A stretch of 64,000 bases of DNA from an uncultured Actinomycetes bacterium (GTDB lineage Bacteria; Actinomycetota; UBA4738; HRBIN12). Location of the stretch: contig CAWAAO010000014.1 in assembly GCA_963780015.1 (NCBI GenBank), positions 333,336-397,335 on the forward strand. The letters run 5' to 3'. Of this stretch, positions 1-64,000 are shown piece after piece. Both the position numbers and the translations under genes were made by a program. How positions within the stretch are numbered: the first letter of the stretch is position 1; each line of letters starts with the position of its first letter. The notes beneath the pieces are model-generated. The model did not search any database, was not told where the DNA came from, and was given only the letters and a program-made list of their open reading frames with translations.

Positions 1-256
1 GGATTGCCCGCGGCCGAGGGAGAGGTCCTCGCGGCGCTGCGCGAACCGATGCTGCCCGATGCCGTGTCGCGTGCGGCCGGGTTGTCGATCCCCGACACCG
101 TCGGCGGCGCTGGTCCGCCTCGAGATCCGAGGTCTGGTGCAGGGCAACGGGGGCCGGTACCGGCGGACCGTGCAGCTTGCGGCGGAGGCACCCGGGGGCC
201 CCGGCGAGCCGGATGCCGAGCTCGAGGGCGGGAGCGGCCCACCCCCATCCGGGTGA
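1..256 (+). pseudogene. dprA: DNA-processing protein DprA, C-terminal fragment (5' end outside window; frame break near 103)
   Basis: Frame 1 reads AAEGEVLAALREPMLPDAVSRAAGLSIPDTV. Frame 2 then continues AALVRLEIRGLVQGNGGRYRRT (a DprA C-terminal winged-helix-like tail) to TGA at 254-256. The dprA-xerC neighbourhood is conserved in Actinomycetota. Confidence 0.5.
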
Positions 257-331
257 TTGCGTCGGCCAGGGGCCACTGGGACGATACGCCGTGGCTGTGG
301 CCGGACCCCCCGGCGCGCCCGGAGAGGACCC

Positions 332-1273
332 GTGTCACCCCGAACCGACGACGATGCGCTGCCCGCGTCCCAGCGTGACCTGATCGCGGCGTTCCTCGCG
401 CACCTGCGATTGGAGCGCCATCTCTCGCCGAACACACTGGCCGCCTACCGGACCGATCTGCTCCATCTGGCGACCTTTCTCGCTCGCTCGCACCGCTCCT
501 TGGAATCGGTCGATCACTCGACGCTCCGCCGATTCCTCGCCCAGCAGCACGCGCTCGGGTACGCGCGCGCCTCGATCGCGCGTCGGGTCGGCGCGATCCA
601 TACCTTCTATCGGTGGGCGGCCGACGCAGGTCGCATCGAGCACGATCCGTCGCTGCTCCTCGGCCGGCCGAAGGTCGCGAACCGCCTGCCGACGGTGCTG
701 CGGGTCGGCGAGGCGGCGGCCCTGATGGACGCGCCGGCACCGGCGGATACGGACGAGCCGGTGGCCGTCGCCGTCCGGCTCCGCGACGAGGCGATCCTCG
801 AGTTGCTGTACGGCTCCGGGCTTCGTGTGAGCGAGGTCACCACGCTGACGACCGAGGGTCTCGATCTCGACGGCGGTCGCGTGCATGTGGTCGGCAAGGG
901 GTCCAAGGAGCGTCGCGTGCCCCTGTCCGAGGACGCGGTCCGCGCGCTCCGAACGTGGCTGGCGGAGGGTCGGCCCCTCCTCGCCACCCAGCCGACCGAG
1001 GCGCTCTTCGTGAACCGCAAGCGCAAACCGATGAGCCCACGCGACGTTCGAGCCATGGTGGACGGTTATGCTGGTGACCTGCTGCCGGGGCGTCGAGTCG
1101 GACCTCACACGCTTCGGCACTCATTCGCGACACACCTGCTGGAAGGGGGGGCCGACATCCGCGCGGTTCAGGAACTGCTGGGACATAGCAGCGTCGCCAC
1201 GACGCAGCGGTACACGCATGTCTCGCGGACGCGGTTGTTCGAAGCGTATGAGCGCTCCCACCCGAGGGCCTGA
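332..1273 (+). CDS. xerC: Tyrosine recombinase XerC/XerD (chromosome dimer resolution)
   Basis: Lies in ORF 257..1273. Catalytic C-terminus [40 protein letters not shown]-terminal core-binding region [27 protein letters not shown]. Start placed at GTG 332 behind GGAGAGGA (321-328); earlier in-frame starts are possible. Confidence 0.85.
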
Positions 1274-1276
1274 CCG

Positions 1277-2197
1277 GTGAGTCCGACGAAGAAGACGACG
1301 GCGGCGGCGCCGAGCAAGCCCAAGGCGAAGGCGGCGACCGCGACGAAGACGAAGACGAAGGCCAAAGCGACGGCAAAGGTCATCGACACGTCGGCGCCGA
1401 TGGATCCGCGCGCCGTCTCGCACACGGTGCCGCCGCAGGTCGATGATGCGCTCGGCAAGAGCTGGCACGCGTTCAAGGCCGATGCCGACGTCCATGCCCG
1501 CGAGCGGCTGATCCTGCACTATGCGCCGCTGGTGAAGTACGTGGCGTCCCGCGTGGCCACCGGCCTGCCGGCCTCCGTCGATCAGGCCGATCTCGTGTCC
1601 TACGGGATGTTCGGGCTGATCGACGCGCTGCAGAAGTTCGAGCCCGGGCGAGGCAACAAGTTCGAGACGTACGCGATCCCTCGGATCCGTGGTGCGATCA
1701 TCGACGAGCTCCGCGCGATGGACTGGGTGCCACGCTCGGTGCGGTTCAAGCAGCGCGAGATCGAGAAGGCGCTCGCCGACCTCGAGTCGATGCTCAAGCG
1801 CCAGCCCTCGGAGAAGGAGCTCGCCGAGCGCCTCGGCATGTCGCTGCACGAGCTGCACGAGGTCATCACCCAGATCTCGTTCGTCTCGGTGCTCGCCCTG
1901 GACGAAACGGTCTCGGTGGGCGCGGACCGCGGCGAGAAGGTGTCGCTCGTCGACACGCTGGCCGACAAAGGCTTCGACCCCATCAGCGGCGTCGAGTCGC
2001 AGGAGACCCGTGGCTTGTTGGCGGCGGCGATCAACGAGTTGTCCGAGCGCGAGAAGATCGTCGTGACCCTGTACTACTTCGAGGGCCTCACGCTCGCCGA
2101 GATCGGCGAGATCTTGGGCGTCACCGAATCGCGCGTGTGCCAGATCCACACCAAGGCGGTCGGCGTGCTCCGCGGTCAGATGACGGAATACGACTAG
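1277..2197 (+). CDS. whiG: RNA polymerase sigma factor, FliA/WhiG (sigma-28) family, with Lys/Ala/Thr-rich N-terminal extension
   Basis: Motifs YGMFGLIDALQKFEPGRGNKFETYAIPRIRGAIIDELRAMDWVPRSVR and LSEREKIVVTLYYFEGLTLAEIGEILGVTESRVCQIHTKAV. Synteny xerC-whiG-M23-rpsB as in Streptomyces. Alternative start ATG 1400 would remove the extension. Confidence 0.8.
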   Translation: MSPTKKTTAAAPSKPKAKAATATKTKTKAKATAKVIDTSAPMDPRAVSHTVPPQVDDALGKSWHAFKADADVHARERLILHYAPLVKYVASRVATGLPASVDQADLVSYGMFGLIDALQKFEPGRGNKFETYAIPRIRGAIIDELRAMDWVPRSVRFKQREIEKALADLESMLKRQPSEKELAERLGMSLHELHEVITQISFVSVLALDETVSVGADRGEKVSLVDTLADKGFDPISGVESQETRGLLAAAINELSEREKIVVTLYYFEGLTLAEIGEILGVTESRVCQIHTKAVGVLRGQMTEYD

Positions 2198-2287
2198 ACC
2201 CGTGTCTGCCGTGACATCCGTCACGATCCGGCGGTGAGCAGGCCACTACCGTTTCGGCGGTGAGACGCGCGTTGCTTCGTTCGCTGC

Positions 2288-2977
2288 TTGCCGTCGTCGT
2301 CGTTGGTCGTCGTCGCGCCGAGCGCCGATGCCGCGATCCCGTGGAGCTGGCCCGTGACCGGTCCCATCGTGCGCGGCTACGACCCGCCCGATTCGCCCTA
2401 CGGCAGCGGCCACCGCGGCATCGACATCGCCGCGGCGATCGGCTCCGTCGTGCTCGCGCCCGACGACGGCGTCGTGACGTTCGCCGGCAAGGTCGGCGGG
2501 CGCCTCTTCCTCACGATCGACCACGGCGGGGGCGTCACGAGCACCTGTTCGTGGCTCACATCCGTCCTCGTCCGAAAGAACGATCGCGTCACCCGCGGCC
2601 AGCCGGTCGCGACCACCGGCTGGGGCCACGCCGATCTCACGGTGCCGCATCTGCATTTCGGCGTGCGCCTCGATGGCGCCTACGTCGATCCGCTCGCATA
2701 CCTGGGTGCGCCGTCGGTCTCGACGATGATCAGGCTCGCGCCGCTCGACGCTCCGGCGCCGATGGCCACGGGTAGGATGACGGGCCTTGCGTACCCCTCG
2801 ACTCCTCGCGTTGCTCGTCTTCCTGGCGGCCGCATCGTCGGCGGTGCCCGCGCTCGCGGCGACCTCGTTGAACCCGTGGCCGCAGTTTCAGGCCGACGCC
2901 GGCCGTTCGGGGTCGGCACCGGAGGCCCCGGCGCCTCCGTACCGCGTCGCATGGAGCGCCCCGGCCGGTATCGGTGA
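2288..2977 (+). CDS. M23/LytM family metallopeptidase (both ends uncertain)
   Basis: Motifs HRGIDIAA, LTIDHGGGVTSTCSWL and PHLHFGVRLDGAYVDP. A signal-peptide-like MRRALLRSLLAVVVV lies in the neighbouring frame from GTG 2260, so a frame break near 2302 is possible. The ORF runs 190 nt into the next gene, so the true stop may be near 2775-2780. Confidence 0.7.
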   Translation: MPSSSLVVVAPSADAAIPWSWPVTGPIVRGYDPPDSPYGSGHRGIDIAAAIGSVVLAPDDGVVTFAGKVGGRLFLTIDHGGGVTSTCSWLTSVLVRKNDRVTRGQPVATTGWGHADLTVPHLHFGVRLDGAYVDPLAYLGAPSVSTMIRLAPLDAPAPMATGRMTGLAYPSTPRVARLPGGRIVGGARARGDLVEPVAAVSGRRRPFGVGTGGPGASVPRRMERPGRYR

Positions 2978-4291
2978 CACGACCCACATCAGCGGCATCC
3001 CGGCTCCCGTCCTGACCGGATCGCTCGCCATCGTCGTCGGCCGCGAGGACGTGAGCGCGGTCGACCTTTCCTCCGGCGAGCCCGCATGGACCGCGCCTCG
3101 GGCGCTCGGCCCCTCGGCGCCCGCGGCCGTGGCCGCCGGCCTCGTGCTGTTCGTGGAGGGCGGGGGAGACGAGTCGGCCTCCGCGTCCGACACCCCATCG
3201 CGCCGCCACCTCCTCGACCGCCTCCGGCACACCGTCGTCGTCGGCATCCGCGAGCACAGCTCCGTCCCCGCAAAGCGCGGCACCGTCCTCGAGCGCCACG
3301 ACCTCCACCTTGGTCGCGATCGATCTCGGGACCCGGGAGCGCGCCTGGACGGTGCCTCTGTCGGAGGTCAGCCATACGGGAGTGCTGTTGGTCGGCCAGC
3401 TCGCGATCGTGGGCACCGACGACGGTCAGATCACCGCCGTCGACATCGCAAGCGGCAAGCAAACGTGGAGCGTCGATGTCGGCGACCACGTGCTCGCGGC
3501 GCTGGCCGGCACCGATGACCTCGTCCTGGCGAGCGTGCGGCCCGAGGCCCAGGGGTCCGCGTCCCTCGTTGCGCTGCATGTGGGCGACGGGTCCGAGGCA
3601 TGGCGCTTTCAGCCCACGGGCGCGGTCCTCGATCTCGGCTCGCCGAGCGTCGGCGGCGACCTCGTCTATGTGGTGGCCTCGGATGGGTCGCTCCGGGCGG
3701 TCGCGGTCGACGACGGCGCCGAGCGGTGGGCCGCGCGCCTGTACACGCCGACCGCCGGCTCACCCCCGGCCGTGAACGATGCCGGCGTGTTCGTGACGGA
3801 TCAATCCGGGACGATCTACGCCTTCGACCCGGCGTCGGGGGCCGAGCGATGGCGGTATGCGTCCAATCGATTCGCGGTCGGGGGGCCGATCGTGACCGCC
3901 GACACGCTCCTGCAGCCGGCGAGTGACGGCACGATCCTCGCGGTCGACACGAGCACCGGGCACCAGGTCTGGCACGCAACCGTTGTCGGACGCCGCCGTC
4001 ATCGGCCTCGCCGCCACGGCGGACACGGTCGTGGCGACGAGCACCGGGACGACCCCCGGCTTCGTGGCGCTGGAGACCGATCCCGCCGGCGTGACGGAGG
4101 ACATCACGAGTCCGACCACCCCGAACCCGACCGGCCTCGTGCTTGCCTGGTTCGCGGCCGCACTCCCTCTCGCCGCGGCGCTGGTGTTGCTCGGACGCGC
4201 CCTGGACACGCGCATGGGGACGCCCGATCTCGGCACGGCCGAGGACGATGTCGTCGATCCATGGGAAACGGAGTCGGGGGACGAGACGTGA
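2787..4291 (+). pseudogene. Secreted PQQ-like/BamB-like beta-propeller repeat protein with C-terminal TM anchor (two frame breaks)
   Basis: TTG start followed by signal peptide RTPRLLALLVFLAAASSAVPALAATS. Repeats LVAIDLGTRERAW, GQITAVDIASGKQTW, LVALHVGDGSEAW, GSLRAVAVDDGAERW, GTIYAFDPASGAERW and GTILAVDTSTGHQVW. TM helix LVLAWFAAALPLAAALVLLG. The protein is continuous only with frame 0->1 near 3201 (DTPS|AATSST) and 1->2 near 3985 (WHATV|SDAAVIG). Confidence 0.65.
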
Positions 4292-5261
4292 GCAACAAGA
4301 AGAAGAAGCGGCCCTCGGGCACGGCATCGACGTATCGCGCGCCGGCGCAGACCACCAGCCCGCCGCGACGCGGTCTCCTCGACGGCCTGCTCGCACCGCG
4401 CACACCGGGAGCCTCGCCGATGCCGAAGCTCCGCTCGACGCTGGCACGCGGCGCCGTGACGGCGCTGTCGCAGCCGTGGCTGGTGGTCGGCATCCCGGTG
4501 ACGATGTTGCTGCGTGTGGGTCCTGCTCACGACCCTCGGGTTCCAGGGGCCCTTCACGATCATGGGCGTGACGTTCGCGATCCCACCGATCACGACGTTC
4601 TCGGACGCGCAGGTGGCGGGCAAGACCTTCCGGGCGGCGGTCGGTGCGACCGGCGTCGCCGTGGCCTTGCCCGGGCTGGTCGGCATCACGTCGTTGCTGT
4701 TGTTCCACGCCGCCGTCGACGCGTTGGTCACGACGATGTCGGTCGAGAAACTGCGAACGGGTGCGGTGAGCGCGTGGGCGATCCGGCGAGCCGGTCGCGT
4801 GATCCGCACCACCGCGACGGTCGGGTTGATCTCCCTGGGCCTGCTGATCGCCGGCAACGTGATCGCGGCCTTCCTGGGCGGGATCGGCGTGATCTTCGGC
4901 CTGATCGGATCCATGGTCGTGGGGGTCTACCTCTTCGGGTTCGCGCCGACGATCGCCACCGACGAGGAGCGGCGCGTGACCGACAACCTGGTGCGGAGCG
5001 TGCGAGCGGCGCGCATGCCCGGCTCGGCCAACCTCTGGCTGGCGGTCGGCTATGTCCTGCGTCTCCCTGGTCGTGCTGATCGCCCCGTTGCCGGGCTCCA
5101 CGATCGGCGTGACGCCGACGGTGACAGCCTGGGCCGCCTCCATCGCGATCAACGTGGTCCACGTGATCGTGCAGGCCACGCTTGCCTACCGGTACCTCGT
5201 GGTCGCTCCCGAGGTGCCCGAACAGCCCGTCCCCCGCCAGGCGCCGGCCCGCCGGCGCTAG
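4288..5261 (+). pseudogene. Polytopic membrane protein of unknown function (two frame breaks)
   Basis: GTG 4288 overlaps the upstream stop (GTGA). Basic N-terminus SNKKKKRPSG is followed by several hydrophobic helices. Continuity needs frame changes near 4513 (VTMLL|VWVLLTTLGF) and 5060 (AVGYVL|VSLVVLIAPL). No family recognised. Confidence 0.55.
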
Positions 5262-5408
5262 CCGGGCCGCGGGCGAAACCCGCTGCTAGACTCGCTGCGC
5301 CGGTGCATCCGCGCCGAGCTCACACGTCCGGGGATCGTTGCCGGGGTCCCTTGCGGGCCGGCGCCGAGTCGATCCGGACGGAGGAGAAAACCGAAAGGAG
5401 CAGCTGCC

Positions 5409-6392
5409 ATGCCGGTCGTCACCCGGCGGGAGCTCCTCGAAGCAGGCGTGCACTTCGGCCACCAGACACGCCGGTGGAACCCGAAGATGAAGCCGTTCTT
5501 GTTCGGGGAGCGTTCCGGGATCTATCTGATCGACCTCGAGCAGTCCCTCGCGGGGCTCGAGGAAACCCACGCATTCGTCCAGGCCCTCGGCCGCCGCCGC
5601 GGCATCGTGCTGTTCATCGGCACGAAGAAGCAGGCCCAGGAGGTCGTGTCCGAGCACGCCACGCGTATCGGCATGCCCTACATCAACAATCGCTGGCTCG
5701 GCGGCATGCTCACCAACTTCGCGACGATCAAGGGTCGCCTGCTGCGCCTGCGTGAGCTCGTCGAGATGGACGAGACCGGCGCGATGGACCGCCTGCCCAA
5801 GAAGGAGGCGATCCGTCTGCGTCACGAGCGCGAGAAGCTCGAGCGCAACCTCGGCGGCATCGCCGGGCTCGAGCGGCTTCCCGACGCCGTCTTCGTGGTC
5901 GACACCAAGAAGGAGCACATCGCCGTCACCGAGGCGCGCAAGCTCGGCATCCCGGTGATCGCCATCGTCGACACCAACTGCGACCCCGACGAGGTCGACT
6001 TCGTGATCCCCGGCAACGACGACGCGATCCGGGCGGTGAACCTGGTGACCCGGGTGATCGCCGACGCGCTCGCCGAGGGCTACGGCATGGCCAAGGAGGA
6101 GGTCGCCGAGAACCTGGCGGCACGTGCGCCGCGGAAGCCCGGCGGTCCCAAGCCGCAGGCGGCGCCCGCCGCGGTCGACGACACGCCCTCCGACGAGGAG
6201 GCGGCGGCGATCGCGATCAGCACCGTGTTCGAGCCGGACGCGCCCGAGGCGGAGGTCGTCGAAGACGAGATCGTGATCGAGGCGGTGGCCGAGGCGGAGA
6301 CGCCCGAGGGCCCGGTCGAGGTCGTCGAGGAGACGATCGTCGACGTCGCACCCGAGGCGGCCCCCGAGCCGGCCTCCGGAGAGGAGAGCTGA
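5409..6392 (+). CDS. rpsB: 30S ribosomal protein uS2 with acidic C-terminal tail
   Basis: [27 protein letters not shown] plus a full uS2 core. AAAGGAG lies upstream of the ATG. About 90 aa of Glu/Asp/Ala/Pro/Val-rich tail follow. Confidence 0.97.
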
Positions 6393-7000
6393 TGGCGGAG
6401 ATCACCGCCGAGATGGTCAAGGTCCTGCGCGACGCAACCGGCGCGGGCATGATGGATTGCAAGCGTGCCCTGATCGAGTCCGACGGCGACACGGCGCGGG
6501 CGACCGAGATCCTTCGCGAGAAGGGCCTCGCAAGCGTGGCCAAGCGCGCCGGTCGCAGCGCCGATCAGGGCCTCGTCGACGCCTACATCCATTTCAACAA
6601 CACGGTCGGTGTGCTCGTGGAGGTCAACTGCGAGACGGACTTCGTCGCCAATACCGACGAGTTCCGCCAGCTCGTGAAGGACCTTGCGCTGCACATCGCG
6701 AGCCCATCCGCACCGAGGTGGCTCAGCCGCGACGACGTGCCGACCTCGGTGCTCGAGTTCGAGCAGAAGATCGCCGAGGGGCAGGCGAAGGAAGCCGGCA
6801 AGCCCGAGAACATCGTGCCCAAGATCGTCGAGGGCAAGATCGAGGCGTTCCTCAAGGACAACGTGCTGGTGGACCAGCCGTTCGTCAAGGACGACAGCAA
6901 GACGATCCAGCAGTACCTGGACGAGGTCAGCGCCAAGACGGGTGAGAAGGTCCAGGTCCGCCGGTTCGCCCGGTTCAAGCTGGGCGAAGAGGCGGAGTAA
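6392..7000 (+). CDS. tsf: Elongation factor Ts (short, 202-aa form)
   Basis: Motifs EMVKVLRDATGAGMMDCKRAL and VNCETDFVA. TGATG overlap with rpsB. Confidence 0.95.
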   Translation: MAEITAEMVKVLRDATGAGMMDCKRALIESDGDTARATEILREKGLASVAKRAGRSADQGLVDAYIHFNNTVGVLVEVNCETDFVANTDEFRQLVKDLALHIASPSAPRWLSRDDVPTSVLEFEQKIAEGQAKEAGKPENIVPKIVEGKIEAFLKDNVLVDQPFVKDDSKTIQQYLDEVSAKTGEKVQVRRFARFKLGEEAE

Positions 7001-7056
7001 GCTGACGCCGGACGTGGGAGCCCGCCGGGCGCCCGCGGGGGAGGAGCGCGACACGC

Positions 7057-7776
7057 ATGGCTGACGGCGACGCACGACCCGCCTACCACCGGGTCTTGCT
7101 CAAGCTCTCGGGCGAGGCGTTCGCACCCCCCTCCGGTTCGGGGATCTCCGACGCCGCGACGGCGCTGGTGGCCCGGCAGCTGGCCGAGGTGGTCGACATG
7201 GGCATCCAGCCGGCGGTCGTGGTCGGCGGGGGCAACATCTGGCGCGGACGCCAGGCCCCCGGCATCGACCGCAATCGGGCCGACTACATGGGGATGCTGG
7301 CCACCATCATGAACGCGCTGGCCCTGCAGGACGCCTTGGAGAAGATCCACGTGCCGACGCGGGTCCAGTCGGCGATCGCGATGACGCAGGTCGCCGAGCC
7401 GTTCGTGCCGTTGCGTGCGACCCGCCACCTCGAGAAGGGCCGGGTCGTGATCTTCGCGGCCGGGCTCGGCGTGCCGTACTTCTCCACCGACACCTGCGCG
7501 GCCCAGCGGGCACTCGAGATCAACGCCGACGCGCTGTTGAAGGGCACGAAGGTGGACGGCGTCTACACCGCCGATCCGGTGGTCGACACGACGGCGAAGC
7601 GGCTCGACATCCTCGAGTACGGTGACTTCCTTCGGGAAGGGTATGGCGTGATGGACGCCACCGCCGTCTCGTTGTGCATGGAGAACAAGCTGCCGATCCT
7701 CGTGTTCAATCTCCGTGACGAAGGCAACATCCGCCGGGTCGTCACGGGCGAGCACATCGGTACCGTCATCCACTGA
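7057..7776 (+). CDS. pyrH: UMP kinase
   Basis: Motifs [40 protein letters not shown] and [22 protein letters not shown]. Confidence 0.96.
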
Positions 7777-7785
7777 GGAGCCCCC

Positions 7786-8346
7786 GTGACGATCGAGACC
7801 GCCATGCGAGACGCCGAGCACAAGATGGATCAGGCGCTCACCCATATGAAGGATGATCTGGGCAGCATCCGAACCGGTCGGGCGGCGCCCGCGGTGTTGA
7901 GCCGGGTCACCGTCGAGTACTACGGCACGCCCGTTCCGTTGAACCAATTGGCCGGCGTGACCGTGCCGGAGCCGCGTCTGTTGCAGGTGCAGCCGTTCGA
8001 CAAGAGCGCGATCGGCGCGATCGAGAAGGCGATCATGACGAGCGATCTCGGCATCACACCGAACAACGACGGCAACGTGATCCGGTTGGCGTTCCCGCCC
8101 CTGACCGAGGAGCGGCGCAAAGAGCTGGTGAAGCAGGTGCACCATCGCGCGGAGGAGGGTCGCGTCGCCGTCCGCAACGTCCGCCGCCACGCGAAGGACG
8201 AGATGGAGAAGCTTGAGCATGACGGCGCTATCTCGGAGGATGATCTTGCTCGTGCGGAGAAGGACCTACAGAAGCTGACCGACCGCTTCGTGGCCGAGAT
8301 CGATCAGATCCAGGGCCACAAGGAGCAGGAACTGATGGAGGTCTAG
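7786..8346 (+). CDS. frr: Ribosome recycling factor
   Basis: Motifs LGSIRTGRAAPAVLSRVTVEYYGTPVPLNQLAGVTVPEPRLLQVQPFD and VRNVRRHAKDE. GAGGAG lies upstream of the GTG. Confidence 0.96.
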   Translation: MTIETAMRDAEHKMDQALTHMKDDLGSIRTGRAAPAVLSRVTVEYYGTPVPLNQLAGVTVPEPRLLQVQPFDKSAIGAIEKAIMTSDLGITPNNDGNVIRLAFPPLTEERRKELVKQVHHRAEEGRVAVRNVRRHAKDEMEKLEHDGAISEDDLARAEKDLQKLTDRFVAEIDQIQGHKEQELMEV

Positions 8347-8350
8347 TCCA

Positions 8351-9863
8351 GTGGCCAACGACGAACGCGGTGGCGACGAGCTCTTCGAGGATCTGGACAA
8401 GTTCTTCGCGCCGATCAAGGACGTGGATTGGGACGAGCCCGACGAGCCGGCGGCGACGGTGCCGGCCGAGGAGCACGTTGCCGTCCGCACCGAACAATCC
8501 GCACCGATCCAGCTCCCCGAGGACGCCGGGGCGCCGAGCGACGCCGGCGACGACGACGCCTGGTACGACACCGGCCAGCTCGAGGAGATCGACGAGATCC
8601 TCGGCGAGCCGGCGCGGGCGGCCGATGAGACCGGTCGAGGTCATCGCGGTCGAGGACGCCGAGCTCGAGGACACACCCGCGGCCGACGCCGATCCGACCG
8701 TGGCGATGGACGCCCTCGAGGTGGAGGAGGTCGTCGTGCGCGCCCCGTCCGCGGAGGAGCTCGAGGCCGCGGCCGATCATTTCGCGGGGTCCCTGGCGCG
8801 CGACGAGACCTATCCGACCGAGCCGGTCGACGTGTTCGCCGGCGAGCCGCGAGAGGCAGATCTGCTCAGCGAGCTCGGTGCCGACGACGTGGAGGAGGAG
8901 CTGCTGTCCGACATGCAGGACGCCTCCTCGCCGCGAACCGTCGTCGTGGGCGGCGAAGGCATCACCGGACCGAGCTGGCAGGAGCCCGCCGCGGTCGAGG
9001 TCGGCGCGGAGATCGATCGCCGAGGATCCGTCACCGGCGATCGCGACGTGCCGGCCGCCTTCATGACCGGGGTGGTCCTGGCGGGGGTCGCCGTCGTGTC
9101 CCTGTGGGCGGGACCGGCCTATTTCGCCGCCTTCGCGGGACTCCTGGTGCTGGTGGCCCAGGGGGAGTTGTTCGGGGTGCTGGTCAAGCACCACTTCCGG
9201 CCGGCCGCCCTGATCGGACTCGTGGCCGGGGCGCTCATGATGCTCGGGGCCTACTGGCGGGGCGAGGCCGCGACCCCGGCGATGTTCGCGCTCGGTGTGA
9301 TCGCGGCGTTCCTCTGGTACATGACCGTGCCCGTCGATCAGCGCTCCCACGTCGTGCGCGACCTCGGGGTCACGGTGTTGAACATGGCCTGGATCCCGTT
9401 GCTCGCGGGCTACCTGATCGCGACGCTCAAGCTGCCCGACGGCAAGGCGCTCGTCCTGTGGGTGATCCTGCTGACGTTCCTGTTCGACACGGCCGCCTTC
9501 CTGATCGGCTCGGTGTCGGGCGGCGGCTGGATCCAACGGCCGCTGGCGCCCAACGTCAGCCCGAAAAAGTCATGGGAAGGCATCATCGGCGGGGCGCTCG
9601 CCACGGCGATCGTCTCCGTGGCGTTCGTGTCCTCGTTCGTCGGGGTCTTCGAAGGGCGAAAGCTGGCGGCGCTGGGACTCGGTCTCGTGATCGCGGGCGC
9701 CGCCACCTTCGGCGACCTCGCGGAGTCGCTGCTCAAGCGGGATATCGGCGTGAAGGACATGGGCACCCTGCTTCCCGGCCACGGCGGGGTGCTCGATCGG
9801 ATCGACTCCCTGTTGTTCGTGGCCCCGGCCACCTTCCTGCTGTTCCGCGTGATCTTCGGCTGA
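8351..9863 (+). pseudogene. cdsA: Phosphatidate cytidylyltransferase CdsA with long acidic N-terminal region (frame break near 8630)
   Basis: C-terminal motifs SPKKSWEGIIGG and FGDLAESLLKRDIGVKDMGTLLPGHGGVLDRIDSLLF. The acidic ORF from GTG 8351 has a coding-like GC3 bias and no stop in its own frame. It joins the cdsA frame at AADE|PVEVIAVEDAELED. Alternative: an independent start at ATG 8625. Confidence 0.75.
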
Positions 9864-9922
9864 CCGACGGATCGGGGTTCCTACCGCCGGGTTCACGCGG
9901 GCTCGGGGTAAGCTCGACCGTG

Positions 9923-11080
9923 ATGAGGCAGCTCAGCATCCTCGGCTCGACGGGGTCGATCGGGACCCAGGCGCTCGACGTCGTGCGGCGCAATGCCGAC
10001 CGGTTCAAGGTCGTCGGGCTGTCTGCCGCCGGCATGAACCAGGAGCTGTTCGTCGGCCAGATCCGGGAGTTCCTGCCGCCGCTGGTGGCGATCGCCGACG
10101 AGGAGGCCGCCCACGACATCCAGGAGCACCTCGGGGGGCTCAAGGGCGTCGAGTTCATCGTGGGGCCCGATGCCGCCGAACAGCTCGCCCGCGACACGGA
10201 AGGCGATCTCGTCCTGAACGCCCTCGTCGGCAGCGCCGGGCTCGGCCCGACCCTCGCGGCCCTGCAGGCGGGCAAGACCCTTGCGCTGGCCAACAAGGAG
10301 TCGCTGGTGGTGGGTGGCGAGCTGGTGATGGACCTCGTCAAGGGCGAGCCCGAGCGGCTGTTGCCCGTCGATTCCGAGCACGCTGCGCTGGCGCTGGCGA
10401 TGCGTCACGAGCGGCGCGAGGACCTCAAGCGTGTCGTGATCACCGGTTCCGGCGGCCCGTTCCGTGGCTGGACCCACGCCGAGCTGCAGCGTGCGAGTCT
10501 CAAGGAGGCCCTGCAGCACCCCGTGTGGGCGATGGGCCCCAAGATCACGATCGACTCCGCAACGCTGATGAACAAGGGTCTCGAGGTGATCGAGGCGCAC
10601 TATCTGTTCGACCTGGAGTACTCGCAGATCCACGTGTTGATCCACCCCGAGGGCGTCGTGCACGCGATGGCGGAGTTCCGCGACGGCAGCCTGCGGGCGG
10701 AGATGGCGACCGCCGACATGCGGTTGCCGATCCAGCTCGCGCTCGCCTGGCCCGAGCGCCTGCCGACCGGGGTGGAGCCGGTCCCGCTCACCGAGCGCAG
10801 CCTCAGCTTCGAACCGGTCGACCGCGAAGCCTTCCCCGCGGTCGACCTCGCATACCGAGTCGGCGGTCTGGGGCTCACGTTCCCGGCGGTCATGAACGCC
10901 GCGAACGAGGTCGCCGTCATGGCATTCCTGGAAGGGAAGATCCCGCTCACCCGCATCGTCGACCTCGTGCAAACGGTGGTGGACGAACACGAGCCCGGCT
11001 CCATCGTCTCGGTCGTGAACATCGAGCGTGCCGACGCCTGGGCGCGGCACCGAGCGGCCGAGATCATCGACGAGCGGTAG
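9923..11080 (+). CDS. dxr: 1-deoxy-D-xylulose-5-phosphate reductoisomerase
   Basis: Motifs MRQLSILGSTGSIGTQALDVV, LANKESLVVGGE and LPVDSEHAALA. This is the 3' part of the artefactual 909-aa ORF 8351..11080. GTG 9920 is an alternative start. Confidence 0.95.
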   Translation: MRQLSILGSTGSIGTQALDVVRRNADRFKVVGLSAAGMNQELFVGQIREFLPPLVAIADEEAAHDIQEHLGGLKGVEFIVGPDAAEQLARDTEGDLVLNALVGSAGLGPTLAALQAGKTLALANKESLVVGGELVMDLVKGEPERLLPVDSEHAALALAMRHERREDLKRVVITGSGGPFRGWTHAELQRASLKEALQHPVWAMGPKITIDSATLMNKGLEVIEAHYLFDLEYSQIHVLIHPEGVVHAMAEFRDGSLRAEMATADMRLPIQLALAWPERLPTGVEPVPLTERSLSFEPVDREAFPAVDLAYRVGGLGLTFPAVMNAANEVAVMAFLEGKIPLTRIVDLVQTVVDEHEPGSIVSVVNIERADAWARHRAAEIIDER

Positions 11081-11083
11081 CGC

Positions 11084-12196
11084 ATGGCGTTCGGCCTGTC
11101 CGTCCTGCTGTTCATCGTCTCCCTCTTCTTGATCGTGATGATCCACGAGGGCGGGCACTATCTCGCCGCGCGGAAGTTCAACTTCCGGGTGCTGGAGTAC
11201 TTCCTCGGCTTCGGGCCGCGGCTCTGGTCGTTCCGCAGAGGTGAGATCGAATACGGGGTGAAGGCCATCCCGGCCGGCGGCTACGTGAAGATCGCCGGGA
11301 TGAACCCGTACGAGAACGATGTGCCCGAGGGCGACGAGCATCGGGCCTACACCGCCAAGCCGGTGTGGCAACGGATCACGGTGATCCTCGCGGGGCCGTT
11401 CTCACACTTCGTGGTCGCCTATCTCATCTTCGCGGCCGTGTTCTTCTTCGCGGCGAACTGGAACATCCCCGGGATCGCCGCCGTCGACCCGCTCATCAAC
11501 GGGCAGCCGTCGCCGGCAGCCGTCGCCGGCATGCAACCGGGCGATGTGATCCTGCAGATCGGCGACCTGGCGCAACCGAATCTGAACGAGGTCGGTGACT
11601 ACCAGGCGGCGCATGTCGGCCAACCGATCGTGTACGTCGTCGACCGGGACGGTCAGCAGGTCACCCTCACCGCGACGCCCGTCGAAACGGAGACCGACGG
11701 GGTCACGGGGGCGCGGATCGGCATCCAGATGGCCGGCGTGAAGGAGGGGGCGGTCGGGGCGCTCGAGCACGCGGGCGGATCCCTCTGGGACACGACGCGC
11801 GAGGCGGCGACCGGGATCACCACGGTCTTCGGCCCCGCCGGCTTCCAACGCACGTATTCCCAGCTCTTCAACGGCGCCCCACGCGACAAGGAGGGTGGCG
11901 TCTCGTTGATCGGCGTCGGCCAGGTCGCCGGTCACGCGGGCTCGCAGGGATCCTGGGCCTTGTACTTCACGTTGTTCGCCACCGTGGTCTTGTTCATCGG
12001 GCTGCTCAACCTGCTGCCGTTCCCGCCGCTGGACGGCGGGCACGTCGCGATCGCCCTGATCGAGAAGGTCCGGGGCAAGCGGATCGACATGAAGAAGGTC
12101 GTTCCGGTCTCGGCGGTCGTGCTGCTGATCCTGGGCTTCTTCTCGATCTCCGCGATGATCCTCGACGTGTGGAAACCGATCCAGTCCGGCCCGTAG
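11084..12196 (+). CDS. rseP: M50 family site-2 protease (RseP/Rip1-like zinc metalloprotease)
   Basis: Motifs MIHEGGHYLAARKF (HExxH) and LNLLPFPPLDGGHV, with a PDZ-like central region and multiple TM helices. Confidence 0.9.
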   Translation: MAFGLSVLLFIVSLFLIVMIHEGGHYLAARKFNFRVLEYFLGFGPRLWSFRRGEIEYGVKAIPAGGYVKIAGMNPYENDVPEGDEHRAYTAKPVWQRITVILAGPFSHFVVAYLIFAAVFFFAANWNIPGIAAVDPLINGQPSPAAVAGMQPGDVILQIGDLAQPNLNEVGDYQAAHVGQPIVYVVDRDGQQVTLTATPVETETDGVTGARIGIQMAGVKEGAVGALEHAGGSLWDTTREAATGITTVFGPAGFQRTYSQLFNGAPRDKEGGVSLIGVGQVAGHAGSQGSWALYFTLFATVVLFIGLLNLLPFPPLDGGHVAIALIEKVRGKRIDMKKVVPVSAVVLLILGFFSISAMILDVWKPIQSGP

Positions 12197-12292
12197 CGGG
12201 CCGCGATATGCTCCTGACCTGCAGGAACGCCCGCAGGGCCGTCACAGTTTCTCCATCCGGCCACCCCCCGCCCGCAACCTCGGCCGCGTACG

Positions 12293-12998
12293 ATGTCGCC
12301 CGTGAGTGAGCAGACGATCCTGGTCGTGGACGACGAGGAAGCGATCGCGGAGGCCGTCCGTGCCCGACTCGAGTCCGAGGGTTATCGCGTGGTGACCGCC
12401 GCCGACGGGCCCGAGGCGATCGACGCCACACGCCGAGCACCACCCCGACCTGGTCGTGCTCGATCTGATGCTGCCGGGCATGGATGGGCTCGAGGTCTGC
12501 CAGCAGATCCAGAAGGACGGCTGGACCCCGGTCCTCATGCTGACCGCGCGCACCGAGGAGGCCGACAAGGTCGCCGGGTTCGCGGTCGGCGCCGACGACT
12601 ACCTGACGAAGCCCTTCAGCCTTCGCGAGCTCACGGTGCGCGTGAAGGCGATCCTGCGGCGCGTCGACCGGATCCGGGGCGTCGGCCAACAGCCCACCGG
12701 GCCGATCGAGCGCCACGGCATGATGATCGATGACGCGCGCCGCCGGATCGAGGTCGACGATGCGGAGATCGGGCTCACGCCGCTGGAGTTCGAGATCCTG
12801 CTTGCGCTGGCCCGCGACCCGGGCGTGGTCATGAGCCGCGAGGCGCTGATGGACCGGGTCTGGGGCTACCGGGACTACGCCGGCGGGCGTGTGGTCGATT
12901 CCCACGTCGCACGCATCCGTCGCAAGCTCGGCGAGGACGGCAACGACCCACGGTTCATCCGAACGGTGCACGGGGTCGGCTACGCCTTCAAGGAGTGA
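12293..12998 (+). pseudogene. OmpR/PhoB-family response regulator (frame break at about 12434)
   Basis: The receiver N-terminus TILVVDDEEAIAEAVRARLESEGYRVVTAADGPEAIDATR continues in the next frame as EHHPDLVVLDLMLPGMDG..LTKPFSLRELTVRVKAILRR. The winged-helix C-terminus is RFIRTVHGVGYAF. A TACGAT hexamer at 12289-12294 suggests a leaderless GTG 12302 start. Confidence 0.85.
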
Positions 12999-14377
12999 TC
13001 GGGGTGGCGATGCGGCCCCTCGAGAAGCTTCCGTCGATCCGGGCGAAGCTCGGTTCGGTCATCGTGCTGGCGGTCGCCATGACCCTGTTGATCAGCTACG
13101 CGGTCATCGGCTACGCCCTGCGGGACTCCCCGCGAGACAGCGAGGCGATCGACACGCTCGCGCTCGCGGGCAAGGCGGCGGCGGGGCAGCTCCCGAACAT
13201 CCCGTCCGACACGGAGATCATCCGGCGCGCACCCGACGGAACCGTGACCGGCATCGAGGGCATGCAGTTCTCCTGCCTGCCCGATCCGTACACCGACGGC
13301 GTTCCCCATTGGGGCGTCATCTGCCACATCACGTGGGCCAGCGTCCCGTCGCCCGACGGCGGCTCGGTCACCGCGATGCAGCCGTCCCCGAGTCGCGGCT
13401 CGCTCGGGCGCATCTCGGCGACGCTGGGGTTCCTGCAGAGCATGTGGTGGCAGTTCCTCCTCGCGGGCGCGATCGCGGGCGTGATCTCGCTGCTGATCGC
13501 GCGCTGGCTGGCGCGCGGCATGACGCAACCGTTGCGCGACATGGCCGCGGCGGCCCGGGCCATGGAGATCGGCGACTACTCGGCCCGGGTCGTGACGACG
13601 AGTCGCGATGAGGTGGGCCAGCTGGCCGCGGCGTTCAACCGTATGAGCTCGGAACTGGCGGTCCTGGAGAAGTCGCGCCGCGATCTCGTCGCCAACGTTT
13701 CCCACGAGCTCAAGACCCCGATCACGGCGATCCGTGCGCACCTGGAGAACCTCGCCGACGGCGTCGAGCAGCCGGACCCCAAGACGCTGCAGGTGATGCT
13801 GGCCCAAACCGAACGGCTCGGGCGCCTGGTCGACCAGCTCCTGGATCTGTCGCGATTGGAGAGCGGCGAGGTGCCGATGTACATGGAGGTCACCTCGCTG
13901 GAGCCGATCGTGGCGCGGGTGCTGTCGGAGATCTCGGTCGGGCGTGCGGTCACCGATGTGACGCTGCGCAACGACGTCTCGGCCGATCTCGCGGCCACCG
14001 CCGATGCGGAGCGGATCCATCAGGTGCTCTACAACCTGGTGGACAACGCCGTGCGCTTCACGCCTCCCGGTGGCTCGGTCACGGTGACGGGGACCCGGCG
14101 GGAGGACCGCGTGGCCATCGAGGTCCGCGACTCGGGGGTCGGCATCGCGCCCGAGCACCTGCCGCGGTTGTTCGAGCGCTTCTATCGCGCCGACGCTTCT
14201 CGGTCGCGCGAGGGCGGGGGCACCGGCATCGGTCTCGCGATCGCCCGCTCCATCGTCGAGAGTCACGGTGGCCGGATCACCGCCACGAGCGAGCCCGGCC
14301 ACGGCTCCGCATTCACGTTCGACCTGCCGGCGGCGGAGGCCGCCGTCTCCACCAGCGATAGGAGGGCTTCCACGTGA
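12995..14377 (+). CDS. Sensor histidine kinase (HAMP-HisKA-HATPase)
   Basis: Two TM segments. HAMP motif SRDEVGQLAAAFNRM, H-box VSHELKTPITAIRAH, N box LYNLVDNAVRF, G boxes DSGVGI and GGTGIGLAIA. The start could be GTG 12995 (GTGA overlap) or ATG 13010. Confidence 0.9.
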   Translation: MIGVAMRPLEKLPSIRAKLGSVIVLAVAMTLLISYAVIGYALRDSPRDSEAIDTLALAGKAAAGQLPNIPSDTEIIRRAPDGTVTGIEGMQFSCLPDPYTDGVPHWGVICHITWASVPSPDGGSVTAMQPSPSRGSLGRISATLGFLQSMWWQFLLAGAIAGVISLLIARWLARGMTQPLRDMAAAARAMEIGDYSARVVTTSRDEVGQLAAAFNRMSSELAVLEKSRRDLVANVSHELKTPITAIRAHLENLADGVEQPDPKTLQVMLAQTERLGRLVDQLLDLSRLESGEVPMYMEVTSLEPIVARVLSEISVGRAVTDVTLRNDVSADLAATADAERIHQVLYNLVDNAVRFTPPGGSVTVTGTRREDRVAIEVRDSGVGIAPEHLPRLFERFYRADASRSREGGGTGIGLAIARSIVESHGGRITATSEPGHGSAFTFDLPAAEAAVSTSDRRAST

Positions 14378-14823
14378 TTTCCGCTACGACCGCCGTGACC
14401 GTCGCCGCCGACGGCCGCTACGAGTACCTCGACCTGACCGACGACCTCCATCGCGCCGTGAAGGACGCGGGGGTGACCGAGGGCATGGTCGTCGCGTTCT
14501 GCGCGCACACGACCTGCGCGCTGCTGATCAACGAATGGGAGGACGGCGCCCTGGCGGACTTCCGGCGCCACCTGACCGAGGCGATCCCGCACGACGGCAT
14601 CTATTACCAGCACGACGACTTCGACATCCGCACCCAGAACATGCACGACGACGAGCGCAAGAACGGCCACGCCCACGTGAAGGCGATGTTGCTGTCGGCG
14701 ACCTCGCACGCGATCCCGGTCGTCGGTGGCGAGCCTGCGTTCGGCACCTGGCAGCGGCTGATCTTCTTCGAGATGGACGAGCCGAAGGACCGCACGGTCA
14801 CGTTCCACGTGTTCGGCACCTAG
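14374..14823 (+). CDS. YjbQ/UPF0047 family protein (secondary thiamine-phosphate synthase-like)
   Basis: Motifs [16 protein letters not shown] and [19 protein letters not shown] lies upstream of the GTG. GTGA overlap with the kinase stop. Confidence 0.8.
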
Positions 14824-14845
14824 TCCGCCGCCCTGGGAGACTCGA

Positions 14846-15931
14846 GTGGTGGAACGACGCAAGACTCGGCAGCTGCAGGTCGGCCGCGTGGCGGTCGGTG
14901 GCGACGCGCCGGTCTCCATCCAGTCGATGACCACCACGAAGACGGCCGACATCAACGCGACCCTGCAGCAGATCGCGTCGCTGGTGGCGGCGGGCGTCGA
15001 CATCGTGCGGGTCGCCGTGCCGCATTGGGAGGATGCCGAGGCGCTGGTCGCGATCGCCGCGAAGTCGACGGTGCCGGTCGTGGCCGACATCCACTTCCAG
15101 TGGAAGTACGCGATGGCGGCGCTCGAGGCGGGCATCCAGGGACTGCGGATCAACCCGGGCAACATCAAGTATCAGGACAAGGTGCGTCTGATCGCGCGCG
15201 AGGCGAAGGCCCGCGGCGTGCCGATCCGCATCGGGGTCAACGCCGGCTCGCTCGAGAAGGACCTGCTTGCGAAGTACGGCGCGCCGACGCCCGAAGCGCT
15301 CGTCGAGTCGGCCATGAACGAGGCGCGCATCCTCGAGGACGAGGACTTCCACGACATCAAGATCAGCGTGAAGCACTCGAGCGCGGCCGTGATGATCGAG
15401 GCCTACCGGCAGTTGGCCGAGCAGTGCGACTACCCGTTGCACCTCGGGGTGACCGAGGCCGGGCCGATGCCGTTGGGCGGCGTCAAGTCCGCCGTCGGGA
15501 TCGGCACGCTGCTCGCCGAGGGCATCGGCGACACGATCCGTGTCTCCCTGACCGACGACCCCGTCGAAGAGGTGAAGGTCGGCAACGCGATCTTGCAGTC
15601 GCTCGGCCTGCGGGAACGCGGCCTGGACCTCGTGGCGTGCCCGTCGTGCGGCCGCGCCGAGGTGAACGTGCTCGAGCTCACGAAGAAGGTCGAGGCCGCG
15701 ATCGAGGCCGAGGAGTTCGGCGTGCCGATGCGGGTCGCCGTGATGGGCTGCGTCGTCAACGGCCCCGGGGAGGCGCGCGAGGCCGACGTCGGCATCGCCA
15801 GCGGCAACGGCTTGGGGTTCATCATCCGCGGCGGCGAGGCGGTCGGGAAGGTGCCCGAGGACGAGCTGGTCGACGCCTTGCTGGTCGAGGCGCGAAAGGT
15901 CGCCGCGGAAAAGGTGGCCGCCGGGGCCTGA
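14846..15931 (+). CDS. ispG: 4-hydroxy-3-methylbut-2-en-1-yl diphosphate synthase (flavodoxin)
   Basis: Motifs [37 protein letters not shown] and [15 protein letters not shown]. Confidence 0.96.
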
Positions 15932-15932
15932 C

Positions 15933-17165
15933 CTATTCGGCGTCGAACGGCAGGACGGCCTCGATGCCGTCCGTCGCCGCATCGGCCGCCCGGCGTTGCG
16001 GAACATCGGGTGCGCCGGTCGTGACCGGGACGCGCGCCGTCCGCAACCACGACACCACGATGTCGATCCACACGAGGTTGCGAGCCAGGACGAGCCAGCC
16101 GACCCAGGCCGCCGGCACGGCTGCCTGCTCGCGCCACACGAGCGCGACCACGCCGGTGAGGACCACCGCGACCGTCGCGACGCCGGCGGTGTGACGCTCG
16201 TCGCGATCGCCGTCGAACGCCAGCGCTGCGAACGGCAGGACCCACGCGGCCATCTGGAGTGAGAACACCGGCGAGAAGACGACGAGGGTAGCGACGGCCG
16301 CGAGCGCGGCCCCGCCGACGGGATCGCGGGCGTCGCGCGAGGCGCGGCGCCAGATCCATGTCTCACACGCGATCAGAGCGGCGAACAGGATCGCCTTGAC
16401 CGCCAGGGTGGCGTGGCCGATGCGGATCGCATCGGCCTCCCGATAGGGCTCGCCGCGGCCGAGGATCCACAGCAGATCGCCGACGAGGCTCTCCGCGTGC
16501 CATCCACGGGTATCGCGGAACGACAGCACCTGGAACGGTCCCTTCGGACCGCCGGTGAGGTACCACCATGCCCCGATCACGAGACAGACCGCGACCCCGA
16601 GGAGCAGGCCGCGCCGCGCCCGACGGAACGCAAAGATCGGCACCAGCACCAACGGCCAGAGCTTGGCCATCACGGCGAGACCGAGTGCGACGCCGCCGAG
16701 TTCCTCGCGCCGCCGGTGGAGCAGCGCCAGGGACCACGCGGCGAGGGCGACCGCGACGAGATCGAACCGCAGGTACAGGAACGACAGCAGCGGCAGTCCG
16801 AGCAGCAGGTAGGTGGCCGACTGCCGCCGTCCCCAGCCCCACGCCAGCGCAACGGCCGCGGCCATGTCGGCGAGAAACGCGACCAGCGCGATCCGCCGGG
16901 CGGCGTCCGCCACGTCGCCCGAGCCGAGGGCCCGATCGAACAGCGTCTGCACGGGCATGAACTCCACCGGGAAGTTCCGATAGGCGGTCGCGGGCGAGGT
17001 CGCGATGCGGTTCGCCCGGGCGACGTCGGCGTCCGCCGGTGCCAAGGAGGCGGCCCGGGCGAGGATCACGACCAGCACCAGGATGTGGAGCGCCACGAGG
17101 CCGCCCACCACCGCGCTCGTCGGATGCTGCAGGAAGCCGGCGCGTTCGGCGGGCGTGTGGGACAT
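15933..17165 (-). CDS. Polytopic membrane protein, candidate DUF2029/GT87 (PimE-like) glycosyltransferase
   Basis: At least 9 hydrophobic helices. Start set at MSHTPAERAG (ATG 17165), because the upstream 119 codons of ORF 15933..17522 are antisense to the neighbouring gene. The functional call rests on overall resemblance only. Confidence 0.6.
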   Translation of the reverse strand: MSHTPAERAGFLQHPTSAVVGGLVALHILVLVVILARAASLAPADADVARANRIATSPATAYRNFPVEFMPVQTLFDRALGSGDVADAARRIALVAFLADMAAAVALAWGWGRRQSATYLLLGLPLLSFLYLRFDLVAVALAAWSLALLHRRREELGGVALGLAVMAKLWPLVLVPIFAFRRARRGLLLGVAVCLVIGAWWYLTGGPKGPFQVLSFRDTRGWHAESLVGDLLWILGRGEPYREADAIRIGHATLAVKAILFAALIACETWIWRRASRDARDPVGGAALAAVATLVVFSPVFSLQMAAWVLPFAALAFDGDRDERHTAGVATVAVVLTGVVALVWREQAAVPAAWVGWLVLARNLVWIDIVVSWLRTARVPVTTGAPDVPQRRAADAATDGIEAVLPFDAE

Positions 17166-17208
17166 GTCGTGCTCAACCGTAGCGGTCGCGGGTGCCGATG
17201 ACTCGGAG

Positions 17209-18162
17209 ATGCGGGGGATCCGGACGGTCGCGGCGGTCGCCGCCTGCTGCATCGCCGCGGGGGCGCTCGCGCTGCCGGTGCAGGCGATCCCGGTTCCGGG
17301 CACGACCTGTGACGTGTTCCCGTCGAACAACGTCTGGCATCTCGACGTGTCGAGGTTGCCGACACACCCCAAGTCCGACGTCTGGAAGAAGGCGATGCGC
17401 GCACGCGCGACGTTCCTGCACCCGGACTTCGGCCCGCCTGCGTACGGGATCCCGTTCGATGTCGTCGATGCCGCCCACCCCGACGTGAGCGTGCACTTCA
17501 CGTACGCGAGCGAAAGCGACAAGGGCTCCTATCCGTTCGGACCGGACACGCACGTCGAGGGCGGGTCCGATCGGCACGCGATCATGATCGACCGCGACAC
17601 CTGCACGCTGTATGAGCTGTATGCGGCGCGGTGGAACGGTGGCGATCCGCGGGCCGGCTCCGGCGCGATCTTCGACCTGGCCGACAACGCGCTGCGGCCG
17701 GCGGGCTGGACCAGCGCCGATGCGGCCGGCCTCTCGATCTACGCGGGACTGTTGCGCTACGACGAGGTCGCGGCGGGCTCGGTCGACCATGCGATCCGCG
17801 TCACCGCGGCGTGCACGTACGACGCCTATCTCTGGCCCGCCCGCCATGCCGCCGGCACGAACGATCGCCGTTGTCCGCCGATGGGGGCGCGGTTCCGTCT
17901 GAAGGCCGGGTTCGACGCGAGCCGGTTCGGCCGGCAGGCGCGCGTCGTGATCCGCGCGATGAAGCACTACGGGCTCATCGTGGCCGACAACGGCAGCGAC
18001 TGGTACTTCCAGGGGACGGTCGATCCCCGATGGACCTACTCCTTCGTCGACCAGCTCAAGCGGATCCCCGCCAAGGCGTTCCAGGCGGTGGACGAGCGCG
18101 CCTGCCGCGTGGCACCGAACAGCGGCGCGTTCGCGACCGGCCCCGGTTGTCCCGCGGCCTGA
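17209..18162 (+). CDS. Secreted hypothetical protein
   Basis: ATG 17209 is followed by signal peptide MRGIRTVAAVAACCIAAGALALPVQA. Conserved-looking blocks DRHAIMIDRDTCTLYELY and GLIVADNGSDWYFQG. I do not recognise the family. Confidence 0.7.
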   Translation: MRGIRTVAAVAACCIAAGALALPVQAIPVPGTTCDVFPSNNVWHLDVSRLPTHPKSDVWKKAMRARATFLHPDFGPPAYGIPFDVVDAAHPDVSVHFTYASESDKGSYPFGPDTHVEGGSDRHAIMIDRDTCTLYELYAARWNGGDPRAGSGAIFDLADNALRPAGWTSADAAGLSIYAGLLRYDEVAAGSVDHAIRVTAACTYDAYLWPARHAAGTNDRRCPPMGARFRLKAGFDASRFGRQARVVIRAMKHYGLIVADNGSDWYFQGTVDPRWTYSFVDQLKRIPAKAFQAVDERACRVAPNSGAFATGPGCPAA

Positions 18163-18171
18163 CGAAACTGC

Positions 18172-18734
18172 CTAGCGGACGATCGCGAGGAAGTTCTCCA
18201 CGATCCGGGGTCCTTCGGGCGTCAGGATGCTCTCGGGGTGGAACTGGACGCCGAAATGCGGCAGCTCGCGGTGTTGCGTGCCCATGACGAGCCCGTCCTC
18301 GGTCCACGCCGTGAGCTCGAGTTCCGCCGGCAGGTCGTCGCGCTCGAGGACCAGCGAGTGGTATCGACCGGCCTCGAACGGCACGCTGACGCCCGCAAGG
18401 ATCCCCGCGCCCTCGTGGTAGACGAACGACGCCTTGCCGTGCATCGGTGTGGTGCGATCGACCGTGCCGCCGGCCTCCAGCCCGATCGCCTGGTGGCCGA
18501 GACAGACGCCGAGCACGGGGGTCGTCGCCGGGAGCTGCTCCAGCAGCGCGGTGAAGCAGCCCGCGTCGCGTGGGTGCCCCGGCCCCGGCGACAGGACCAC
18601 GGCGTCGGGCTTGAGGCGAACGAGCTCCTCGGCGGGGCGGTCATCGGACTTCACGACCGTCGTGGCGCGGCCGAGACTCTCGATCAACTGCACGAGGTTG
18701 TAGGTGAACGAGTCGTAGTGGTCGACGACCAGGA

Positions 18735-18738
<4 letters not shown>
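18172..18738 (-). CDS. trpG: Anthranilate synthase component II (glutamine amidotransferase)
   Basis: Motifs MILVVDHYDSFTYNLVQ, GVCLGHQAIG, RYHSLV and FGVQFHPESI. ATGA overlap with the trpE stop. Confidence 0.9.
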
Positions 18739-20228
<1,490 letters not shown>

Positions 20229-20259
20229 CCTCTCGTACGGGTGGGCAGATACGCGTGAA

Positions 20260-20280
20260 CCCCGGACCGCGGGTCCGGGG
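20260..20280 (-). promoter_or_regulatory. GC-rich hairpin in trpE 5' leader (candidate attenuator terminator)
   Basis: On the minus strand: CCCCGGACC-CGC-GGTCCGGGG, a perfect 9-bp stem with a 3-nt loop. It lies 31 nt upstream of the trpE ATG and is followed by UUCACGCGUAUCU, a weak U tract. Confidence 0.6.
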
Positions 20281-20310
20281 CTCGTGGGGCGATGCGACGA
20301 TGCGATCGCG

Positions 20311-20379
20311 TCAGGCGCTCGGCGGCGCCGAGCTCCACGAGCCCGCGCACCACCACCAGGTCCTCGACATGGTCGCCAT
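20311..20379 (-). CDS. trpL: Putative trp operon leader peptide MATMSRTWWWCAGSWSSAPPSA
   Basis: A 22-codon ORF on the trpE strand with three tandem TGG codons (20350-20358) plus a fourth Trp, ending at TGA 20311-20313, upstream of the hairpin. It is not in the supplied ORF track because it is too short. Confidence 0.65.
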   Translation of the reverse strand: MATMSRTWWWCAGSWSSAPPSA

Positions 20380-20445
20380 CAGAGGCGGGATGGTCGCACG
20401 CGCGCCTCGGTCGCGTCAACGGCCGTCGCTTGGTACGGTCGTTCG

Positions 20446-22029
20446 ATGCGTCGACTCACCGTGCTCTGCGCCCTGTCGTTGTTCGCCGCGCTCGCGACCG
20501 TGCCGGCCCCCGCCGGTGCCGCGCGGCCGGCCGCCGACCGGATCGCGAACGTGCCCTGGCGATCGGCCGGCCGCGCGAGCGCGCCGACCCCGGACGGCGC
20601 GTCGACCGTGCGTCACGATGGCGCCGCGCCGTCGGCCGCGGGCCCGCGCGCGACACGTCCCGCGCCGAGGCCGACGCAGGAGCGCGTCGGCACGCGCACG
20701 CCGACCGCCGACGGTCTGGACGCCGATCTGATGGGGCCGAACCCGCTCACGAGCCCCGGCGATCCCACCGGCGCGACCGGACCGACGAGCGTGGTGGCCG
20801 CCGTGAACGTGCGGGTCGGCGTCTACGACCGCACCGGCGCCGAGCTGCTCGCCCCCTTGCGACTCCGGTCGATGAGCGCCCAGCTCGCGGGTCTCAAGGA
20901 GACCGATCCGAAGGTCTTCTACGACGCCTACGACGACATGTTCGTCCTGACGTTCCTGGTCTATGACTCCTCGGAGGGCTACATCGAGGTGGTCACGATC
21001 CCGTCGGCGACGGCCGAGGACACGGGCACGTGGTGCCGCACACACATGGTCGGGGACCAGGTGCACAACGGCACGCACGAGTTCGCCGACTATCCGAGCA
21101 TCGGGTTCAGCGCCAACCGCGTCGTCGTCACCACGAACAACTTCGGGTTCAACAACGGGCCGTTCCGCTACGCGCAGGTGATCTCGATGCCCAAGGGGGC
21201 GCTGTACGACGATCCGACCTGCACCAAGACCGTGCCGATCAAGGTGCTCGCGGGGTCCAAGACCAAGAACCCCGACGGTTCGAAGGCCTTCACCCTGCAG
21301 GCGGCGCAGTCCGTCGGCGGTGCGCCCACCGATCAGTTCCTCGTCTCGCTGGAGCCGAAGGCCACGTCCGCGAAGCTCGTGCTGTGGCGGCTGCGGATCG
21401 TCAACGGCAACCTCACGGTCTCCAAGACCGCCGAGGCCGTGAAGCGGGTGGCGCTGCCGCCCTACGGATACCAGTGCGACAGCACGAACCAGGTGAACAC
21501 CTGGTGGGACACGGGTGATCTGCGTCTCACGTCGGCCTTCTACGACGCCGACACGAACCGTCTGTACGCCGCGACCGCCGTGGCCGGCAACGCCGGCGGC
21601 GGCCCCCAGGAGTCCGTGATCCGCTGGTACGAGGCCGCACCGAAGAACCGATTCGGCCGTTCCCAGGTGCTGCGGGAAGGCACGGTCGGCGCCGCCAACC
21701 ACGACGCCGCATGGCCCGCGCTGGCCACGAACGACGTGGGCACGCTGTTCATCGGGTACGCACGGGGCGGGCCGAGCGAGTGCCTCGGGATCTGGGCCGC
21801 AACGGTGCCGGCGGGCGCCGGCACGGCGGCGCAGACGTCGTTGATCGCCGCCGGGGGCGCCCGCTACGAGTTCGGCCCGGGCCTCGAGCGCTGGGGGGAT
21901 TTCAGCGCCGCCAACCGCGACCCGGTCATCGGCGCCGACGTCGCCATCTTCGGCGCGTTCGCCGATGACCAGGGGTCCTCGACGACCGATGCGTTCCGAG
22001 CGCACGTGGCCCTGCTGGCCGACGTCTGA
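20446..22029 (+). CDS. Secreted hypothetical protein (527 aa)
   Basis: ATG 20446 is followed by signal peptide MRRLTVLCALSLFAALATVPAPAGAA. A Pro/Ala/Arg-rich linker precedes a large globular region. I do not recognise the family. Confidence 0.7.
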   Translation: MRRLTVLCALSLFAALATVPAPAGAARPAADRIANVPWRSAGRASAPTPDGASTVRHDGAAPSAAGPRATRPAPRPTQERVGTRTPTADGLDADLMGPNPLTSPGDPTGATGPTSVVAAVNVRVGVYDRTGAELLAPLRLRSMSAQLAGLKETDPKVFYDAYDDMFVLTFLVYDSSEGYIEVVTIPSATAEDTGTWCRTHMVGDQVHNGTHEFADYPSIGFSANRVVVTTNNFGFNNGPFRYAQVISMPKGALYDDPTCTKTVPIKVLAGSKTKNPDGSKAFTLQAAQSVGGAPTDQFLVSLEPKATSAKLVLWRLRIVNGNLTVSKTAEAVKRVALPPYGYQCDSTNQVNTWWDTGDLRLTSAFYDADTNRLYAATAVAGNAGGGPQESVIRWYEAAPKNRFGRSQVLREGTVGAANHDAAWPALATNDVGTLFIGYARGGPSECLGIWAATVPAGAGTAAQTSLIAAGGARYEFGPGLERWGDFSAANRDPVIGADVAIFGAFADDQGSSTTDAFRAHVALLADV

Positions 22030-22079
22030 GCCCCGTCGGCTATACTGCCTGCGGAAACGTAGTCATGCGGTGAGCCGGA

Positions 22080-22107
22080 GGTGGGCGCGTGCCCACCTTT
22101 CGTTTCG
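22080..22107 (+). terminator. Rho-independent terminator-like hairpin upstream of rimP
   Basis: GGTGGGC-GCGT-GCCCACC (7-bp stem, 22080-22097) followed by TTTCGTTTCG. Confidence 0.65.
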
Positions 22108-22119
22108 TGGGGGGTTGTC

Positions 22120-22590
22120 GTGGTGGACGCCGAGGCGCTGGTCCGACCGGTCGTCGAGGGCGCGGGTGTCGAGCTGGTCGACGTCGCCTTCGAAGGGACC
22201 GGAGGCCGGCGTACCCTGCGCGTCACCGTCGACCGTGACGGCGGACTCGATCTCGACGCGATCGCGACGCTGTCCGACAAGATCGCCCGCCGGCTCGACC
22301 TGGAGGACTTCGGCGAGGGTCGCTACGAGCTCGAGGTGAGCACGCCTGGGATCGAGCGGTCGCTGCGCACGCCCGCGCAGTTCGCGCGGGCGCTCGGACA
22401 ACAGGTGAAGGTGAAGACGACCGAACCGCTCGAGGGCGCTCGTGTGCATACGGGCGCGCTCGTCGACAGCGACGACGACGGCATCGTGCTGGAGGTCGAT
22501 GGCGCACCACGGAGGGTGCCGATCGCGGACATCGCGTCCGCGCGCACCGTGGCCGACTGGAGCGCTGAATTGAAGGGAACGAAGGTATGA
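22120..22590 (+). CDS. rimP: Ribosome maturation factor RimP
   Basis: Motifs VELVDVAFEGTGGRRTLRVTVDRDGGLDLDAIATLSDKI and YELEVSTPGIERSLRTPAQF. Start moved to GTG 22120 because ORF start 22081 lies inside the terminator hairpin. Confidence 0.85.
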   Translation: MVDAEALVRPVVEGAGVELVDVAFEGTGGRRTLRVTVDRDGGLDLDAIATLSDKIARRLDLEDFGEGRYELEVSTPGIERSLRTPAQFARALGQQVKVKTTEPLEGARVHTGALVDSDDDGIVLEVDGAPRRVPIADIASARTVADWSAELKGTKV

Positions 22591-23639
22591 ACGCCGAGAT
22601 GATCGCGGCGCTCCGCGAGTTGGAGCGGGAGAAGGGGATCGCGTTCGAAACGATCCTCGAGGGGCTCGATGAGGCGATGGCCGCCGCCTACAAGACCGCC
22701 TGGAAGCAGGAGCACCCCGACGCCGACGACGACTTCGTCGGCTTCCGCGCCGAGATCGACGCCGAGACCGGCGAGATGCGCATGTTCCAACAGGTGCTCG
22801 AGGAGGTCGACACCGCCGACGGCGAGGGTGTCGAGATGAAGGTGCTGTCCGAGGAGGAGGTCAAGGTCACCGACGACTTCCGCGGGCGGATCGGCGCGCA
22901 GACCGCGAAGCAGGTCATCTTCCAGAAGCTCCGCGACGCCGAGCGCGAGATGACCTACGAGGAGTTCGCCGGCCGGGAGGGCGACGTCGTCACCGGCATC
23001 GTGCAGCAGTCCGAGCGCCGCTACACGCTGCTCGATCTCGGCAAGGTCGAGGCGCTGTTGCCGCAGGCCGAGCAGGTGCCCTCCGAGCCGCACCGCAACG
23101 GGGAACGCCTGAAGGCCTACATCACGGAGGTTCGCCGCGGCGCCAAGGGTCCCCAGATCGTGGTCAGCCGCACCCACCCGGGGCTGCTGAAGCGGCTCTT
23201 CGAGATGGAGGTGCCCGAGATCGAGGACGGTGTCGTCGAGATCCGTGCCGTGGCGCGCGAGCCGGGGCACCGATCGAAGATCGCGGTCTGGTCCAACGAG
23301 CCCGCGGTCGACCCCGTCGGCGCCTGTGTCGGGCCGAAGGGCTCCCGCGTGCGCAACGTCGTCACCGAGCTGCGCGGCGAGAAGATCGACGTCGTCCCGT
23401 GGTCCGATGACCCGGGCGAGCTGGTGGCCAACGCCTTGCAGCCCGCGAAGGTGAACCGCGTGATCGTCGATCCCGAGTCCCAGACCGCCCAGGTCGTCGT
23501 GCCCGATTACCAGCTCTCGCTGGCGATCGGCAAGGAAGGGCAGAACGCACGGCTCGCCGCACGCCTCACCGGCTGGCGGATCGACATCAAGTCCGAGTCA
23601 CAGGCCGCCGCGCCCCCGGAGGCTCCGGCGGCGGGGTAG
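22587..23639 (+). CDS. nusA: Transcription termination/antitermination factor NusA
   Basis: S1 motif REGDVVTGIVQQSERRYTLLDLGKVEALLP. KH motifs GACVGPKGSRVRNVVTELRGEKIDVV and LSLAIGKEGQNARLAARLTGWRIDIK. ATGA overlap with rimP. Confidence 0.96.
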   Translation: MNAEMIAALRELEREKGIAFETILEGLDEAMAAAYKTAWKQEHPDADDDFVGFRAEIDAETGEMRMFQQVLEEVDTADGEGVEMKVLSEEEVKVTDDFRGRIGAQTAKQVIFQKLRDAEREMTYEEFAGREGDVVTGIVQQSERRYTLLDLGKVEALLPQAEQVPSEPHRNGERLKAYITEVRRGAKGPQIVVSRTHPGLLKRLFEMEVPEIEDGVVEIRAVAREPGHRSKIAVWSNEPAVDPVGACVGPKGSRVRNVVTELRGEKIDVVPWSDDPGELVANALQPAKVNRVIVDPESQTAQVVVPDYQLSLAIGKEGQNARLAARLTGWRIDIKSESQAAAPPEAPAAG

Positions 23640-23644
23640 CTGAG

Positions 23645-23920
23645 GTGTCGCGCGGTCGCGAACCGCAGCGCACCTGCGTGGGTTGCCGCGCGAGCGGGCC
23701 CACGATCGGCCTCATCCGCGTGGTGCGCAGCCCCGCGGGCGAGGTCGCCGTCGATCCAAGCGGGCGGGCGCCCGGTCGCGGCGCGTGGGTGCATCCGCGA
23801 CCCGCGTGCGTCGAGGCGGCGCTGGCACGCGGGGCCCTCGCCCGCGCGCTGCGGGCAGGCGTGGGCGCGGAAGTGGCGGGTAGGCTTAGGGAACGGTCCG
23901 ACGAGCAGGAGCAGGAGTAG
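23645..23920 (+). CDS. ylxR: YlxR/DUF448 family RNA-binding protein
   Basis: Motifs [11 protein letters not shown] and GRGAWVHP. Conserved position between nusA and infB. Confidence 0.85.
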
Positions 23921-23922
23921 GC

Positions 23923-26056
23923 GTGAGGGTCCACGAACTGGCGAAAGAACTGGGTGTCACCAGCAAGGAGTTGCTGGGGACGCTCGGCGCGATGGGCGTG
24001 ACCGGCAAGTCCGCCTCCTCCAGCGTGCCCGAGGACGTCGTTCCGCGCCTGCGCGCATCCGGCGGGAAGGCGACCACGACGCCGGCCAAGCCCCGCGAGG
24101 TCCTCGAGCCGCCGCCGGCCCCGCGCAAGGCCAAGCCCAAGGCCAAGCCGAAGGCCAAGACGGAGCCGAAGGCGGAGCCGCGGGAGCGTCCTCACCGCGA
24201 CGGCGCCCGCGCTCGTTGCGGCCGAGGAGCCCGCGAAGGTCGAGGAGCCGAAGGAGGCCAAGCCCCGGCGGCGTCCGGTCGAGGAGCCCGCCGTCCCCAC
24301 CGGGCCGGTGCTGCAGGTGATCCACGGCGCCACGCCGCAGACGATCGGGGAGAAGACGAACCGCTCCCCGGCGGAGATCGTGAAGGTCCTGTTCCTGGCC
24401 GGCGAGATGGTGACGGCGACCACGTCGCTGAACGACGAGGCGATCGAGTTGATCGCCGCCGAGCTCGGCTACACGGCCGACATCATCGGCCTCGAGGACG
24501 AGCTGAAGGCCGAGGAAGAAGCCGAGGTCGTCGATGAGACCAAGCTGGAGACGCGTGCCCCGGTGGTCACGATCATGGGTCACGTCGACCACGGCAAGAC
24601 GAAGCTGCTGGACGCGATCCGCTCCACCGACGTCGTGGCCGGCGAGTTCGGCGGCATCACGCAGCACATCGGCGCGTACCAGGCGCACGTCGGGCAGCGA
24701 GAGATCACCTTCATCGACACGCCCGGCCACGAGGCGTTCACGGCGATGCGCGCCCGCGGCGCGAGCGTGACCGATATCGCGGTGCTGGTGGTGGCGGCCG
24801 ACGACGGCGTGATGCCCCAGACGCTCGAGGCGCTCGACCACGCGAAGGCGGCAAACGTGCCGATCGTCGTGGCCGTGAACAAGGTCGACAAGGACGACGC
24901 AGACCCCAACCGCGTGCGCACCCAGATGGTCGAGCACGGCATCATCCCCGCCGAGTGGGGCGGCGAGTTCGAGTTCGTCGACGTGTCTGCCAAGGCGCAT
25001 CAGAACCTCGACACGCTGCTCGAGACGCTGCTGGTGGTCGCCGATCTGGAGGATCTCAAGGGCGACCCGACGGGGCGCGCCCGCGGCACGGTGCTCGAGG
25101 CGCACCTCGACAAGGGTCGCGGGCCCGTGGCCACCGTCCTGGTGCAGAAGGGCGAGCTGTCGGTCGGCGACGCGTTGATCGCGGGCACGGCGTACTGCCG
25201 CATCCGCGCGATGCAGGACGAGAACGGCGCGGCGGTCGACAGCGCCAGCCTGTCCAAGCCGGTCGTGATCCTCGGCTGGAGTCACGTGCCGAGCGCGGGC
25301 GACGACTTCCGCGAGGTCGAGGACGAGCGCGAGGCACGGCACATCGCGGAGGAGCGCGAGGCGAAGTCCCGTCAGGCCGAGCTGGTGGTGGCGCGGCGTG
25401 CAACGTTGCAGGACCTGCTGCGCCGTACCGGCGCCGATGCCGTCACCGAGCTGAACCTGATCGTGAAGGCCGACGTGCAGGGCTCGGTGCAGGCGCTCGA
25501 AGACTCGTTGCTCAAGCTGCCGCAGGAAGAGGTGCGCGTGAACATCGTCCGCGCCGGCGCCGGCGGGATCACCGAGAACGACGTCACCCTCGCGATGGCC
25601 TCCGACGCGATCATCGTCGGCTTCAACGTTCGGCCGGATACGAACGCGCGCGAGCTGGCGGAGAAGGAAGGCGTCGACATCCGCACCTACAAGGTGATCT
25701 ACGACGCGATCGACGACATCAAGGCGGCGCTGTCGGGCATGCTCAAGCCCGAGGAGCGCGAGCGCGTGCTCGGCGAGGCGGAGATCCGTCAGACCTTCCG
25801 GGTCCCGAAGCTCGGCGTGATCGGCGGTTCCTACGTGCGGAACGGCACCATCAGACGCAACGCGCTGGCCCGGTTGGTGCGCGACGGCGTCGTGGTCTAT
25901 GACGGAAAGATCGCCTCGCTGCGCCGGTTCAAGGACGACGTCGGCGAGGTGCGCGAGGGGTACGAGTGCGGCATCGGCCTGGAGAACTATCAGGACCTCA
26001 AGGACGGCGACCTCGTCGAGGCCTACGAGGTCGAAGAGGTCGCTCGCACCATCTGA
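23923..26056 (+). pseudogene. infB: Translation initiation factor IF-2 (single frame break near 24190)
   Basis: The N-terminus [39 protein letters not shown] is in frame 1. It continues in frame 2 as [66 protein letters not shown] to the stop at 26056. Confidence 0.93.
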
Positions 26057-26060
26057 TCCC

Positions 26061-26354
26061 GTGATCGTCGCGGTCGAGCGGTTCGATCTGCGGATCCCGG
26101 GGGCCCATTCACTCAAGCAGAAGCGCCACGTCCTCAAGACCCTGACGGCCGCCCTGCGCCAGACGTTCGCGGTGAGCGTCGCGGAGGTCGAGTACCAGGA
26201 CCTGTGGCAGCGGGCGGCGATCGCGGTGGCGGTCGTCGGCGGGCAGGAGTACCACCTGCGCCGCGTCCTGCAGGAGATCGAGCATCGCATCGACGCCTGG
26301 GGCGAGATCGAGGTGATCGATCGGGACGTGCACCTGTGGGCGCCCGAGGACTGA
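26061..26354 (+). CDS. DUF503 (YlxP-like) protein
   Basis: GTG 26061. VIVAVERFDLRIPGAHSLKQKRHVLKTLTAALRQTF. Conserved position between infB and rbfA. Confidence 0.8.
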   Translation: MIVAVERFDLRIPGAHSLKQKRHVLKTLTAALRQTFAVSVAEVEYQDLWQRAAIAVAVVGGQEYHLRRVLQEIEHRIDAWGEIEVIDRDVHLWAPED

Positions 26355-26378
26355 GCCGACGACGGGTACCCTGGACCC

Positions 26379-26741
26379 ATGCCGCAGGGAGCTCGGACCG
26401 AGCGTGTCAGCGAGGAGTTCCGCGAGATCCTCGCCGAGGCCATCCAGGCACTGAAGGATCCGCGGGTCGGGTTCGTGACCGTCACCGGGGTGAAGGTGTC
26501 GCCGGACCTGCGCGTGGCGTGGGTCTACTACACCGTGCTCGGCGAGGAGAAGGCGCGCGCCGGCACCCGCGCGGCGCTGCGATCCGCGGCGCCCCATCTG
26601 CGGCGCGAGCTCGGTCGCCAGGTACGGCTGAAGGTCACGCCCGAGCTCCGCTTCGAGGAAGACGAGATGCTGGCCAAGGGCGAGCGGATCGACCATCTCC
26701 TGCGGCAGGCCCTGCCGGGGGAGGAGCCGGATGGACCCTGA
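26379..26741 (+). CDS. rbfA: Ribosome-binding factor A
   Basis: Motifs RVSEEFREILAEAIQALKDPRVGFVTVTGVKVSPDLRVAWVYY and LKVTPELRFEEDE. Confidence 0.93.
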   Translation: MPQGARTERVSEEFREILAEAIQALKDPRVGFVTVTGVKVSPDLRVAWVYYTVLGEEKARAGTRAALRSAAPHLRRELGRQVRLKVTPELRFEEDEMLAKGERIDHLLRQALPGEEPDGP

Positions 26742-27714
26742 CCGGTTCGAAGCGGCCGCCGCGGTCCTGCGGGACGCCCCCGTCGTCGCGATCGCGTGCC
26801 ACCTCAACCCCGACGCCGACGCGCTGGGCTCGATGCTGGGCCTCGCCCACCACCTGGTCGCGCGTGGCACGCGGGTGATCTGCGCGTTCCCGGGCCCGCC
26901 GGGGTCGGCCCCACGCTGGGCGAAGGAATTGCCGGGGCTCGACCTGTTGGTCGACCCGCAGGACTTTCCGGCCGAGCCCGACGTGATGGTGACGTGCGAC
27001 TGTGCCGCGTTCGATCGGCTCGGGGAGCTCGGTCAGGCCTCGACCGCCGCGCGCGAGCTGATCTGGATCGACCACCACCGGTCCAACGACGGGCTGGGCA
27101 CGATCCGGGTCGTGGACCCGGACGCCTCGAGCACCTGTGAGCTCGTGGCGGGGCTGATCGATGCGATCGGCGGCGAGATGACGGACGCGTCGGCCGTGTG
27201 TCTGTACGCCGGACTGATCACCGACACGGGCCGGTTCCAATACGAGGCGGCCACGCCGGACACCTTGCGGCTCGCGGCCAGACTGCGCGAGCACCCCTTC
27301 GATCATGCGCGCATCTCGCAGATGCTCTACGAGGACAATCGCGCGTCCTACCTGGACGTGTTGTCGATCGCGATGGGGCGTGCCCAGCTCGACGAAACCG
27401 CCGACCTGGTGTGGACCTACGTCTTGTGGTCCGACCTCGAGCGCGCCGACGTCGGCCCCGGCGACATCGATGACCTGATCGACGTGTTGCGCACGGCCCG
27501 CGAGGCCGATGCGGCCGCGTTGATCAAGCAGCAGCGGGACGGACGGTTCAAGGTGAGCGTGCGCTCGCGCGGCGCTCACGATCTCAGTGCGGTCGCGGCC
27601 GCGTTCGGCGGCGGCGGACATCGCCTCGCCGCCGGCTACACGAGCGACGCCGGCCCGGCCGAGACGGTCGCGAAGCTCCGTGCGGCGCTGCTGGGCGAGC
27701 TCGCGAGCCCGTGA
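26731..27714 (+). CDS. nrnA: DHH/DHHA1 phosphoesterase (NrnA-like oligoribonuclease/pAp phosphatase)
   Basis: Motifs CHLNPDADALGS, IWIDHHRSN and FGGGGHRLAAGY. Confidence 0.88.
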   Translation: MDPDRFEAAAAVLRDAPVVAIACHLNPDADALGSMLGLAHHLVARGTRVICAFPGPPGSAPRWAKELPGLDLLVDPQDFPAEPDVMVTCDCAAFDRLGELGQASTAARELIWIDHHRSNDGLGTIRVVDPDASSTCELVAGLIDAIGGEMTDASAVCLYAGLITDTGRFQYEAATPDTLRLAARLREHPFDHARISQMLYEDNRASYLDVLSIAMGRAQLDETADLVWTYVLWSDLERADVGPGDIDDLIDVLRTAREADAAALIKQQRDGRFKVSVRSRGAHDLSAVAAAFGGGGHRLAAGYTSDAGPAETVAKLRAALLGELASP

Positions 27715-28580
27715 GCGCGGACGGGCGCCCCGGGCCCGGTCCCGACGGGCTCCTGCTGATCGACAAGCCGGGCGGCATCACCTCCCACGACGCGGTCGCC
27801 GCGGTTCGTCGGGCCCTGCAGACCCGCAAGGTCGGGCACGCGGGCACGCTGGACCCGATGGCGACGGGCCTGCTCGTGATGGGGGTCGGCCGCGCCACGC
27901 GGCTCCTGCGGTTCCTGGGGGACCTCCCGAAGGACTACGAGGGCACGATGCGACTCGGCGTCGAGACGACGACGCTGGATGCGGAGGGCGAGATCGTGCG
28001 CACCGTGCCGGTGGATGCCGACGACGATGCGATCCGGGCAGCCATGACGGCGAAGCTGGGGGCGAGCGCCCAGCGTCCGCCCGCGTTCTCGGCGGTCAAG
28101 GTGGACGGGCGCAAGCTCTACGACGCGGCGCGCAAGGGGGAGCACCTGGAGGCGCCGGCACGGATCGTCCGGGTCGACCGCTTCGACCTCACGGGACGCG
28201 ACGGGCCCGATGTGTCGTTCGTCTGCTCGGTCAGCGGCGGGACCTACGTGCGGGTGCTCGCCGCCGATGTCGGCGCCGCGCTGGGGTGCGGCGCGCACCT
28301 GACGGCGCTGCGACGCACGGCGATCGGTCCCTTCACGGTCGAGACGGCCACATCGCCCGACGAGCCGGGCGAGCCCCTTCCGCTCGAACGAGCAGTCACG
28401 CACCTGCCGCGCTTCGACCTCGAGTACGAGGAGGCGATCGCCGCCGGGCACGGACGGATCCTCGCGCCCGCGGCGATCGAGGGCCCGTACGGCGTCTATG
28501 ACCCGGACGGCCGCCTGATCGGCGTCTACCGGGACGACGGGGCGAAAGCCAGACCGCTCGTGATCCTGGCGCCGCGGTGA
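27711..28580 (+). CDS. truB: tRNA pseudouridine(55) synthase
   Basis: Motifs GLLLIDKPGGITSHDAV, KVGHAGTLDPMATGLLV and PPAFSAVKVDGRKLY. GTGA overlap with nrnA. Confidence 0.95.
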   Translation: MSADGRPGPGPDGLLLIDKPGGITSHDAVAAVRRALQTRKVGHAGTLDPMATGLLVMGVGRATRLLRFLGDLPKDYEGTMRLGVETTTLDAEGEIVRTVPVDADDDAIRAAMTAKLGASAQRPPAFSAVKVDGRKLYDAARKGEHLEAPARIVRVDRFDLTGRDGPDVSFVCSVSGGTYVRVLAADVGAALGCGAHLTALRRTAIGPFTVETATSPDEPGEPLPLERAVTHLPRFDLEYEEAIAAGHGRILAPAAIEGPYGVYDPDGRLIGVYRDDGAKARPLVILAPR

Positions 28581-28608
28581 CCGGATCCGTCCGATAGCCT
28601 CCCTCGCG

Positions 28609-29550
28609 ATGGACGTCCGACACGGGCTCGACGCGCTCCCGCTCGACGATCGACCGAGCGTCGCCACGGTGGGCTTCTTCGACGGGGTCCACCGGGGGCA
28701 TCAGGCCGTCTTCGATCGGGTGCGCGCCGAGGCGCGGGCCCGCGACATGCGCAGCGTCGCGGTGACCTTCGACCGGCATCCGCGCGAGGTGCTCACGCCC
28801 GGGCGCGAGCCACGGCTGATGACCACGGTCGAGCGCCGCGCCGAGCTGATCGCGGCCTGCGGCATCGACGTGCTGGTCGTGCTGCCGTTCGACCGGGACT
28901 TCTCGATGGTGCCCGCGGACGCGTTCGTCGCCGACATCCTGGTGGGCGGCGTCCACGCGGTGCACGCCGCGATGGGCGCCAACTTCACGTTCGGCTTCAA
29001 GGCCCTCGGGACGATGGAGAACCTGTCGCAGTTGGGGCGGCCGTTCGGGTTGACCTCCGAGGCGGTGCCGCTCGTCGAGATCGAGGGGCGCACCGTCTCC
29101 TCCACGTCGATCCGCGAGGCGCTGGCGGCCGGGGACCTGGCATGGCCCCGGGAGGCGCTCGGGCGGCGGTTCGTGCTCGACGGCGAGGTGGTGACCGGCC
29201 ACGGCCGGGGGAAGGGGCTCGGGTATCCAACGGCGAACCTCCGGACCTGGCCACGTCTGCTGCTTCCGGGGCAAGGCATCTACGCCGGGGTCGCCGAGCA
29301 CCGCGGCCTTCGGTATCGCACCGCCTTCGACGTCGGCACGAACCCGACCTTCGGGGTCGAGCCGCTGCACGTCGAGGCGTTCCTGCTCGACTACGAGGGG
29401 CAGGACCTGCCGGGGGAGCCGCTGAGCATCGAATTCTGGGCCCGGGTTCGCGACGAGCAGAAGTACGACGACCTCGAGGCTCTGGTGGCCGCGATCGCCC
29501 GCGACGTGGCCTTGGCGCGCGACCTGGTCCCCCCCGAGGCGCTTGCGTAG
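28609..29550 (+). CDS. ribF: Bifunctional riboflavin kinase / FMN adenylyltransferase
   Basis: Motifs TVGFFDGVHRGHQAV, VSSTSIREAL, GRGKGLGYPTANL and VEAFLLDYEGQDL. Confidence 0.95.
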   Translation: MDVRHGLDALPLDDRPSVATVGFFDGVHRGHQAVFDRVRAEARARDMRSVAVTFDRHPREVLTPGREPRLMTTVERRAELIAACGIDVLVVLPFDRDFSMVPADAFVADILVGGVHAVHAAMGANFTFGFKALGTMENLSQLGRPFGLTSEAVPLVEIEGRTVSSTSIREALAAGDLAWPREALGRRFVLDGEVVTGHGRGKGLGYPTANLRTWPRLLLPGQGIYAGVAEHRGLRYRTAFDVGTNPTFGVEPLHVEAFLLDYEGQDLPGEPLSIEFWARVRDEQKYDDLEALVAAIARDVALARDLVPPEALA

Positions 29551-29593
29551 CAGGTCAGCGGCCCGCGGGCGCTGGTAGCCTTGTCCACTGACT

Positions 29594-29863
29594 ATGACAC
29601 TGACCACACAAGAGAAAACCGCCATCATCGCGGAGCACGCCCGCACGACGGGCGACACAGGTTCCGCCGAGGTGCAGATCGCCGTTCTGACGAAGCGCAT
29701 CACCGATCTGACCGATCACCTCAAGACGCACAAGAGCGATCACCACAGCCGTCGCGGCCTGCTGATGCTGGTCGGTCGCCGCCGCCGGCTGCTGGAGTAC
29801 TTGAAGCGCGAGGACATCACCCGCTATCGCGACATCGTCGCGAAGCTCGGTCTTCGCCGCTAG
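29594..29863 (+). CDS. rpsO: 30S ribosomal protein uS15
   Basis: [48 protein letters not shown]. Confidence 0.97.
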
Positions 29864-29875
29864 GACGTGCGTCGG

Positions 29876-29892
29876 GGCCCCCGCCGGGGGCC
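29876..29892 (+). terminator. GC hairpin immediately after rpsO (terminator/attenuator)
   Basis: GGCCCCC-GCC-GGGGGCC (7-bp stem, 3-nt loop) followed by TTCGTC, a weak U tract. Confidence 0.55.
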
Positions 29893-29966
29893 TTCGTCGC
29901 ATGAGGGGGTGATGCACCACAGCCCAACTCCCGGCCCCGAGGGAGGCCCCGAAGCCCGGTCGGTTC

Positions 29967-30015
29967 TCAGTGGCGAACCCCCGCAGCCCGCTGCGGTTCG
30001 GAGGTTCACCACTGA
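29967..30015 (+). promoter_or_regulatory. Long three-segment hairpin in the pnp 5' leader (candidate RNase III/PNPase autoregulation site)
   Basis: TCAGTGG pairs with CCACTGA (7 bp). GAACC pairs with GGTTC (5 bp). CCGCAG-CCCG-CTGCGG forms a 6-bp apical stem. The structure lies 73 nt upstream of the pnp ATG. Confidence 0.55.
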
Positions 30016-30087
30016 CAACCGGCCGACGTCCCTCGCCTGATTGAGGCGCGCACCGCGCGCCCACGAGTCCAAGGAGGACCCGACCGG

Positions 30088-32433
30088 ATGGTCACTGAGA
30101 TGACGCGCCCCATCGGCGCGCACGACCTGACGATGCAGACCGGCAAGCTTGCGAAGCTCGCCGACGGCGCCGTCGTCGTTACCTACGGACAGACGCAAGT
30201 CATCGCGACCTGCGTCCGTTCCAAGCCCCGCGAGGGGATCGATTTCTTCCCGCTGACGATCGATGTCGAGGAGCGGGCCTACGCGGCCGGCAAGATCCCC
30301 GGCTCGTTCTTCCGCCGGGAGGGCCGCCCCGGCGAGACCGCGATCCTGACGGCTCGCCTGATCGACCGCCCGCTGCGCCCGACCTTCAAGGAAGGGTTCC
30401 GCGACGAGGTCCAGGTGGTCGTCACGGTGTTGTCGGTGGACATGGAGAACCCCTACGACATCCCGGCGATGAACGCGGCCGCCTGCGCCGTGGGCCTCGC
30501 CGGTCTGCCGTTCGACGGACCGGTCGCCGCCGTGCGTCTGGGCCTGATCAACGGCGAGTGGGTCGTCAACCCGACCTACCAGGAGACCGAGGACGCCACG
30601 TTCGACATCGTCGTGGCCGGGTCCAAGAGCGACGACGGCGGCGTCGACGTGCTGATGATCGAGGGCGAGGCCCCCGTGCACACGTGGTCGCTGCTCGCCG
30701 AGGGCGCGCTGGCGCCGACCGAAGAGGTCGTCGCCCAGGGCCTCGAGGTCGCGAAGACCGAGATCGCCAAGATCATCGCGTTCCAGGACGAGTTCATCGC
30801 CGCGCACGGCGTCAGCGAGATGGAGTGGACGCCCACGCCGCAGTACGGCGACGATCTGTGGGACGAGCTGTACGCGAACTTCGCGGGCAAGCTCGAGGCC
30901 GCGATCGTGCCCGACCGTGCCGCGCGCGACGAGGCGTTCAGTGCGGTCAAGGAAGAGGCCAAGGCCCACCTGACGGCGACGTTGGGTGAGGATGCGTTCG
31001 CCGAGCGCGCGGCCGAGTTCGGTCCCGCCTGGAAGTCCCTGCAGAAGAAGGTCATGCGTCGACGCGTGGTCGAGCAGGGCGTGCGGCTCGACGGCCGCAG
31101 CGCCACCGAGATCCGGCCCCTGTCGGCCGAGGTCGGCGTCTTGCCGCGGGCACACGGGTCGGCGCTGTTCAGCCGGGGCGACACGCAGGTGCTGAACGTG
31201 GCCACGCTGGGCATGCTGCGCATGACCCAGATGATCGACACGCTCGATCCCGAGGACACGAAGCGCTACATGCACCACTACAACTTCCCGCCCTACAGCA
31301 CCGGTGAGACCGGTCGTGTGGGCTCGCCGCGGCGTCGCGAGATCGGCCACGGTGCGCTCGCCGAGCGCGCCCTGCTGCCGGTGGTGCCGCACGAGGACGA
31401 GTTCCCCTACGCCCTGCGTCTGGTGTCCGACGTCATGAGCTCCAACGGCTCGACGTCGATGGCGAGCGTCTGCGGCTCCACCCTGTCGATGATGGACGCC
31501 GGTGTGCCGCTCAAGGCGCCGGTTGCCGGCATCGCGATGGGCATGATCGCCGACGACGGGAAGTACGTGACCCTGACCGACATCCTCGGCGCGGAGGACG
31601 CGCTCGGCGACATGGACTTCAAGGTCGCCGGCACCGAGGAGTTCGTCACCGCGATCCAGCTGGACATGAAGGTCCAGGGCATGCCGGCCGACGTGCTGGC
31701 CAGCGCGCTGCAGCAGGCCAAGGACGCCCGCATGCAGATCCTCGACGTGATGCTCGCGACGATCCCGGAGCCACGCGGCGAGGTCAACACCTTCGCGCCG
31801 CGGATCATCACGATCCAGATCCCGGTCGACAAGATCGGCGAGGTGATCGGCCCCAAGGGCAAGAAGATCAACGAGATCATCGCGATGACCGGCGCCGACA
31901 TCAACATCGAGGACGACGGCACCGTGTTCATCGGCTCGACCGAGGGCAACGGGGCCGACGAGGCCGCACGCATGATCGATGAGATCGCGAACCCGCGGCC
32001 GGTGTTGGTGGGCGAGACCTATGAGGGCCTCGTGGTGAAGACCACGACCTTCGGGGCGTTCGTCAACCTGGTGCCCGGCCGTGACGGCCTCGTGCACATC
32101 TCGAAGCTCGGTCGCGGCAAGCGACTGTCCAGCGTCGAGGAGGCCATCAAGGAGGGCGATCACGTCAACGTGCTGGTCGAGGACATCGACCCGCAGGGCA
32201 AGATCAGCCTGAAGCCGATCGGACCGGAGTGGGAGGCGCCCGAGGGCGCCGAGGCCTCCTCGGGCGGCGGCGGTCGCGACCGCGGTGGCGACCGTGGCCG
32301 CAGCAGCGGCGGCGGTGGCGGTGACCGCAGTAGCAGCGGCGGTGACCGCAGCGGCAGCCAGCGGTCGGGCAAGCGGTTCCGCGATCGCGAGGGCGGCGGC
32401 GACGCCACCCCGAGCGAGCCCACCGACGCCTGA
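30088..32433 (+). CDS. pnp: Polyribonucleotide nucleotidyltransferase (PNPase) with Gly/Arg/Ser-rich C-terminal tail
   Basis: Motifs FFRREGRPGE, GRSATEIRP and PPYSTGE. KH motif IQIPVDKIGEVIGPKGKKINEI. S1 motif VGETYEGLVVKTTTFGAFVNL. AAGGAGG lies upstream of the ATG. Confidence 0.97.
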   Translation: MVTEMTRPIGAHDLTMQTGKLAKLADGAVVVTYGQTQVIATCVRSKPREGIDFFPLTIDVEERAYAAGKIPGSFFRREGRPGETAILTARLIDRPLRPTFKEGFRDEVQVVVTVLSVDMENPYDIPAMNAAACAVGLAGLPFDGPVAAVRLGLINGEWVVNPTYQETEDATFDIVVAGSKSDDGGVDVLMIEGEAPVHTWSLLAEGALAPTEEVVAQGLEVAKTEIAKIIAFQDEFIAAHGVSEMEWTPTPQYGDDLWDELYANFAGKLEAAIVPDRAARDEAFSAVKEEAKAHLTATLGEDAFAERAAEFGPAWKSLQKKVMRRRVVEQGVRLDGRSATEIRPLSAEVGVLPRAHGSALFSRGDTQVLNVATLGMLRMTQMIDTLDPEDTKRYMHHYNFPPYSTGETGRVGSPRRREIGHGALAERALLPVVPHEDEFPYALRLVSDVMSSNGSTSMASVCGSTLSMMDAGVPLKAPVAGIAMGMIADDGKYVTLTDILGAEDALGDMDFKVAGTEEFVTAIQLDMKVQGMPADVLASALQQAKDARMQILDVMLATIPEPRGEVNTFAPRIITIQIPVDKIGEVIGPKGKKINEIIAMTGADINIEDDGTVFIGSTEGNGADEAARMIDEIANPRPVLVGETYEGLVVKTTTFGAFVNLVPGRDGLVHISKLGRGKRLSSVEEAIKEGDHVNVLVEDIDPQGKISLKPIGPEWEAPEGAEASSGGGGRDRGGDRGRSSGGGGGDRSSSGGDRSGSQRSGKRFRDREGGGDATPSEPTDA

Positions 32434-32438
32434 ACCGG

Positions 32439-33713
32439 ATGACGATCACACGCACCGAGTTCAGCTCGGGTCTGCGTGTCGTGACGGAGCGGATGCCTGG
32501 CGTCCGCTCCGCCACGATCGGCATCTGGGTGCTGGCGGGTTCGCGCGACGAGCGGCCGGCGATCAGCGGGCACTGCCACTTCCTCGAGCACCTGCTGTTC
32601 AAGGGCACCGAGAAGCGCAGCGCCCTCGACATCGCCGAGGCGTTCGACGCGGTCGGTGGCGACGTGAACGCGTTCACCGCCAAGGAGTACACGTGCTACT
32701 ACGCCCGTGTGCTCGATCGCGACCTCGAGATGGCGGTCGAGCATCTGGTCGACATGCTGCTGCACTCGACGATCACGGCGACCGACCTCGCGGGGGAGGC
32801 CGACGTCATCCTGTCGGAGATCGACATGCACGAGGACTCGCCCGAGGACATGGTCCACGACGTGTTCACCGAGGCCCTGTGGCCCGGGCACCCGCTCGGG
32901 CGCCCGATCCTGGGCACGAAGGACCGCATCAAGGCCGCGACCCGTGCGTCCGTGCGGGGCTTCTACCGGCGTCACTACGTGCCCGGGCGCATGGTGATCT
33001 CGGTTGCCGGCAACGTTCGGCACGATCGGGTGCTCGCCATGCTGGCCGACCGCATGGACGTCGGGCGCCCGCTGGGTGTCCGCGGCCGCTCGGCCAAGGA
33101 GGTTCGGGACATGCACCGGGCGCCGAAGCCGTCGGGGCAACGCGAGATCAAGCGCAAGCGCATCGAGCAGGCGCACATCGTGCTCGGCACGAACGGCCTC
33201 GCTCGCACCGACGACGATCGGTTCGCGTTCCTCATCGTGAACACGGTGCTCGGCGGCGGCATGAGCTCGCGGCTGTTCCAGGAGATCCGCGAGAAGCGTG
33301 GCCTGGCCTACACCGCCTACAGCTTCCAGTCGCAGTACACGGAGGCGGGCGTGTTCAGCGCCTACGCGGGCACGACCCCCAACCGCGCCGCGGAGGTGCT
33401 CGGACTGATGCGTCGCGAGCTCGATGACGTTCGCGACGGCGGCATCACCCCGGAGGAGTTCGCGCGGGCCAAGAGCCACGTCAAGGGCTCCACCGTCCTG
33501 TCGCAGGAGGATCCCGGCAGCCGCATGTCGCGCCTGGGCAAGTCGGAGGTCTCCCACGGCGAGATCCTGACGCTCAGCGAGACGCTCCAGCGCGTGCAGG
33601 CCGTGACCTTGGACGATGCGCACCGTGTGGCCGAGCGGGTACTGTCCCAGCCGATGACGCTCGCGGTGGTGGGGCCCGTGGGGATGAAGGAGCTGCGCGG
33701 GGTCGCGCCGTGA
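32439..33713 (+). CDS. M16 family zinc peptidase (pitrilysin-like)
   Basis: HFLEHLLFKGT (inverted HxxEH zinc motif). Conserved position after pnp in Actinomycetota. Confidence 0.9.
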   Translation: MTITRTEFSSGLRVVTERMPGVRSATIGIWVLAGSRDERPAISGHCHFLEHLLFKGTEKRSALDIAEAFDAVGGDVNAFTAKEYTCYYARVLDRDLEMAVEHLVDMLLHSTITATDLAGEADVILSEIDMHEDSPEDMVHDVFTEALWPGHPLGRPILGTKDRIKAATRASVRGFYRRHYVPGRMVISVAGNVRHDRVLAMLADRMDVGRPLGVRGRSAKEVRDMHRAPKPSGQREIKRKRIEQAHIVLGTNGLARTDDDRFAFLIVNTVLGGGMSSRLFQEIREKRGLAYTAYSFQSQYTEAGVFSAYAGTTPNRAAEVLGLMRRELDDVRDGGITPEEFARAKSHVKGSTVLSQEDPGSRMSRLGKSEVSHGEILTLSETLQRVQAVTLDDAHRVAERVLSQPMTLAVVGPVGMKELRGVAP

Positions 33714-34468
33714 TCCGCGTCGGCGTCCTCGGGGCCGCCGGTCGCATGGGTCGCGAGATCTGCCGCGCCGTCGCGGCCGCCGACGATCTCGAGCTGGTCG
33801 CCGCCGTCGATCCGAACAACGCGGGTCTGGAGGCCGAGGGGCTTCTGGTCTCCGCCACGGTGGAGCATCTGGCGGACGTCGATGTCGCCGTCGACTTCAC
33901 CCTGCCGTCGACCGTCATGCCGAACGTCCGGTGGTGCCTGCGCAACGGGGTGCACGCGGTCGTGGGCACGACGGGGCTCACGCCGGCCGATCTGGAGGAG
34001 CTGCGCGCCGCGGCCACGGCGAACACGGCCAACTGCTTCGTCGCGCCGAACTTCGCGCTCGGCGCCGTGCTGCTGCTGCGGTTCGCGGCCGAGGCGGCCC
34101 GGTACTTCGACGCGGCCGAGGTGATCGAGCTGCATCACGACGGGAAGGCCGACGCGCCCAGCGGCACGGCGATCGCCACGGCCCGCGCGATCGCCGCCGC
34201 CCGCGCGGGCGATTGGTCCGCACCCGAGGCGGTCGGGGAGTACGCGGGAGCGCGTGGCGCCGAGGTGGACGGCGTGCGGGTGCACGCGGTACGCCTGCCG
34301 GGACTGGTCGCCCACGAAGAGGTGTTGTTCGGAGGCCCCGGACAGACGCTGTCGCTTCGACACGACGCGGTGGATCGGGCGGCGTTCGTGCCCGGCGTCT
34401 TGCTCGCGATCCGGGCCGTGGCCGATCGGCCCGGGCTGACGGTCGGGCTCGACGCCCTGCTCGACTGA
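33710..34468 (+). CDS. dapB: 4-hydroxy-tetrahydrodipicolinate reductase
   Basis: Motifs IRVGVLGAAGRMGREI and ELHHDGKADAPSGTA. GTGA overlap with the upstream stop. Confidence 0.95.
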   Translation: MIRVGVLGAAGRMGREICRAVAAADDLELVAAVDPNNAGLEAEGLLVSATVEHLADVDVAVDFTLPSTVMPNVRWCLRNGVHAVVGTTGLTPADLEELRAAATANTANCFVAPNFALGAVLLLRFAAEAARYFDAAEVIELHHDGKADAPSGTAIATARAIAAARAGDWSAPEAVGEYAGARGAEVDGVRVHAVRLPGLVAHEEVLFGGPGQTLSLRHDAVDRAAFVPGVLLAIRAVADRPGLTVGLDALLD

Positions 34469-34497
34469 GCCGGCGGCCTGCACTAGGCTGGCTCGCC

Positions 34498-35712
34498 GTG
34501 GACTACCGCACGATCACCGAGGAGGAGATCGACCCGTTCTTCGGGTCGCTCGCCGCGGCGTTCGCCGAGGCCCACCCCGATCCGGACGAGGTGCGCTCCG
34601 ACCGGATGGTGTTGGAGCCCGATCGGACCTTCGCGGCCTTCGACGACGGTCGGATCGTCGGCTGCGCCGGCGTGTTCACCCAGCGGATGGTCGTGCCGGG
34701 CGGCGGGCTCGTCCCCACGAGCGGCATCACCTTCGTCGGCGTGTTGCCGACCCATCGACGCCGCGGCATCTTTCGCGAACTGATGAACCGCATGTGCGCC
34801 CAGGCCCTGGAGCGGGGCGAGGTCGTCACGACGCTGTTCGCCTCGGAGGCGGCGATCTACGGCGGGTTCGGGTTCGCGGCGGCCGCGCACCATCTGGAGT
34901 TCGATGTCGCGCTCGATCGTGTGCGGTGGGCGCCCGGGACCGGGCCCACCGGGCGCGTGACGCTGCGTTCCCGGGAAGAGGCGATGCCGGCGATGCGGGC
35001 GATCTACGATCGGGCGTTCCGCATGCGCCCCGGGGCCCTGGAGGTGGACGACCGCTGGATGGAGGTCGGGTTCTGGGAGCCGTCCAAGGACGAGGAACGG
35101 TTGTTCTACGCGGTCCACGAGGACGACGCGGGGACACCGGATGCCTTCGCGATGTACGGCACGAAGCACGAATGGCCGCGCGGACTCCCCAGCGCCGAGA
35201 TGACGGTCAAGCGCCATGTGGCCGCGACGCCTGTGGCGGGCGCCTCGCTGTGGCGGTTCCTGTTCGACGTCGACCTCGTGTCGAGGGTGAAGACCTGGTC
35301 TCGGCCGGTCGACGATCCGTTGCTGCTGCAGCTCACGGAGCCCAGGTCGCTGCGACCCGAGCTCACCGACGCGCTGTTCCTGCGGCCGCTGCGTGTCGAG
35401 GGGGCGCTGGCGGCCCGGGGCTATGCCGCGGACGGGCGCGTCGTGCTCGAGGTGTCCGACTCGTTCCTGCCGGTCAACGACGGGACCTACGAGCTCGTCG
35501 TGGACCAGGGCGTGCCGGTCTGCCGCCGTGTCGAGGGACCGGCGGACGTCGTCTGCTCCGTGCACGCGATCGGGTCGACCTACCTGGGTGCGTTCACCTG
35601 GGCCGCGCTCGCGGCGGCGGGGCTGCTCGAGGTCCGCACGCCCGGGGCGCTCGACACGTTGGACGCGATGTTCCGCACCGACGTCGCGCCGTGGCCGATC
35701 TACTACTTCTAG
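34498..35712 (+). CDS. Eis-like GNAT N-acetyltransferase (GNAT plus SCP2-like C-terminal domain)
   Basis: GTG 34498. Motifs GITFVGVLPTHRRRGIFRELM, LFASEAAIYGGFGF and the C-terminal ..MFRTDVAPWPIYYF. Confidence 0.8.
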   Translation: MDYRTITEEEIDPFFGSLAAAFAEAHPDPDEVRSDRMVLEPDRTFAAFDDGRIVGCAGVFTQRMVVPGGGLVPTSGITFVGVLPTHRRRGIFRELMNRMCAQALERGEVVTTLFASEAAIYGGFGFAAAAHHLEFDVALDRVRWAPGTGPTGRVTLRSREEAMPAMRAIYDRAFRMRPGALEVDDRWMEVGFWEPSKDEERLFYAVHEDDAGTPDAFAMYGTKHEWPRGLPSAEMTVKRHVAATPVAGASLWRFLFDVDLVSRVKTWSRPVDDPLLLQLTEPRSLRPELTDALFLRPLRVEGALAARGYAADGRVVLEVSDSFLPVNDGTYELVVDQGVPVCRRVEGPADVVCSVHAIGSTYLGAFTWAALAAAGLLEVRTPGALDTLDAMFRTDVAPWPIYYF

Positions 35713-36231
35713 TCCGGTTCTGGGGCGGCCGGCCAATCGGAGCTCCTCGAGCGTGATCCGGCCGTCGTCGTGGCGGGTGATCATCACGCCCTCGCATTCG
35801 CTCATCGGGGCCACCTCTCGTCCGGTCAGACCGAACGCCGCTCGCTCCACGAGCGGGGTGTGGCTGATCGCCAGGGCGAGCCCACCGTCGGGGATCTGGT
35901 CCAGCAACGCGCGGACACCGGCGGCCAGACCCTCCGGCGAGCCGCCGGTCGCGTCCTGCCCGGCCAGGCCGGGGATCACCGCGTGGATCGGGGGCAGCTG
36001 CTGGCCGGCGCCCCGCAGGATCCACGCCGCCGTCTCCGCGGCGCGCTCGGCCGGGGAGACGAAGACGGCGTCGTAGGGCTCGCTCCGGGAGCGGCCGACG
36101 TCCTCGGCCAGCGCTCGACCCCGCTCGGACAGGCCGTCGCGCATCGCCTCGCGCGTGGCATGGCGTCGGAGCTCCAGGCGTTCGATCGGTTGGTCCTTCG
36201 CGGGTTCGGTGGGCGTGGGCTCGCGTATCAT
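35709..36231 (-). CDS. Histidine phosphatase family protein (SixA/PGM-like); natural stop only reachable after a frame break near 35727
   Basis: ATG 36231. Motifs LELRRHATRE (RH motif) and LALAISHTPLVE. As written the frame reads on for about 400 codons antisense to the eis-like gene (ORF 34483..36885). A +1 shift gives ..ELRLAG|APEPD* ending at 35709. Confidence 0.65.
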
Positions 36232-36240
36232 GCCGCATCC

Positions 36241-36693
36241 ATGCGTCCCCGAACCCTGCTCGTCGCGCTGAGCCTCGCCGCCCTCACGCTGGGCGCCGCG
36301 TGCACGAGCGACACGACCGACACCACGTCCGCGCCCGTCTCGCCGAGTGCGCTGCCCACGAGCGATGTCAACGCGACGATCGTGCCGGGGGAGTGGACGT
36401 ATGACTATCTCGGGGTGAAGGCGACCTTCGAATGGAAGGACGGGCCCCCGATCCTGACCGTCAAGAACGCCAGCGGCGCGGAGGTGGGCGCACCGTCCGT
36501 CTACGCGGTCACGCAGGACCAGCGTCACGTCGACGGGAAGATGGACCTGGACGAGCCCCTGGCCGATGGCGCCACGGGGACCTACACGGTCACGTTCCCG
36601 GCGGACCTCACCCGTGAGGACGTCGGGCTGATCGTGCTGATGCTCGGCGATGTGAACTGGGGCGCGCTCAGCCCGAAGGTCATCGAGAAGTAG
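36241..36693 (+). CDS. Lipoprotein of unknown function
   Basis: MRPRTLLVALSLAALTLGAAC (lipobox L-G-A-A-C). TATCAT at 36226-36231, 9 nt upstream of the ATG, with no SD (leaderless-type geometry). Confidence 0.75.
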   Translation: MRPRTLLVALSLAALTLGAACTSDTTDTTSAPVSPSALPTSDVNATIVPGEWTYDYLGVKATFEWKDGPPILTVKNASGAEVGAPSVYAVTQDQRHVDGKMDLDEPLADGATGTYTVTFPADLTREDVGLIVLMLGDVNWGALSPKVIEK

Positions 36694-36733
36694 GGCGAAC
36701 GCGGGGTTGTTCCCCGGGGCGACGGCCCGTACG

Positions 36734-37929
36734 ATGCCCGCCATGTCGAAACGTCTTCGCACGTTCACCATCACGCTGTCGGTCGTCGCATCGGTGCTCG
36801 CCGGCGCCTGGTCGCCCGCGGTCGCCGGGGGCATCTCGCGAAGCGACGGGAACGACGTGCCGGGCCCGCTGGACCTGGCGAGCATGCGATCTGACCCCCA
36901 TCAGCGGCGGAGATCGGATCCAGATCCGCACCCTCGGGAAGTTCACCGCGACACAGCTGGACGGCGACGCCGGTTGGTTCGAGGTCGACTTCGACACGAA
37001 CGCCGATCGGAAGTACGACTTCTGGGCGGTGGTGTTCTACGCCAAGGGAAAGCTGTTCGCGATCCAGGGTCAGGGCCAGAACGCGTTGCGCAAGATGCCC
37101 GTGCGTCGCGTCGACACCAGGACGGTCTCGTTCGACATCGCACACCGCAACCTCGGCAACATCTCGAGCTACGACTTCGTCGTGTACAGCATCTGGCGCG
37201 CCAAGCCCGTGCTCGAACGCCAACGCCTGCGTCGACACGATCCCGAACAGGTATCCGCTGATCCGCCACGACTTCACCGCGCCGACGATCTCGTGGGGAG
37301 CGGTTCCCGCGATCTCCACCGATGTGTCGGCGACGTTGGACTTCGACGTGCACGCCACCGTGCACGACGATACGTTCGGATCGGGCGTCAAGCGCTGGAC
37401 GCTCCAACAGCGACAGAACGCCGGGTCGTGGACGACGATCGCGTCCGGCGGCACGAAGAACGTGGCCGAATCGGTGACCGGCGTGCAGGGAGAGGTCACG
37501 TTCGTGCGCGTGCTCGCGGTCGACAAGCAGGGCAACCGCAAGACCAGCAGCACGAAGAAGACGATCGTGCCTTGGGACGATCAGAACGCGCTCTTCTTCG
37601 ACTACTCGGCACCGGCCACCGAGGCGAACGCGGTGAGCGGGGCCTTCCTCGGCACGACGTCGACGCTGGCGCAAGGCACCATCGTGACGGCGACGTTGCC
37701 GGCGGGCACCGACCTCTGCATCCTCGGCGGTCCGACGAGCACCGGAACCTCCGCGGCCGCGCAGCTCTCGATCGACGGGACCCCGTTCACGACGTTCAAC
37801 GAGAACGACGCGACCGCCTACCGGTCGCCGCAGTGCGCCGGCAGCGTGATCGGTGCCGACGCGATCATCACGCTGGAGGTCACGTCGGCGGAGCCGTTCG
37901 TGTTCGACGGTCTCGTTCTCAAGCGGTAG
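36734..37929 (+). pseudogene. Secreted hypothetical protein (two frame breaks)
   Basis: Signal peptide MSKRLRTFTITLSVVASVLAGAWSPAVAG (ATG 36734 or 36743). The protein continues in the next frame near 36890 (PISGGDRIQIRTLGKFTATQLDGDAGWFEVDFD..). It shifts again near 37205 (..NACVDTIPNRYPLIRHDFTAPTISW..VLAVDKQGN..) and ends at the stop at 37929. Confidence 0.6.
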
Positions 37930-37932
37930 GGA

Positions 37933-38478
37933 TCAGCGGCTCGCCGGCTCGGCCTCGCCGGCCTGCCAGCGCGCCAGCACGAACAGCAGATCGCTCAGCC
38001 GGTTGAGGTAGCGCCGCACGTCCGGATTCACCTCGCGCTGGGCGTGCTCGAGCGCGACGACGTCGCGCTCGGCGCGCCGGATCACGGCCCGCGCCACGTC
38101 GATCGCCGCGCTCGCGGGGTTGGCGCCGGGCACGATGAACACCTGGGGCAACGGCCGCTCCTCGACCAGGTCGTCGATCCGCCGTTCGAGGCGTTTCACC
38201 ATCCGATCGGTGACCAGCGAGACCTCCGCCTCGAGCTTCTTTCGCTCGCGGGGGTTGGTCGCGAGATCGGCGCCGACCACGAAGAGCTCCCGTTGCAGGG
38301 CCAGCAGATCTGCTTGCATCGCAGGGTCTTCGGTCAGGGAGCGAGCCAGGCCGAGCACGGCGACGGCCTCATCCGTCGTGCCGTATGCCTCGGTCACCAG
38401 GTCGTCCTTGGGAACCCGGCCACCGTAGAGGAGCCCGGTGGTGCCGTCGTCACCGGTCTTCGTGTAGATCCGTGGCAT
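37933..38478 (-). CDS. pduO: ATP:cob(I)alamin adenosyltransferase, PduO type
   Basis: MPRIYTKTGDDGTTGLLYGGRVPKDD followed by a helical-bundle remainder typical of the family. Confidence 0.88.
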   Translation of the reverse strand: MPRIYTKTGDDGTTGLLYGGRVPKDDLVTEAYGTTDEAVAVLGLARSLTEDPAMQADLLALQRELFVVGADLATNPRERKKLEAEVSLVTDRMVKRLERRIDDLVEERPLPQVFIVPGANPASAAIDVARAVIRRAERDVVALEHAQREVNPDVRRYLNRLSDLLFVLARWQAGEAEPASR

Positions 38479-38544
38479 GGGCGGCTAGCATAGGGCGATA
38501 CCGCGCCGCCGCCCGGCGGCCCGCTGCGAAGGAGGCTCCCCGCG

Positions 38545-39433
38545 ATGACCGGCAGGTTCGGATCCGTCATCACCGCGATGGTGACCCCGTTCCGCGACGA
38601 TCGCGCCGTCGATCTCGACCGTGCACAGGAGCTCGCTCGGTGGCTGATCGCCAACGGATCCGACGCGGTCGTGGTCGCGGGCTCGACCGGCGAGGCGCCG
38701 ACGCTGAGCCGCCGCCGAGAAGGCCGAGCTGTTCCAAGCCGTCGGCGAGGCGATCCGCGGTCAGGGCAAGATGCTGGCGGGCGTCGGCACCTACGCGACC
38801 GCCGAGACGCTCGAGCTGGCCCACGCCGCCGCCAAGGCGGGCGCCGACGGGCTGCTCGTGGTCACGCCGTACTACAACAAGCCGCCGCAGCGCGGGCTCA
38901 CGGCGCACTTCTCCGCCGTCGCCGACGCCACCGACCTGCCGGTGATGCTCTACAACATCCCGGGCCGCACGGCGTTGCGGATCGAGCACGACACGCTGCT
39001 CGAGCTGGCCGCGCACCCGAACATCGTCGCGGTGAAAGACTCGACCGGCGACTTCCAGGCGGTGTCGCGGCTGATCGCCGAGGCCCCCGACGGGTTCGAG
39101 GTCTATTCGGGAGACGACTGGGCGACGTTCGGGTACCTGTGCCTCGGGGCGGTCGGGGTCGTGAGCGTCGCGAGCCATCTGGTCGGCACGCAGATCCACC
39201 AGATGGTCGACCTGATCGTGACCGGCGACATCCCCGCGGCGCGCAAGATCCACGAACAGCTCACGCCGCTGTACAACGCCATGTTCATCACGTCGAACCC
39301 GATCCCGGTGAAGGCGGCGTTGCAGATGCTCGGCCGCGGCTGTGGCGGGACGCGCCTGCCGCTGGTGGCCGCGACCCCCGACGAAGAGGCCAGGGTCCGC
39401 GCGGCGCTGGAGGACGCCGGTCTCCTTGCCTGA
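38545..39433 (+). pseudogene. dapA: 4-hydroxy-tetrahydrodipicolinate synthase (frame break at about 38710)
   Basis: ITAMVTPF..VVVAGSTGEAPTLS in frame 1 continues as AAEKAELFQAVGEAIRGQGKMLAGVG..TPYYNKPPQ..LYNIPGRT..AVKDSTGD in frame 2. GAAGGAGG lies upstream of the ATG. Confidence 0.92.
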
Positions 39434-41090
39434 GTCCGATTGCCGTCTCGTCTTCCTCGGGGGCATCGGCGAGGTCGGCCGCAACATGGCCTGTCTCGAG
39501 ATCGACGGACGTCTGCTGATCATGGACGTCGGCCTGTCGTTCCCCTCGGCCGACATGCTCGGGATCGACCTGGTGCTCCCGGACATGGAGTTCGTGCGCG
39601 ACCGGGCCGACGATGTCCAGGCGGTCGTCCTCACCCACGGTCACGAGGACCACGTGGGCGCGCTGCCGTACCTGCTGAAGGATCTCGACCGGCCGGTCCC
39701 CGTCGTCGGCACGGCCTTCACCCTGGAACTGTTGCAGGGCAAACTGGAAGAGCACGGCGTCACCGATCTGGCGGAGCTCACGCTCGCCGAGCCCGGCAGC
39801 GGACTCACCGTGGGCGGGTTCACCATGCGCTTCCTGCACGTCACGCACTCGATCCCCGACGGCATGGCGGTCGCGGTCGACACGCCGTACGGCACCGTGC
39901 TGCACACCGGCGACTTCAAGCTCGATCCCACGCCCATCGACGGATTCGCCACGGACCTGCACGGCTTCGCCGAGGAGGCGGGCCGCGGCGTCCACGTGTT
40001 GATGTCGGACTCGACGAACGCCGAGGAGCCGGGCCACAGCACCAGCGAAAAGACGGTCGGGCCGATCCTGCGCGACATCGTGTCGAACGCGCCCGGCATC
40101 GTGGTGGTGGCGTGCTTCTCCAGCCACATCCACCGCACGCAACAGGTGATCGACGCGGCGGTCGCCGACGGTCGTGTGGTGACGTTCCTCGGCCGATCGA
40201 TGCAGAACTCGGTCGCCGCCGCGCGGCGCCTCGGCATCGTCCGCCTCGACGACCGAGACGTGATCGACATCTCCGAGGTCGACTCGCTCGACCCGGGCCG
40301 CGTGGTGATCATCTGCACCGGGAGCCAGGGCGAGCCCTACTCGGCGCTCAGCCTGATGGCCGCGCGCGAGCACAAGTGGGTCAAGCTCAAGGAGGGCGAC
40401 ACGGTGGTGCTGTCCTCCAGCCTGATCCCCGGCAACGAGCCGGCGATCCACCGCGTGGTCGACTCGCTGTATCGCAGCGGGGCCGACGTGTTCCACATGC
40501 CGTCGGACCCCGTCCACGCGAGCGGGCACGCGGCGCAGGAGGAGCTCCGTCTGTTGATCTCGCTCGTGCGACCGCGTTGGTTCATCCCGGTGCACGGGGA
40601 GCGCCGCCATCTGCAGCACCACGCGCGACTCGCCGAGGAGGTCGGCATCCCGCACGACCACATCCTCGTCTGCGAGGACGGCGACACGGTCGAGATCGGC
40701 GAGCAGGTGTTCAAGGGCGAGCGTGTCCGTGCCGGCATGACCTTCGTCGACGGCCTCGGCATCGGCGACGTCGGGGGAGAGGTGCTGCGCGACCGGCGCA
40801 AGCTCTCGAGCGACGGCGTGGTGGTGGTCGTCGTCACGGTCGATGCCCAGACCGGTGAGCTCGTCGGCGGCCCCGACGTCGTGAACCGCGGGTTCGTCCA
40901 CGAGGAGACCTCCGGCGACATCCTCGAGGAAGCCCGGGCGCGGGTGATCGCCTCCTTCGCGGAGTCCTCCGCGGCGGGCATCACCGACCCGTCTGCCTTG
41001 CAGCAGAACATCCGCCGGGTGCTGAAGCGGTATTTCGTGGACGTCACCCAGCGCAAGCCGGTGATCCTGCCGGTGATCATGGAGGCCTGA
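39426..41090 (+). CDS. rnj: Ribonuclease J
   Basis: Motifs VFLGGIGEVGRNM, VLTHGHEDHVGALPYL and HASGHAAQEEL. Start tentatively TTG 39426, overlapping the dapA end. Confidence 0.92.
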   Translation: MPESDCRLVFLGGIGEVGRNMACLEIDGRLLIMDVGLSFPSADMLGIDLVLPDMEFVRDRADDVQAVVLTHGHEDHVGALPYLLKDLDRPVPVVGTAFTLELLQGKLEEHGVTDLAELTLAEPGSGLTVGGFTMRFLHVTHSIPDGMAVAVDTPYGTVLHTGDFKLDPTPIDGFATDLHGFAEEAGRGVHVLMSDSTNAEEPGHSTSEKTVGPILRDIVSNAPGIVVVACFSSHIHRTQQVIDAAVADGRVVTFLGRSMQNSVAAARRLGIVRLDDRDVIDISEVDSLDPGRVVIICTGSQGEPYSALSLMAAREHKWVKLKEGDTVVLSSSLIPGNEPAIHRVVDSLYRSGADVFHMPSDPVHASGHAAQEELRLLISLVRPRWFIPVHGERRHLQHHARLAEEVGIPHDHILVCEDGDTVEIGEQVFKGERVRAGMTFVDGLGIGDVGGEVLRDRRKLSSDGVVVVVVTVDAQTGELVGGPDVVNRGFVHEETSGDILEEARARVIASFAESSAAGITDPSALQQNIRRVLKRYFVDVTQRKPVILPVIMEA

Positions 41091-41148
41091 GACACCGCCC
41101 GACCAGGCTGCTTGCGCCGGGCGTTCCAGGCGTCAGACTTACGCGCCT

Positions 41149-43506
41149 ATGGCCACGAAGACTTCCCCCTCGCGGCGCTCGTCGTCGCGCGCATCGTCCA
41201 CCCGTTCGAAGACCTCGTCGCGGAAGGCGCCGGCTCGCAAGCGGCCCGCCGCCAAGAAGAAGAAGCCGCCGCGGACGCCCGTCCATCAGATCCTGTCGCC
41301 GCACGCGCGCGATGCCTTCGGGATCTTCCTGGTCGTCGTCGCGCTCGTCGCGGTGCTGGGGCTGTGGTTCGACGGGGCGGGCCCGGTCGGGGACTTCCTC
41401 GGATGGCTGTTCCGTGGCTCGTGGGGCGTGGCCGCGATGCTCTTCCCGTTGGTCGGCGTCTACTGGGGCGTCCTGCTGCTGCGCGACACGGCCCGCGAGG
41501 AGCGCGTCCGTATGTTCATCGGGTTCACGGTGCTGTGCGCCGGCGTCCTCGGGCTGCTGTCGCTGCTCGGCAGCGACCCGGCGCCGACGGCCGGCTACGC
41601 GCTCGTCGCCGCTGCCGGCGGCGTGATGGGCGCGTTGGTCGCCCACCCGCTCGCAAACGTGATCTCCCCGATCGGGGCGGCGATCGTGTGCCTCGGGCTC
41701 ACGCTGCTCGGGCTGCTGATCTTCTCGGGAACCCCGATCGCGACCGCCTGGTCGCACCTGCACGACTTCTTCACCGCCGCCGACGTCGAGGAGGATGACG
41801 ACCCGGCGCCGGCGCAGCTCGTTGTGGAGGAGCCCGCCGGGCCGAAGGTCAAGAAGGAGCGCGTCCGGCACCTGAAGGAGGCGTTCGGCCTTCTCGAGCC
41901 CGAGGGCGACGAGCTCGTCGTCGTGCCGGAGTCGGACCTCGAGTCCGACCTCGACGAGGAATGGGACACCGATGACGCCGACGAGCTCGCGGCCCCGGCG
42001 GCCGTGCGTCGCTCCCGCACCGTGGAGACCGCCGACGGTCCCTACCAGCTCCCGCCGCTGGATCTGCTCCGCGAGGCGCCGCCCTCGACGGCCGACGGTG
42101 CCGACCAGGCGCAGATGCACGAGGCGCTCGAGCAGACGCTTCGCAACTTCGGGGTCGATGCGCACGTCACGGGCGCGCACCGCGGCCCGACGGTCACGAT
42201 GTACGAGGTCGAGGTCGCCGCCGGCACGAAGGTCAACAAGGTGCTGTCGCTGTCCAGCGACATCGCCTACGCGCTGGCCACGCCCGACGTGCGGATCCAG
42301 GCGCCGATCCCCGGCAAGTCCGCGATCGGCATCGAGGTGCCCAACAAGCACCGCGACTTCGTGATGCTCGGCGACATCCTGCGCTCGCCCGCCGCGAAGG
42401 ATGCGACCCACCCGCTCGAGGTCGCGCTCGGCAAGGACGTGCACGGACGGGCGCGTCTGGTGAACCTCGCCAAGATGCCGCACGTGCTGATCGCCGGCGC
42501 GACCGGCGCGGGCAAGTCCAGCCTGGTCAACTCGTTCATCACCTCGCTGCTCGTGCGCACGACCCCCGACGACGTCCGCCTCATCCTGGTCGACCCCAAG
42601 CGGGTCGAGCTGAGCCACTTCGCCGAGGTCCCACACCTGCTCAGCCCGGTGATCGTGCACCCGAAGCGCGCGGCCGAGGCCCTGCAGTGGATCGTGCGCG
42701 AGATGGAGAACCGCTACGAGATGCTCGCCACCGTCGGTGTCCGCGACATCGACGGCTACGAGGAAGGCCTGCGCGACGGCACGCTGCGGATCCCGCCGGG
42801 CCTCGAGCATCAGTACGAGCACATGCCGTTCATCGTGGTCGTGATCGACGAGCTCGCCGATCTGATGATGGTGGCGCCCCGCGACGTGGAGGACGCGATC
42901 TGCCGCATCGCCCAGATGGCGCGCGCGGTCGGCATCCACCTCGTCGTCGCGACGCAGCGCCCGAGCGTCGACGTGGTCACCGGTTTGATCAAGGCGAACA
43001 TCCCCAGCCGGATCGCGCTCATGACCTCCTCGCAGGCGGATTCCCGCGTGGTGCTCGACATGAACGGCGCCGAGAAGCTCGTCGGGCACGGCGACATGCT
43101 GTTCGCCCCCGGCTCGGCCTCGAAGCCGACGCGCCTGCAGGGCGCCTGGGTCACCGAGCAGGAGATCCACGGCATCACCGATTTCATCCGCGGTCAGCGT
43201 GAGGTCGCCTACGACAACATGGTCGAGGGCCTCGGCCTGCCGATGACCGAGGCCGAGCTCGCCTCCGGCGGCGGCGCGGCGCTGGGCTCCGACGACGACC
43301 TGCTCAACCAGGCAGCCGAGCTTGTGATCCGCTCCCAGCTCGGCTCGACCTCGATGCTCCAGCGCAAGCTGAAGGTCGGCTTCGCGCGCGCCGGCCGCTT
43401 GATGGACCTCCTCGAGGAGCAAGGTGTCGTCGGCCCGGGTCAGGGTTCCAAGGCCCGCGACGTGTTGATCACCTACGAGGAGTGGGAAGAGCGCCGCAGC
43501 GCCTGA
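41149..43506 (+). CDS. ftsK: DNA translocase FtsK
   Basis: Ser/Arg/Lys-rich N-terminus and 4 TM helices. Walker A IAGATGAGKSS, Walker B VVVIDELADLMM, gamma domain SMLQRKLKVGFARAGRLMDLLEEQGVVGP. Confidence 0.96.
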   Translation: MATKTSPSRRSSSRASSTRSKTSSRKAPARKRPAAKKKKPPRTPVHQILSPHARDAFGIFLVVVALVAVLGLWFDGAGPVGDFLGWLFRGSWGVAAMLFPLVGVYWGVLLLRDTAREERVRMFIGFTVLCAGVLGLLSLLGSDPAPTAGYALVAAAGGVMGALVAHPLANVISPIGAAIVCLGLTLLGLLIFSGTPIATAWSHLHDFFTAADVEEDDDPAPAQLVVEEPAGPKVKKERVRHLKEAFGLLEPEGDELVVVPESDLESDLDEEWDTDDADELAAPAAVRRSRTVETADGPYQLPPLDLLREAPPSTADGADQAQMHEALEQTLRNFGVDAHVTGAHRGPTVTMYEVEVAAGTKVNKVLSLSSDIAYALATPDVRIQAPIPGKSAIGIEVPNKHRDFVMLGDILRSPAAKDATHPLEVALGKDVHGRARLVNLAKMPHVLIAGATGAGKSSLVNSFITSLLVRTTPDDVRLILVDPKRVELSHFAEVPHLLSPVIVHPKRAAEALQWIVREMENRYEMLATVGVRDIDGYEEGLRDGTLRIPPGLEHQYEHMPFIVVVIDELADLMMVAPRDVEDAICRIAQMARAVGIHLVVATQRPSVDVVTGLIKANIPSRIALMTSSQADSRVVLDMNGAEKLVGHGDMLFAPGSASKPTRLQGAWVTEQEIHGITDFIRGQREVAYDNMVEGLGLPMTEAELASGGGAALGSDDDLLNQAAELVIRSQLGSTSMLQRKLKVGFARAGRLMDLLEEQGVVGPGQGSKARDVLITYEEWEERRSA

Positions 43507-43512
43507 GGTCGT

Positions 43513-43902
43513 CTACAGCGCGCCGACCCGGCGTGCCACCTGGAACATCGTGTCGGCGTGTTGCTGCGGATCGATCATCAACGACCCGGCCGCGCCGACC
43601 TGTGCCTGCCAGTAGCGATACACCGACTCGTGGCTCCAGCCTCGGGCGATCGCGCTCTTGAGGTTGCGCACCATCTCCGAGCCGGGCCAGATCGCCTCGG
43701 GGGCCACGAGGAACCCCCCGCGGCGGCCGTCGATCGACAGCCAGAACGCGCCGATCAGGCCCCAGGTCGCGTCGTCGCGCGCCCCGGAGATCAGCAGGAA
43801 CCGCACCGGGCCCTCGGCCAGCGCGTCCGGCGCGATGATCCGCTCCCGCAGGGCAGCCAGCGGGGAATCGTTTTGGTGCAGCTCCTCATCACGTGCGCGC
43901 AC
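43513..43902 (-). CDS. Hypothetical protein (129 aa)
   Basis: GTG 43902. A coding-like GC3 bias. No family recognised. Confidence 0.55.
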   Translation of the reverse strand: MRARDEELHQNDSPLAALRERIIAPDALAEGPVRFLLISGARDDATWGLIGAFWLSIDGRRGGFLVAPEAIWPGSEMVRNLKSAIARGWSHESVYRYWQAQVGAAGSLMIDPQQHADTMFQVARRVGAL

Positions 43903-44013
43903 GTGCGTTCCCCCCGGTCCTGGATGTTCCCTCGAGGGCGATGCTAGTTGGCCCCATGCTCGGCGTCAGTGTCCGGAGGGCTACTTCTCGCGGCGCGGAG
44001 ACGGCCGAGCGAC

Positions 44014-44556
44014 CTAGGTCCGCCGGGGGATCTCCTCTGCGGTGATCGCGTACATGACGTGGTCGCGCCACGCGCCGTCGATGTGGAGGTAGCGCGGCGC
44101 GAAGCCCTCCTCGCGCCAGCCGGTCGCCGCCAGCAGCGCGCGCGAGGCGACGTTGTCCGGCTGCACGTTCGCCTGCAGCCGGTGCAGCCCCAGCTGGTCG
44201 AAGGCGTGCTCGAACACGAGCGGCATCGCGCCCCGCATCGCCCCGCGGCCCGCGTGGGGGACGAACGCGTAGTAGCCGAGGTAGGCGTTCTGGAACGCGC
44301 CCCGCACGATCTCGGAGACGTTGTAGACGCCGACGAGTTCCTCGGTGTCGTTCCGCGTGACCAGCAGGCAGGACTGGCTGTCCCGCGCCGATCGTTCGAG
44401 ATATGCGGCGAACGCCTCGTCGGTGTCCGGCGCCGTCGTCCACGGCCCGTGGAGCGCACGACTGCGTCGCGCCGCCGCGACGAAGACGTCGCGGTCATCG
44501 GGCACCGGGTGCCGCACCGACATCGCGTCGCCGCGTACGAGCGCGCCCGCGGTCAT
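44014..44556 (-). CDS. GNAT family N-acetyltransferase (RimJ/RimL-like)
   Basis: Motifs VGVYNVSEIVRGAFQNAYLGYYAF, LGLHRLQANVQPDNVASRALL and GWREEG. ATGA overlap with the ppa stop. Confidence 0.8.
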   Translation of the reverse strand: MTAGALVRGDAMSVRHPVPDDRDVFVAAARRSRALHGPWTTAPDTDEAFAAYLERSARDSQSCLLVTRNDTEELVGVYNVSEIVRGAFQNAYLGYYAFVPHAGRGAMRGAMPLVFEHAFDQLGLHRLQANVQPDNVASRALLAATGWREEGFAPRYLHIDGAWRDHVMYAITAEEIPRRT

Positions 44557-45038
44557 CCCTCGTGTCGGGCGCGCGCCTCGGCGATCACACGCTCGGCGGC
44601 GACCCGGTCCTCGAACCCGTCGGTCTGGACCTCGTGGCCCTCGAGGTCCTTGTACACCTGGAAGAAATGCTCGATCTCGTCGAGCAGCGGCTGTGGGATG
44701 CCCTCGAGGCCGTCGACGTGGGACCACATCGGGTCGCGCAGCGGCACGCACAGGACCTTCTCGTCCTCGCCCTTCTCGTCGGTCATGCGGAACAACCCGA
44801 TCGGGCGCACCCGGATGTGGCAGCCCGGGAACGTGGACTCGCCGACGAACACCAGCGCGTCGAGCGGATCGCCGTCGCCGCCGAGCGTGCCGGTGATGAA
44901 GCCGTAGTCCGCCGGGTATTGCATCGAGGTGAACAGCATCCGGTCCAGGTAGACGTCGCCGGTCTCGTGGTCCATCTCGTATTTGTTCCGCGACCCCTTG
45001 GGGATCTCCACGACGACCGTCAGCACGTCCGCGTCCAT
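44553..45038 (-). CDS. ppa: Inorganic pyrophosphatase (family I)
   Basis: Motifs VVVEIPKGSRNKYEMD, YPADYGFI and DGDPLDALV. Confidence 0.95.
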   Translation of the reverse strand: MDADVLTVVVEIPKGSRNKYEMDHETGDVYLDRMLFTSMQYPADYGFITGTLGGDGDPLDALVFVGESTFPGCHIRVRPIGLFRMTDEKGEDEKVLCVPLRDPMWSHVDGLEGIPQPLLDEIEHFFQVYKDLEGHEVQTDGFEDRVAAERVIAEARARHEG

Positions 45039-45097
45039 GGGCGGAGTCTACGGGCACGCCGCTGGCGCCGGGAAGCCCGGGGTAGCATGGGTCGGAC

Positions 45098-45805
45098 ATG
45101 GCCGGCACCATCGGGGTGGGCTCCGCGCTTCGTCGTGCTCGCGAGATCCGGGGCATCACGATCGACGAGGCCGCCCGAGACACGAAGCTTCGCGTCGAGC
45201 AGCTGCATGCGCTCGAGGGCGAAGCCTTCGACGAGCTGGGCGACCCGGTCTACGCCCGCGCGATGCTGCGGACCTACGCGCAGTACCTGGGCCTGAAGCC
45301 GGAACGGGTGCTGTCGGTCTATGCGGAGCACGCCGACGACGTCGAGCCACCGGAGCCCCCGGGCAAGCTCGGGCGGGTGGAGCGCGGACTGGCGGCCAGC
45401 CGCATCCGCGACAACCAGAAGTTCCTGCTGGTCGCGGCGGCGGTCGTCCTGATCGCGCTGATCGCGGTCGGGTTGGTCTCGCGCGGCGGCGCGCCGCCCG
45501 CGGCGACGATCGAGACGCCGGGGACCTCCGCGGTGGTGTCGGCCTCGTCGCCGGCCTCCGGTGTGGATGTCACGGTGGTGGCGACGGCACCGGTCGAGGT
45601 CGCCGCCACGATCGACGGCGCGTCGCAGGCGCCGACCACCCTGCGCCCCGGCGAGTCGATCGCGCTCATGGCGACGGAGGAGCTCGTCGTGACGGCCACC
45701 GACGGCGGCGCCATCACGGTGACGGTCGACGGCCGTGACGCCGGGGTTCCCGGACGCAAGGGCCAGCCGTGGACGGAGACCTACACGCCATCGGGGCGCG
45801 GATGA
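45098..45805 (+). CDS. Helix-turn-helix membrane protein (RodZ-like, HTH plus TM plus DUF4115-like C-terminus)
   Basis: LRRAREIRGITIDEAARDTKLRVEQLHALE, a single TM helix LLVAAAVVLIALIAVGLV, and a beta-rich C-terminal domain. Confidence 0.75.
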   Translation: MAGTIGVGSALRRAREIRGITIDEAARDTKLRVEQLHALEGEAFDELGDPVYARAMLRTYAQYLGLKPERVLSVYAEHADDVEPPEPPGKLGRVERGLAASRIRDNQKFLLVAAAVVLIALIAVGLVSRGGAPPAATIETPGTSAVVSASSPASGVDVTVVATAPVEVAATIDGASQAPTTLRPGESIALMATEELVVTATDGGAITVTVDGRDAGVPGRKGQPWTETYTPSGRG

Positions 45806-46371
45806 GCGAGCCGGCCCCCCGCCACGATCCCTTCGGGTTCGGCTGGCCGAACGTGATCTCGGTCATCCGGATCGCGCTGATCCCCGTGGTCGCGCTGCTG
45901 ATCGTTCGCGACACGGCGGCGGCGCGCTGGGTGGCGACGGCGATCTTCATCGTCGGGGCCGCGAGCGATTTCCTCGACGGCTACCTCGCCCGTCGACACG
46001 CCATGACGACCGCGACGGGCGCGTGGCTGGATCCGCTGTCGGACAAGCTCTTCGTCGCCGTGCCGGCGGTCGTCTTGTCGGTCGCCGGCGACTTCCCCTG
46101 GTGGGCCACGGTGGTGATCATCGCCCGCGAGATCGCGGTGACGTGGCTGCGTTGGCGCCTCGATCAAGGCGGCGGCGTGTCCATGCCCGCGTCGAAGGTC
46201 GCCAAGACCAAGACCGTGGCGCAGCTGCTCGCGATCGGGTTCTCGATCGCGCCGCTGGCCGAACGGTGGGATCCGCTCGTGCTCGCGATCACGATCGTCG
46301 CCGTGGTCCTGACGGTCTACTCGGGCGTCGAGTACTTCATCACGACGCGGCATCGGGTGGCGGCGTCGTGA
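45802..46371 (+). CDS. pgsA: CDP-diacylglycerol--glycerol-3-phosphate 3-phosphatidyltransferase
   Basis: CDP-alcohol phosphatidyltransferase motif GAASDFLDGYLARRH..GAWLDPLSDKL. ATGA overlap with the upstream gene. Confidence 0.9.
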   Translation: MSEPAPRHDPFGFGWPNVISVIRIALIPVVALLIVRDTAAARWVATAIFIVGAASDFLDGYLARRHAMTTATGAWLDPLSDKLFVAVPAVVLSVAGDFPWWATVVIIAREIAVTWLRWRLDQGGGVSMPASKVAKTKTVAQLLAIGFSIAPLAERWDPLVLAITIVAVVLTVYSGVEYFITTRHRVAAS

Positions 46372-47643
46372 GAGCGGAGATCGTCGCGGTCGGCACCGAG
46401 CTGCTGCTCGGGCAGATCGCCGACACGAACGCCCAGTGGATGTCGCAGCGTCTCGCCGAGATCGGCGTGGACGTCGTGCACCACCAGGCCGTCGGCGACA
46501 ACCAGGAGCGGATCGTCGCGACGCTCCGACTCGCCGCCTCGCGCGCCGACGTGGTGCTGGTGTGCGGCGGGCTCGGTCCGACCGAGGACGACATCACCCG
46601 CGACGCGATCGCCGAGCTGGCGGGTGTGCCCCTCGTGTTCCACGACGAGCTCGAGACGATGTTGCGCGCGAAGTTCCGGCGCTGGTCGGCGATCGGCGCC
46701 GATGCCCGAGAGCAACCTGCGACAGGCCTCCGTCCCCGAGGGCGCCCGCTGGATCGTCCCCGATCGCGGCACCGCGCCCGGGCTGGTCGTGCACCTGCCC
46801 GAGGGCGCGCGCGTGTACGCCGTGCCGGGGGTGCCCGACGAGATGCGCGAGATGCTGACCGACCCGATCCTGCCCGAACTGCGCGCGATGGCCGGCGGCG
46901 ACGTGATCGCGTCTCGCGTGCTGCGCGTTGCCGGCCTGGGGGAGTCCGCGGTGGCCGAGCGGCTCGCCGACCTCTTCGCCTCGGCCGAGAACCCGACGAT
47001 CGCGTATCTGGCGTCGATGGGGGAGGTCAAGGTCCGGCTGACGGCGAAGGCGACGACGGCCGAGGGGGCGCGCGCGCTGCTGGCGCCGCTCGTCGCCGAG
47101 GTCGGCGCGCGCCTCGGCGACCTCGTGTTCAGCCTCGAGGACGAGTCGCTGGAGGCGACCGTGCTGCGGCTGCTCGGGGACACACGGCGCACGCTTGCGT
47201 GCGCGGAGTCGCTGACGGGCGGCGGCGTCGGCCAGCGCCTGACGAGCGTGCCCGGCGCGTCGGCGTCGTTCGTCGGCTCCGCGGTCGTCTACAGCACCGA
47301 GGCGAAACGACGGGTGCTCGGCGTCTCCGAGGAGGCGCTCGCGGGCGGCACGGTCACCGCCCGGTGCGCGCTGGCGATGGCGGAGGGAGCGCTCGCTCTG
47401 TTCGAAGCCGACGTCGCGCTCGCGCTGACGGGTGCGGCAGGACCGGAACCGCACGACGGCGCGCCGGTCGGCACGATCTGGCTGGGGCTCGCCGCCACCG
47501 ACGGCACGCGGCACACACGCGGCTTCGTCTCGCGGGGCGAGCGCGACCGGGTCCGGCGCTGGGCCGAGCAGGCCGGGCTCGACCTGGTCCGCCGGTTCCT
47601 CGCCGGCGTGTCGCTGCCGGCGTCCTCGCTGCCGGAGGCATGA
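46368..47643 (+). pseudogene. cinA: Competence/damage-inducible protein CinA (MoCF-binding domain plus NMN deamidase domain; frame break about 46680-46700)
   Basis: AEIVAVGTELLLGQIADTNAQWM..LVCGGLGPTEDDITRDA..LRAKFR continues in the next frame as ..MPESNLRQASVPEGA..CAESLTGGGVGQRLTSVPGAS. Confidence 0.88.
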
Positions 47644-48223
47644 GCGCGCCGGAGCGACCGAGGCTCTTCGTCGCGGTCGAGCTGCCCGAGGACGTGCGCA
47701 CGGCGATCCACGACGCAACGGCGCCGTGGCGCGGATCGCTCCCGGCGCTTCCGGTGGACCCGGCCGGACGCGCTGCACCTGACGATCGCGTTCATCGGCA
47801 ACGTCGACGCCGATCAGGTGGCCGCGATCGGGTCCGCCGTCGAGGCGGCCGCCGCCGCGCTCGCGCCGGTGCCCACCGGGCTGACGCGCTTCGGGATGTT
47901 CCCGGAGCGGGGCGGCGCCCGCGTGCTGTGGGTCGGACTGGACGATCCCGACGGCGGTCTCCGGCGGGTGGCCACCGCGGCCGCGATCGCGCTCGAGGGC
48001 CTTCCTCGAGGCCGACGGGCGTCCCTACCACCCGCACATCACGATCGCGCGAACCCGGCGCCCCGCCACCGTCCCGGCCGCGTTCCACGACGACCCGGTG
48101 CCCGCGGCGCGATGGACGATCGACGCCCTGACGCTGTTCCGGAGCCACCTCGGTGCGGGCGGCCCGCGCTACGAGCGCCTCGGCCGGTGGCACCTGCAGG
48201 CGGGGCGGCCCGAAGTTCCGTAG
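47640..48223 (+). pseudogene. thpR: RNA 2',3'-cyclic phosphodiesterase ThpR/LigT (two frame breaks)
   Basis: Two HxT motifs appear only after shifting frame. RPRLFVAVELPED..GSLPA|FRWTRPDALHLTIAFIG at 47748. AIALEG|FLEADGRPYHPHITIART..LFRSHLG at 48001. Stop TAG at 48221-48223. Confidence 0.85.
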
Positions 48224-48253
48224 GATGCCGCGGCGAGCGAAGGAGGGATATCC

Positions 48254-50523
48254 GTGGCAACGGTTGAGGCTGCCCCCGCCGCCGGGTTCATCCGGCCCGA
48301 TGGCAAGGAGAAGGTCACCGGGACCGGCCGCTACACCGCCGACCTGGCGTTCACCGGCATGGCTCACGTGAAGTTCCGCTACACCGATCACCCGCACGCC
48401 AAGATCCTGCGGATCGACACCGCCAAGGCGAAGGCGCTGCCCGGCGTGGTCGCGGTCGTCGTCCAGGACGACCTGCCCGACGTCCGCTTCGGCGGGTTCG
48501 TGCAGGACCGCTATCTCTTCGCCAAGGATGTCGTGCGTTTCGAGGGAGAGATCATCGCGGGCGTCGCGGCCCTCACCGAGGCGATCGCCACGCAGGCCGC
48601 GCGCGCTGATCGAGGTCGACTACGAGCCGCTGCCGGTCGTCACCGACTACGTGGCCGCCATGGACGCCGGCGCGACGCTGATCCACCCGGGCCTCGACGC
48701 CTACGAGAAGGACGAGAACATCGTGGCCTCGGGCAACACGATGGCCTACCACACGATCGTCAAGGGCGACGCCGACGCCGCCATGGCCGGCGCGGAGGTC
48801 GTCGTGAAGGGCCGCTACGTCTCCGACGCGTCCCAGGGCGTGCCGATCGAGCCGCGCGCGGTGATCGCGCAGTGGCAGGGAGACCAGGTCACGATCTGGT
48901 CCTCGACCCAGGTGCCGTACGCGGCGCGGGCCGGCGTCGCGGCGACGCTGCAGGTGCCCGAGGCCGACGTGCGCATCGTCGTGCCGCTGCTCGGCGGCGG
49001 CTTCGGCGCCAAGTGCGACCTGCACTTCGAGGGCCAGGTCGCCGCGATCGCGCGCGCGGCCAAGCGCCCGGTCAAGCTCGTGTTCTCCCGCGAGGAGGAG
49101 TTCCGGGTGATCGCCCAGCGCCGCGAGGGCATCGCGATGGAGTTCGAGACCGGCGTCACGCGCGACGGGAAGCTGGTCGCCCGCAAGGCCACGCTGGTGC
49201 TCGACAAGGGCGCCTACTGCGGCGAGGGCGGGTTCCTCGGGCAGATGGCGGCGATGCACGCCTGCGGCCCGTACGTGATCGACAACGTCGCCGTCGAGGC
49301 GCACCTCAACTACACGAACAACCAGCCGTCGGGCTCGGTCCGGGCGCCCACCGCACCACAGGTGTGCTGGGGGCTCGAGCAGCATATGGACGAGGTCGCC
49401 GCGGCCATCGGGATGGACCCGATCGAGCTCCGCCGCCGCACGCTGATCGAAGAGGGCGACGAGGGGCCAACCCGCCAGGTGTTCGATCACGTCGGCGTGA
49501 AGGACACGCTCGAGAAGGCCGTCGAGATGATCGGGTACGGCCGCGATCTGCCCGACGACGAGGCGATCGGCGTCGCCGTCGGCTGGTGGCCGTGCATGGC
49601 GGCGCCGTCGGGCGCCTACGTGCAGCTCAACGGCGACGGATCCGGCACGATCATCACCGGCGCCCAGGAGAACGGCACCGGCGCGGTGATGGCGATGCCG
49701 CAGGTACGTCGCCGAGGAGCTCGGGATGCAGCCGCAGGATTTCTCGATCCTGTATCAGGACACCGCCGCGGCGCCCTGGGACATGGGGTCCTGCGGCTCA
49801 CAGACGACGTTCAACAACGGCCGGGCGGTGCTCGACGCCGCCAACGAGGTGCGCGAGGCGCTGCTCGACGCGGCCGCCGACGAGCTGGAAGCCGACCGCG
49901 GCGACCTGGAGCTCGTCGGGGGCAAGGTCGGCGTGAAGGGCTCGCCCGAGCGCTCGGTGTCGATCGCCGATCTCGCGGGCGCCGGCACGATCCACGGCAA
50001 GGGCTCGGGCGTGGTGCCCGACGCCCCGGACTGCGACGCCGGCGGCTGCGTCGGCCGGCTCGGCAACGAGTCGTTCCTCGCACCGCAGCTGATCACCCAG
50101 GCCGCCCACGTGAAGGTCGACCGCGAGACGGGTGTCGTGCGCGTGCTGCGCGTCGCGGCCGCGCACGACTCCGGCCGGATCCTGAACAAGATCGGCGCGG
50201 ACGGCCAGGTCTACGGCGGCGTCGTGATGGGCGTCGGCCTGGCGCTGTCCGAGGGCACGATGCTCGACGACCAGGGCCGCCAGCGGAACCCGCACCTGCT
50301 CGACTACAAGCTGGTGACCTGTTCCGACGCTCCACAGATCGACGTGCAATGGATCGAGTACGACTCGGTCGGGCCGCGCGGCTCCAAGGGCGTGGGCGAG
50401 CCGCCCCAGGTCCCGACCGCCGGCGCGATCGCCAACGCGATCTCCAAGGTGCTCGGCGCGCAGGTGCGCGAGCTGCCCATGACGCCCGAGCGCGTGTGGG
50501 CCACGAACCAGGAGGGACGGCGC
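48254..50523 (+). pseudogene. Xanthine dehydrogenase family molybdopterin-binding large subunit (two frame breaks; no stop before the next domain)
   Basis: FIRPDGKEKVTGTGRYTADL..EGEIIAGVAAL joins LIEVDYEPLPVV at about 48603. Motif LLGGGFGAKCD. GAVMAMPQ|YVAEELGMQ at 49704. Motif SKGVGEPPQVPTAGAIANAI. No form-I CO-dehydrogenase AYxCSFR motif was seen. Confidence 0.85.
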
Positions 50524-51417
50524 GTGAGCTCCTTCACCTCCGCGCCGACGATCGACGAGGCGCTCGCGGCGATGGCCGCCGGGGCTCGTCCCGTCGCCGG
50601 CGGCACCGATCTCGTGGTCGGCGCCCGTCAGGGAAAGGCGCCGTTGCCGACGGACATCGTGGCGATCGACCGTCTCGAGGGGTTCGGCGAGATCCGTCAC
50701 GACGGGCAGACGCTCGTGCTCGGCACGCTGGTCACGCATGAGGCGCTGGTGGCCGACGCGACGGTTCGCGAGCAGCTCACCGCGATCGCGGATGCGAGCG
50801 CGATCGTCGGCTCCCACGCGACGCGCGCCCAGGGAACGATCGGCGGCAACGTCATGAACGCCTCGCCGGCGATGGACACCGGCGGCCCGTTGCTCTGTCT
50901 CGGCGCGTCGGTGACGCTGCGCTCGGCAACGGGGGAGCGGACCCTCGACCTCGCCGAGCTCTGGACGGGCCCGGGCAAGACCGTCGCGACGTCCGAGGAG
51001 CTGCTGACCGCGGTGTCGGTCCCGCTGCCGGCGCCCGGCACCGGGTCGGCGTATGTCCGGCTCGAGTACCGCCGGCAGATGGAGATCGCCGTGGTCGGCG
51101 CGACCGCGGTCGTCACCGTCGAGGGCGACCGCGTGACCGATGCGCGGATCGCCATCACGGCGCTCGCCCCGACGATCCGCCGGGTGCCCGAGGCGGAGGC
51201 GGCGCTGGCGGGCACCGACGGCGGCACCGAGGCGATCGCCGCGGCCGCGGCCGCGGCCGCGAGCGCCGCGACGCCGATCAGCGACGTGCGCGGCTCGGCC
51301 GGCTACCGGACCGCGATGGCCGAGGTCATCACCCGGCGCGCCATCACCGCCGCGCTGACGCGGGCCCGAGGCGGGTCCGTTCCCATCCCCGCGAGTGCGA
51401 TGCACGGGACCCACTGA
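50524..51417 (+). CDS. Xanthine dehydrogenase family FAD-binding medium subunit
   Basis: GTG 50524 behind AGGAGGG. Motifs ARPVAGGTDLVV, GTIGGNVMNASP and RGSAGYRTAMA. In frame with the preceding large-subunit segment. Confidence 0.85.
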   Translation: MSSFTSAPTIDEALAAMAAGARPVAGGTDLVVGARQGKAPLPTDIVAIDRLEGFGEIRHDGQTLVLGTLVTHEALVADATVREQLTAIADASAIVGSHATRAQGTIGGNVMNASPAMDTGGPLLCLGASVTLRSATGERTLDLAELWTGPGKTVATSEELLTAVSVPLPAPGTGSAYVRLEYRRQMEIAVVGATAVVTVEGDRVTDARIAITALAPTIRRVPEAEAALAGTDGGTEAIAAAAAAAASAATPISDVRGSAGYRTAMAEVITRRAITAALTRARGGSVPIPASAMHGTH

Positions 51418-51427
51418 GGAGCGATCG

Positions 51428-51952
51428 ATGAAGGTCACCGCAACCCTGACGGTCAACGGCACCAGCTACCCGGTCGAGCTCGACCCGCACGCGAGCCTGC
51501 TGAAGGCGGTGCGCGAGGAGGTCGGGCTCACCGGCTCGAAGGAGGGCTGCGACGACTCCGAGTGCGGCGCCTGCATGATGCTGCTGGACGGCAAGCCGGT
51601 GAACGCGTGCTCCTACCTGGCGCTGCAGGCGGCCGGTCGTTCGATCACGACGGTCGAGGGCCTCGCCGGCGACGAGGAGCTCGGCGCGCTGCAACGTGCC
51701 TTCCTGCAGCAGGGCGGCGTCCAGTGCGGGTTCTGCACGCCGGGCATGCTCGTGTCGGCCACGGCGCTGCTGCGCGACAACCCCGATCCCTCCGAGGAGG
51801 AGATCCGTATCGGGCTGTCGGGCAACCTGTGCCGCTGCACCGGCTACGACGGCATCGTCCGCGCGGTCAAGCAGGCCGCCTCGGGTGAGGTCGGTGCGAT
51901 CGGGGCACCCGCGTATCACACCGACGCCACGCCGCCGCACCACGCCGGCTGA
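51428..51952 (+). CDS. Xanthine dehydrogenase family [2Fe-2S] small subunit
   Basis: Motifs [23 protein letters not shown] and CRCTGY. Confidence 0.93.
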
Positions 51953-51955
51953 GTC

Positions 51956-53093
51956 TTACGACACGCGTCGCGTCTGCTGGGCGCTGCCGAGCAACCCGTC
52001 GTCGATCGCGACGTCGCCCACCGAGTCGAAATGCGCCGTGAGCGCGCCGCCGCCTCCGGCCACGCTCGTCACGTTGTTGTCCGTGCGGGTGCGGAACGTG
52101 CGGCCGCGACACCGGTCGACGTGCGCGGTCGGGTCGCCGGGCCCCGTGATCGACTCCGTGCCGCTCAGCCAGGCGGCCGTGTCGGCGGGCGGGACGATCT
52201 GGAGATCGGTCGTGGCGGCTGTCACCCCGCCGTCGACGATCGGCCGTTGCGTGAGCAACGCCATGGCGTGTGCTTCGTGGCCGCCGCCGGTCGCGAGCTC
52301 GAACAGGTTGAACCGCCGGTGCGGATGGCCAACACGAACTGATGCGCGGTCGGCGCTGGCCAGCATCGGATGGAGCATCCCGCCGGGCTGCACGGAGGTG
52401 GCGGCGCCGAGCGCACGGCGAGTGAGGCGCGTCGGCGCCGGCATCGAGCGGAAGCCCGATTCGTCGGAGACCACCGCGCCGAGACCGGACGATGGGCAGA
52501 AGGTGCCCCCGCCGCCCACCGCCGCCTCCGCACTGGGTGACGCCGATCACCGTCGCCGCGAAGCGTTGTGCCTTGAGCGTGCCGAAAAAGGACGAGTCCG
52601 CGCGCAGGAGGAACGCGGTGCCGGTGTTGCCGCGGAGCGTGCCCGGTCTCGAGGCTTGGCTGCCACAGGCGCCGGTGAACGGACGCCCACCCGAGGCGTT
52701 GAAGCGCATGTGGAGGTGTCCGAGCGACCCCATGCGGTCGCCGGTGTCGATCCACCCGTGACTGAGATCGCGGTGGAGATGGAAGGCCGTCTTCGGCAGC
52801 TGCCAGCCCCACTGGTGGATCTGCTCGAGTGTCTCGCCAGCCCCGGGGGTGGGCTCTCGCCGCTCGAGCGCGATCGTCAGGAAGGTGAACTGGATCGTGC
52901 CGTCGACGGCGACCTGCTCGGCCGCGATCGACAGGTGATAGCCGTGCACCTTGATCGGCCGCGTCTGGAGCCGCAGGAGCGTCGTGACCCGCGGGCGGAC
53001 TCCGGCGGCCGCCGGCACCGGCCCGACCGGACCCGGGCCGATGGCGATCACCGCCAGCGTTGACAGGGCGATAGCGGCGCGGCGGAGCTTCAT
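51956..53093 (-). pseudogene. Secreted hypothetical protein (frame break in a G/C run near 52510)
   Basis: ATG 53093 behind GGAGGA. Signal peptide MKLRRAAIALSTLAVIAIGP. ..VIGVTQCGGGGG continues in the next frame as TFCPSSGLGAVVSDESGF.. to the stop at 51956. No family recognised. Confidence 0.55.
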
Positions 53094-53160
53094 CCCTCGT
53101 CCTCCTGCGGGTAGGCCTGCCGGGAGTATGCGCTTCCTCGAAGGAGGAACAAGCTGCTGC

Positions 53161-53189
53161 TTGCATCCGAACACCTGTTCGAGTAGCCT
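53161..53189 (+). promoter_or_regulatory. recA promoter candidate (-35 TTGCAT, 17-nt spacer, -10 TAGCCT)
   Basis: TTGCAT at 53161-53166 and TAGCCT at 53184-53189. The spacer contains the SOS box. Confidence 0.55.
53168..53181 (+). promoter_or_regulatory. LexA operator (SOS/Cheo box) CGAAC-ACCT-GTTCG
   Basis: A perfect inverted repeat matching the Gram-positive/actinobacterial consensus (T)CGAAC-N4-GTTCG(A). It lies 146 nt upstream of the recA GTG. Confidence 0.8.
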
Positions 53190-53326
53190 GCCCGCGATCG
53201 GCCCGAGCGGGTCGAATGACAGGGGTGTAAGTTATGTCAGACCCGACCGCTACGGTGCTCGAACGTCAAGTCAATGGGCCCACTTCACTCTCCTCCAGGG
53301 TGGGTCGTGATCGGAAGGAGGGTCAC

Positions 53327-54412
<1,086 letters not shown>

Positions 54413-54415
54413 GCG

Positions 54416-54911
54416 GTGGCCGCCGACCGCGGGTCCGCGCGGGAAGCGGAAGGACATCCACGAGCGGGCGCTCGGGCTCCTTGCCGTGCGGCAGCGCAGC
54501 CGCAGGGAGCTCGAGCGTCGGCTCGTCCAGGCCGGCTTCGAGCCCGACGCGGTCGCCGACGAACTGGAACGTCTCGAGCAGGTCGGGCTCCTCGACGACG
54601 AGGCCTTCGCTCGCGCCGTCGTCGAGAGCCGGATGGGCTTCCGGGGGGAGTCGCGCCGCGTCGTCGCGGGCAAGCTCGCCCAGGCGGGCGTGGCCAGCGA
54701 GGTCGCGATGGTCGCGCTCGACCAGGCTCCCGAGGCCGAGGAAGAGCGCGCCCGGCGCCTCGCCGAGGCCAAGGCTCCTCGGCTGTCGGGGCTCGAGCCG
54801 CAGGTCGCCATGCAGCGGCTGTACGGCTTCCTCGCGCGCCGCGGCTACGGGCCCCAGGTCGCCCGCGACGCCGCGCGGAGAGCCCTTGCGTCGGAAACCG
54901 TCGACGACTGA
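54416..54911 (+). pseudogene. recX: Recombination regulator RecX (probable frame break near 54440; otherwise starts at GTG 54486)
   Basis: Helical repeats RRELERRLVQAGFEPDAVADELERLEQVGLLDDEAFARAVVESR. The conserved-looking N-terminus KDIHERALGLLAVRQRS has no start codon in its own frame. GTG 54416 lies in the preceding frame. Confidence 0.75.
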
Positions 54912-55110
54912 GCCTTGCCTCGCCCCGAAGGTGGCCGTAAGGTGTGGAAAACCTGAACCACACACCTACGAGAGGCTCCATCCGACCTTGACCGAGCGAA
55001 CCGATCCCATGAGCGAACGACCGAATCCCGATATCGAACACCCGAGGGGGACGAAGACCCTCTAGGGGTGGCGGATCGTCGCTGCTCCGTGTCCTGGCCG
55101 CAGTGGTCCT

Positions 55111-55131
55111 CTCCCTGACACTCGCAGGGAG
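55111..55131 (+). promoter_or_regulatory. Hairpin sequestering the rny Shine-Dalgarno sequence
   Basis: CTCCCTG-ACACTCG-CAGGGAG (7-bp stem). The right arm contains the GGGAGG that sits 5 nt before ATG 55137. Confidence 0.5.
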
Positions 55132-55136
55132 GCATC

Positions 55137-56690
55137 ATGATCCCGGTGATCGTGGGCGTCGTCGCACTCGTTGTGGGCGCCATCGTCGGGTTCCTCGTCC
55201 GCGCCAACATGGCGAAGTCCTCCGCGAACACCCTCGAGGCGCAGGCGCGCCAGCAGGTGATCGCGGCCGAGCAGAAGGTCCTGGAAGCCAACCAAGAAGC
55301 AGCCACCGTCCTGCGCAAGGCCAACGAAGACGCCAAGGCGGACGCGGCGCAGGTGCGTCGCGAGGCCGAGGAGGACGTGAAGTCCCGCCGCGACGAGATC
55401 GCCCGGCTCGAGCGTCGGATCCTCGAGAGCGAGGAGGAGGTGCGCGAGCGGACCCGCAAGCTGGATACCCGCAGCGGGGAGCTCGATCAGCGCGACGAGA
55501 TGCTCCACGATGCCCGCCTCCGCCTGGAGCAGGCCGCCGACCAGCACCGCATCCAGCTCGAACGGATCGCCGGCATGACGTCGTCCGAAGCCCGCGAGGA
55601 GCTGGTCGCCCACGTGGTCGACGACGCCAAGCGCTCGGCCATGGCGCAGGTCCGCGAGATCGAGCAGCACGCGCGCGAGGAGGGCGAGGAACGCGCCCGC
55701 AAGATCCTGACGATCGCGATCCAGCGGGTGGCCTCCGAGCAGACGGCCGAGTCCACGGTCAGCGTCTTCGCCCTGCCGAGCGAGGACATGAAGGGCCGGA
55801 TCATCGGCCGTGAGGGCCGCAACATCCGGGCCTTCGAGGCCGCGACCGGCGTCAACATCATCATCGACGACACCCCCGAGGCCGTGGTGCTCAGCAGCTT
55901 CGACCCCGTCCGGCGCGAGGCCGCGCGCATGACCCTGGAGAAGCTCGTCCAGGACGGCCGCATCCACCCCGCGCGGATCGAGGAGGTCCACGAGCGTTCG
56001 CTGGCCGAGATCGAGGAGCGCATCCGCAGGGCCGGCGAGGACGCCGTGGCCGAGGTCGGCATCACCGACATCCACCCCGAGATGATCAAGCTGCTCGGGC
56101 GCCTGCAGTTCCGCACGAGCTACGGCCAGAACGTCCTGCGCCACCTGGTGGAGTCGGCGCACATCGCCTCGGCGCTTGCCTCGGAGCTCGGTGTCGACCC
56201 GGCGATCGCCAAGCGGGGCGCCTTCCTGCACGACATCGGCAAGGCGGTCACGCACGAGGTCGAGGGCTCGCACGCGATCATCGGCGCCGAGATCGCGCGC
56301 CGCATGAAGGAGGATCCCGAGGTCGTCCACTGCATCGAGTCCCACCACGGGGAGGTCGAGCAGCACACGATCCACGCGGTGCTCGCCCAGATCGCCGACT
56401 CGATCAGCGGCGGCCGCCCCGGTGCGCGCCGCGAGTCGCTGGAGACCTACGTGAAGCGGCTGGAGCGCCTCGAGGAGATCTGCAACGCCTTCGAGGGCGT
56501 CGAGAAGGTCTACGCGATGCAGGCCGGCCGCGAGGTCCGCGTGCTCGTGCAGCCCGAGGCGGTCGACGACATCCAGTCCCAGGTGATCGCCCGCGACATC
56601 GCCAAGCAGGTCGAGGAGGAGCTGCAGTACCCGGGGCAGATCCGCATCACGGTCGTCCGCGAGACGCGCGCCACCGAGTACGCGCGATGA
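55137..56690 (+). CDS. rny: Ribonuclease Y
   Basis: N-terminal TM helix MIPVIVGVVALVVGAIVGFLV, a coiled-coil region, KH motif GRIIGREGRNIRAFE, HD domain AFLHDIGKA. Confidence 0.96.
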   Translation: MIPVIVGVVALVVGAIVGFLVRANMAKSSANTLEAQARQQVIAAEQKVLEANQEAATVLRKANEDAKADAAQVRREAEEDVKSRRDEIARLERRILESEEEVRERTRKLDTRSGELDQRDEMLHDARLRLEQAADQHRIQLERIAGMTSSEAREELVAHVVDDAKRSAMAQVREIEQHAREEGEERARKILTIAIQRVASEQTAESTVSVFALPSEDMKGRIIGREGRNIRAFEAATGVNIIIDDTPEAVVLSSFDPVRREAARMTLEKLVQDGRIHPARIEEVHERSLAEIEERIRRAGEDAVAEVGITDIHPEMIKLLGRLQFRTSYGQNVLRHLVESAHIASALASELGVDPAIAKRGAFLHDIGKAVTHEVEGSHAIIGAEIARRMKEDPEVVHCIESHHGEVEQHTIHAVLAQIADSISGGRPGARRESLETYVKRLERLEEICNAFEGVEKVYAMQAGREVRVLVQPEAVDDIQSQVIARDIAKQVEEELQYPGQIRITVVRETRATEYAR

Positions 56691-56727
56691 CGGCGGTACC
56701 GGGCCACGGCGTTACCCTGGGACGGTC

Positions 56728-58075
56728 ATGCAGCCCACCTTCCTGATCCGCACCTTCGGGTGCCAGATGAACGAGCACGATTCCGAGCGGATCGGCGGCG
56801 TGCTCATGGCCGACGGCATGACCGCCGACCGACGATGTCGGCGACGCCCGGGTGATCGTGCTGAACACCTGCGCGATCCGTGAGAACGCCGACAACAAGC
56901 TGTACGGCAACCTCGGGCACCTCAAGCCGCTCAAGGACGCCGACCCGAGCCTGCGGATCGTGGTCGCCGGCTGCCTCGCCCAGAAGGATCAGGGCGTGAT
57001 CCAACGCAAGGCCCCGTGGGTCGACGTCGTCGTCGGCACGCATGCCCTGCCGCAGCTGCTCGACCTGTTGGAGCGGTCGCGCACCGAGGGGCCACAGATG
57101 GACGTGCGCGAGTACACCGAGACCTTCCCGAGCGCGCTGCCGGCCGCACGGGGCGACGCGTTCCGGGCCTGGGTCTCGATCGCGCCGGGCTGCGACAACG
57201 CCTGCACCTTCTGCATCGTGCCGCTCGTCCGTGGCCCGCAGCGGTCGCGCTCGATCGGGGACATCCTGGCCGAGGTGCAGGGACTCGTCGCGGCGGGCGT
57301 GGTGGAGGTGACGCTGCTCGGGCAGAACGTGAACACGTTCGGGCGCGACATCACGGTGCCCGACTCGTCGCGCCGGCCGCTGTTCGCCGACCTGCTGCGG
57401 ATGGTCAATCAGGTTGACGGTATCCGGCGGATCCGATTCACCTCGCCGCACCCGCACGACTTCACGCCCGACGTGATCGAGGCGATGGCCACGCTCGGAC
57501 CAGCGTCTGCGAGCACATCCACTTCCCGCTGCAGTCGGGCTCGGACCGCGTGCTGAAGGCGATGCGGCGGTCCTACCGCAGCGCGCGCTACCTCGATTGG
57601 CTCGAGCGGATCCGCGCGGCGATCCCGGAGATCGCCGTGTCGACCGACATCATCGTGGGCTTCCCGGGCGAGACCGAGGAGGACTTCGCGGCCACCCTCG
57701 AGGTCGTCGAGCGCGCGGGGTTCGACAGCGCGTTCACGTTCCAGTACTCGCCCCGGCCGGGCACGCGCGCGGCCACGATGGCCGACCAGGTGCCCCGGGA
57801 GGTCGTCCAGGAGCGCTTCGACCGGCTCGTCGCGCTGCAGACCGAGATCACGGCGGCGCAAGAACCGTGCGCAGGTCGGCACGACGGTCGAGGTGCTGGT
57901 CGAAGGTGACGGCAAGAAGGACGGCTCCACGCAGGCCCGGACGCGCACGAACCGGATCGTGCATGTGCGCGAACCGCTGCCGCCCGGCACGTTCGCGCAT
58001 GCGGAGATCACCGAGGCGGGCGCGCACCATCTGCTGGGCCGGATCGTGCCGGCGCCCGAGCCCGCCGTGGCGTGA
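56728..58075 (+). pseudogene. miaB: tRNA-i6A37 methylthiotransferase MiaB (about four frame breaks)
   Basis: LIRTFGCQMNEHDSE..GMTAD|DDVGDARVIVLNTCAIREN at 56830. Radical-SAM motif [39 protein letters not shown] at about 57497-57504. EITAA|[16 protein letters not shown] at 57859. Confidence 0.9.
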
Positions 58076-58978
58076 TGCTGCGCGCCCTGGTCGGCCCGAC
58101 CGCCAGCGGCAAGACCGAGGCGGGCATCGCGCTCGCCACCGCGCTCGGCGCGGACGTCGTCTCGGTCGACTCGATGCTCGTGTACCGGGGGATGGACGTC
58201 GGCACGGCGAAGCCGACCGCCGAGCAGCGCGCGGCTGGTGCCGCATCACCTGCTGGACCTCGCCGATCCGTCGGAGCGGTTCACGGTGGCGCGGTTCCAG
58301 ACCGAGGCGGGTGCGGTGCTCGGCCGGGTGGCCTCGCCGCTGCTGGTCGGGGGTTCGGGGCTCTACTTCCGGGCGGTGGTCGACGACCTGCGGTTCCCAC
58401 CGGAGGATCCCGCCGTGCGCGCGGCCTCTCGAGGCGGAGGCCGACGAGCTCGGCGCCGACGAGCTCTACCGCGCGGCTGGCCGCCAGCGACCCGGTGGCG
58501 GCCGATCGCATCGAGCCGGGGAACGTGCGCCGAACGATCCGCGCGCTGGAGGTCACGACGATCACCGGCGCGCCGTTCAGCGAGTTCGCGGCGGCATGGG
58601 AGGTGTATGACCCCGCGCGTGTGCGGGTGGCGGGCATCCGCATGGACACGCCGACCCTCGACGCGCGGGTCCGCGGCCGTGTCGCGTCGATGCTCGACGC
58701 CGGGTGGGTCGACGAGGTCGAGGGCCTGGTCGAGCGCGGGTTCGGCGCCTGGCTCACCGCGAGCCAGGCGATCGGCTACGCGGAGCTGGCCGCACACCTC
58801 GACGGTAGGCTGGCGCTCGACGAGGCCATGACCCAGACCGTGAAGCGCACGAAGGAGCTCGCACGCCGCCAGCAGGCGTGGTTCCGTCGCGATCCGCGCG
58901 ATCGAGTGGTTCGACGCGGGGGAGGGCGGCGCCGTCGAGGTCGTCCCCGACGTCGCGGCCTACCTGGAGGCGGCGTGA
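58075..58978 (+). pseudogene. miaA: tRNA dimethylallyltransferase MiaA (about four frame breaks)
   Basis: The P-loop segment GPTASGKTEAGIALA comes first. The segments HHLLDLADPSERFTVARF, LEAEADELGADELY, AADRIEPGNVRRTIRALEV..QAIGYAEL..KRTKELARRQQAWFRRDP and IEWFDAGEGG..YLEAA* lie in successive frames. Junctions fall near 58225, 58425, 58470 and 58895. Confidence 0.88.
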
Positions 58979-59824
58979 CGCGGCGGCTCTCGCTGAGCAA
59001 GTACCAGGCGAGCGGGAACGACTTCCTGTTGGTGGACGAGCTCGACGGGCCGGTCGGGGACTCGACGTGCCGGCGCTGTGCGATCGCTGGTTCGGCGTCG
59101 GGGCCGACGGGCTGATCCAGGTCGGGCGGGGCACCGAGGCCCCGTTCTCGTTCGCGCTGACCAACGCCGACGGCTCGGCCGCCGAGATGTCGGGCAACGG
59201 GATGCGCTGCGTCGGGGCGTGGCTGCGCGACACCGAGCACGTCGCGCACGGGGCGTCGTTCGACGTCGAGACCGCGGCCGGCGTGCGGCACGTGTGGCTG
59301 ACCCTCGAGGGAGCGACCGTCGCGATGGGGCAGCCCAACTTCACGAAGGCGGCGATCCCGATGCGCGGGCCGGCGTGGGAGACGTTCCAAGACCAGCCGT
59401 TCGACGCGGGCGACGGACGCACGATGCGCGCGACCGCGGTGAGCATGGGCAACCCGCACCTGGTGCTGTTCACCGACGAGGACCCCGAGCGCTACCACCT
59501 GGAGCACATGGGACCGGCGCTCGAGCACCACGAGTGGTTCCCCGAGCGCACGAACGTGGAGTTCGCGCGGATGAGCGCCGACGGTGGGATCGACGTCCGC
59601 GTCTGGGAGCGCGGCGTGGGCGAGACGATGGCCTGCGGCACCGGCGCGTGCGCGGTCGCGGTGGTGGCGAACGAGGCGGGCCTGCGCCCGCGAGAGGTCG
59701 ATCGTGCGGTTCCGCGGTGGCCCGCTGCACGTCGAACGGCGCACCGACGGCGAGGTGCTGCTCGGCGGGCCCGTCCAGCACGTGTTCGACGCGGTCGATC
59801 GACCTCGACGAGCTCGCGGGATGA
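58976..59824 (+). pseudogene. dapF: Diaminopimelate epimerase (about three frame breaks)
   Basis: The segments KYQASGNDFLLVDE, FGVGADGLI..EMSGNGMRCVG..VSMGNPHLV..ETMACGTGACA, RFRGGPLHVE and IDLDELAG* lie in successive frames. Junctions fall near 59060, 59700 and 59795. GTGA overlap with miaA. Confidence 0.88.
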
Positions 59825-60919
59825 CCGAGCTGGCCGAGCGGCTCGCCGCCGACACGCTCGCCCTGATCGACATCGCGTCGGAGAGCCGTGACGAGGGCGC
59901 GATCCTCGACGCGATCCGTCCACGCGATTGGCCGCGGCGCCCGGGACTGCAGATCGTCGACGACCACGACGGCGTCCTCGCGGCGCTCCCGAAACGACGT
60001 CCGGGGCTGCCGCTGGTGCTGCTCGCCGGACACGTGGACACGGTGCCGCTGGCGGGGGCGTCGCGACCCGGGCGCCGGACGGCGACGTCGTGCGTCGGCC
60101 GGGGCGCCGCCGACATGAAGGGCGGCGTCGCCGTGATGCTGGCGCTCGCCGACGAAGGCGCCGGCGGCGCCTCGGACCTCGACGTCGGCTATCTGTTCTT
60201 CGGGCGCGAGGAGATGCACGATCGACGGAGTCGGCGCTGCTGCCGGCGTTCGACCGAACGCCCGAGCTGCGGCGAGGCGGCGCTGGCGATCGTGATGGAG
60301 CCCACCGACAACACGCTCGAGGTCGGGTGCAACGGGAACCTCACCGCGCGCGTGACCGTGCGCGGTCGCGCGGCCCACAGCGCGCGCCCGTGGCTCGGCC
60401 ACAACGCGATCCACGCGGCGATCGAGGCGCTGGCGTCCGGTCGCCGACCTGCCGGTCCGCGACGTCGAGATCGACGGGCTCGTCTTCCGCGAGGTCGTCT
60501 CGGTCACGACGATCGCCGGCGGTGTCGCGGGCAACGTCGTCCCCGACCACGTCGAGGCCACCGTGAACTTCCGCTATGCGCCCAATCACACGCCCGGCCG
60601 AGGCGGAGGCACGGCTGCGCGAACTGCTCGGGCACCCGCGGGTCGAGGTCGCGATCGTCGGCAACGCACCGCCCGGTCCCGTCTGCCTCGACAACCCGCT
60701 CGTGACGCGACTGCGCGCCGCCGGCCGACCTCGATGTTCGGCCCGAAACAGGCGTGGACGCCGGTGGCGGAGTTCGGGATGGTCGGCGTCGACGCGGTCA
60801 ACCTCGGCCCGGGAGACCCGCGGTACGCTCACACCGACGACGAGCAGGTCACCGCGACCGCGCTCGCGCGCGCGCACGCGATCGTGTCGGCGTTCCTGGC
60901 CGGGAGGAGCTGTAGATGA
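59821..60919 (+). pseudogene. dapE: Succinyl-diaminopimelate desuccinylase (M20 family; at least seven frame breaks)
   Basis: The segments LLAGHVDTVP, GRGAADMKGG, IDGVGA, LLPAFDRTPEL, ALAIVMEPTDNTLEVGCNG..GRAAHSARPWLGHNAIH, DVEIDGLVFREVVSVTTIAGG..VNFRYAPNHTP, AEAEARLRELL.., DLDVRP and KQAWTPVAEFG..GPGDPRYAHTDDEQV are spread over all three frames. Confidence 0.85.
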
Positions 60920-62095
60920 TGCACCTGTCCCCCGGCCATCCGCGCGGTGGAGCCCTACCCGTTCGAGGAGCTCGACCGGCGCAAGAAGCCGAGGCGGTCG
61001 ATGCCGGCCGACGAGTCGTCGACTTCGGCGTCGGCGACCCACGCGAGGAGACACCGGCGCTCGTGCGCGATGCGCTCACGGATGCGATCGGACCGATCTC
61101 GTCGTACCCGCGCGCCGCGGGTCTGCCGGCATTGCGGCGTGCGATCGCCGCTGGGTGGACCGTCGCTACGGTGCGACGATCGACCCCGACACGCAGATCC
61201 TGCCGACCCTCGGTTCGAAGGAGCTCGTGTTCTCGCTGGCGCAGGCCGTGCTCGATCCCGCCGCCGGCAAGGACCTCGTGCTCACGACCGCGCCCGGCTA
61301 CCCGATCCCCGAGCGGGGCGCGCGCTACGCCGGCGGCGACGTCCATCGTCTGCGTCTGACCGAGGAGCGCGGCTTCCTGCCGGATCTCGGGGCGATCACC
61401 GACGAGCAGTGGGCGCGCGCCAGCCTGCTGTGGCTGAACTATCCGAACAACCCGACCGGCGCGGTGGCGCCGCTGTCGTTCCTGGCCGAGGCGGCCGAGC
61501 GATGCCGCACGCACGACGTGTTGCTGGCCTCCGACGAGGCCTACAGCGAGCTGTGGTTCGGCGACGAGCCACCGTCGGGCGCGCTCGCAGCTGCCGGACC
61601 TCACCAACGTCGTGGTGCTCAACACGCTGAGCAAGCGTTCGTCGATGACCGGCTACCGCAGCGGCTTCGCGGCCGGCGATCCCGACCCTGATCGCGCGCG
61701 CTGCAGCGGCTCCGCCCGGCGGTCGGGGTCACCCCGCAGGAGTTCGTCCAGCGCGCGAGCATCGCGGCCTGGGGCGACGAGCGCCACGTCGAGCAGAACC
61801 GGGCGCGGTACGCGGCCAAGCGGGCGGTGTTCCTCGAGCTGTTCGCGCGGCACGGCGTGCACGTCGCGGGCAGCGAGGCGCACCTTCTACCTGTGGGTGG
61901 CGGTCCCGAGCGAACGCCCGTCGCTGGCCTGGGCGATCGAGCTGCTGGATCGGGCAGACGTCGTCGTCGCGCCCGGGTCGTTCTTCGGACCGGAGGGCGA
62001 GGGGTACGTGCGCATGGCGATGGTGCCCGACCCTCGAGGAATGCGAGCGCGCCGCGGGCTCGCTCGACCGGCTCTTCGCGGAGGTGCGCGCGTGA
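60916..62095 (+). pseudogene. dapC: N-succinyldiaminopimelate aminotransferase (DapC-type class I aminotransferase; about eight frame breaks)
   Basis: The segments AVEPYPFEELDRRKK, VVDFGVGDPREETP, WVDRRYGATIDPDTQILPTLGSKE..LNYPNNPTG..SDEAYSELWF, VVLNTLSKRSSMTGYRSGFAAGDP, LQRLRPAVGVTPQEFVQRASIAAW, FYLWVAVP..APGSFFGPEGEGYVRMAMVP and TLEECERAA lie in alternating frames. Confidence 0.85.
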
Positions 62096-62924
62096 TCGAG
62101 GAGCTCGCCGCGCGCATCGACGCGACCTGGACGGCCGTCCAGGCGGATCCGGCCGCGCCGATCGACGTCGAGGCCGTCGAGGACGCCATCGCGGCGCTCG
62201 ACCGCGGCGAGGTGCGCGTCGCGGAGCCGACGGCGCCGGGCGAGCCCTGGCGCGTCAACCACTGGGTCAAGCAGGCGGTGCTCCTCTACTTCCGTGTGCG
62301 CGGGCTGGAGACGACCGAGAGCGGGCCCGTTCGAGTATCACGACCGGCTGCCGCTGAAGCATGGGTACGCGCAGGCGGGCGTGCGCGTCGTGCCGCCGGC
62401 GACGGTCCGCTACGGCGCGCACATCGAGCCCGGCGCGGTGCTCATGCCGAGCTACGTCAACATCGGCGCGTGGGTCGGCGCGGGCACGATGGTCGACACC
62501 TGGGCCACGGTCGGCTCGTGCGCGCAGATCGGCGCCGACGTGCACCTGGCCGGCGGGGTCGGGATCGGCGGCGTGCTCGAGCCCGTGCAGGCCGCCCCCG
62601 TCGTGATCGAGGACGGAGCGTTCATCGGCTCGCGCTGCATCGTGGTCGAGGGCGTCCACGTCGGCGCGGGCGCGGTGCTCGGCGCCGGCGTCGTCCTGAC
62701 GGGGAACACGCCGCTGATCGATCCTCGCGGCGCCGAGCCGCTCGAGTATCGCGGCCGCGTGCCCGCCGGCGCGATCGTCGTGCCGGGCTCGCGCGCCCGC
62801 GAGTTCCCGGCCGGGCACCTACGGGATGCCCTGCGGCCTCATCATCGGCGAGCGCACCGCGGCCACCGACGACAAGGTGGCCCTGAACGACATGCTGCGC
62901 GACTTCGGATCCTCGCTGAGCTAG
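62092..62924 (+). pseudogene. dapD: Tetrahydrodipicolinate N-succinyltransferase (two frame breaks)
   Basis: [16 protein letters not shown] comes first. After a break at about 62320 come [81 protein letters not shown]. After a break at about 62815 comes [30 protein letters not shown]. Close to the E. coli-type DapD. GTGA overlap with dapC. Confidence 0.9.
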
Positions 62925-62929
62925 CCGCG

Positions 62930-64000
62930 ATGCCCCAACACCCCCAGGACCGCATCGTCGAGTCACCGATCGCCGCGACCTGGCGCTCGGTCCAGCACGA
63001 GCGCGCCGTGCTCGTCGGTATCGGCCCCGGCATCATGGAGGCCGACCTCGACGAGCTGGCGGCGCTCGCCGACTCCGCGGGCGCCGAGCCCGTCGGCCGG
63101 ATCATCCAGAGCCGCGCCGAACCCGACCCGCAGCTCTGGATCGGCAAAGGGAAGGTCGAGGAGCTGCACCAGGTCCTGCACAGCGACGCGCGCCGAACTG
63201 GTGGTCTGCGATCAGGAGCTCTCGCCCGGGCACCTGCGCTCGCTGGAGGCGCGCCTGGGCGTCAAGGTGCTCGACCGCACCGCCCTGATCCTGGACATCT
63301 TCGCGCTGCACGCCCACACGCGCGAGGGCAAGGCCCAGGTCGAGCTCGCGCAGCTGAACTACCTCCTGCCGCGGCTCCGCGGCTGGGGTGAGGCGATGAG
63401 CCGGCTCGGCGGCGGTATCGGCACCCGCGGGCCCGGGCGAGACCAAGATGGAGTCCGACCGGCAGCACATCCGCCGCCGCATCGCGAAGCTCCGTCGCGA
63501 CGTCAAGGCGATGCAGACGACGCGCGACACGCAGCGCGCCAGCCGCCAGCGCTCGAACATGCCGCAGGTGGCGATCGCCGGCTACACGAACGCCGGGAAG
63601 TCCTCGCTGATGCGCCGGCTGACCGGCGCCGACGTGATCGTGGCCGATCAGCTGTTCGCCACGCTCGACCCGACGACCCGCCGGATCGTCCTGCCGGGCG
63701 GGCGGGTCGCGACGCTGTCCGACACGGTGGGGTTCGTGTCGAAGCTCCCGCACGACCTCGTCGAGGCGTTCCGTTCGACGCTGGAGGAGGTCACCTTGTC
63801 GGACATGATCGTGCACGTCGCCGACGCGGCCTCGGCGGCGCTGGACGACCAGATCGAGGCCGTCCACACGCGTGCTGGAGGAGATCGGCGCGGCCAACAT
63901 GCCCGAGGTGCTCGTGCTCAACAAGATCGATCTGGTGCCGGGCTCGCGACGGGCGCGCCTCGCGCACCCGGTATCCGGGCTCGGTGGCCTTCTCGGCGGT
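62930..64000 (+). pseudogene. hflX: GTPase HflX (3' end outside window; three frame breaks)
   Basis: LHSDAR|[18 protein letters not shown] at 63194. Then ..[39 protein letters not shown]|ETKMESDRQ at about 63433. Then ..[21 protein letters not shown]|VLEEIG..LNKIDL at about 63870. Confidence 0.9.

Follow-up and report, generated by a model that had tools for sequence, protein, structure and literature searches.

A conserved protein that continues in another reading frame raises the question of whether the gene is decaying, is decoded in some special manner, or has been written down incorrectly. The 64-kb stretch of DNA analyzed here (the window) poses it many times over, as approximately 25-28 genes are interrupted in the sequence as written. 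The original prediction, made from the sequence alone, had recognized frame breaks that were nearly all +1 and attributed them to insertion-biased consensus error rather than to pseudogenization or recoding. Breaks were sought by frameshift-aware protein-to-DNA alignment with the open reading frames of 12 related loci as queries, by multiple DNA alignments with relatives of about 80% identity in which indels private to each sequence were counted, and by base-level alignments against same-species assemblies (95-98% identity). The three approaches agree on the existence of the breaks, which are a real feature of the sequence as written.

With indels of three bases or multiples thereof set aside, 71 remain; 62 are insertions that add 67 bases, 9 are deletions that remove 10, and this excess of insertions (binomial p = 7e-11, whole window) bears out the sign originally claimed. 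They are clustered: 42 of the 71 fall within the final 7.3 kb (p = 6e-22), and density goes from 0.5 per kb before 56.7 kb to 5.8 per kb beyond it. For this last part at least 31 breaks had been predicted, and 35 insertions (40 bases) plus 7 one-base deletions were found. Multiple DNA alignment of 55.1-64 kb gave 29 private insertions in the window sequence, 26 of 1 bp and 3 of 2 bp, and 0-3 private 1-bp insertions apiece in nine relatives.

Each junction listed in the original prediction was located again with an offset of at most about 20 bases (Table 1), the frameshift-aware alignment against orthologues that it had proposed as a check being among the means of recovery. It had also reported that infB, cdsA and dapA, commonly held to be essential, are broken, and that pnp, ftsK, rnj and rny are unbroken; both observations hold. 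The deletions had been underestimated. Only two -1 junctions were described, both in the aminotransferase gene (there named dapC) near 60990 and 61150; the latter is indeed a 1-base deletion (61151), but the former is a 2-base insertion, a further 1-base deletion occurs at 59061, and deletions at 52319, 59684, 60078 and 60272 are each offset by an insertion 5-30 bases away. The events at 2303, 50520 and 52319/52351 had been missed, as had the indels in intergenic DNA at 2208, 34469, 43918, 45072 and 53111.

Table 1. Frame-breaking indels of the window, by position ("private" means present in the window and in none of the assemblies compared; +1 or +2, extra bases; -1, missing base; positions without a sign are single extra bases).
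Position	Strand	Feature	Event	Position predicted	Basis and remarks	Unbroken product elsewhere
102	+	dprA, 3' part	extra C	103	private among 10 same-species assemblies	396 aa, most fetched same-species assemblies
2208	.	sigma factor/M23 peptidase spacer	extra G		private; stretch strain-polymorphic	
2303	+	M23 peptidase gene	extra T		private; other strains' alleles TCGTCG-TGG, TCGTGT-TGG; protein-to-DNA alignment likewise puts 1-base insertion at 2278-2302	
3203	+	PQQ beta-propeller gene	net +1	3201	border of 15-bp strain indel; 1 extra base in window, 15 or 0 in other assemblies; protein-to-DNA, 1-base insertion at 3201-3222	
3985	+	PQQ beta-propeller gene	extra G	3985	private; strain alleles GTT-T, GTT-G, window GTTGT; three references in protein-to-DNA alignment	
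4512	+	membrane-protein gene	extra G	4513	common only to long-read L096; alleles CT, TG, window CTG	
5059	+	membrane-protein gene	extra G	5060	private; protein-to-DNA, 1-base insertion at 5063	
8636	+	cdsA	extra base (C or G)	8630	private; alleles GGA, GTC, GTA, window GGTC	503 aa, most fetched same-species assemblies
12429	+	OmpR-type response-regulator gene	extra C	12434	private; alleles CCA-A, CAC-A, window CCACA	234 aa, other assemblies
24181..24196	+	infB, N-terminal low-complexity part	net +1	24190	called as 1-base insertion, 2-base deletion also compatible; compared only with ~80%-identical relatives; references L081, L084, L085	
34469	.	directly after dapB stop codon	extra G		private among 9 assemblies	
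35717..35730	-	histidine-phosphatase-like gene, 3' end	-1 at 35717, +2 at 35729-35730 (net +1)	35727	private among 7 assemblies	173 aa, short-read assemblies
36891	+	hypothetical (secreted) protein gene, 394-397 aa	extra C	36890	private among 6 assemblies	
37205	+	same gene	extra G	37205	private among 5 assemblies	
38708	+	dapA	extra G	38710	private; alleles TGA-C, TGA-G, window TGAGC	295 aa, L187 and L188
43918	.	intergenic	2 bases fewer than L185		pairwise alignment with L185	
45072	.	between divergent pyrophosphatase and HTH genes	extra G		pairwise alignment with L185	
46700	+	cinA	extra C	46680	L185 alignment; five references put 1-base insertion at 46692-46701	424 aa, L185
47747..48001	+	thpR/ligT	extra G 47747, extra C 48001	47748, 48001	L185 alignment	193 aa, L185
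48601..50520	+	CoxL-like molybdopterin dehydrogenase gene	48601, 49700, 50520 (gene end)	48603, 49704	L185 and protein-to-DNA alignment	756 aa, L185
52319..53111	-	376-aa gene	52319 (-1), 52351 (+1), 52514 (+1), 53111 (+1, just upstream)	52510	L185 alignment	376 aa, L185
54437	+	recX, near 5' end	extra G	54440	L185 alignment	164 aa, L185
56824..57859	+	miaB	56824, 57493, 57502, 57859		~80%-identical relatives, protein-to-DNA, L185	447 aa, L185
58235..58900	+	miaA	58235, 58428, 58472, 58900		~80%-identical relatives, protein-to-DNA, L185	299 aa, L185
59061..59796	+	dapF	59061 (-1), 59684 (-1), 59690, 59699, 59796 (+1 each)		protein-to-DNA, L185	282 aa, L185
59919..60904	+	M20 peptidase gene	59919 (+2), 59940, 60078 (-1), 60093, 60153, 60156 (+2), 60216, 60226, 60272 (-1), 60276 (+2), 60436, 60592, 60728, 60740, 60904 (-1)		densest event cluster in window; ~80%-identical relatives, protein-to-DNA, L185	360 aa, L185
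60929..62026	+	aminotransferase gene	60929, 60989 (+2), 61151 (-1), 61586, 61681, 61696, 61881, 62026	see text	~80%-identical relatives, protein-to-DNA, L185	
62320..62819	+	gene after aminotransferase	~62320, ~62813-62819		private vs ~80%-identical relatives	
63182..63965	+	hflX-like GTPase gene	~63183, 63429, 63867, 63965		private vs ~80%-identical relatives	

Whether the extra bases belong to the organism can be judged from other assemblies of its species. About 19 independent ones, short-read assemblies among them, were fetched (95-98% nucleotide identity) and serve as an approximation to the independent reads that the original prediction had named as the deciding evidence. Positions 1-17,775 were aligned with nine other assemblies; 7 insertions of 1 bp and no deletions are private to the window there, and the five short-read-type assemblies (L099-L103) have no private 1-bp indels over the same interval. 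The picture is alike at 26.6-43.7 kb, aligned with L187-L190, L192 and L193, and when the two alignments are combined private 1-bp indels are absent from all nine short-read-type assemblies. The insertions at 102, 2208, 2303, 3985, 5059, 8636, 12429, 34469, 36891, 37205 and 38708 occur in no other same-species assembly aligned; that at 4512 is the exception. The region 41.4-62 kb was compared with L185, a same-species MAG of 96% identity that is the sole same-species reference from about 43.7 kb, and every gene is unbroken in it over this interval. For 17.8-26.6 kb and 62-64 kb, comparison was with the 80%-identical relatives alone.

Other samples have also yielded long-read "contig_N" assemblies of the species, and each carries a distinct set of breaks of its own, mostly insertions. 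Private insertions and deletions number 12 and 7 in L096, 6 and 2 in L098, and 14 and 3 in L186, at differing positions, and the broken genes differ from one assembly to the next. Farther from the species, the long-read MAGs L083 and L093 have broken genes as well, and L006 has 11 private 1-bp insertions. Error density varies about 20-fold among the same-species long-read assemblies. To judge from these alignments, the defect tracks assembly type rather than lineage. Because the breaks that could be compared are missing from independent same-species assemblies, those of the window are almost certainly consensus errors of a long-read metagenome assembly and not the DNA of the organism, as the original prediction had argued. 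The assembly appears to belong with the Flye-style "contig_N" assemblies in which the species is also found (ERZ250395xx), a platform and pipeline suggested by these sister assemblies.

Removal of the extra bases yields ordinary, well-conserved genes, and no in-frame stops remain in the genes that were hit. Against L185, the frame-corrected genes for CinA, the CoxL-like protein (0.02), RecX, MiaB (0.105, no stops), MiaA (0.096), DapF and the aminotransferase (0.107) have dN/dS of about 0.02-0.16, with low values even at 4-8 breaks per gene; for the M20 peptidase gene it is 0.32. Both dS and dN are somewhat raised in the densest stretch.

Massive recent pseudogenization, through genome decay or in a mutator lineage, would account for so many interrupted genes in one stretch, and the raised dS and dN and the M20 peptidase ratio could be cited in its favor; it is nonetheless very unlikely. 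The breaks are private to one assembly and are found in none of the same-species short-read assemblies covering the sites, while other long-read assemblies are broken at other places. Genes with 4-8 frameshifts retain signatures of purifying selection (dN/dS about 0.1) and lack stop codons, the indispensable infB, cdsA and dapA are among those broken, and insertions prevail by 62:9, contrary to bacterial pseudogenes, in which a bias toward deletion is generally reported. Genome-wide decoding through programmed +1 ribosomal frameshifting or transcriptional slippage has a negligible probability. The almost uniform +1 sign and the conservation of protein on both sides of the junctions do recall prfB-type frameshifting. 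Unlike the latter, the window has dozens of sites, with up to 15 events per gene and several less than 10 bases from each other (60153/60156 and 60216/60226 are examples of spacings of 3-10 bases), and similar extra bases lie in intergenic DNA (2208, 34469, 45072). The shifts occur in no orthologue, since reading frames are continuous at these sites in the aligned same-species assemblies and in more distant orthologues. The 48 contexts inspected reveal no motif in common, and six candidate short motifs were weakly enriched at most, consistent with the original statement that no slippery motif is shared. There is no biological novelty in the frame breaks, and the record is in need of re-polishing.

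As consensus errors, the breaks resemble the residual indels of Nanopore-only assemblies (Flye plus Medaka) in being single-base and private to long-read assemblies, in splitting conserved genes, and in a density that varies by assembly and region while same-species short-read assemblies are clean. The residual-indel problem has been described (PMC9262707), and the long-read MAG catalogue of Microflora Danica is acknowledged to have it (PMC12313526); in Nanopore-only metagenome assemblies with one Medaka polish, indels are acknowledged to remain at low coverage (PMC12313526; PMC9262707), and leftover indels have been linked to coverage below about 40x (PMC9262707). IDEEL-type truncated-protein tests are a known measure of gene calls split in this way. 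The published stress is on homopolymer indels and deletions, whereas in the window the bias is strongly to insertion of G or C and 38 of 48 extra bases are unlike both neighbors.

The nature of the inserted bases is informative as to cause. Among 48 of them, 44 are G or C, much as originally described, except that the one in cdsA had been given as A and is C or G. Of the 48, 10 repeat a neighbor's letter, compared to 51% expected by chance, and 29 of 34 lie next to a third codon position. At 2303, 3985, 4512, 8636, 12429 and 38708, two known strain alleles stand in tandem in the window. Of the 46 private insertions counted across the long-read assemblies, 21 touch a polymorphic column (12% expected, p = 1e-8), and 13 equal exactly two alleles of a small panel (2.3% expected if random, p = 2e-11). 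The G/C bias, the dissimilarity to neighboring bases and the variable sites with both alleles point to consensus calling over mixed strains, a cause that the original prediction had not proposed and that is added here to its interpretation. Strain mixture is, on the comparison of assemblies, probably responsible for a substantial share of the insertions, albeit with modest confidence. Several strains present together in the sample would be distinguished by single or adjacent SNPs, and these would, in a genome of 70% GC, be mostly G/C at third codon positions. Noisy reads of two alleles may then align as a deletion at one position and an insertion next door; should the polisher retain both columns, the alleles would therefore stand side by side with one base too many. 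At least two or three strain groups of the species (95-98% identity) are indeed found in like soil samples.

Plain low-coverage noise, or a caller biased to insert G or C, could produce the same class of artefact with no mixture of strains, the region 56.7-64 kb being simply the low-depth part of the contig. Such a cause, which is nested within the consensus-error verdict and so does not exclude it, is a realistic but less probable account. It gains from at least five window insertions at sites where the panel strains are uniform (102, 5059, 34469, 36891 and 37205), from mismatches beside insertions that are not enriched in the pairwise comparison with L185 (3 of 36, 10% expected), and from the 20-fold range of error density among long-read assemblies, which a coverage effect would give and which accords with the published coverage link. 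Against it stand the enrichment at polymorphic sites and the tandem alleles far beyond chance, the avoidance of homopolymer contexts (the reverse of typical read noise), and the fact that two long-read assemblies, independent of each other, have the same wrong base at 4512, where the strains are separated by two adjacent SNPs. In the window alone, a strict test for both alleles in tandem is positive at 3 of 13 testable sites; because of this figure and of the lack of mismatch enrichment, strain mixture holds as a cause for part of the events only, and generic low-depth read noise may account for the remaining insertions.

The collapse of strains into one consensus (microdiversity) is a known phenomenon that shares with the window the enrichment of extra bases at polymorphic sites, often with both alleles in tandem. 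It is usually discussed for fragmentation, chimeric haplotypes and SNP ambiguity, whereas the window shows +1 indels; no claim of novelty is made for this signature of both alleles being kept. In favor of strain mixture, frameshifts are denser where substitutions relative to L185 are more frequent (rho = 0.35, p = 0.03), and dS against L185 is 0.14-0.23 in the dense region vs 0.05-0.13 elsewhere. The ten-fold denser errors after 56.7 kb may stem from a local drop in depth, from strains that are more divergent there, or from the two together. The 2-base difference from L185 at 43918 could be a genuine strain difference.

The frame breaks of the window are, as judged from sequence comparison, an assembly artefact without biological novelty. 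The original prediction had read them as consensus error, and this reading is supported by the absence of the indels from short-read-type assemblies of its species and by the restoration of the ORFs on their removal. By exact look-up, nine of the window's intact proteins are present in the public protein collection, several of them solely on a 409,266-bp NCBI/ENA contig that is evidently the source; Rny and a RecA taken from its longest ORF start had no match, and RecA starting at 53327 was confined to the source contig. Nineteen same-species loci, 95-98% identical in nucleotide sequence to the window, were reached via PyrH, an M16 peptidase and a CoxS-like protein. Six of the 19 are from ENA and bear Flye-style assembly names (ERZ250395xx, "contig_N"); the others consist of JGI contigs and genome records at NCBI. 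These others were presumed, from source and contig naming, to be short-read assemblies; they include two NCBI genomes, one of them the MAG L185, the reference over about 41.4-62 kb. With Rny as query, metagenome contigs at JGI gave a best match of 91% amino-acid identity and no same-species contig. Among species-level genomes the nearest are MAGs of uncultured soil Actinomycetota (~80% identical in nucleotide sequence and 90% in RNase Y), and the "MFD" names on many related MAGs point to the Microflora Danica long-read catalogue.

Over positions 1-17,775, aligned with nine same-species assemblies, the window carries seven private 1-bp insertions (present in one aligned assembly only) and no private deletion. 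Private 1-bp insertions and deletions there number 12 and 7 in the long-read assembly L096, 6 and 2 in the long-read assembly L098 and one each in L095 and L097, all same-species loci, and there are none in five short-read-type assemblies. Over 26.6-43.7 kb the window has six private 1-bp insertions, along with one insertion of 2 bp and a single deletion; the long-read assembly L186 has 14 private 1-bp insertions and 3 deletions, and six short-read assemblies have none. The window insertions of these two segments (1-17.8 and 26.6-43.7 kb) are found in none of the species' short-read-type assemblies, in which the broken genes are uninterrupted, ordinary ORFs. Over 41.4-62 kb L185 lacks the window insertions and has all genes intact; pairwise, 40 insertions and 10 deletions of lengths not divisible by three fall in the window. 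Comparison over 17.8-26.6 and 62-64 kb was with ~80%-identical relatives only.

Defects of the same type occur at other positions in L096, L098 and L186, with 6-14 private 1-bp insertions each. They split frr, dxr and ispG in L096, a sensor kinase gene in L095 and L098, and pnp, dapB and an acetyltransferase gene in L186; L191, of the same species, is also among the long-read assemblies and MAGs with local frameshift clusters. In other species, L006 has 11 private 1-bp insertions, infB and dapB are split in L083, and ispG and anthranilate synthase genes are split in L093. As clusters of the same kind appear in other "contig_N" assemblies and MAGs, and in other genes, the problem is not specific to the window's contig. 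An identical 1-bp insertion occurs in the window and L096 at 4512; L095 and L098 share identical insertions (alignment near window 13180 and 13191), as do L095 and L096 (13273), and the sensor-kinase gene is broken by such recurrent insertions in L095, L096 and L098. Recurrence in independent long-read assemblies indicates that the errors are partly systematic and site-specific, and not purely random.

The gene run of the window (G+C 68-74%) is a conserved actinobacterial one. Named by the Pfam labels that genes called at related loci carry, it begins with dprA, a xerC-like gene, a sigma factor, an M23 peptidase, a PQQ propeller protein, rpsB-tsf-pyrH-frr-cdsA-dxr-rseP, a two-component pair and ispG; continues through rimP-nusA-infB-rbfA-truB-ribF-rpsO-pnp, dapB, dapA, rnj, ftsK, pgsA, cinA and thpR; and ends with a CoxLMS-like cluster, recA-recX, rny, miaB, miaA, dapF, an M20 peptidase, an aminotransferase and hflX. 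The CoxL/CoxM/CoxS-like molybdopterin dehydrogenase cluster occupies 48254-51952, between thpR and the recA region. Two related loci, L004 and L027, have no CoxL-like ORF aligning there, and blastn matches of several relatives end near 47.6 kb and restart near 53.1 kb.

The breaks are also evident against distant relatives. When ORFs from related loci were used as tblastn queries against the window frames, single orthologues ran on in another frame: CinA passes from frame 3 to 1 at ~46,700, the CoxL-like protein from 2 to 3 at 48,604 and from 3 to 1 at 49,702, and MiaB through frames 1, 2, 1 and 2. When 55.1-64 kb was aligned by MAFFT to nine relatives, the window showed 26 private 1-bp insertions, three private 2-bp insertions and three private 1-bp deletions, all within 56,822-63,965, and the relatives 0-3 private 1-bp insertions apiece. 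A purpose-written frameshift-aware protein-to-DNA aligner, with the ORFs of 12 related loci as references, found 31 inserted and two deleted bases after 56.7 kb in events on which several references agreed. These multi-reference events match the positions predicted from the sequence, and same-species alignments pin every predicted junction, including those of recX (54,437) and the histidine-phosphatase-like gene (35,717/35,729), which the reference-ORF analysis had missed. The frame breaks as originally described are confirmed, with small corrections.

Several lines of calling were set aside. A GC3 frame plot and a reference-free codon-usage Viterbi model with frameshift states served for mapping and were left out of the counts because they over-called "deletions" at boundaries where genes overlap (6384, 14360, 22585, 33705 and 45785). 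Chunked MAFFT alignments with ~75-80%-identical relatives had few syntenic relatives in many chunks and gave noisy private-indel counts; same-species alignments were used instead. Calls at 1276, 7017-7059, 7779, 9919, 17205, 20226, 26366, 30030-30087, 38512-38541 and 55092-55487 were dropped as products of the stop-to-stop definition of reference ORFs or of errors within the references.

In all, the window holds 71 indels of lengths not divisible by three, 62 of them insertions (67 bases) and nine deletions (10 bases; binomial p = 7e-11). Their density is 0.51 per kb up to 56.7 kb and 5.75 per kb beyond, such that 42 of the 71 events lie within 11% of the window (p = 6e-22). Among 48 base-resolved single-base insertions, G was added 23 times, C 21 times, and A and T twice each, a G/C share of 92% vs 70.6% expected (p = 7e-4). 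The inserted base matches a neighbour in 10 of the 48, vs 51% expected for random insertions, and the concentration in homopolymers that is the usual Nanopore signature was not found among them. The window insertions are non-homopolymer errors, a different artefact sub-type. Of 34 insertions within genes, 29 adjoin a third codon position, and the commonest pattern is a G ahead of C or a C ahead of G. Only GCGC, among six candidate short motifs at the insertion contexts, was nominally significant (p = 0.014, uncorrected), a signal attributed to the inserted G/C itself. Several insertions lie close to GATCGA or CGATCG, yet neither motif is enriched, and the methylation-motif idea was rejected, as was local GC content as a driver of frameshift density (rho = 0.25, not significant).

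Same-species alignments place several window insertions exactly at strain-variable sites, with both alleles written in tandem.

Window insertions at strain-variable sites in same-species alignments
Position	Strain alleles or context	Window	Remark
3203	edge of 15-bp strain indel	1 extra base	
3985	GTT-T / GTT-G	GTTGT	
4512	CT / TG	CTG	L096 with same error
8636	GGA / GTC	GGTC	
12429	CCA-A / CAC-A	CCACA	
38708	TGA-C / TGA-G	TGAGC	

The long-read assemblies, pooled, hold 46 private 1-bp insertions; 21 of these adjoin a column polymorphic among the other assemblies vs 12% expected (p = 1e-8), and 13 resolve exactly into two alleles that both occur in the small panel vs 2.3% of simulated random insertions (p = 2e-11). 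For the window alone, six of 13 insertions lie beside polymorphic columns and three of 13 are exact two-allele cases; several others are at sites identical in every strain of the panel. There is a modest correlation between frameshift density and the number of substitutions relative to L185 (substitution divergence; rho = 0.35, p = 0.03), and dS peaks in the window's densest frameshift stretch. With L185 as the only reference, the insertions show no excess of nearby mismatches. A chimeric consensus was also sought in the alternation of alleles at 612 sites that separate two short-read strain groups, A and B (window 1-9650). The window is A-type at 408 and B-type at 191, finely interleaved; this is uninformative, as a third lineage would give such interleaving just as readily, and L098 behaves alike. 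The pattern agrees with a third lineage within the species, which with these data is indistinguishable from a mixed consensus.

Were the breaks instead those of decaying pseudogenes, dN/dS would be expected to move towards 1, with nonsense mutations and a bias to deletion, and none of these marks the broken genes, most of which have a dN/dS of 0.02-0.16. After frameshift correction the window genes align over 97-100% of each L185 protein (88-99.6% identity) and hold no in-frame stop. Corrected dN/dS is 0.06 for CinA, 0.02 for the CoxL-like protein, 0.04 for RecX, 0.105 for MiaB, 0.096 for MiaA, 0.16 for DapF and 0.107 for the aminotransferase, and 0.03-0.12 in nearby intact genes. Purifying selection this strong, with no nonsense codon in genes that carry four to eight frameshifts apiece, sets such genes apart from decaying pseudogenes. 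Higher values (~0.31-0.35) occur in ThpR, a 376-aa protein and the M20 peptidase, and an unbroken GNAT gene gives 0.36; in the M20 peptidase gene dN is inflated by brief segments read out of frame between neighbouring indels. A deletion bias is generally reported for bacterial pseudogenes, contrary to the 62:9 ratio of insertions to deletions in the window. Recoding, by which ribosomes would shift frame at these sites, is excluded for practical purposes. Neither a site conserved in orthologues nor a shared slippery or stop-codon motif, as would mark programmed +1 frameshifting, was found: no shift is common to any orthologue, the ORFs are continuous in all same-species assemblies aligned at the sites and in distant relatives, and the 48 contexts are heterogeneous. 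Some events lie only 3-10 bases apart, and extra bases of the same kind occur between genes (2208, 34469 and 45072). A truly biological reading, whether real strain-specific frameshifts or recoding, is highly improbable.

As to how the assembly error arose, reads of co-existing strains may have been collapsed into one consensus, in which a polisher would retain both the "deleted" and the "inserted" allele columns and so add one base. The G-before-C and C-before-G pattern could be explained in this way, because retained G/C synonymous polymorphism would give it where third positions are ~90% G/C. Strain mixture would account for part of the events, and ordinary low-depth noise is a plausible contributor. 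That polishing of long-read metagenomes may enter the two variants of a strain SNP side by side in the consensus, as a +1 insertion, a specific and apparently undescribed failure mode, has in our estimation an even chance of being correct. If it is, dense, insertion-biased, non-homopolymer frameshift clusters would be expected in public MAG catalogues wherever strains co-occur. The Microflora Danica catalogue was assembled by Flye (meta, nano-hq) and polished in a single Medaka round, and its authors noted Nanopore-associated errors in lower-coverage MAGs (PMC12313526); earlier work of the same group put the coverage needed for a near-finished Nanopore consensus at ~40x (PMC9262707).

In the organism itself dprA, cdsA, infB, dapA, cinA, recX, miaB, miaA, dapF and hflX are almost certainly ordinary, intact genes. 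Automatic annotation of the record will nonetheless split, truncate, fuse or call as pseudogenes some 25-28 genes in these 64 kb, and MAG completeness and metabolic inference are biased accordingly; among lysine/DAP genes, for example, dapA, dapF and the aminotransferase all seem broken. It is important to emphasize that the error signature is unlike the homopolymer picture, being one of homopolymer-avoiding G/C insertions that cluster within a few kb and often fall on third codon positions that differ between strains. Since sister long-read assemblies carry it too, haplotype-aware or short-read polishing may be worthwhile. The practical value of the analysis is an annotation warning for this record and a pointer to an error mode of long-read MAGs that is biased to insertion, lies outside homopolymers and is probably in part strain-driven.

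Length variation that preserves the reading frame is also present among the strains. In-frame strain indels of 3, 12 or 15 bp in the PQQ propeller protein, FtsK and the 376-aa protein (3203; 41254; 41810; 41943-41954; 52524; 52839) look like real strain variation, and a 12-bp tandem duplication in ftsK, GTCCGACCTCGA, is common to the window and L186. The Gly/Arg/Asp/Ser-rich C-terminal tail of PNPase (32300-32335) varies in length in frame; the window has 18 extra bases there in two blocks, in a messy alignment with a net multiple of three that leaves the ORF open. In the variable C-terminal tail of RecA (54372-54378) the window is without 4 + 2 = 6 bases relative to L185, an in-frame change that is probably a real strain difference.

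Follow-up and report, generated by a model that had tools for sequence, protein, structure and literature searches.

A conserved tryptophan-codon leader and terminator-like hairpin upstream of trpE form a probable attenuator in an uncultured actinobacterial lineage

Does the DNA in front of an anthranilate synthase gene from an uncultured actinobacterium encode a tryptophan attenuator, and how might such an element work? We asked this of a window of 64,000 nucleotides (the whole stretch of DNA that was analyzed) from an organism known only from metagenome-assembled genomes. A first-pass annotation of the window had drawn attention to a leader ORF with Trp codons and a GC-rich hairpin upstream of trpE and had proposed a transcription attenuator. 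From sequence comparison and RNA folding models, we put the probability at roughly 75% that the region is a ribosome-mediated Trp attenuator of the trpL type controlling a two-gene trpE-trpG operon. It would very probably be an unannotated case of a design already described in Streptomyces and Corynebacterium, with no new principle. The presence of a Trp leader together with terminator and antiterminator pairings upstream of trpE is supported by conservation; for the mechanism, we infer where transcription starts, that the ORF is translated, that transcription terminates at the hairpin, how the element responds to tryptophan, how ribosome and polymerase are timed, and what the leader hairpin that we call H12 does. 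The features are listed in Table 1.

Table 1. Features of the trpE leader and the genes behind it, with positions counted from the first letter of the window.
Feature	Position	Strand	Remarks
-35 hexamer TTGACG	20414-20419	minus	TTGACN-N17/18-NANNAT in 65 of 65 aligned relatives
-10 hexamer GACCAT	20390-20395	minus	A2 and T6 conserved; 18-nt spacer; fixed placement in relatives
Leader ORF, trpL-like	20311-20379	minus	22 codons, MATMSRTWWWCAGSWSSAPPSA then stop; ATG at 20379, TGA at 20313-20311
Tandem Trp codons, UGG three times	20350-20358	minus	Codons 8-10 of the ORF; proposed regulatory codons
Segment 1, putative antiterminator 5' strand, also H12 5' arm	20335-20351	minus	Predicted to pair with 20287-20272
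Conserved leader hairpin H12	20324-20351	minus	20351-20339 with 20335-20324; 12 bp, one bulge, -20.1 kcal/mol
Window-specific hairpin GCUCGGC-GCC-GCCGAGC inside the ORF	20317-20333	minus	-13 kcal/mol; found by inverted-repeat search; not conserved
Segment 3, putative antiterminator 3' strand	20272-20287	minus	Whole terminator 5' arm plus CCAC flank
Terminator-like hairpin GAGCCCCGGACC-CGC-GGUCCGGGGUUC	20257-20283	minus	12 bp, -25.1 kcal/mol; 65 of 65 aligned relatives
Tail past the GGGG run, UUCACGCGUAUC	20248-20259	minus	Weak, interrupted U tract; first 3 nt (UUC) close the 12-bp stem
trpE, anthranilate synthase component I	18735-20228	minus	NCBIfam, Pfam and PDB matches
trpG, glutamine amidotransferase component II	18172-18738	minus	Start overlaps trpE stop

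The first-pass annotation held that the leader settles whether the downstream gene is trpE or pabB. The leader supports trpE but does not settle the matter; independent support comes from database models and structures. Among NCBIfam models, the best for the product is TrpE, with 482.7 bits (below its cut-off of 517.7), ahead of the PabB models, and the best PDB matches are mycobacterial TrpE (7bvd and 5cwa). The product contains the Pfam domains Chorismate_bind and Anth_synt_I_N. For the annotation of the downstream pair, the leader likewise favors trpE-trpG over pabB-pabA. In 78 of 80 related loci, trpE is followed on its own strand by a trpG-like gene. In the window, the trpE stop and trpG start overlap as ATGA (18735-18738, minus strand), a hint that translation of the two anthranilate synthase subunits is coupled. 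The true start of trpE is possibly the second ATG, at 20219: this position, as ATG or GTG, is the one conserved in relatives, with GAGAGG about 9 nt upstream, and the first ATG (20228) is TTG in one relative (L007).

The ORF of 22 codons at 20379-20311, with three tandem Trp codons and a fourth, which the first-pass annotation had reported, is exact on reading the minus strand; the fourth UGG lies at 20337-20335. For comparison, we searched with TrpE and obtained 80 loci from different species of uncultured Actinomycetota, with TrpE 71 to 93% identical. Absence of the ORF and hairpin from relatives had been named as evidence against an attenuator, and the opposite was found: 69 of the 80 loci have a leader ORF with Trp codons, about 21 codons long and 52 to 124 nt upstream of trpE, and the hairpin is present in every aligned leader. 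We aligned 65 leaders, and this alignment is the basis for the promoter, stem and codon statistics given here, which are inflated by shared ancestry.

At least two Trp codons are present in the leaders of 68 of the 80 relatives, and a single W occurs in one locus. The pattern is WWW in the closest relatives and W-x-W in more distant ones, with WW in three loci. In the alignment, the outer two UGG codons (the first and third) are invariant or nearly so and the adjoining codons vary; the middle position is TGG in 16 of 65 leaders and differs in the other 49. In 51 of the 65, the first Trp codon comes after seven others. One subclade (L029, L034, L040, L044, L046, L050, L056 and L076) has a longer, 27-codon leader ending in AWTWPSGSRGLWRPRAPGPPR and a stop, with a third, distal Trp codon and rearranged pairings. 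In L047 (positions 2830-2958), the W-x-W frame lacks an in-frame start after the promoter, and an ATG ATG lies one base out of frame; this fault may reflect an assembly indel in a long-read metagenome-assembled genome or a decayed leader.

The promoter-like hexamers in front of the ORF hold the same placement across the alignment. Variants of the -10 element among relatives include GACCAT, CACAAT and CACCAT, and an in-frame ATG or GTG follows the conserved -10 element after 5 to 10 nt in 64 of 65 leaders. Because this distance leaves no room for a Shine-Dalgarno sequence, the ORF would be leaderless or nearly so, and the arrangement fits a predicted 5' leader of about 4 nt or less. A strict consensus scan of the window for promoters and terminators found no match; such a scan is too strict for the GC content here, and the promoter and the tail of the hairpin were therefore established by conservation. 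The composite of promoter, start codon and in-frame TGG-(NNN)-TGG occurs a single time on both strands of the 64-kb window, at this locus.

The terminator-like hairpin is the second conserved element. The first-pass annotation had described a perfect 9-bp hairpin at 20280-20260, 31 nt before the trpE ATG. It is present, and its stem is actually longer: the core pairs CCCCGGACC (20280-20272) with GGTCCGGGG (20268-20260) across a CGC loop, and the full 12-bp stem joins 20283-20272 with 20268-20257. The core is separated by 30 nt from the leader stop codon and by 31 nt from the ATG at 20228. Across the 65-leader alignment, 90.6% of cells in the stem are paired, and base pairs change in a compensatory way, for example at columns 135-145 (GC in 21, AU in 16, GU in 15) and 128-152 (GU in 25, GC in 24, AU in 14), while the loop varies freely in both length and sequence. 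These compensatory changes and the many G-U pairs indicate that the structure acts at the RNA level and is specific to the strand of trpE. We also considered the palindrome as a DNA operator and rejected this on account of the G-U pairs and the variable loop. Given that the upstream gene is divergent, on the plus strand, and starts at 20446, the hairpin cannot be that gene's terminator.

The set of hairpins in the first-pass annotation was incomplete, as it missed H12, which starts within the last of the tandem Trp codons. In the alignment, 82.5% of H12 cells are paired, and the pair at columns 41-62 is GC in 27 leaders and CG in 21; RNAalifold independently recovers both H12 and the terminator-like hairpin. 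The hairpin GCTCGGC-GCC-GCCGAGC at 20333-20317, which had been listed instead, does exist in the window, but we rejected it as a family feature since it is absent from the conservation in the alignment.

A further pairing would connect the ORF with the hairpin. The 10-mer GGGCTCGTGG (20344-20335) is the exact complement of CCACGAGCCC (20287-20278). An inverted-repeat search picked out this pair as well as the main hairpin and the hairpin at 20333-20317. The first-pass annotation had noticed this complementarity (GGGCUCGUGG:CCACGAGCCC) and had described an overlap with the first 3 nt of the hairpin's left arm. The complementarity is real, but it forms the core of a 15-bp helix between segments 1 and 3 that overlaps the whole 5' arm. 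This predicted antiterminator helix, which is mutually exclusive with the terminator, has a calculated energy of -27.4 kcal/mol including loop closure, against -25.1 for the terminator and -20.1 for H12. Across the family, the 1:3 helix is 74.6% paired, with many unpaired cells; its core pairs (columns 45-51 with 125-131) are conserved, and compensatory changes occur at 52-124 (UA in 20, CG in 9) and 53-123 (GC in 26, CG in 7). Covariation, a check that the first-pass annotation had suggested, is therefore evident in H12 and the terminator stem, and to some extent in the 1:3 helix.

Taken as an attenuator, the locus would work as follows. Transcription from a sigma-A-type promoter (TTGACG-18-GACCAT) would begin at, or a few nucleotides before, the leader AUG, and the 22-codon ORF, with UGG at codons 8 to 10, would be translated as a leaderless or nearly leaderless message. 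Segment 1 (20351-20335) could pair either with segment 2 (20335-20324), giving H12, or with segment 3 (20287-20272), which is also the 5' arm of the GC-rich 3:4 hairpin (20283-20257), 31 to 40 nt before trpE. When charged tRNA-Trp is scarce, the ribosome would stall at the UGG codons with segment 1 exposed and the base of H12 melted; segment 1 would then capture segment 3 as it emerges, the 3:4 hairpin would be blocked, and RNA polymerase would read into trpE-trpG. When Trp is plentiful, the ribosome would move over segment 1, H12 would re-form behind it and re-sequester segment 1, segment 3 would pair with segment 4, and transcription would be stopped or reduced.

We modeled this switch by folding the RNA with the ribosome at different positions. 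At equilibrium with ribosome masks, the terminator is dominant in every modeled state, which implies that any switch must be kinetic, as in known attenuators. Because equilibrium folds cannot demonstrate such a switch, we used scans of truncated transcripts instead. For the truncated transcript of the window, predicted upstream capture of the terminator 5' arm amounts to -12 to -18 kcal/mol when the ribosomal A site is at or before the Trp codons, and it falls to about 0 to -4 kcal/mol when the ribosome is on the next 8 to 9 codons; a constrained-folding scan agrees with the model for codons +3 to +11. Once the ribosome reaches the stop codon, the model leaves segment 1 available again, and the antiterminator is thermodynamically favored over H12, so the Trp-replete branch, which ends in termination, depends on unproven timing. 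Across the family, the stalled position is more favorable than the mid-ORF position in 51 to 58 of 64 sequences, with p-values inflated by kinship. The MFE fold of the leader region in the window also pairs the Trp-codon stretch with the spacer at 20310-20288, a feature specific to this window.

The same constrained folds, for transcripts ending before segment 4, suggest that the wiring differs within the family. The terminator arm is predicted to pair with segment 1 in 30 of 65 sequences, those of the window's clade among them, and with segment 2 in 22 of 65, which corresponds to the classical, E. coli-like 2:3 wiring. A nearly palindromic stem core, CCCCGGG/CCCGGGG, makes the 2:3 pairing possible. 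The alignment contains no covariation for the 2:3 helix (columns 56-61 with 131-136).

The output of the attenuator is a point of doubt in this reading. As the first-pass annotation had remarked, the U tract is poor, with 4 U among the 12 nt of the tail in the window. In vitro, mycobacterial RNA polymerase needs a U tract, and NusG helps at suboptimal terminators (PMC3993855), which makes the efficiency of termination at the weak tail of the window uncertain and a Rho-assisted or other output possible. In such a scheme, the ORF would still sense Trp, stalling or release of the ribosome would lead to Rho-dependent termination or polarity or would alter the stability or translation of the mRNA, and the hairpin would serve as a pause site or structural element. 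The weak tail of the window clade and the U-tract requirement of the mycobacterial enzyme both speak for it. So does a precedent in Actinobacteria, since mycobacterial operons are attenuated by leaderless Cys-rich uORFs with no obvious terminators (bioRxiv 10.1101/834739; PMC1262725). These polycysteine uORFs resemble the element studied here, which is predicted to be leaderless, in being leaderless short ORFs, rich in cognate codons, upstream of a biosynthetic operon (bioRxiv 10.1101/834739); they differ in that cysteine is sensed and a conserved terminator hairpin is lacking (PMC1262725), whereas the window element has a conserved pair of putative terminator and antiterminator. We nonetheless consider a non-intrinsic output unlikely. 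The hairpin is always followed by a tail enriched in U and pyrimidines (over 12 nt in the family, U averages 0.43 where the background is 0.13, and pyrimidines 0.79 where it is 0.49), the helix sequestering its 5' arm keeps its place across the family as expected for an antiterminator, and the hairpin covers neither the Shine-Dalgarno sequence nor the start codon of trpE.

Some relatives carry the hairpin and not the leader, and these bear on what the hairpin does. Seven loci keep the hairpin without a Trp leader. In five of them (L013 and L016-L019), the hairpin follows straight after the conserved promoter, about 60 nt upstream of trpE, and neither the leader ORF nor H12 nor the segment-3 flank is present. 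In the other two (L032 and L061), a leaderless Trp-free ORF (MRHVEPRAHGPGFVRSMGARG, then stop) runs through the hairpin, and its TGA overlaps the trpE GTG. Three further loci (L009, L011 and L048) have neither leader nor hairpin. Persistence of the hairpin in the seven loci argues either that, by itself, it does not terminate transcription efficiently and constitutively in them, which also counts in favor of a non-intrinsic output, or that it has a second role. Given that it stays intact in lineages that deleted the leader, we propose a second, leader-independent role for the terminator hairpin and, along with it, an antiterminator strand that switched sides within the family between 1:3 and 2:3; we hold this combined proposal tentatively and regard it as possible but doubtful.

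The same loci could be taken to mean that the hairpin acts mainly in a role besides termination, such as that of a 5'-proximal mRNA stabilizer, a processing barrier or a protein-binding site, to which the Trp ORF was added in some lineages. The promoter-hairpin fusions and the Trp-free ORF running through the hairpin are what such a role would explain. The free loop and the covarying stem with its G-U pairs fit an RNA hairpin and not a DNA operator, and all 65 leader-bearing loci have a leader segment complementary to the 5' arm of the hairpin; this account is very unlikely in our assessment.

It is also conceivable that the small ORF encodes a functional peptide, instead of or besides sensing Trp, as with peTrpL of Sinorhizobium; a trans-acting Trp leader peptide has a precedent (PMC7968998). 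The peptide has a conserved R-x-G-S-x-S-P motif, which would be expected if its sequence mattered. Its seven N-terminal residues vary freely, however, and the conserved residues coincide with both arms of H12. At the pair in columns 41-62, the swap between GC and CG coincides with the peptide changes R to P and A to G, and the fact that these changes track the compensation of the base pair argues for selection on the RNA rather than on the peptide. Compensation in H12 thus implies that the conserved motif reflects RNA pairing and not peptide function, and we judge a functional peptide to be highly improbable.

That a chance open frame in GC-rich DNA lies beside an unrelated hairpin, for which one could cite the abundance of open frames at about 70% GC, the six copies of TGGTGGTGG in the window (0.32 expected) and a whole-region fold with a z of only -2.08 (5 of 200 shuffles fold as well), is effectively refuted by the recurrence of the arrangement in 69 of 80 species, where the spacing is fixed, the UGG codons are invariant and the stems covary. 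The five further copies of TGGTGGTGG, at 10305, 24786, 25383, 40102 and 40819, are all on the plus strand.

The ribosome-mediated attenuator that we favor can be compared with several known systems. The E. coli trpL attenuator, represented in Rfam as Trp_leader (RF00513), follows the logic proposed here, with Trp codons in tandem, helices that exclude one another, and a terminator ahead of trpE. The two differ in that the E. coli ORF is led by a Shine-Dalgarno sequence. They also differ in wiring. E. coli uses 1:2, 2:3 and 3:4 pairings; its segment 1 contains the Trp codons, and the stop codon falls between that segment and segment 2. In the window clade, segment 3 is predicted to be captured by the 5' arm of the leader hairpin (1:3), and the competing partner is on the 3' side of that arm. 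In an Rfam scan at E <= 10, the window element did not match the covariance model of the gamma-proteobacterial Trp_leader, and we obtained neither a Trp-leader family nor another relevant cis-regulatory family, only chance matches to miRNA models.

Closer parallels are found among Actinobacteria. Classical trp attenuators with double or triple UGG codons have been predicted for trp operons of Corynebacterium and Streptomyces (PMC1262725), and a trpEG attenuator of S. venezuelae is attributed to Lin et al. 1998 as cited in that source (PMC1262725). In S. lividans TK24, trpL1 (SLIV_27122; MFAHSTRNWWWTAHPAAH, then stop) lies upstream of a monocistronic trpE, and transcription start site mapping showed that its transcript is leaderless (PMC8079986). 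By back-translating the trpL1 peptide, we retrieved 49 Streptomyces loci, of which one was read and compared. In that locus, the -10 element is 6 nt before the ATG, WWW follows after 8 codons, a UUUUU tract is present, and an ORF segment, GGCGGCC, is identical to the terminator 3' arm. On the basis of this one locus, the Streptomyces and window elements are alike in being short actinobacterial ORFs, leaderless or predicted to be so, with 7 to 8 codons and then WWW, in having an ORF segment past the Trp codons that resembles the terminator 3' arm and complements the 5' arm, and in having a GC-rich hairpin shortly before the anthranilate synthase gene.

The differences from Streptomyces trpL1 are several. 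The stems are unrelated (GGCCGCC there, GAGCCCCGG here), and the peptides differ apart from WWW. Streptomyces has a clear UUUUU tract where the window has UUCACGCGUAUC. The stop codon is 3 nt past the antiterminator strand in Streptomyces, such that a terminating ribosome masks that strand, and 24 nt past it in the window. The window has in addition the conserved H12, placed so that it could re-sequester the antiterminator strand. Finally, the operon here is trpE-trpG, whereas trpE is monocistronic in S. lividans.

Going by published description, the trp attenuators of C. glutamicum and C. diphtheriae share with the window element a leader peptide with double or triple UGG and GC-rich antiterminator and terminator structures drawn from a complementary triple (PMC1262725). 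By the same description, they differ in controlling the whole trp operon and in having poly-U tracts.

The element described here would be a cis-regulator of anthranilate synthase in a widespread lineage of uncultured actinobacteria from soil and groundwater. The 65-sequence alignment represents a class of attenuator for which Rfam has no model, and a family built from it could help to annotate leaderless Trp leaders in genomes of high GC content. The element also adds a case to the debate on how transcription is terminated in high-GC Actinobacteria at hairpins whose U tracts are imperfect.

The neighborhood of the operon includes two other reading frames. A long plus-strand ORF (20113-22029) crosses the leader region; we rejected this extent, as the ATG at 20446, with a signal peptide encoded after it, is the plausible start. 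The resulting divergent gene of 527 amino acids (20446-22029, plus strand) has a signal-peptide-like N terminus (MRRLTVLCALSLFAALATVPAPAG) and no Pfam or NCBIfam match, and 27 nt separate its start codon from the -35 element of the promoter of the leader. On the other side, a 385-amino-acid ORF (17005-18162, plus strand) without a Pfam or NCBIfam match is convergent with trpG; it is maybe shorter than listed, and its N-terminal part looks non-coding.

Follow-up and report, generated by a model that had tools for sequence, protein, structure and literature searches.

Clustered frameshifts from miaB to hflX in an uncultured Actinomycetes contig: a long-read assembly artefact that probably reflects collapsed strains

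The window analysed here comprises 64,000 nucleotides of a contig from an uncultured Actinomycetes bacterium, and the seven consecutive genes at its end, from miaB to hflX, are shattered by frame breaks. As judged by comparison with related sequences, this run of frameshifts is an artefact of long-read metagenome assembly and not biology, since the species has these genes intact in other assemblies; the same comparison indicates that the organism itself carries them unbroken. The errors probably arose in the consensus at places where strains merged into a single contig differ by about 3-6%.

Frame breaks between 56.7 and 64.0 kb

Frame breaks were located with a self-written frameshift-aware protein-to-DNA alignment (DP alignment), for which the intact proteins of the same-species contig L083, together with DapD of the relative L027 and HflX of the relative L004, served as references; an earlier run had used more distant reference proteins. 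This procedure replaced a plain tblastn search with relatives' proteins, because the tblastn HSPs crossed the shifted stretches at reduced identity and the breaks were thus under-counted. The DP alignment places 33 frame breaks in the seven genes, namely 3 in miaB, 4 in miaA, 3 in dapF, 9 in dapE, 8 in the dapC-like gene, 2-3 in dapD and 4 in hflX. An earlier note on this DNA, written from the sequence alone, had counted at least 31 breaks in the last 7.3 kb (about 4, about 4, about 3, at least 7, about 8, 2 and 3 in the same gene order), in close agreement with the present numbers. The genes concerned, and the one preceding them, are as follows.

55137..56690, + strand: rny (ribonuclease Y), intact; a single 517-aa ORF, DP alignment to L004 Rny without frameshift, 99% identical to P0001-P0007.
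56728..58072, + strand: miaB, 3 breaks (+1 at about 56824-56827, +2 at 57491-57503, +1 at about 57859); DP alignment to L083 MiaB.
57488..57506, + strand: hypervariable patch within miaB; the window and the same-species long-read contig L082 are both shifted by +2, with different sequences (multi-strain alignment).
58075..58975, + strand: miaA, 4 single-base insertions (about 58234-58237, 58427, about 58472, 58900); alignments to same-species contigs and DP alignment to L083 MiaA.
58975..59821, + strand: dapF, 3 breaks (-1 at about 59060, +1 at about 59699, +1 at about 59796); same-species alignments and DP alignment.
59821..60904, + strand: dapE (Gram-positive-type succinyl-DAP desuccinylase), 9 breaks from about 12 indel events, the peak of the zone; same-species alignments and DP alignment.
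60916..62092, + strand: dapC-like class I/II aminotransferase, 8 breaks; DP alignment to L083, SKRSSMTGYR present.
61962..62921, + strand: dapD (tetrahydrodipicolinate N-succinyltransferase), 2-3 breaks (62028, about 62320, about 62819); DP alignment to L027 DapD.
62873..64000, + strand: hflX, 5' three-quarters (the gene runs off the window), 4 breaks (63185, 63435, 63870, 63964); DP alignment to L004 HflX.

The intact rny lies directly upstream and serves as an internal control. The dapD break at 62028 is shared with the end of the dapC-like gene. At the patch in miaB, no shift is present in the contigs L083, L081 and L084 or in any of the more distant relatives. The hflX break at 63185 also falls into a hypervariable patch, where L082 is again shifted by +1 with a different sequence. 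A counterpart of dapE is absent from the relatives L027 and L047, and the gene is variably present among sister lineages.

Apart from the frame, the seven genes look normal. The DP alignment detected no in-frame stop codons across the genes of 56.7-64 kb, and neither nonsense codons nor larger deletions in the seven broken genes. Once the frames are stitched, the proteins are 97.3% (MiaB), 96.7% (MiaA), 94.7% (DapF), 89.4% (DapE) and 96.4% (DapC) identical to the intact proteins of L083, and the motifs CDNACTFC, GPTASGKT, SKRSSMTGYR and GYTNAGKS are all recovered; the earlier note had likewise seen its conserved motifs survive stitching, and had reported neither in-frame nonsense codons nor large deletions. 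GC3 phase plots display many short frame segments at 56.7-64 kb and gene-length segments elsewhere. The identities of the proteins follow from NCBIfam scores of the intact orthologs, which exceed the equivalog cut-offs (in brackets) for MiaB with TIGR01574 at 471 (355), MiaA with TIGR00174 at 255 (149), DapF with TIGR00652 at 244 (115), DapE with TIGR01900 at 364 (304), DapD with NF008808 at 333 (204) and HflX with TIGR03156 at 443 (217). DapC reaches 391 bits with TIGR03537, which is under the equivalog cut-off of 454 bits, and the protein is therefore named only a DapC-like aminotransferase.

Indel density along the window

Three- and four-way alignments of same-species contigs delimit the zone in which the consensus is degraded.

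57300..64000, unstranded: degraded-consensus zone; three- and four-way same-species alignments, change point at about 57.3 kb, per-bin table.

As baseline we counted window-private indels with a length that is not a multiple of three. There are 8 of these at 45.1-56.7 kb, about 6 at 31.2-43.7 kb, one unambiguous case and up to 5 ambiguous ones at 12.6-33.6 kb, and at most 4 candidates at 1-12.6 kb, the latter from frame analysis and Pfam only; the same-species comparison covered 12.6-43.7 kb and 45.1-64 kb. The total for the first 56.7 kb is about 16-25. The zone contains about 4.9 window-private indels and about 25 private substitutions per kb, compared with 0.7 and 8 per kb at 45.1-56.7 kb, and the indel density in the rest of the window is about 0.1-0.7 per kb. 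This clustering is far beyond chance (binomial p = 4e-20). The earlier estimates of about 20 breaks in the first 56.7 kb, and of about 4 breaks per kb in a zone far denser than elsewhere, thus hold. It had also been proposed that the step occurs right after an intact rny; rny is indeed intact, but the step is not located exactly there. The first break lies at 56.82 kb, the statistical change point of window-private events lies at about 57.3 kb, and the zone itself is uneven, with a peak of 10-18 indels per kb at 59.5-61.5 kb that covers dapE and the 5' portion of the dapC-like gene.

Comparison with other assemblies of the species

The same-species contigs that were retrieved are about 97% identical to the window at the nucleotide level and include the JGI contig L083, the long-read contigs L081 and L082, and L086, which is the upstream part of L082's contig. 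In L083, miaB (447 aa), miaA (299 aa), dapF (282 aa), dapE (360 aa) and dapC (390 aa) are full-length ORFs, whereas the intactness of dapD and hflX was judged from the more distant orthologs in L027 and L004 only and not from same-species copies. The three- and four-way alignments identify 28-29 insertions and 6-7 deletions as private to the window between 56.7 and 64 kb. Among the 34 indels that are strictly window-private and not divisible by three in length, none occurs in L081, L082 or L083, and in the DP alignments none of the 33 break sites is shifted in the relatives. A search for the same indels in independent assemblies had been suggested as a check by the earlier note, which favored a local sequence-quality artefact over pseudogene decay; with 0 of 34 private indels recurring and the genes intact in L083, that view is sustained.

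Sister long-read assemblies of the species err likewise at other positions, whereas short-read-type contigs do not. Over 19 kb, L081 has 23 and L082 has 18 private 1-nt indels, at other places than those of the window, and dapD carries 5 breaks of its own in each of them. About 35 private insertions are found over 21 kb in L094, and L086 possesses its own hot zone with 14 private indels in 1.7 kb, at the window equivalent of 33.8-35.5 kb. No private 1-nt indels were detected in the JGI and NCBI contigs L087 and L088, and a single one in L083.

Error signature

The 100 private insertions collected from four assemblies share a signature. Most consist of one additional G or C (+1), with C[G]C and G[C]G as dominant contexts, and 24% of them adjoin an identical base where 58% would be expected (p = 9e-12), so that homopolymer error was rejected as their cause. 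In the window, 10 of 33 insertions touch an identical base, and the ratio of insertions to deletions is about 28:6. GC content was also considered as a driver and rejected, as it correlates weakly with the indels of the window (r = 0.34) and not at all with those of L081 and L082.

The errors coincide with strain-variable sites and copy the alternative allele. The inserted base equals the allele of another strain at an adjacent site in 6 of 22 window insertions (null 4%, p = 2e-4) and in 8 of 13 insertions of L086 (null 2%, p = 2e-11); for the other 16 of the 22 window insertions, such direct evidence of both alleles is lacking. Deletions fall on sites that are polymorphic between other strains in 3 of 7 cases in the window (p = 9e-4) and in 4 of 8 cases in L081 (p = 9e-5). 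Of 29 window indels, 12 lie at most 1 nt from a site polymorphic among other strains, compared with 13% expected (p = 2e-4), although these adjacency statistics could be slightly inflated by the gap placement of the aligner. The indel density of the window per bin also follows the divergence between L081 and L082 (Spearman 0.48, p = 0.002).

The substitutions point to a mixture of real and erroneous changes. In the zone, 66% of the private substitutions are at codon position 3, and real-looking private SNPs at this position are about twice as frequent as elsewhere; an excess of substitutions at codon positions 1 and 2 is confined to the zone. Taken together, the private substitutions of the zone are consistent with about 130 real SNPs and about 50 errors, so that the signal of a more divergent population is present. 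A clustering of substitutions around indels, as expected for complex local errors, was not seen (2-9 observed, 2.5-8.8 expected). The natural diversity of the reference strains rises about 1.5-fold in the zone but the indel rate about 7-fold, and therefore something specific to the sample, either strain composition or depth, must add to it.

Origin of the errors

We think that the errors probably stem from strains collapsed into one contig. The source would be an uncultured Actinomycetota species of high GC, assembled from a long-read metagenome, and the consensus of 57-64 kb would have been built from reads of at least two co-occurring strains that are several percent apart in this segment. 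At strain-variable sites, the consensus or polishing step would tend to write both alleles in tandem, resulting in a +1 insertion, and less often neither allele, resulting in a -1 deletion. Some 34-38 short indels and about 50 substitutions of random appearance would be the outcome, and they would break up seven genes that are normal in other respects. That the source sample contained several strains is suggested by sequence comparison and not by reads, and a Nanopore/Flye-type platform and pipeline is suggested by related contigs from ENA with Flye-style names and by relatives that include Microflora Danica Nanopore MAGs. The tandem pattern is direct in only about a quarter of the window insertions; the remainder could be plain low-coverage noise, and the effect may be strengthened by each strain being covered less deeply where the strains diverge. 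The sequence evidence points to collapsed strain variation instead of, or in addition to, low coverage.

Low coverage, which the earlier note had proposed as the cause, is on its own possible but unlikely. The stretch would then be covered by hardly any reads, or by one read alone, as may happen close to a contig end, in a gap fill or at a thin bridge of the assembly graph, with a consensus of about raw-read accuracy and no mixture of strains. The errors of the zone, about 5 indels and about 7 substitutions per kb, amount to about 1.2%, a rate that individual Nanopore reads of recent chemistry can show. The increase is a local one that continues to the end of the window, the excess at codon positions 1 and 2 occurs in the zone alone, and the 16 of 22 insertions without direct evidence of both alleles would fit as well. 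However, random read errors should not favor polymorphic sites or copy the allele of a neighbor, as the observed ones do; real-looking third-position private SNPs double in the zone as well, and other same-species assemblies display a milder enrichment of errors in the same diverse segments. The MFD-LR pipeline uses a minimum read-coverage cut-off of 8 in Flye for large data sets (PMC12313526), which makes a single-read stretch less likely if the contig, as is presumed, originates from there. A very improbable alternative is that basecalling or polishing failed systematically on the local sequence, be it very high GC, motifs or DNA modification, with neither mixture nor depth playing a role. 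The C[G]C/G[C]G signature common to four assemblies, the weak GC correlation of the window indels and the three patches at which both the window and L082 are shifted (57.49, 60.59 and 63.18 kb) would be in line with it, but nearly every error position is private to one assembly, the location of hot zones differs between assemblies, and the indels of L081 and L082 are uncorrelated with GC. Moreover, the three patches lie in sequence that is hypervariable among strains, and the window and L082 carry different shifted sequences there.

That the frameshifts are real, through recent pseudogenization of miaB to hflX or as tolerated or recoded breaks, is hardly credible. Nothing more than their presence in the deposited sequence speaks for it, together with the two or three positions at which another assembly is shifted as well. 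Against it stand 34 private indels in 7.3 kb despite about 97% nucleotide identity to strains with intact genes, and stitched proteins that are still 89-97% identical to intact orthologs. The insertion bias is about 4:1 and homopolymers are avoided, whereas bacterial mutational bias favors deletions and slippage at runs, the opposite of this pattern. The same signature is also scattered over other genes in the other assemblies of the species. The marks of pseudogene decay are thus missing: the indels are unshared and insertion-biased (about 28:6), nonsense codons, in-frame stops and larger deletions are absent, and 66% of the substitutions are at codon position 3. Slippage during transcription or programmed frameshifting, which would call for a conserved slippery or homopolymeric site, fits no better, with 10 of 33 insertions touching an identical base and relatives in frame at 33 of 33 sites.

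Comparison with known systems

The pattern resembles errors of long-read metagenomes assembled with Nanopore reads and tools of the Flye plus Medaka type, in that indels of 1-2 nt split conserved genes without nonsense codons, are private to one assembly and are missing from short-read-type contigs of the species. Textbook Nanopore errors, in contrast, are deletions in homopolymer length, whereas insertions outside homopolymers prevail here and are strongly clustered rather than evenly spread. Errors of this gene-fragmenting kind have been described both where coverage is low and for chimeric population genomes (PMC12313526, PMC8012365, PMC12007338). With consensus errors of collapsed haplotypes, the window shares indels on or beside strain-variable sites, inserted bases that equal the alternative allele, deletions at polymorphic sites and a zone placed where the species is more diverse, but the heterozygosity within the sample is here deduced and not seen directly. 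A search for the insertion of both alleles in tandem yielded no explicit description in the papers it covered. Decay of the Mycobacterium leprae type also affects consecutive housekeeping genes with many frame breaks; it differs from the present case, where strain sharing, deletion bias, stops and large deletions are absent and the divergence is still dominated by synonymous changes.

Significance

The finding is an ordinary one, and its use is that of a quality warning; it matters for quality control and not for biology. If the sequence were accepted as it stands, seven housekeeping genes would pass for pseudogenes and the succinylase branch of lysine/DAP synthesis would seem lost, which would distort metabolic reconstruction and the completeness or coding-density statistics of this MAG. 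Assembly-private, insertion-biased indels outside homopolymers, in which the inserted base is the neighboring allele of another strain, offer a diagnostic for this class of artefact that requires no reads. More tentatively, and with slightly less than even confidence, we suggest that the artefact traces a genuine feature of the population, in that dapF-dapE-dapC-dapD is a locally hyper-diverse, probably recombining stretch, and that several strains 3-6% apart in it coexist in one soil sample. If this is true, the places where co-occurring strains of the species diverge would be marked by the indel hot zones of its long-read contigs.

Frame structure from miaB to hflX

The window has a GC content of about 70%. 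Its nearest kin are uncultured Actinomycetota MAGs, and its Rny is 90% identical to that of the best-matching species representatives in GTDB. According to codon-position GC plots and a Viterbi frame caller with 7 states, the coding phase switches every 70-700 nt between 56.7 and 64 kb (hereafter the zone), and runs in gene-length segments in the rest of the window. As plain tblastn passed through the shifts, we turned to an aligner of our own, which sets protein against DNA by dynamic programming and treats frameshifts as explicit states. It finds no frameshift in rny. With intact same-species proteins as reference (more distant references were also run), it finds 33 frame breaks in the zone, gene by gene as listed below, so that the per-gene figures and the total of the earlier note were essentially right.

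Genes of the zone in order 3' of rny, with frame breaks in the window and protein lengths in L083, a same-species contig that spans rny-dapC
rny, 55137-56690: intact, directly upstream of the zone
miaB: 3 breaks; 447 aa
miaA: 4 breaks; 299 aa
dapF: 3 breaks; 282 aa
dapE, 59814-60952: 9 breaks; 360 aa
dapC-like aminotransferase gene: 8 breaks; 390 aa
dapD: 2-3 breaks
hflX: 4 breaks

These alignments contain no in-frame stops in the zone genes, the stitched proteins are 89-97% identical to their same-species counterparts, and the radical-SAM CxxxCxxC, both P-loops and SKRSSMTGYR are all found, as reported, once the frames are stitched. Scored on intact orthologs, NCBIfam upholds the identities of MiaB, MiaA, DapF, DapE, DapD and HflX, and the aminotransferase falls short of the DapC equivalog cut-off. 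The gene tables place dapB and dapA upstream of the zone, as had been stated, at about 33.7 and 38.5 kb. In the relatives L027 and L047, dapE has no counterpart and the aminotransferase gene lies directly 3' of dapF; dapE is therefore variably present among sister lineages.

The clustering of breaks in the zone is strong (p ~4e-20), and the first 56.7 kb holds about 16-25 breaks, in line with the roughly 20 reported before. The abrupt rise described in the earlier note is real, but it does not coincide exactly with the rny end: events private to the window, that is, seen in it alone among the aligned assemblies, have their change point at about 57.3 kb and peak at 59.5-61.5 kb. Candidate extra frameshifts at about 2800, 3310, 5055 and 8632 are GC3 phase changes without an obvious gene boundary; their surroundings comprise an M23 peptidase beside a PQQ-like beta-propeller, an unannotated ORF and the region upstream of cdsA.

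Comparison with same-species assemblies

Same-species contigs were found by an Rny protein search in which 99%-identical proteins matched, and contigs encoding an M16 peptidase and a NusA identical to those of the window were also fetched. In DNA, these contigs share about 97% identity with the window; they form two classes, a clean one with intact genes (JGI and NCBI: L083, L084, L085, L087-L090, L092, L093, L095-L098) and a noisy one with fragmented genes of its own (ENA, Flye-style names: L081; L082 and L086, two parts of one contig; L091; L094). The window's private indels in 56.7-64 kb amount to 28-29 insertions and 6-7 deletions in 3- and 4-way alignments, and same-species alignments give 8 private indels in 45.1-56.7 kb. 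Recurrence of the indels in independent assemblies had been named as a refuting outcome for a local artefact, and none of the private zone indels is present in L081, L082 or L083, which rules out inherited mutations. The sole positions where zone frameshifts are not strictly private are three short patches at 57.49, 60.59 and 63.18 kb (57488-57506, 60583-60597 and 63178-63190), where the window and L082 are both out of frame with L081, L083 and more distant relatives. All three are hypervariable among strains, the shifted sequence of the window differs from that of L082, and the two assemblies have probably acquired their consensus errors independently, at multi-allelic patches.

The noisy assemblies have hot zones elsewhere. 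L086 (ERZ25039560 contig_45625) carries 14 private 1-2 nt indels within 1.7 kb (7250-8950), equivalent to 33.8-35.5 kb of the window and lying over dapB and an acetyltransferase gene, an interval across which the window, L087 and L088 are clean. In L094, a 21-kb stretch that is clean in the window holds about 35 private +1 insertions, and dapD is broken five times each in L081 and L082. As hot zones lie at different places in different assemblies, they belong to individual assemblies and not to the locus; they tend toward more diverse segments. Noise is uniform in the same-species assembly L094, a 1.15-Mb contig (ERZ25039536 contig_6640) whose positions 1-21053 align to 12.6-33.6 kb of the window: private +1 insertions run at about 1.7 per kb all along this stretch and split ispG, infB, truB, pnp and the M16 peptidase gene.

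Error signature and local diversity

Among 100 private single-base insertions pooled from four assemblies, C[G]C and G[C]G contexts predominate, and only 24% have an identical base next to them, where 58% would be expected (p = 9e-12). Insertions outnumber deletions about 4:1 in the window's zone. This signature differs from natural slippage and from deletion-biased decay. Of 29 window indels, 12 are no more than 1 nt away from a site variable among other strains (13% expected; p = 2e-4). The inserted base matches another strain's allele at the neighbouring position in 6 of 22 window cases (p = 2e-4), as it does in 8 of the 13 single-base insertions of L086 across the aligned 31.2-43.7 kb (p = 2e-11). 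At 57858-9, for example, the window has GC, L083 G and L081 C; such a both-allele pattern is directly visible in only about a quarter of window insertions. Of the window's 7 deletions 3 are at polymorphic sites, as are 4 of the 8 in L081, and window indel density follows L081-L082 divergence in 500-nt bins (Spearman 0.48, p = 0.002).

Window-private substitutions rise from 8/kb to 25/kb in the zone, where 66% fall on codon position 3 versus 80% outside, figures compatible with a mixture of roughly 130 real SNPs and about 50 errors. The stretch 51950-53156 (about 1.2 kb), present in same-species contigs, is replaced by about 10 nt in the relatives L001-L003 (78-82% identical); it holds a minus-strand ORF of 244-377 aa in L081 and L082, for which no Pfam match was found, and has the top SNP and indel density within 45-56.7 kb in all three long-read assemblies. 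A GCAGC/GCGGTG-rich repeat that closes pnp on its 3' side (32318-32349) is polymorphic in length, the window being about 18 nt longer than L087 and L088 and L086 intermediate. Relative to L087 and L088, ftsK has in-frame insertions at 41254, 41810 and 41935, of 3 nt (AAG, CGG) and of a 12-nt GACCTCGAGTCC repeat, the latter common to L086; these insertions probably reflect genuine differences in repeat number within the FtsK linker.

Origin of the frame breaks

The hot zone was accurately observed and is highly non-random, and its frame breaks belong to a known general class of assembly artefact. Contig names and the Nanopore MAGs of Microflora Danica that occur among the relatives are our basis for inferring the platform; that project used Flye --meta and one Medaka round, and describes Nanopore-associated errors at lower coverage (PMC12313526). 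Low coverage alone could be considered as the cause of the zone errors, and we give this about a quarter of the probability; the placement of indels at sites variable among strains points to a consensus assembled from reads of co-occurring strains, 3-6% divergent in this segment, which at heterozygous sites would have written out both alleles or left out both. Thinner read coverage of each strain in this divergent stretch may add to the effect. The genes of the zone should be regarded as intact, and the zone is useful as a reads-free diagnostic for strain-collapse errors.
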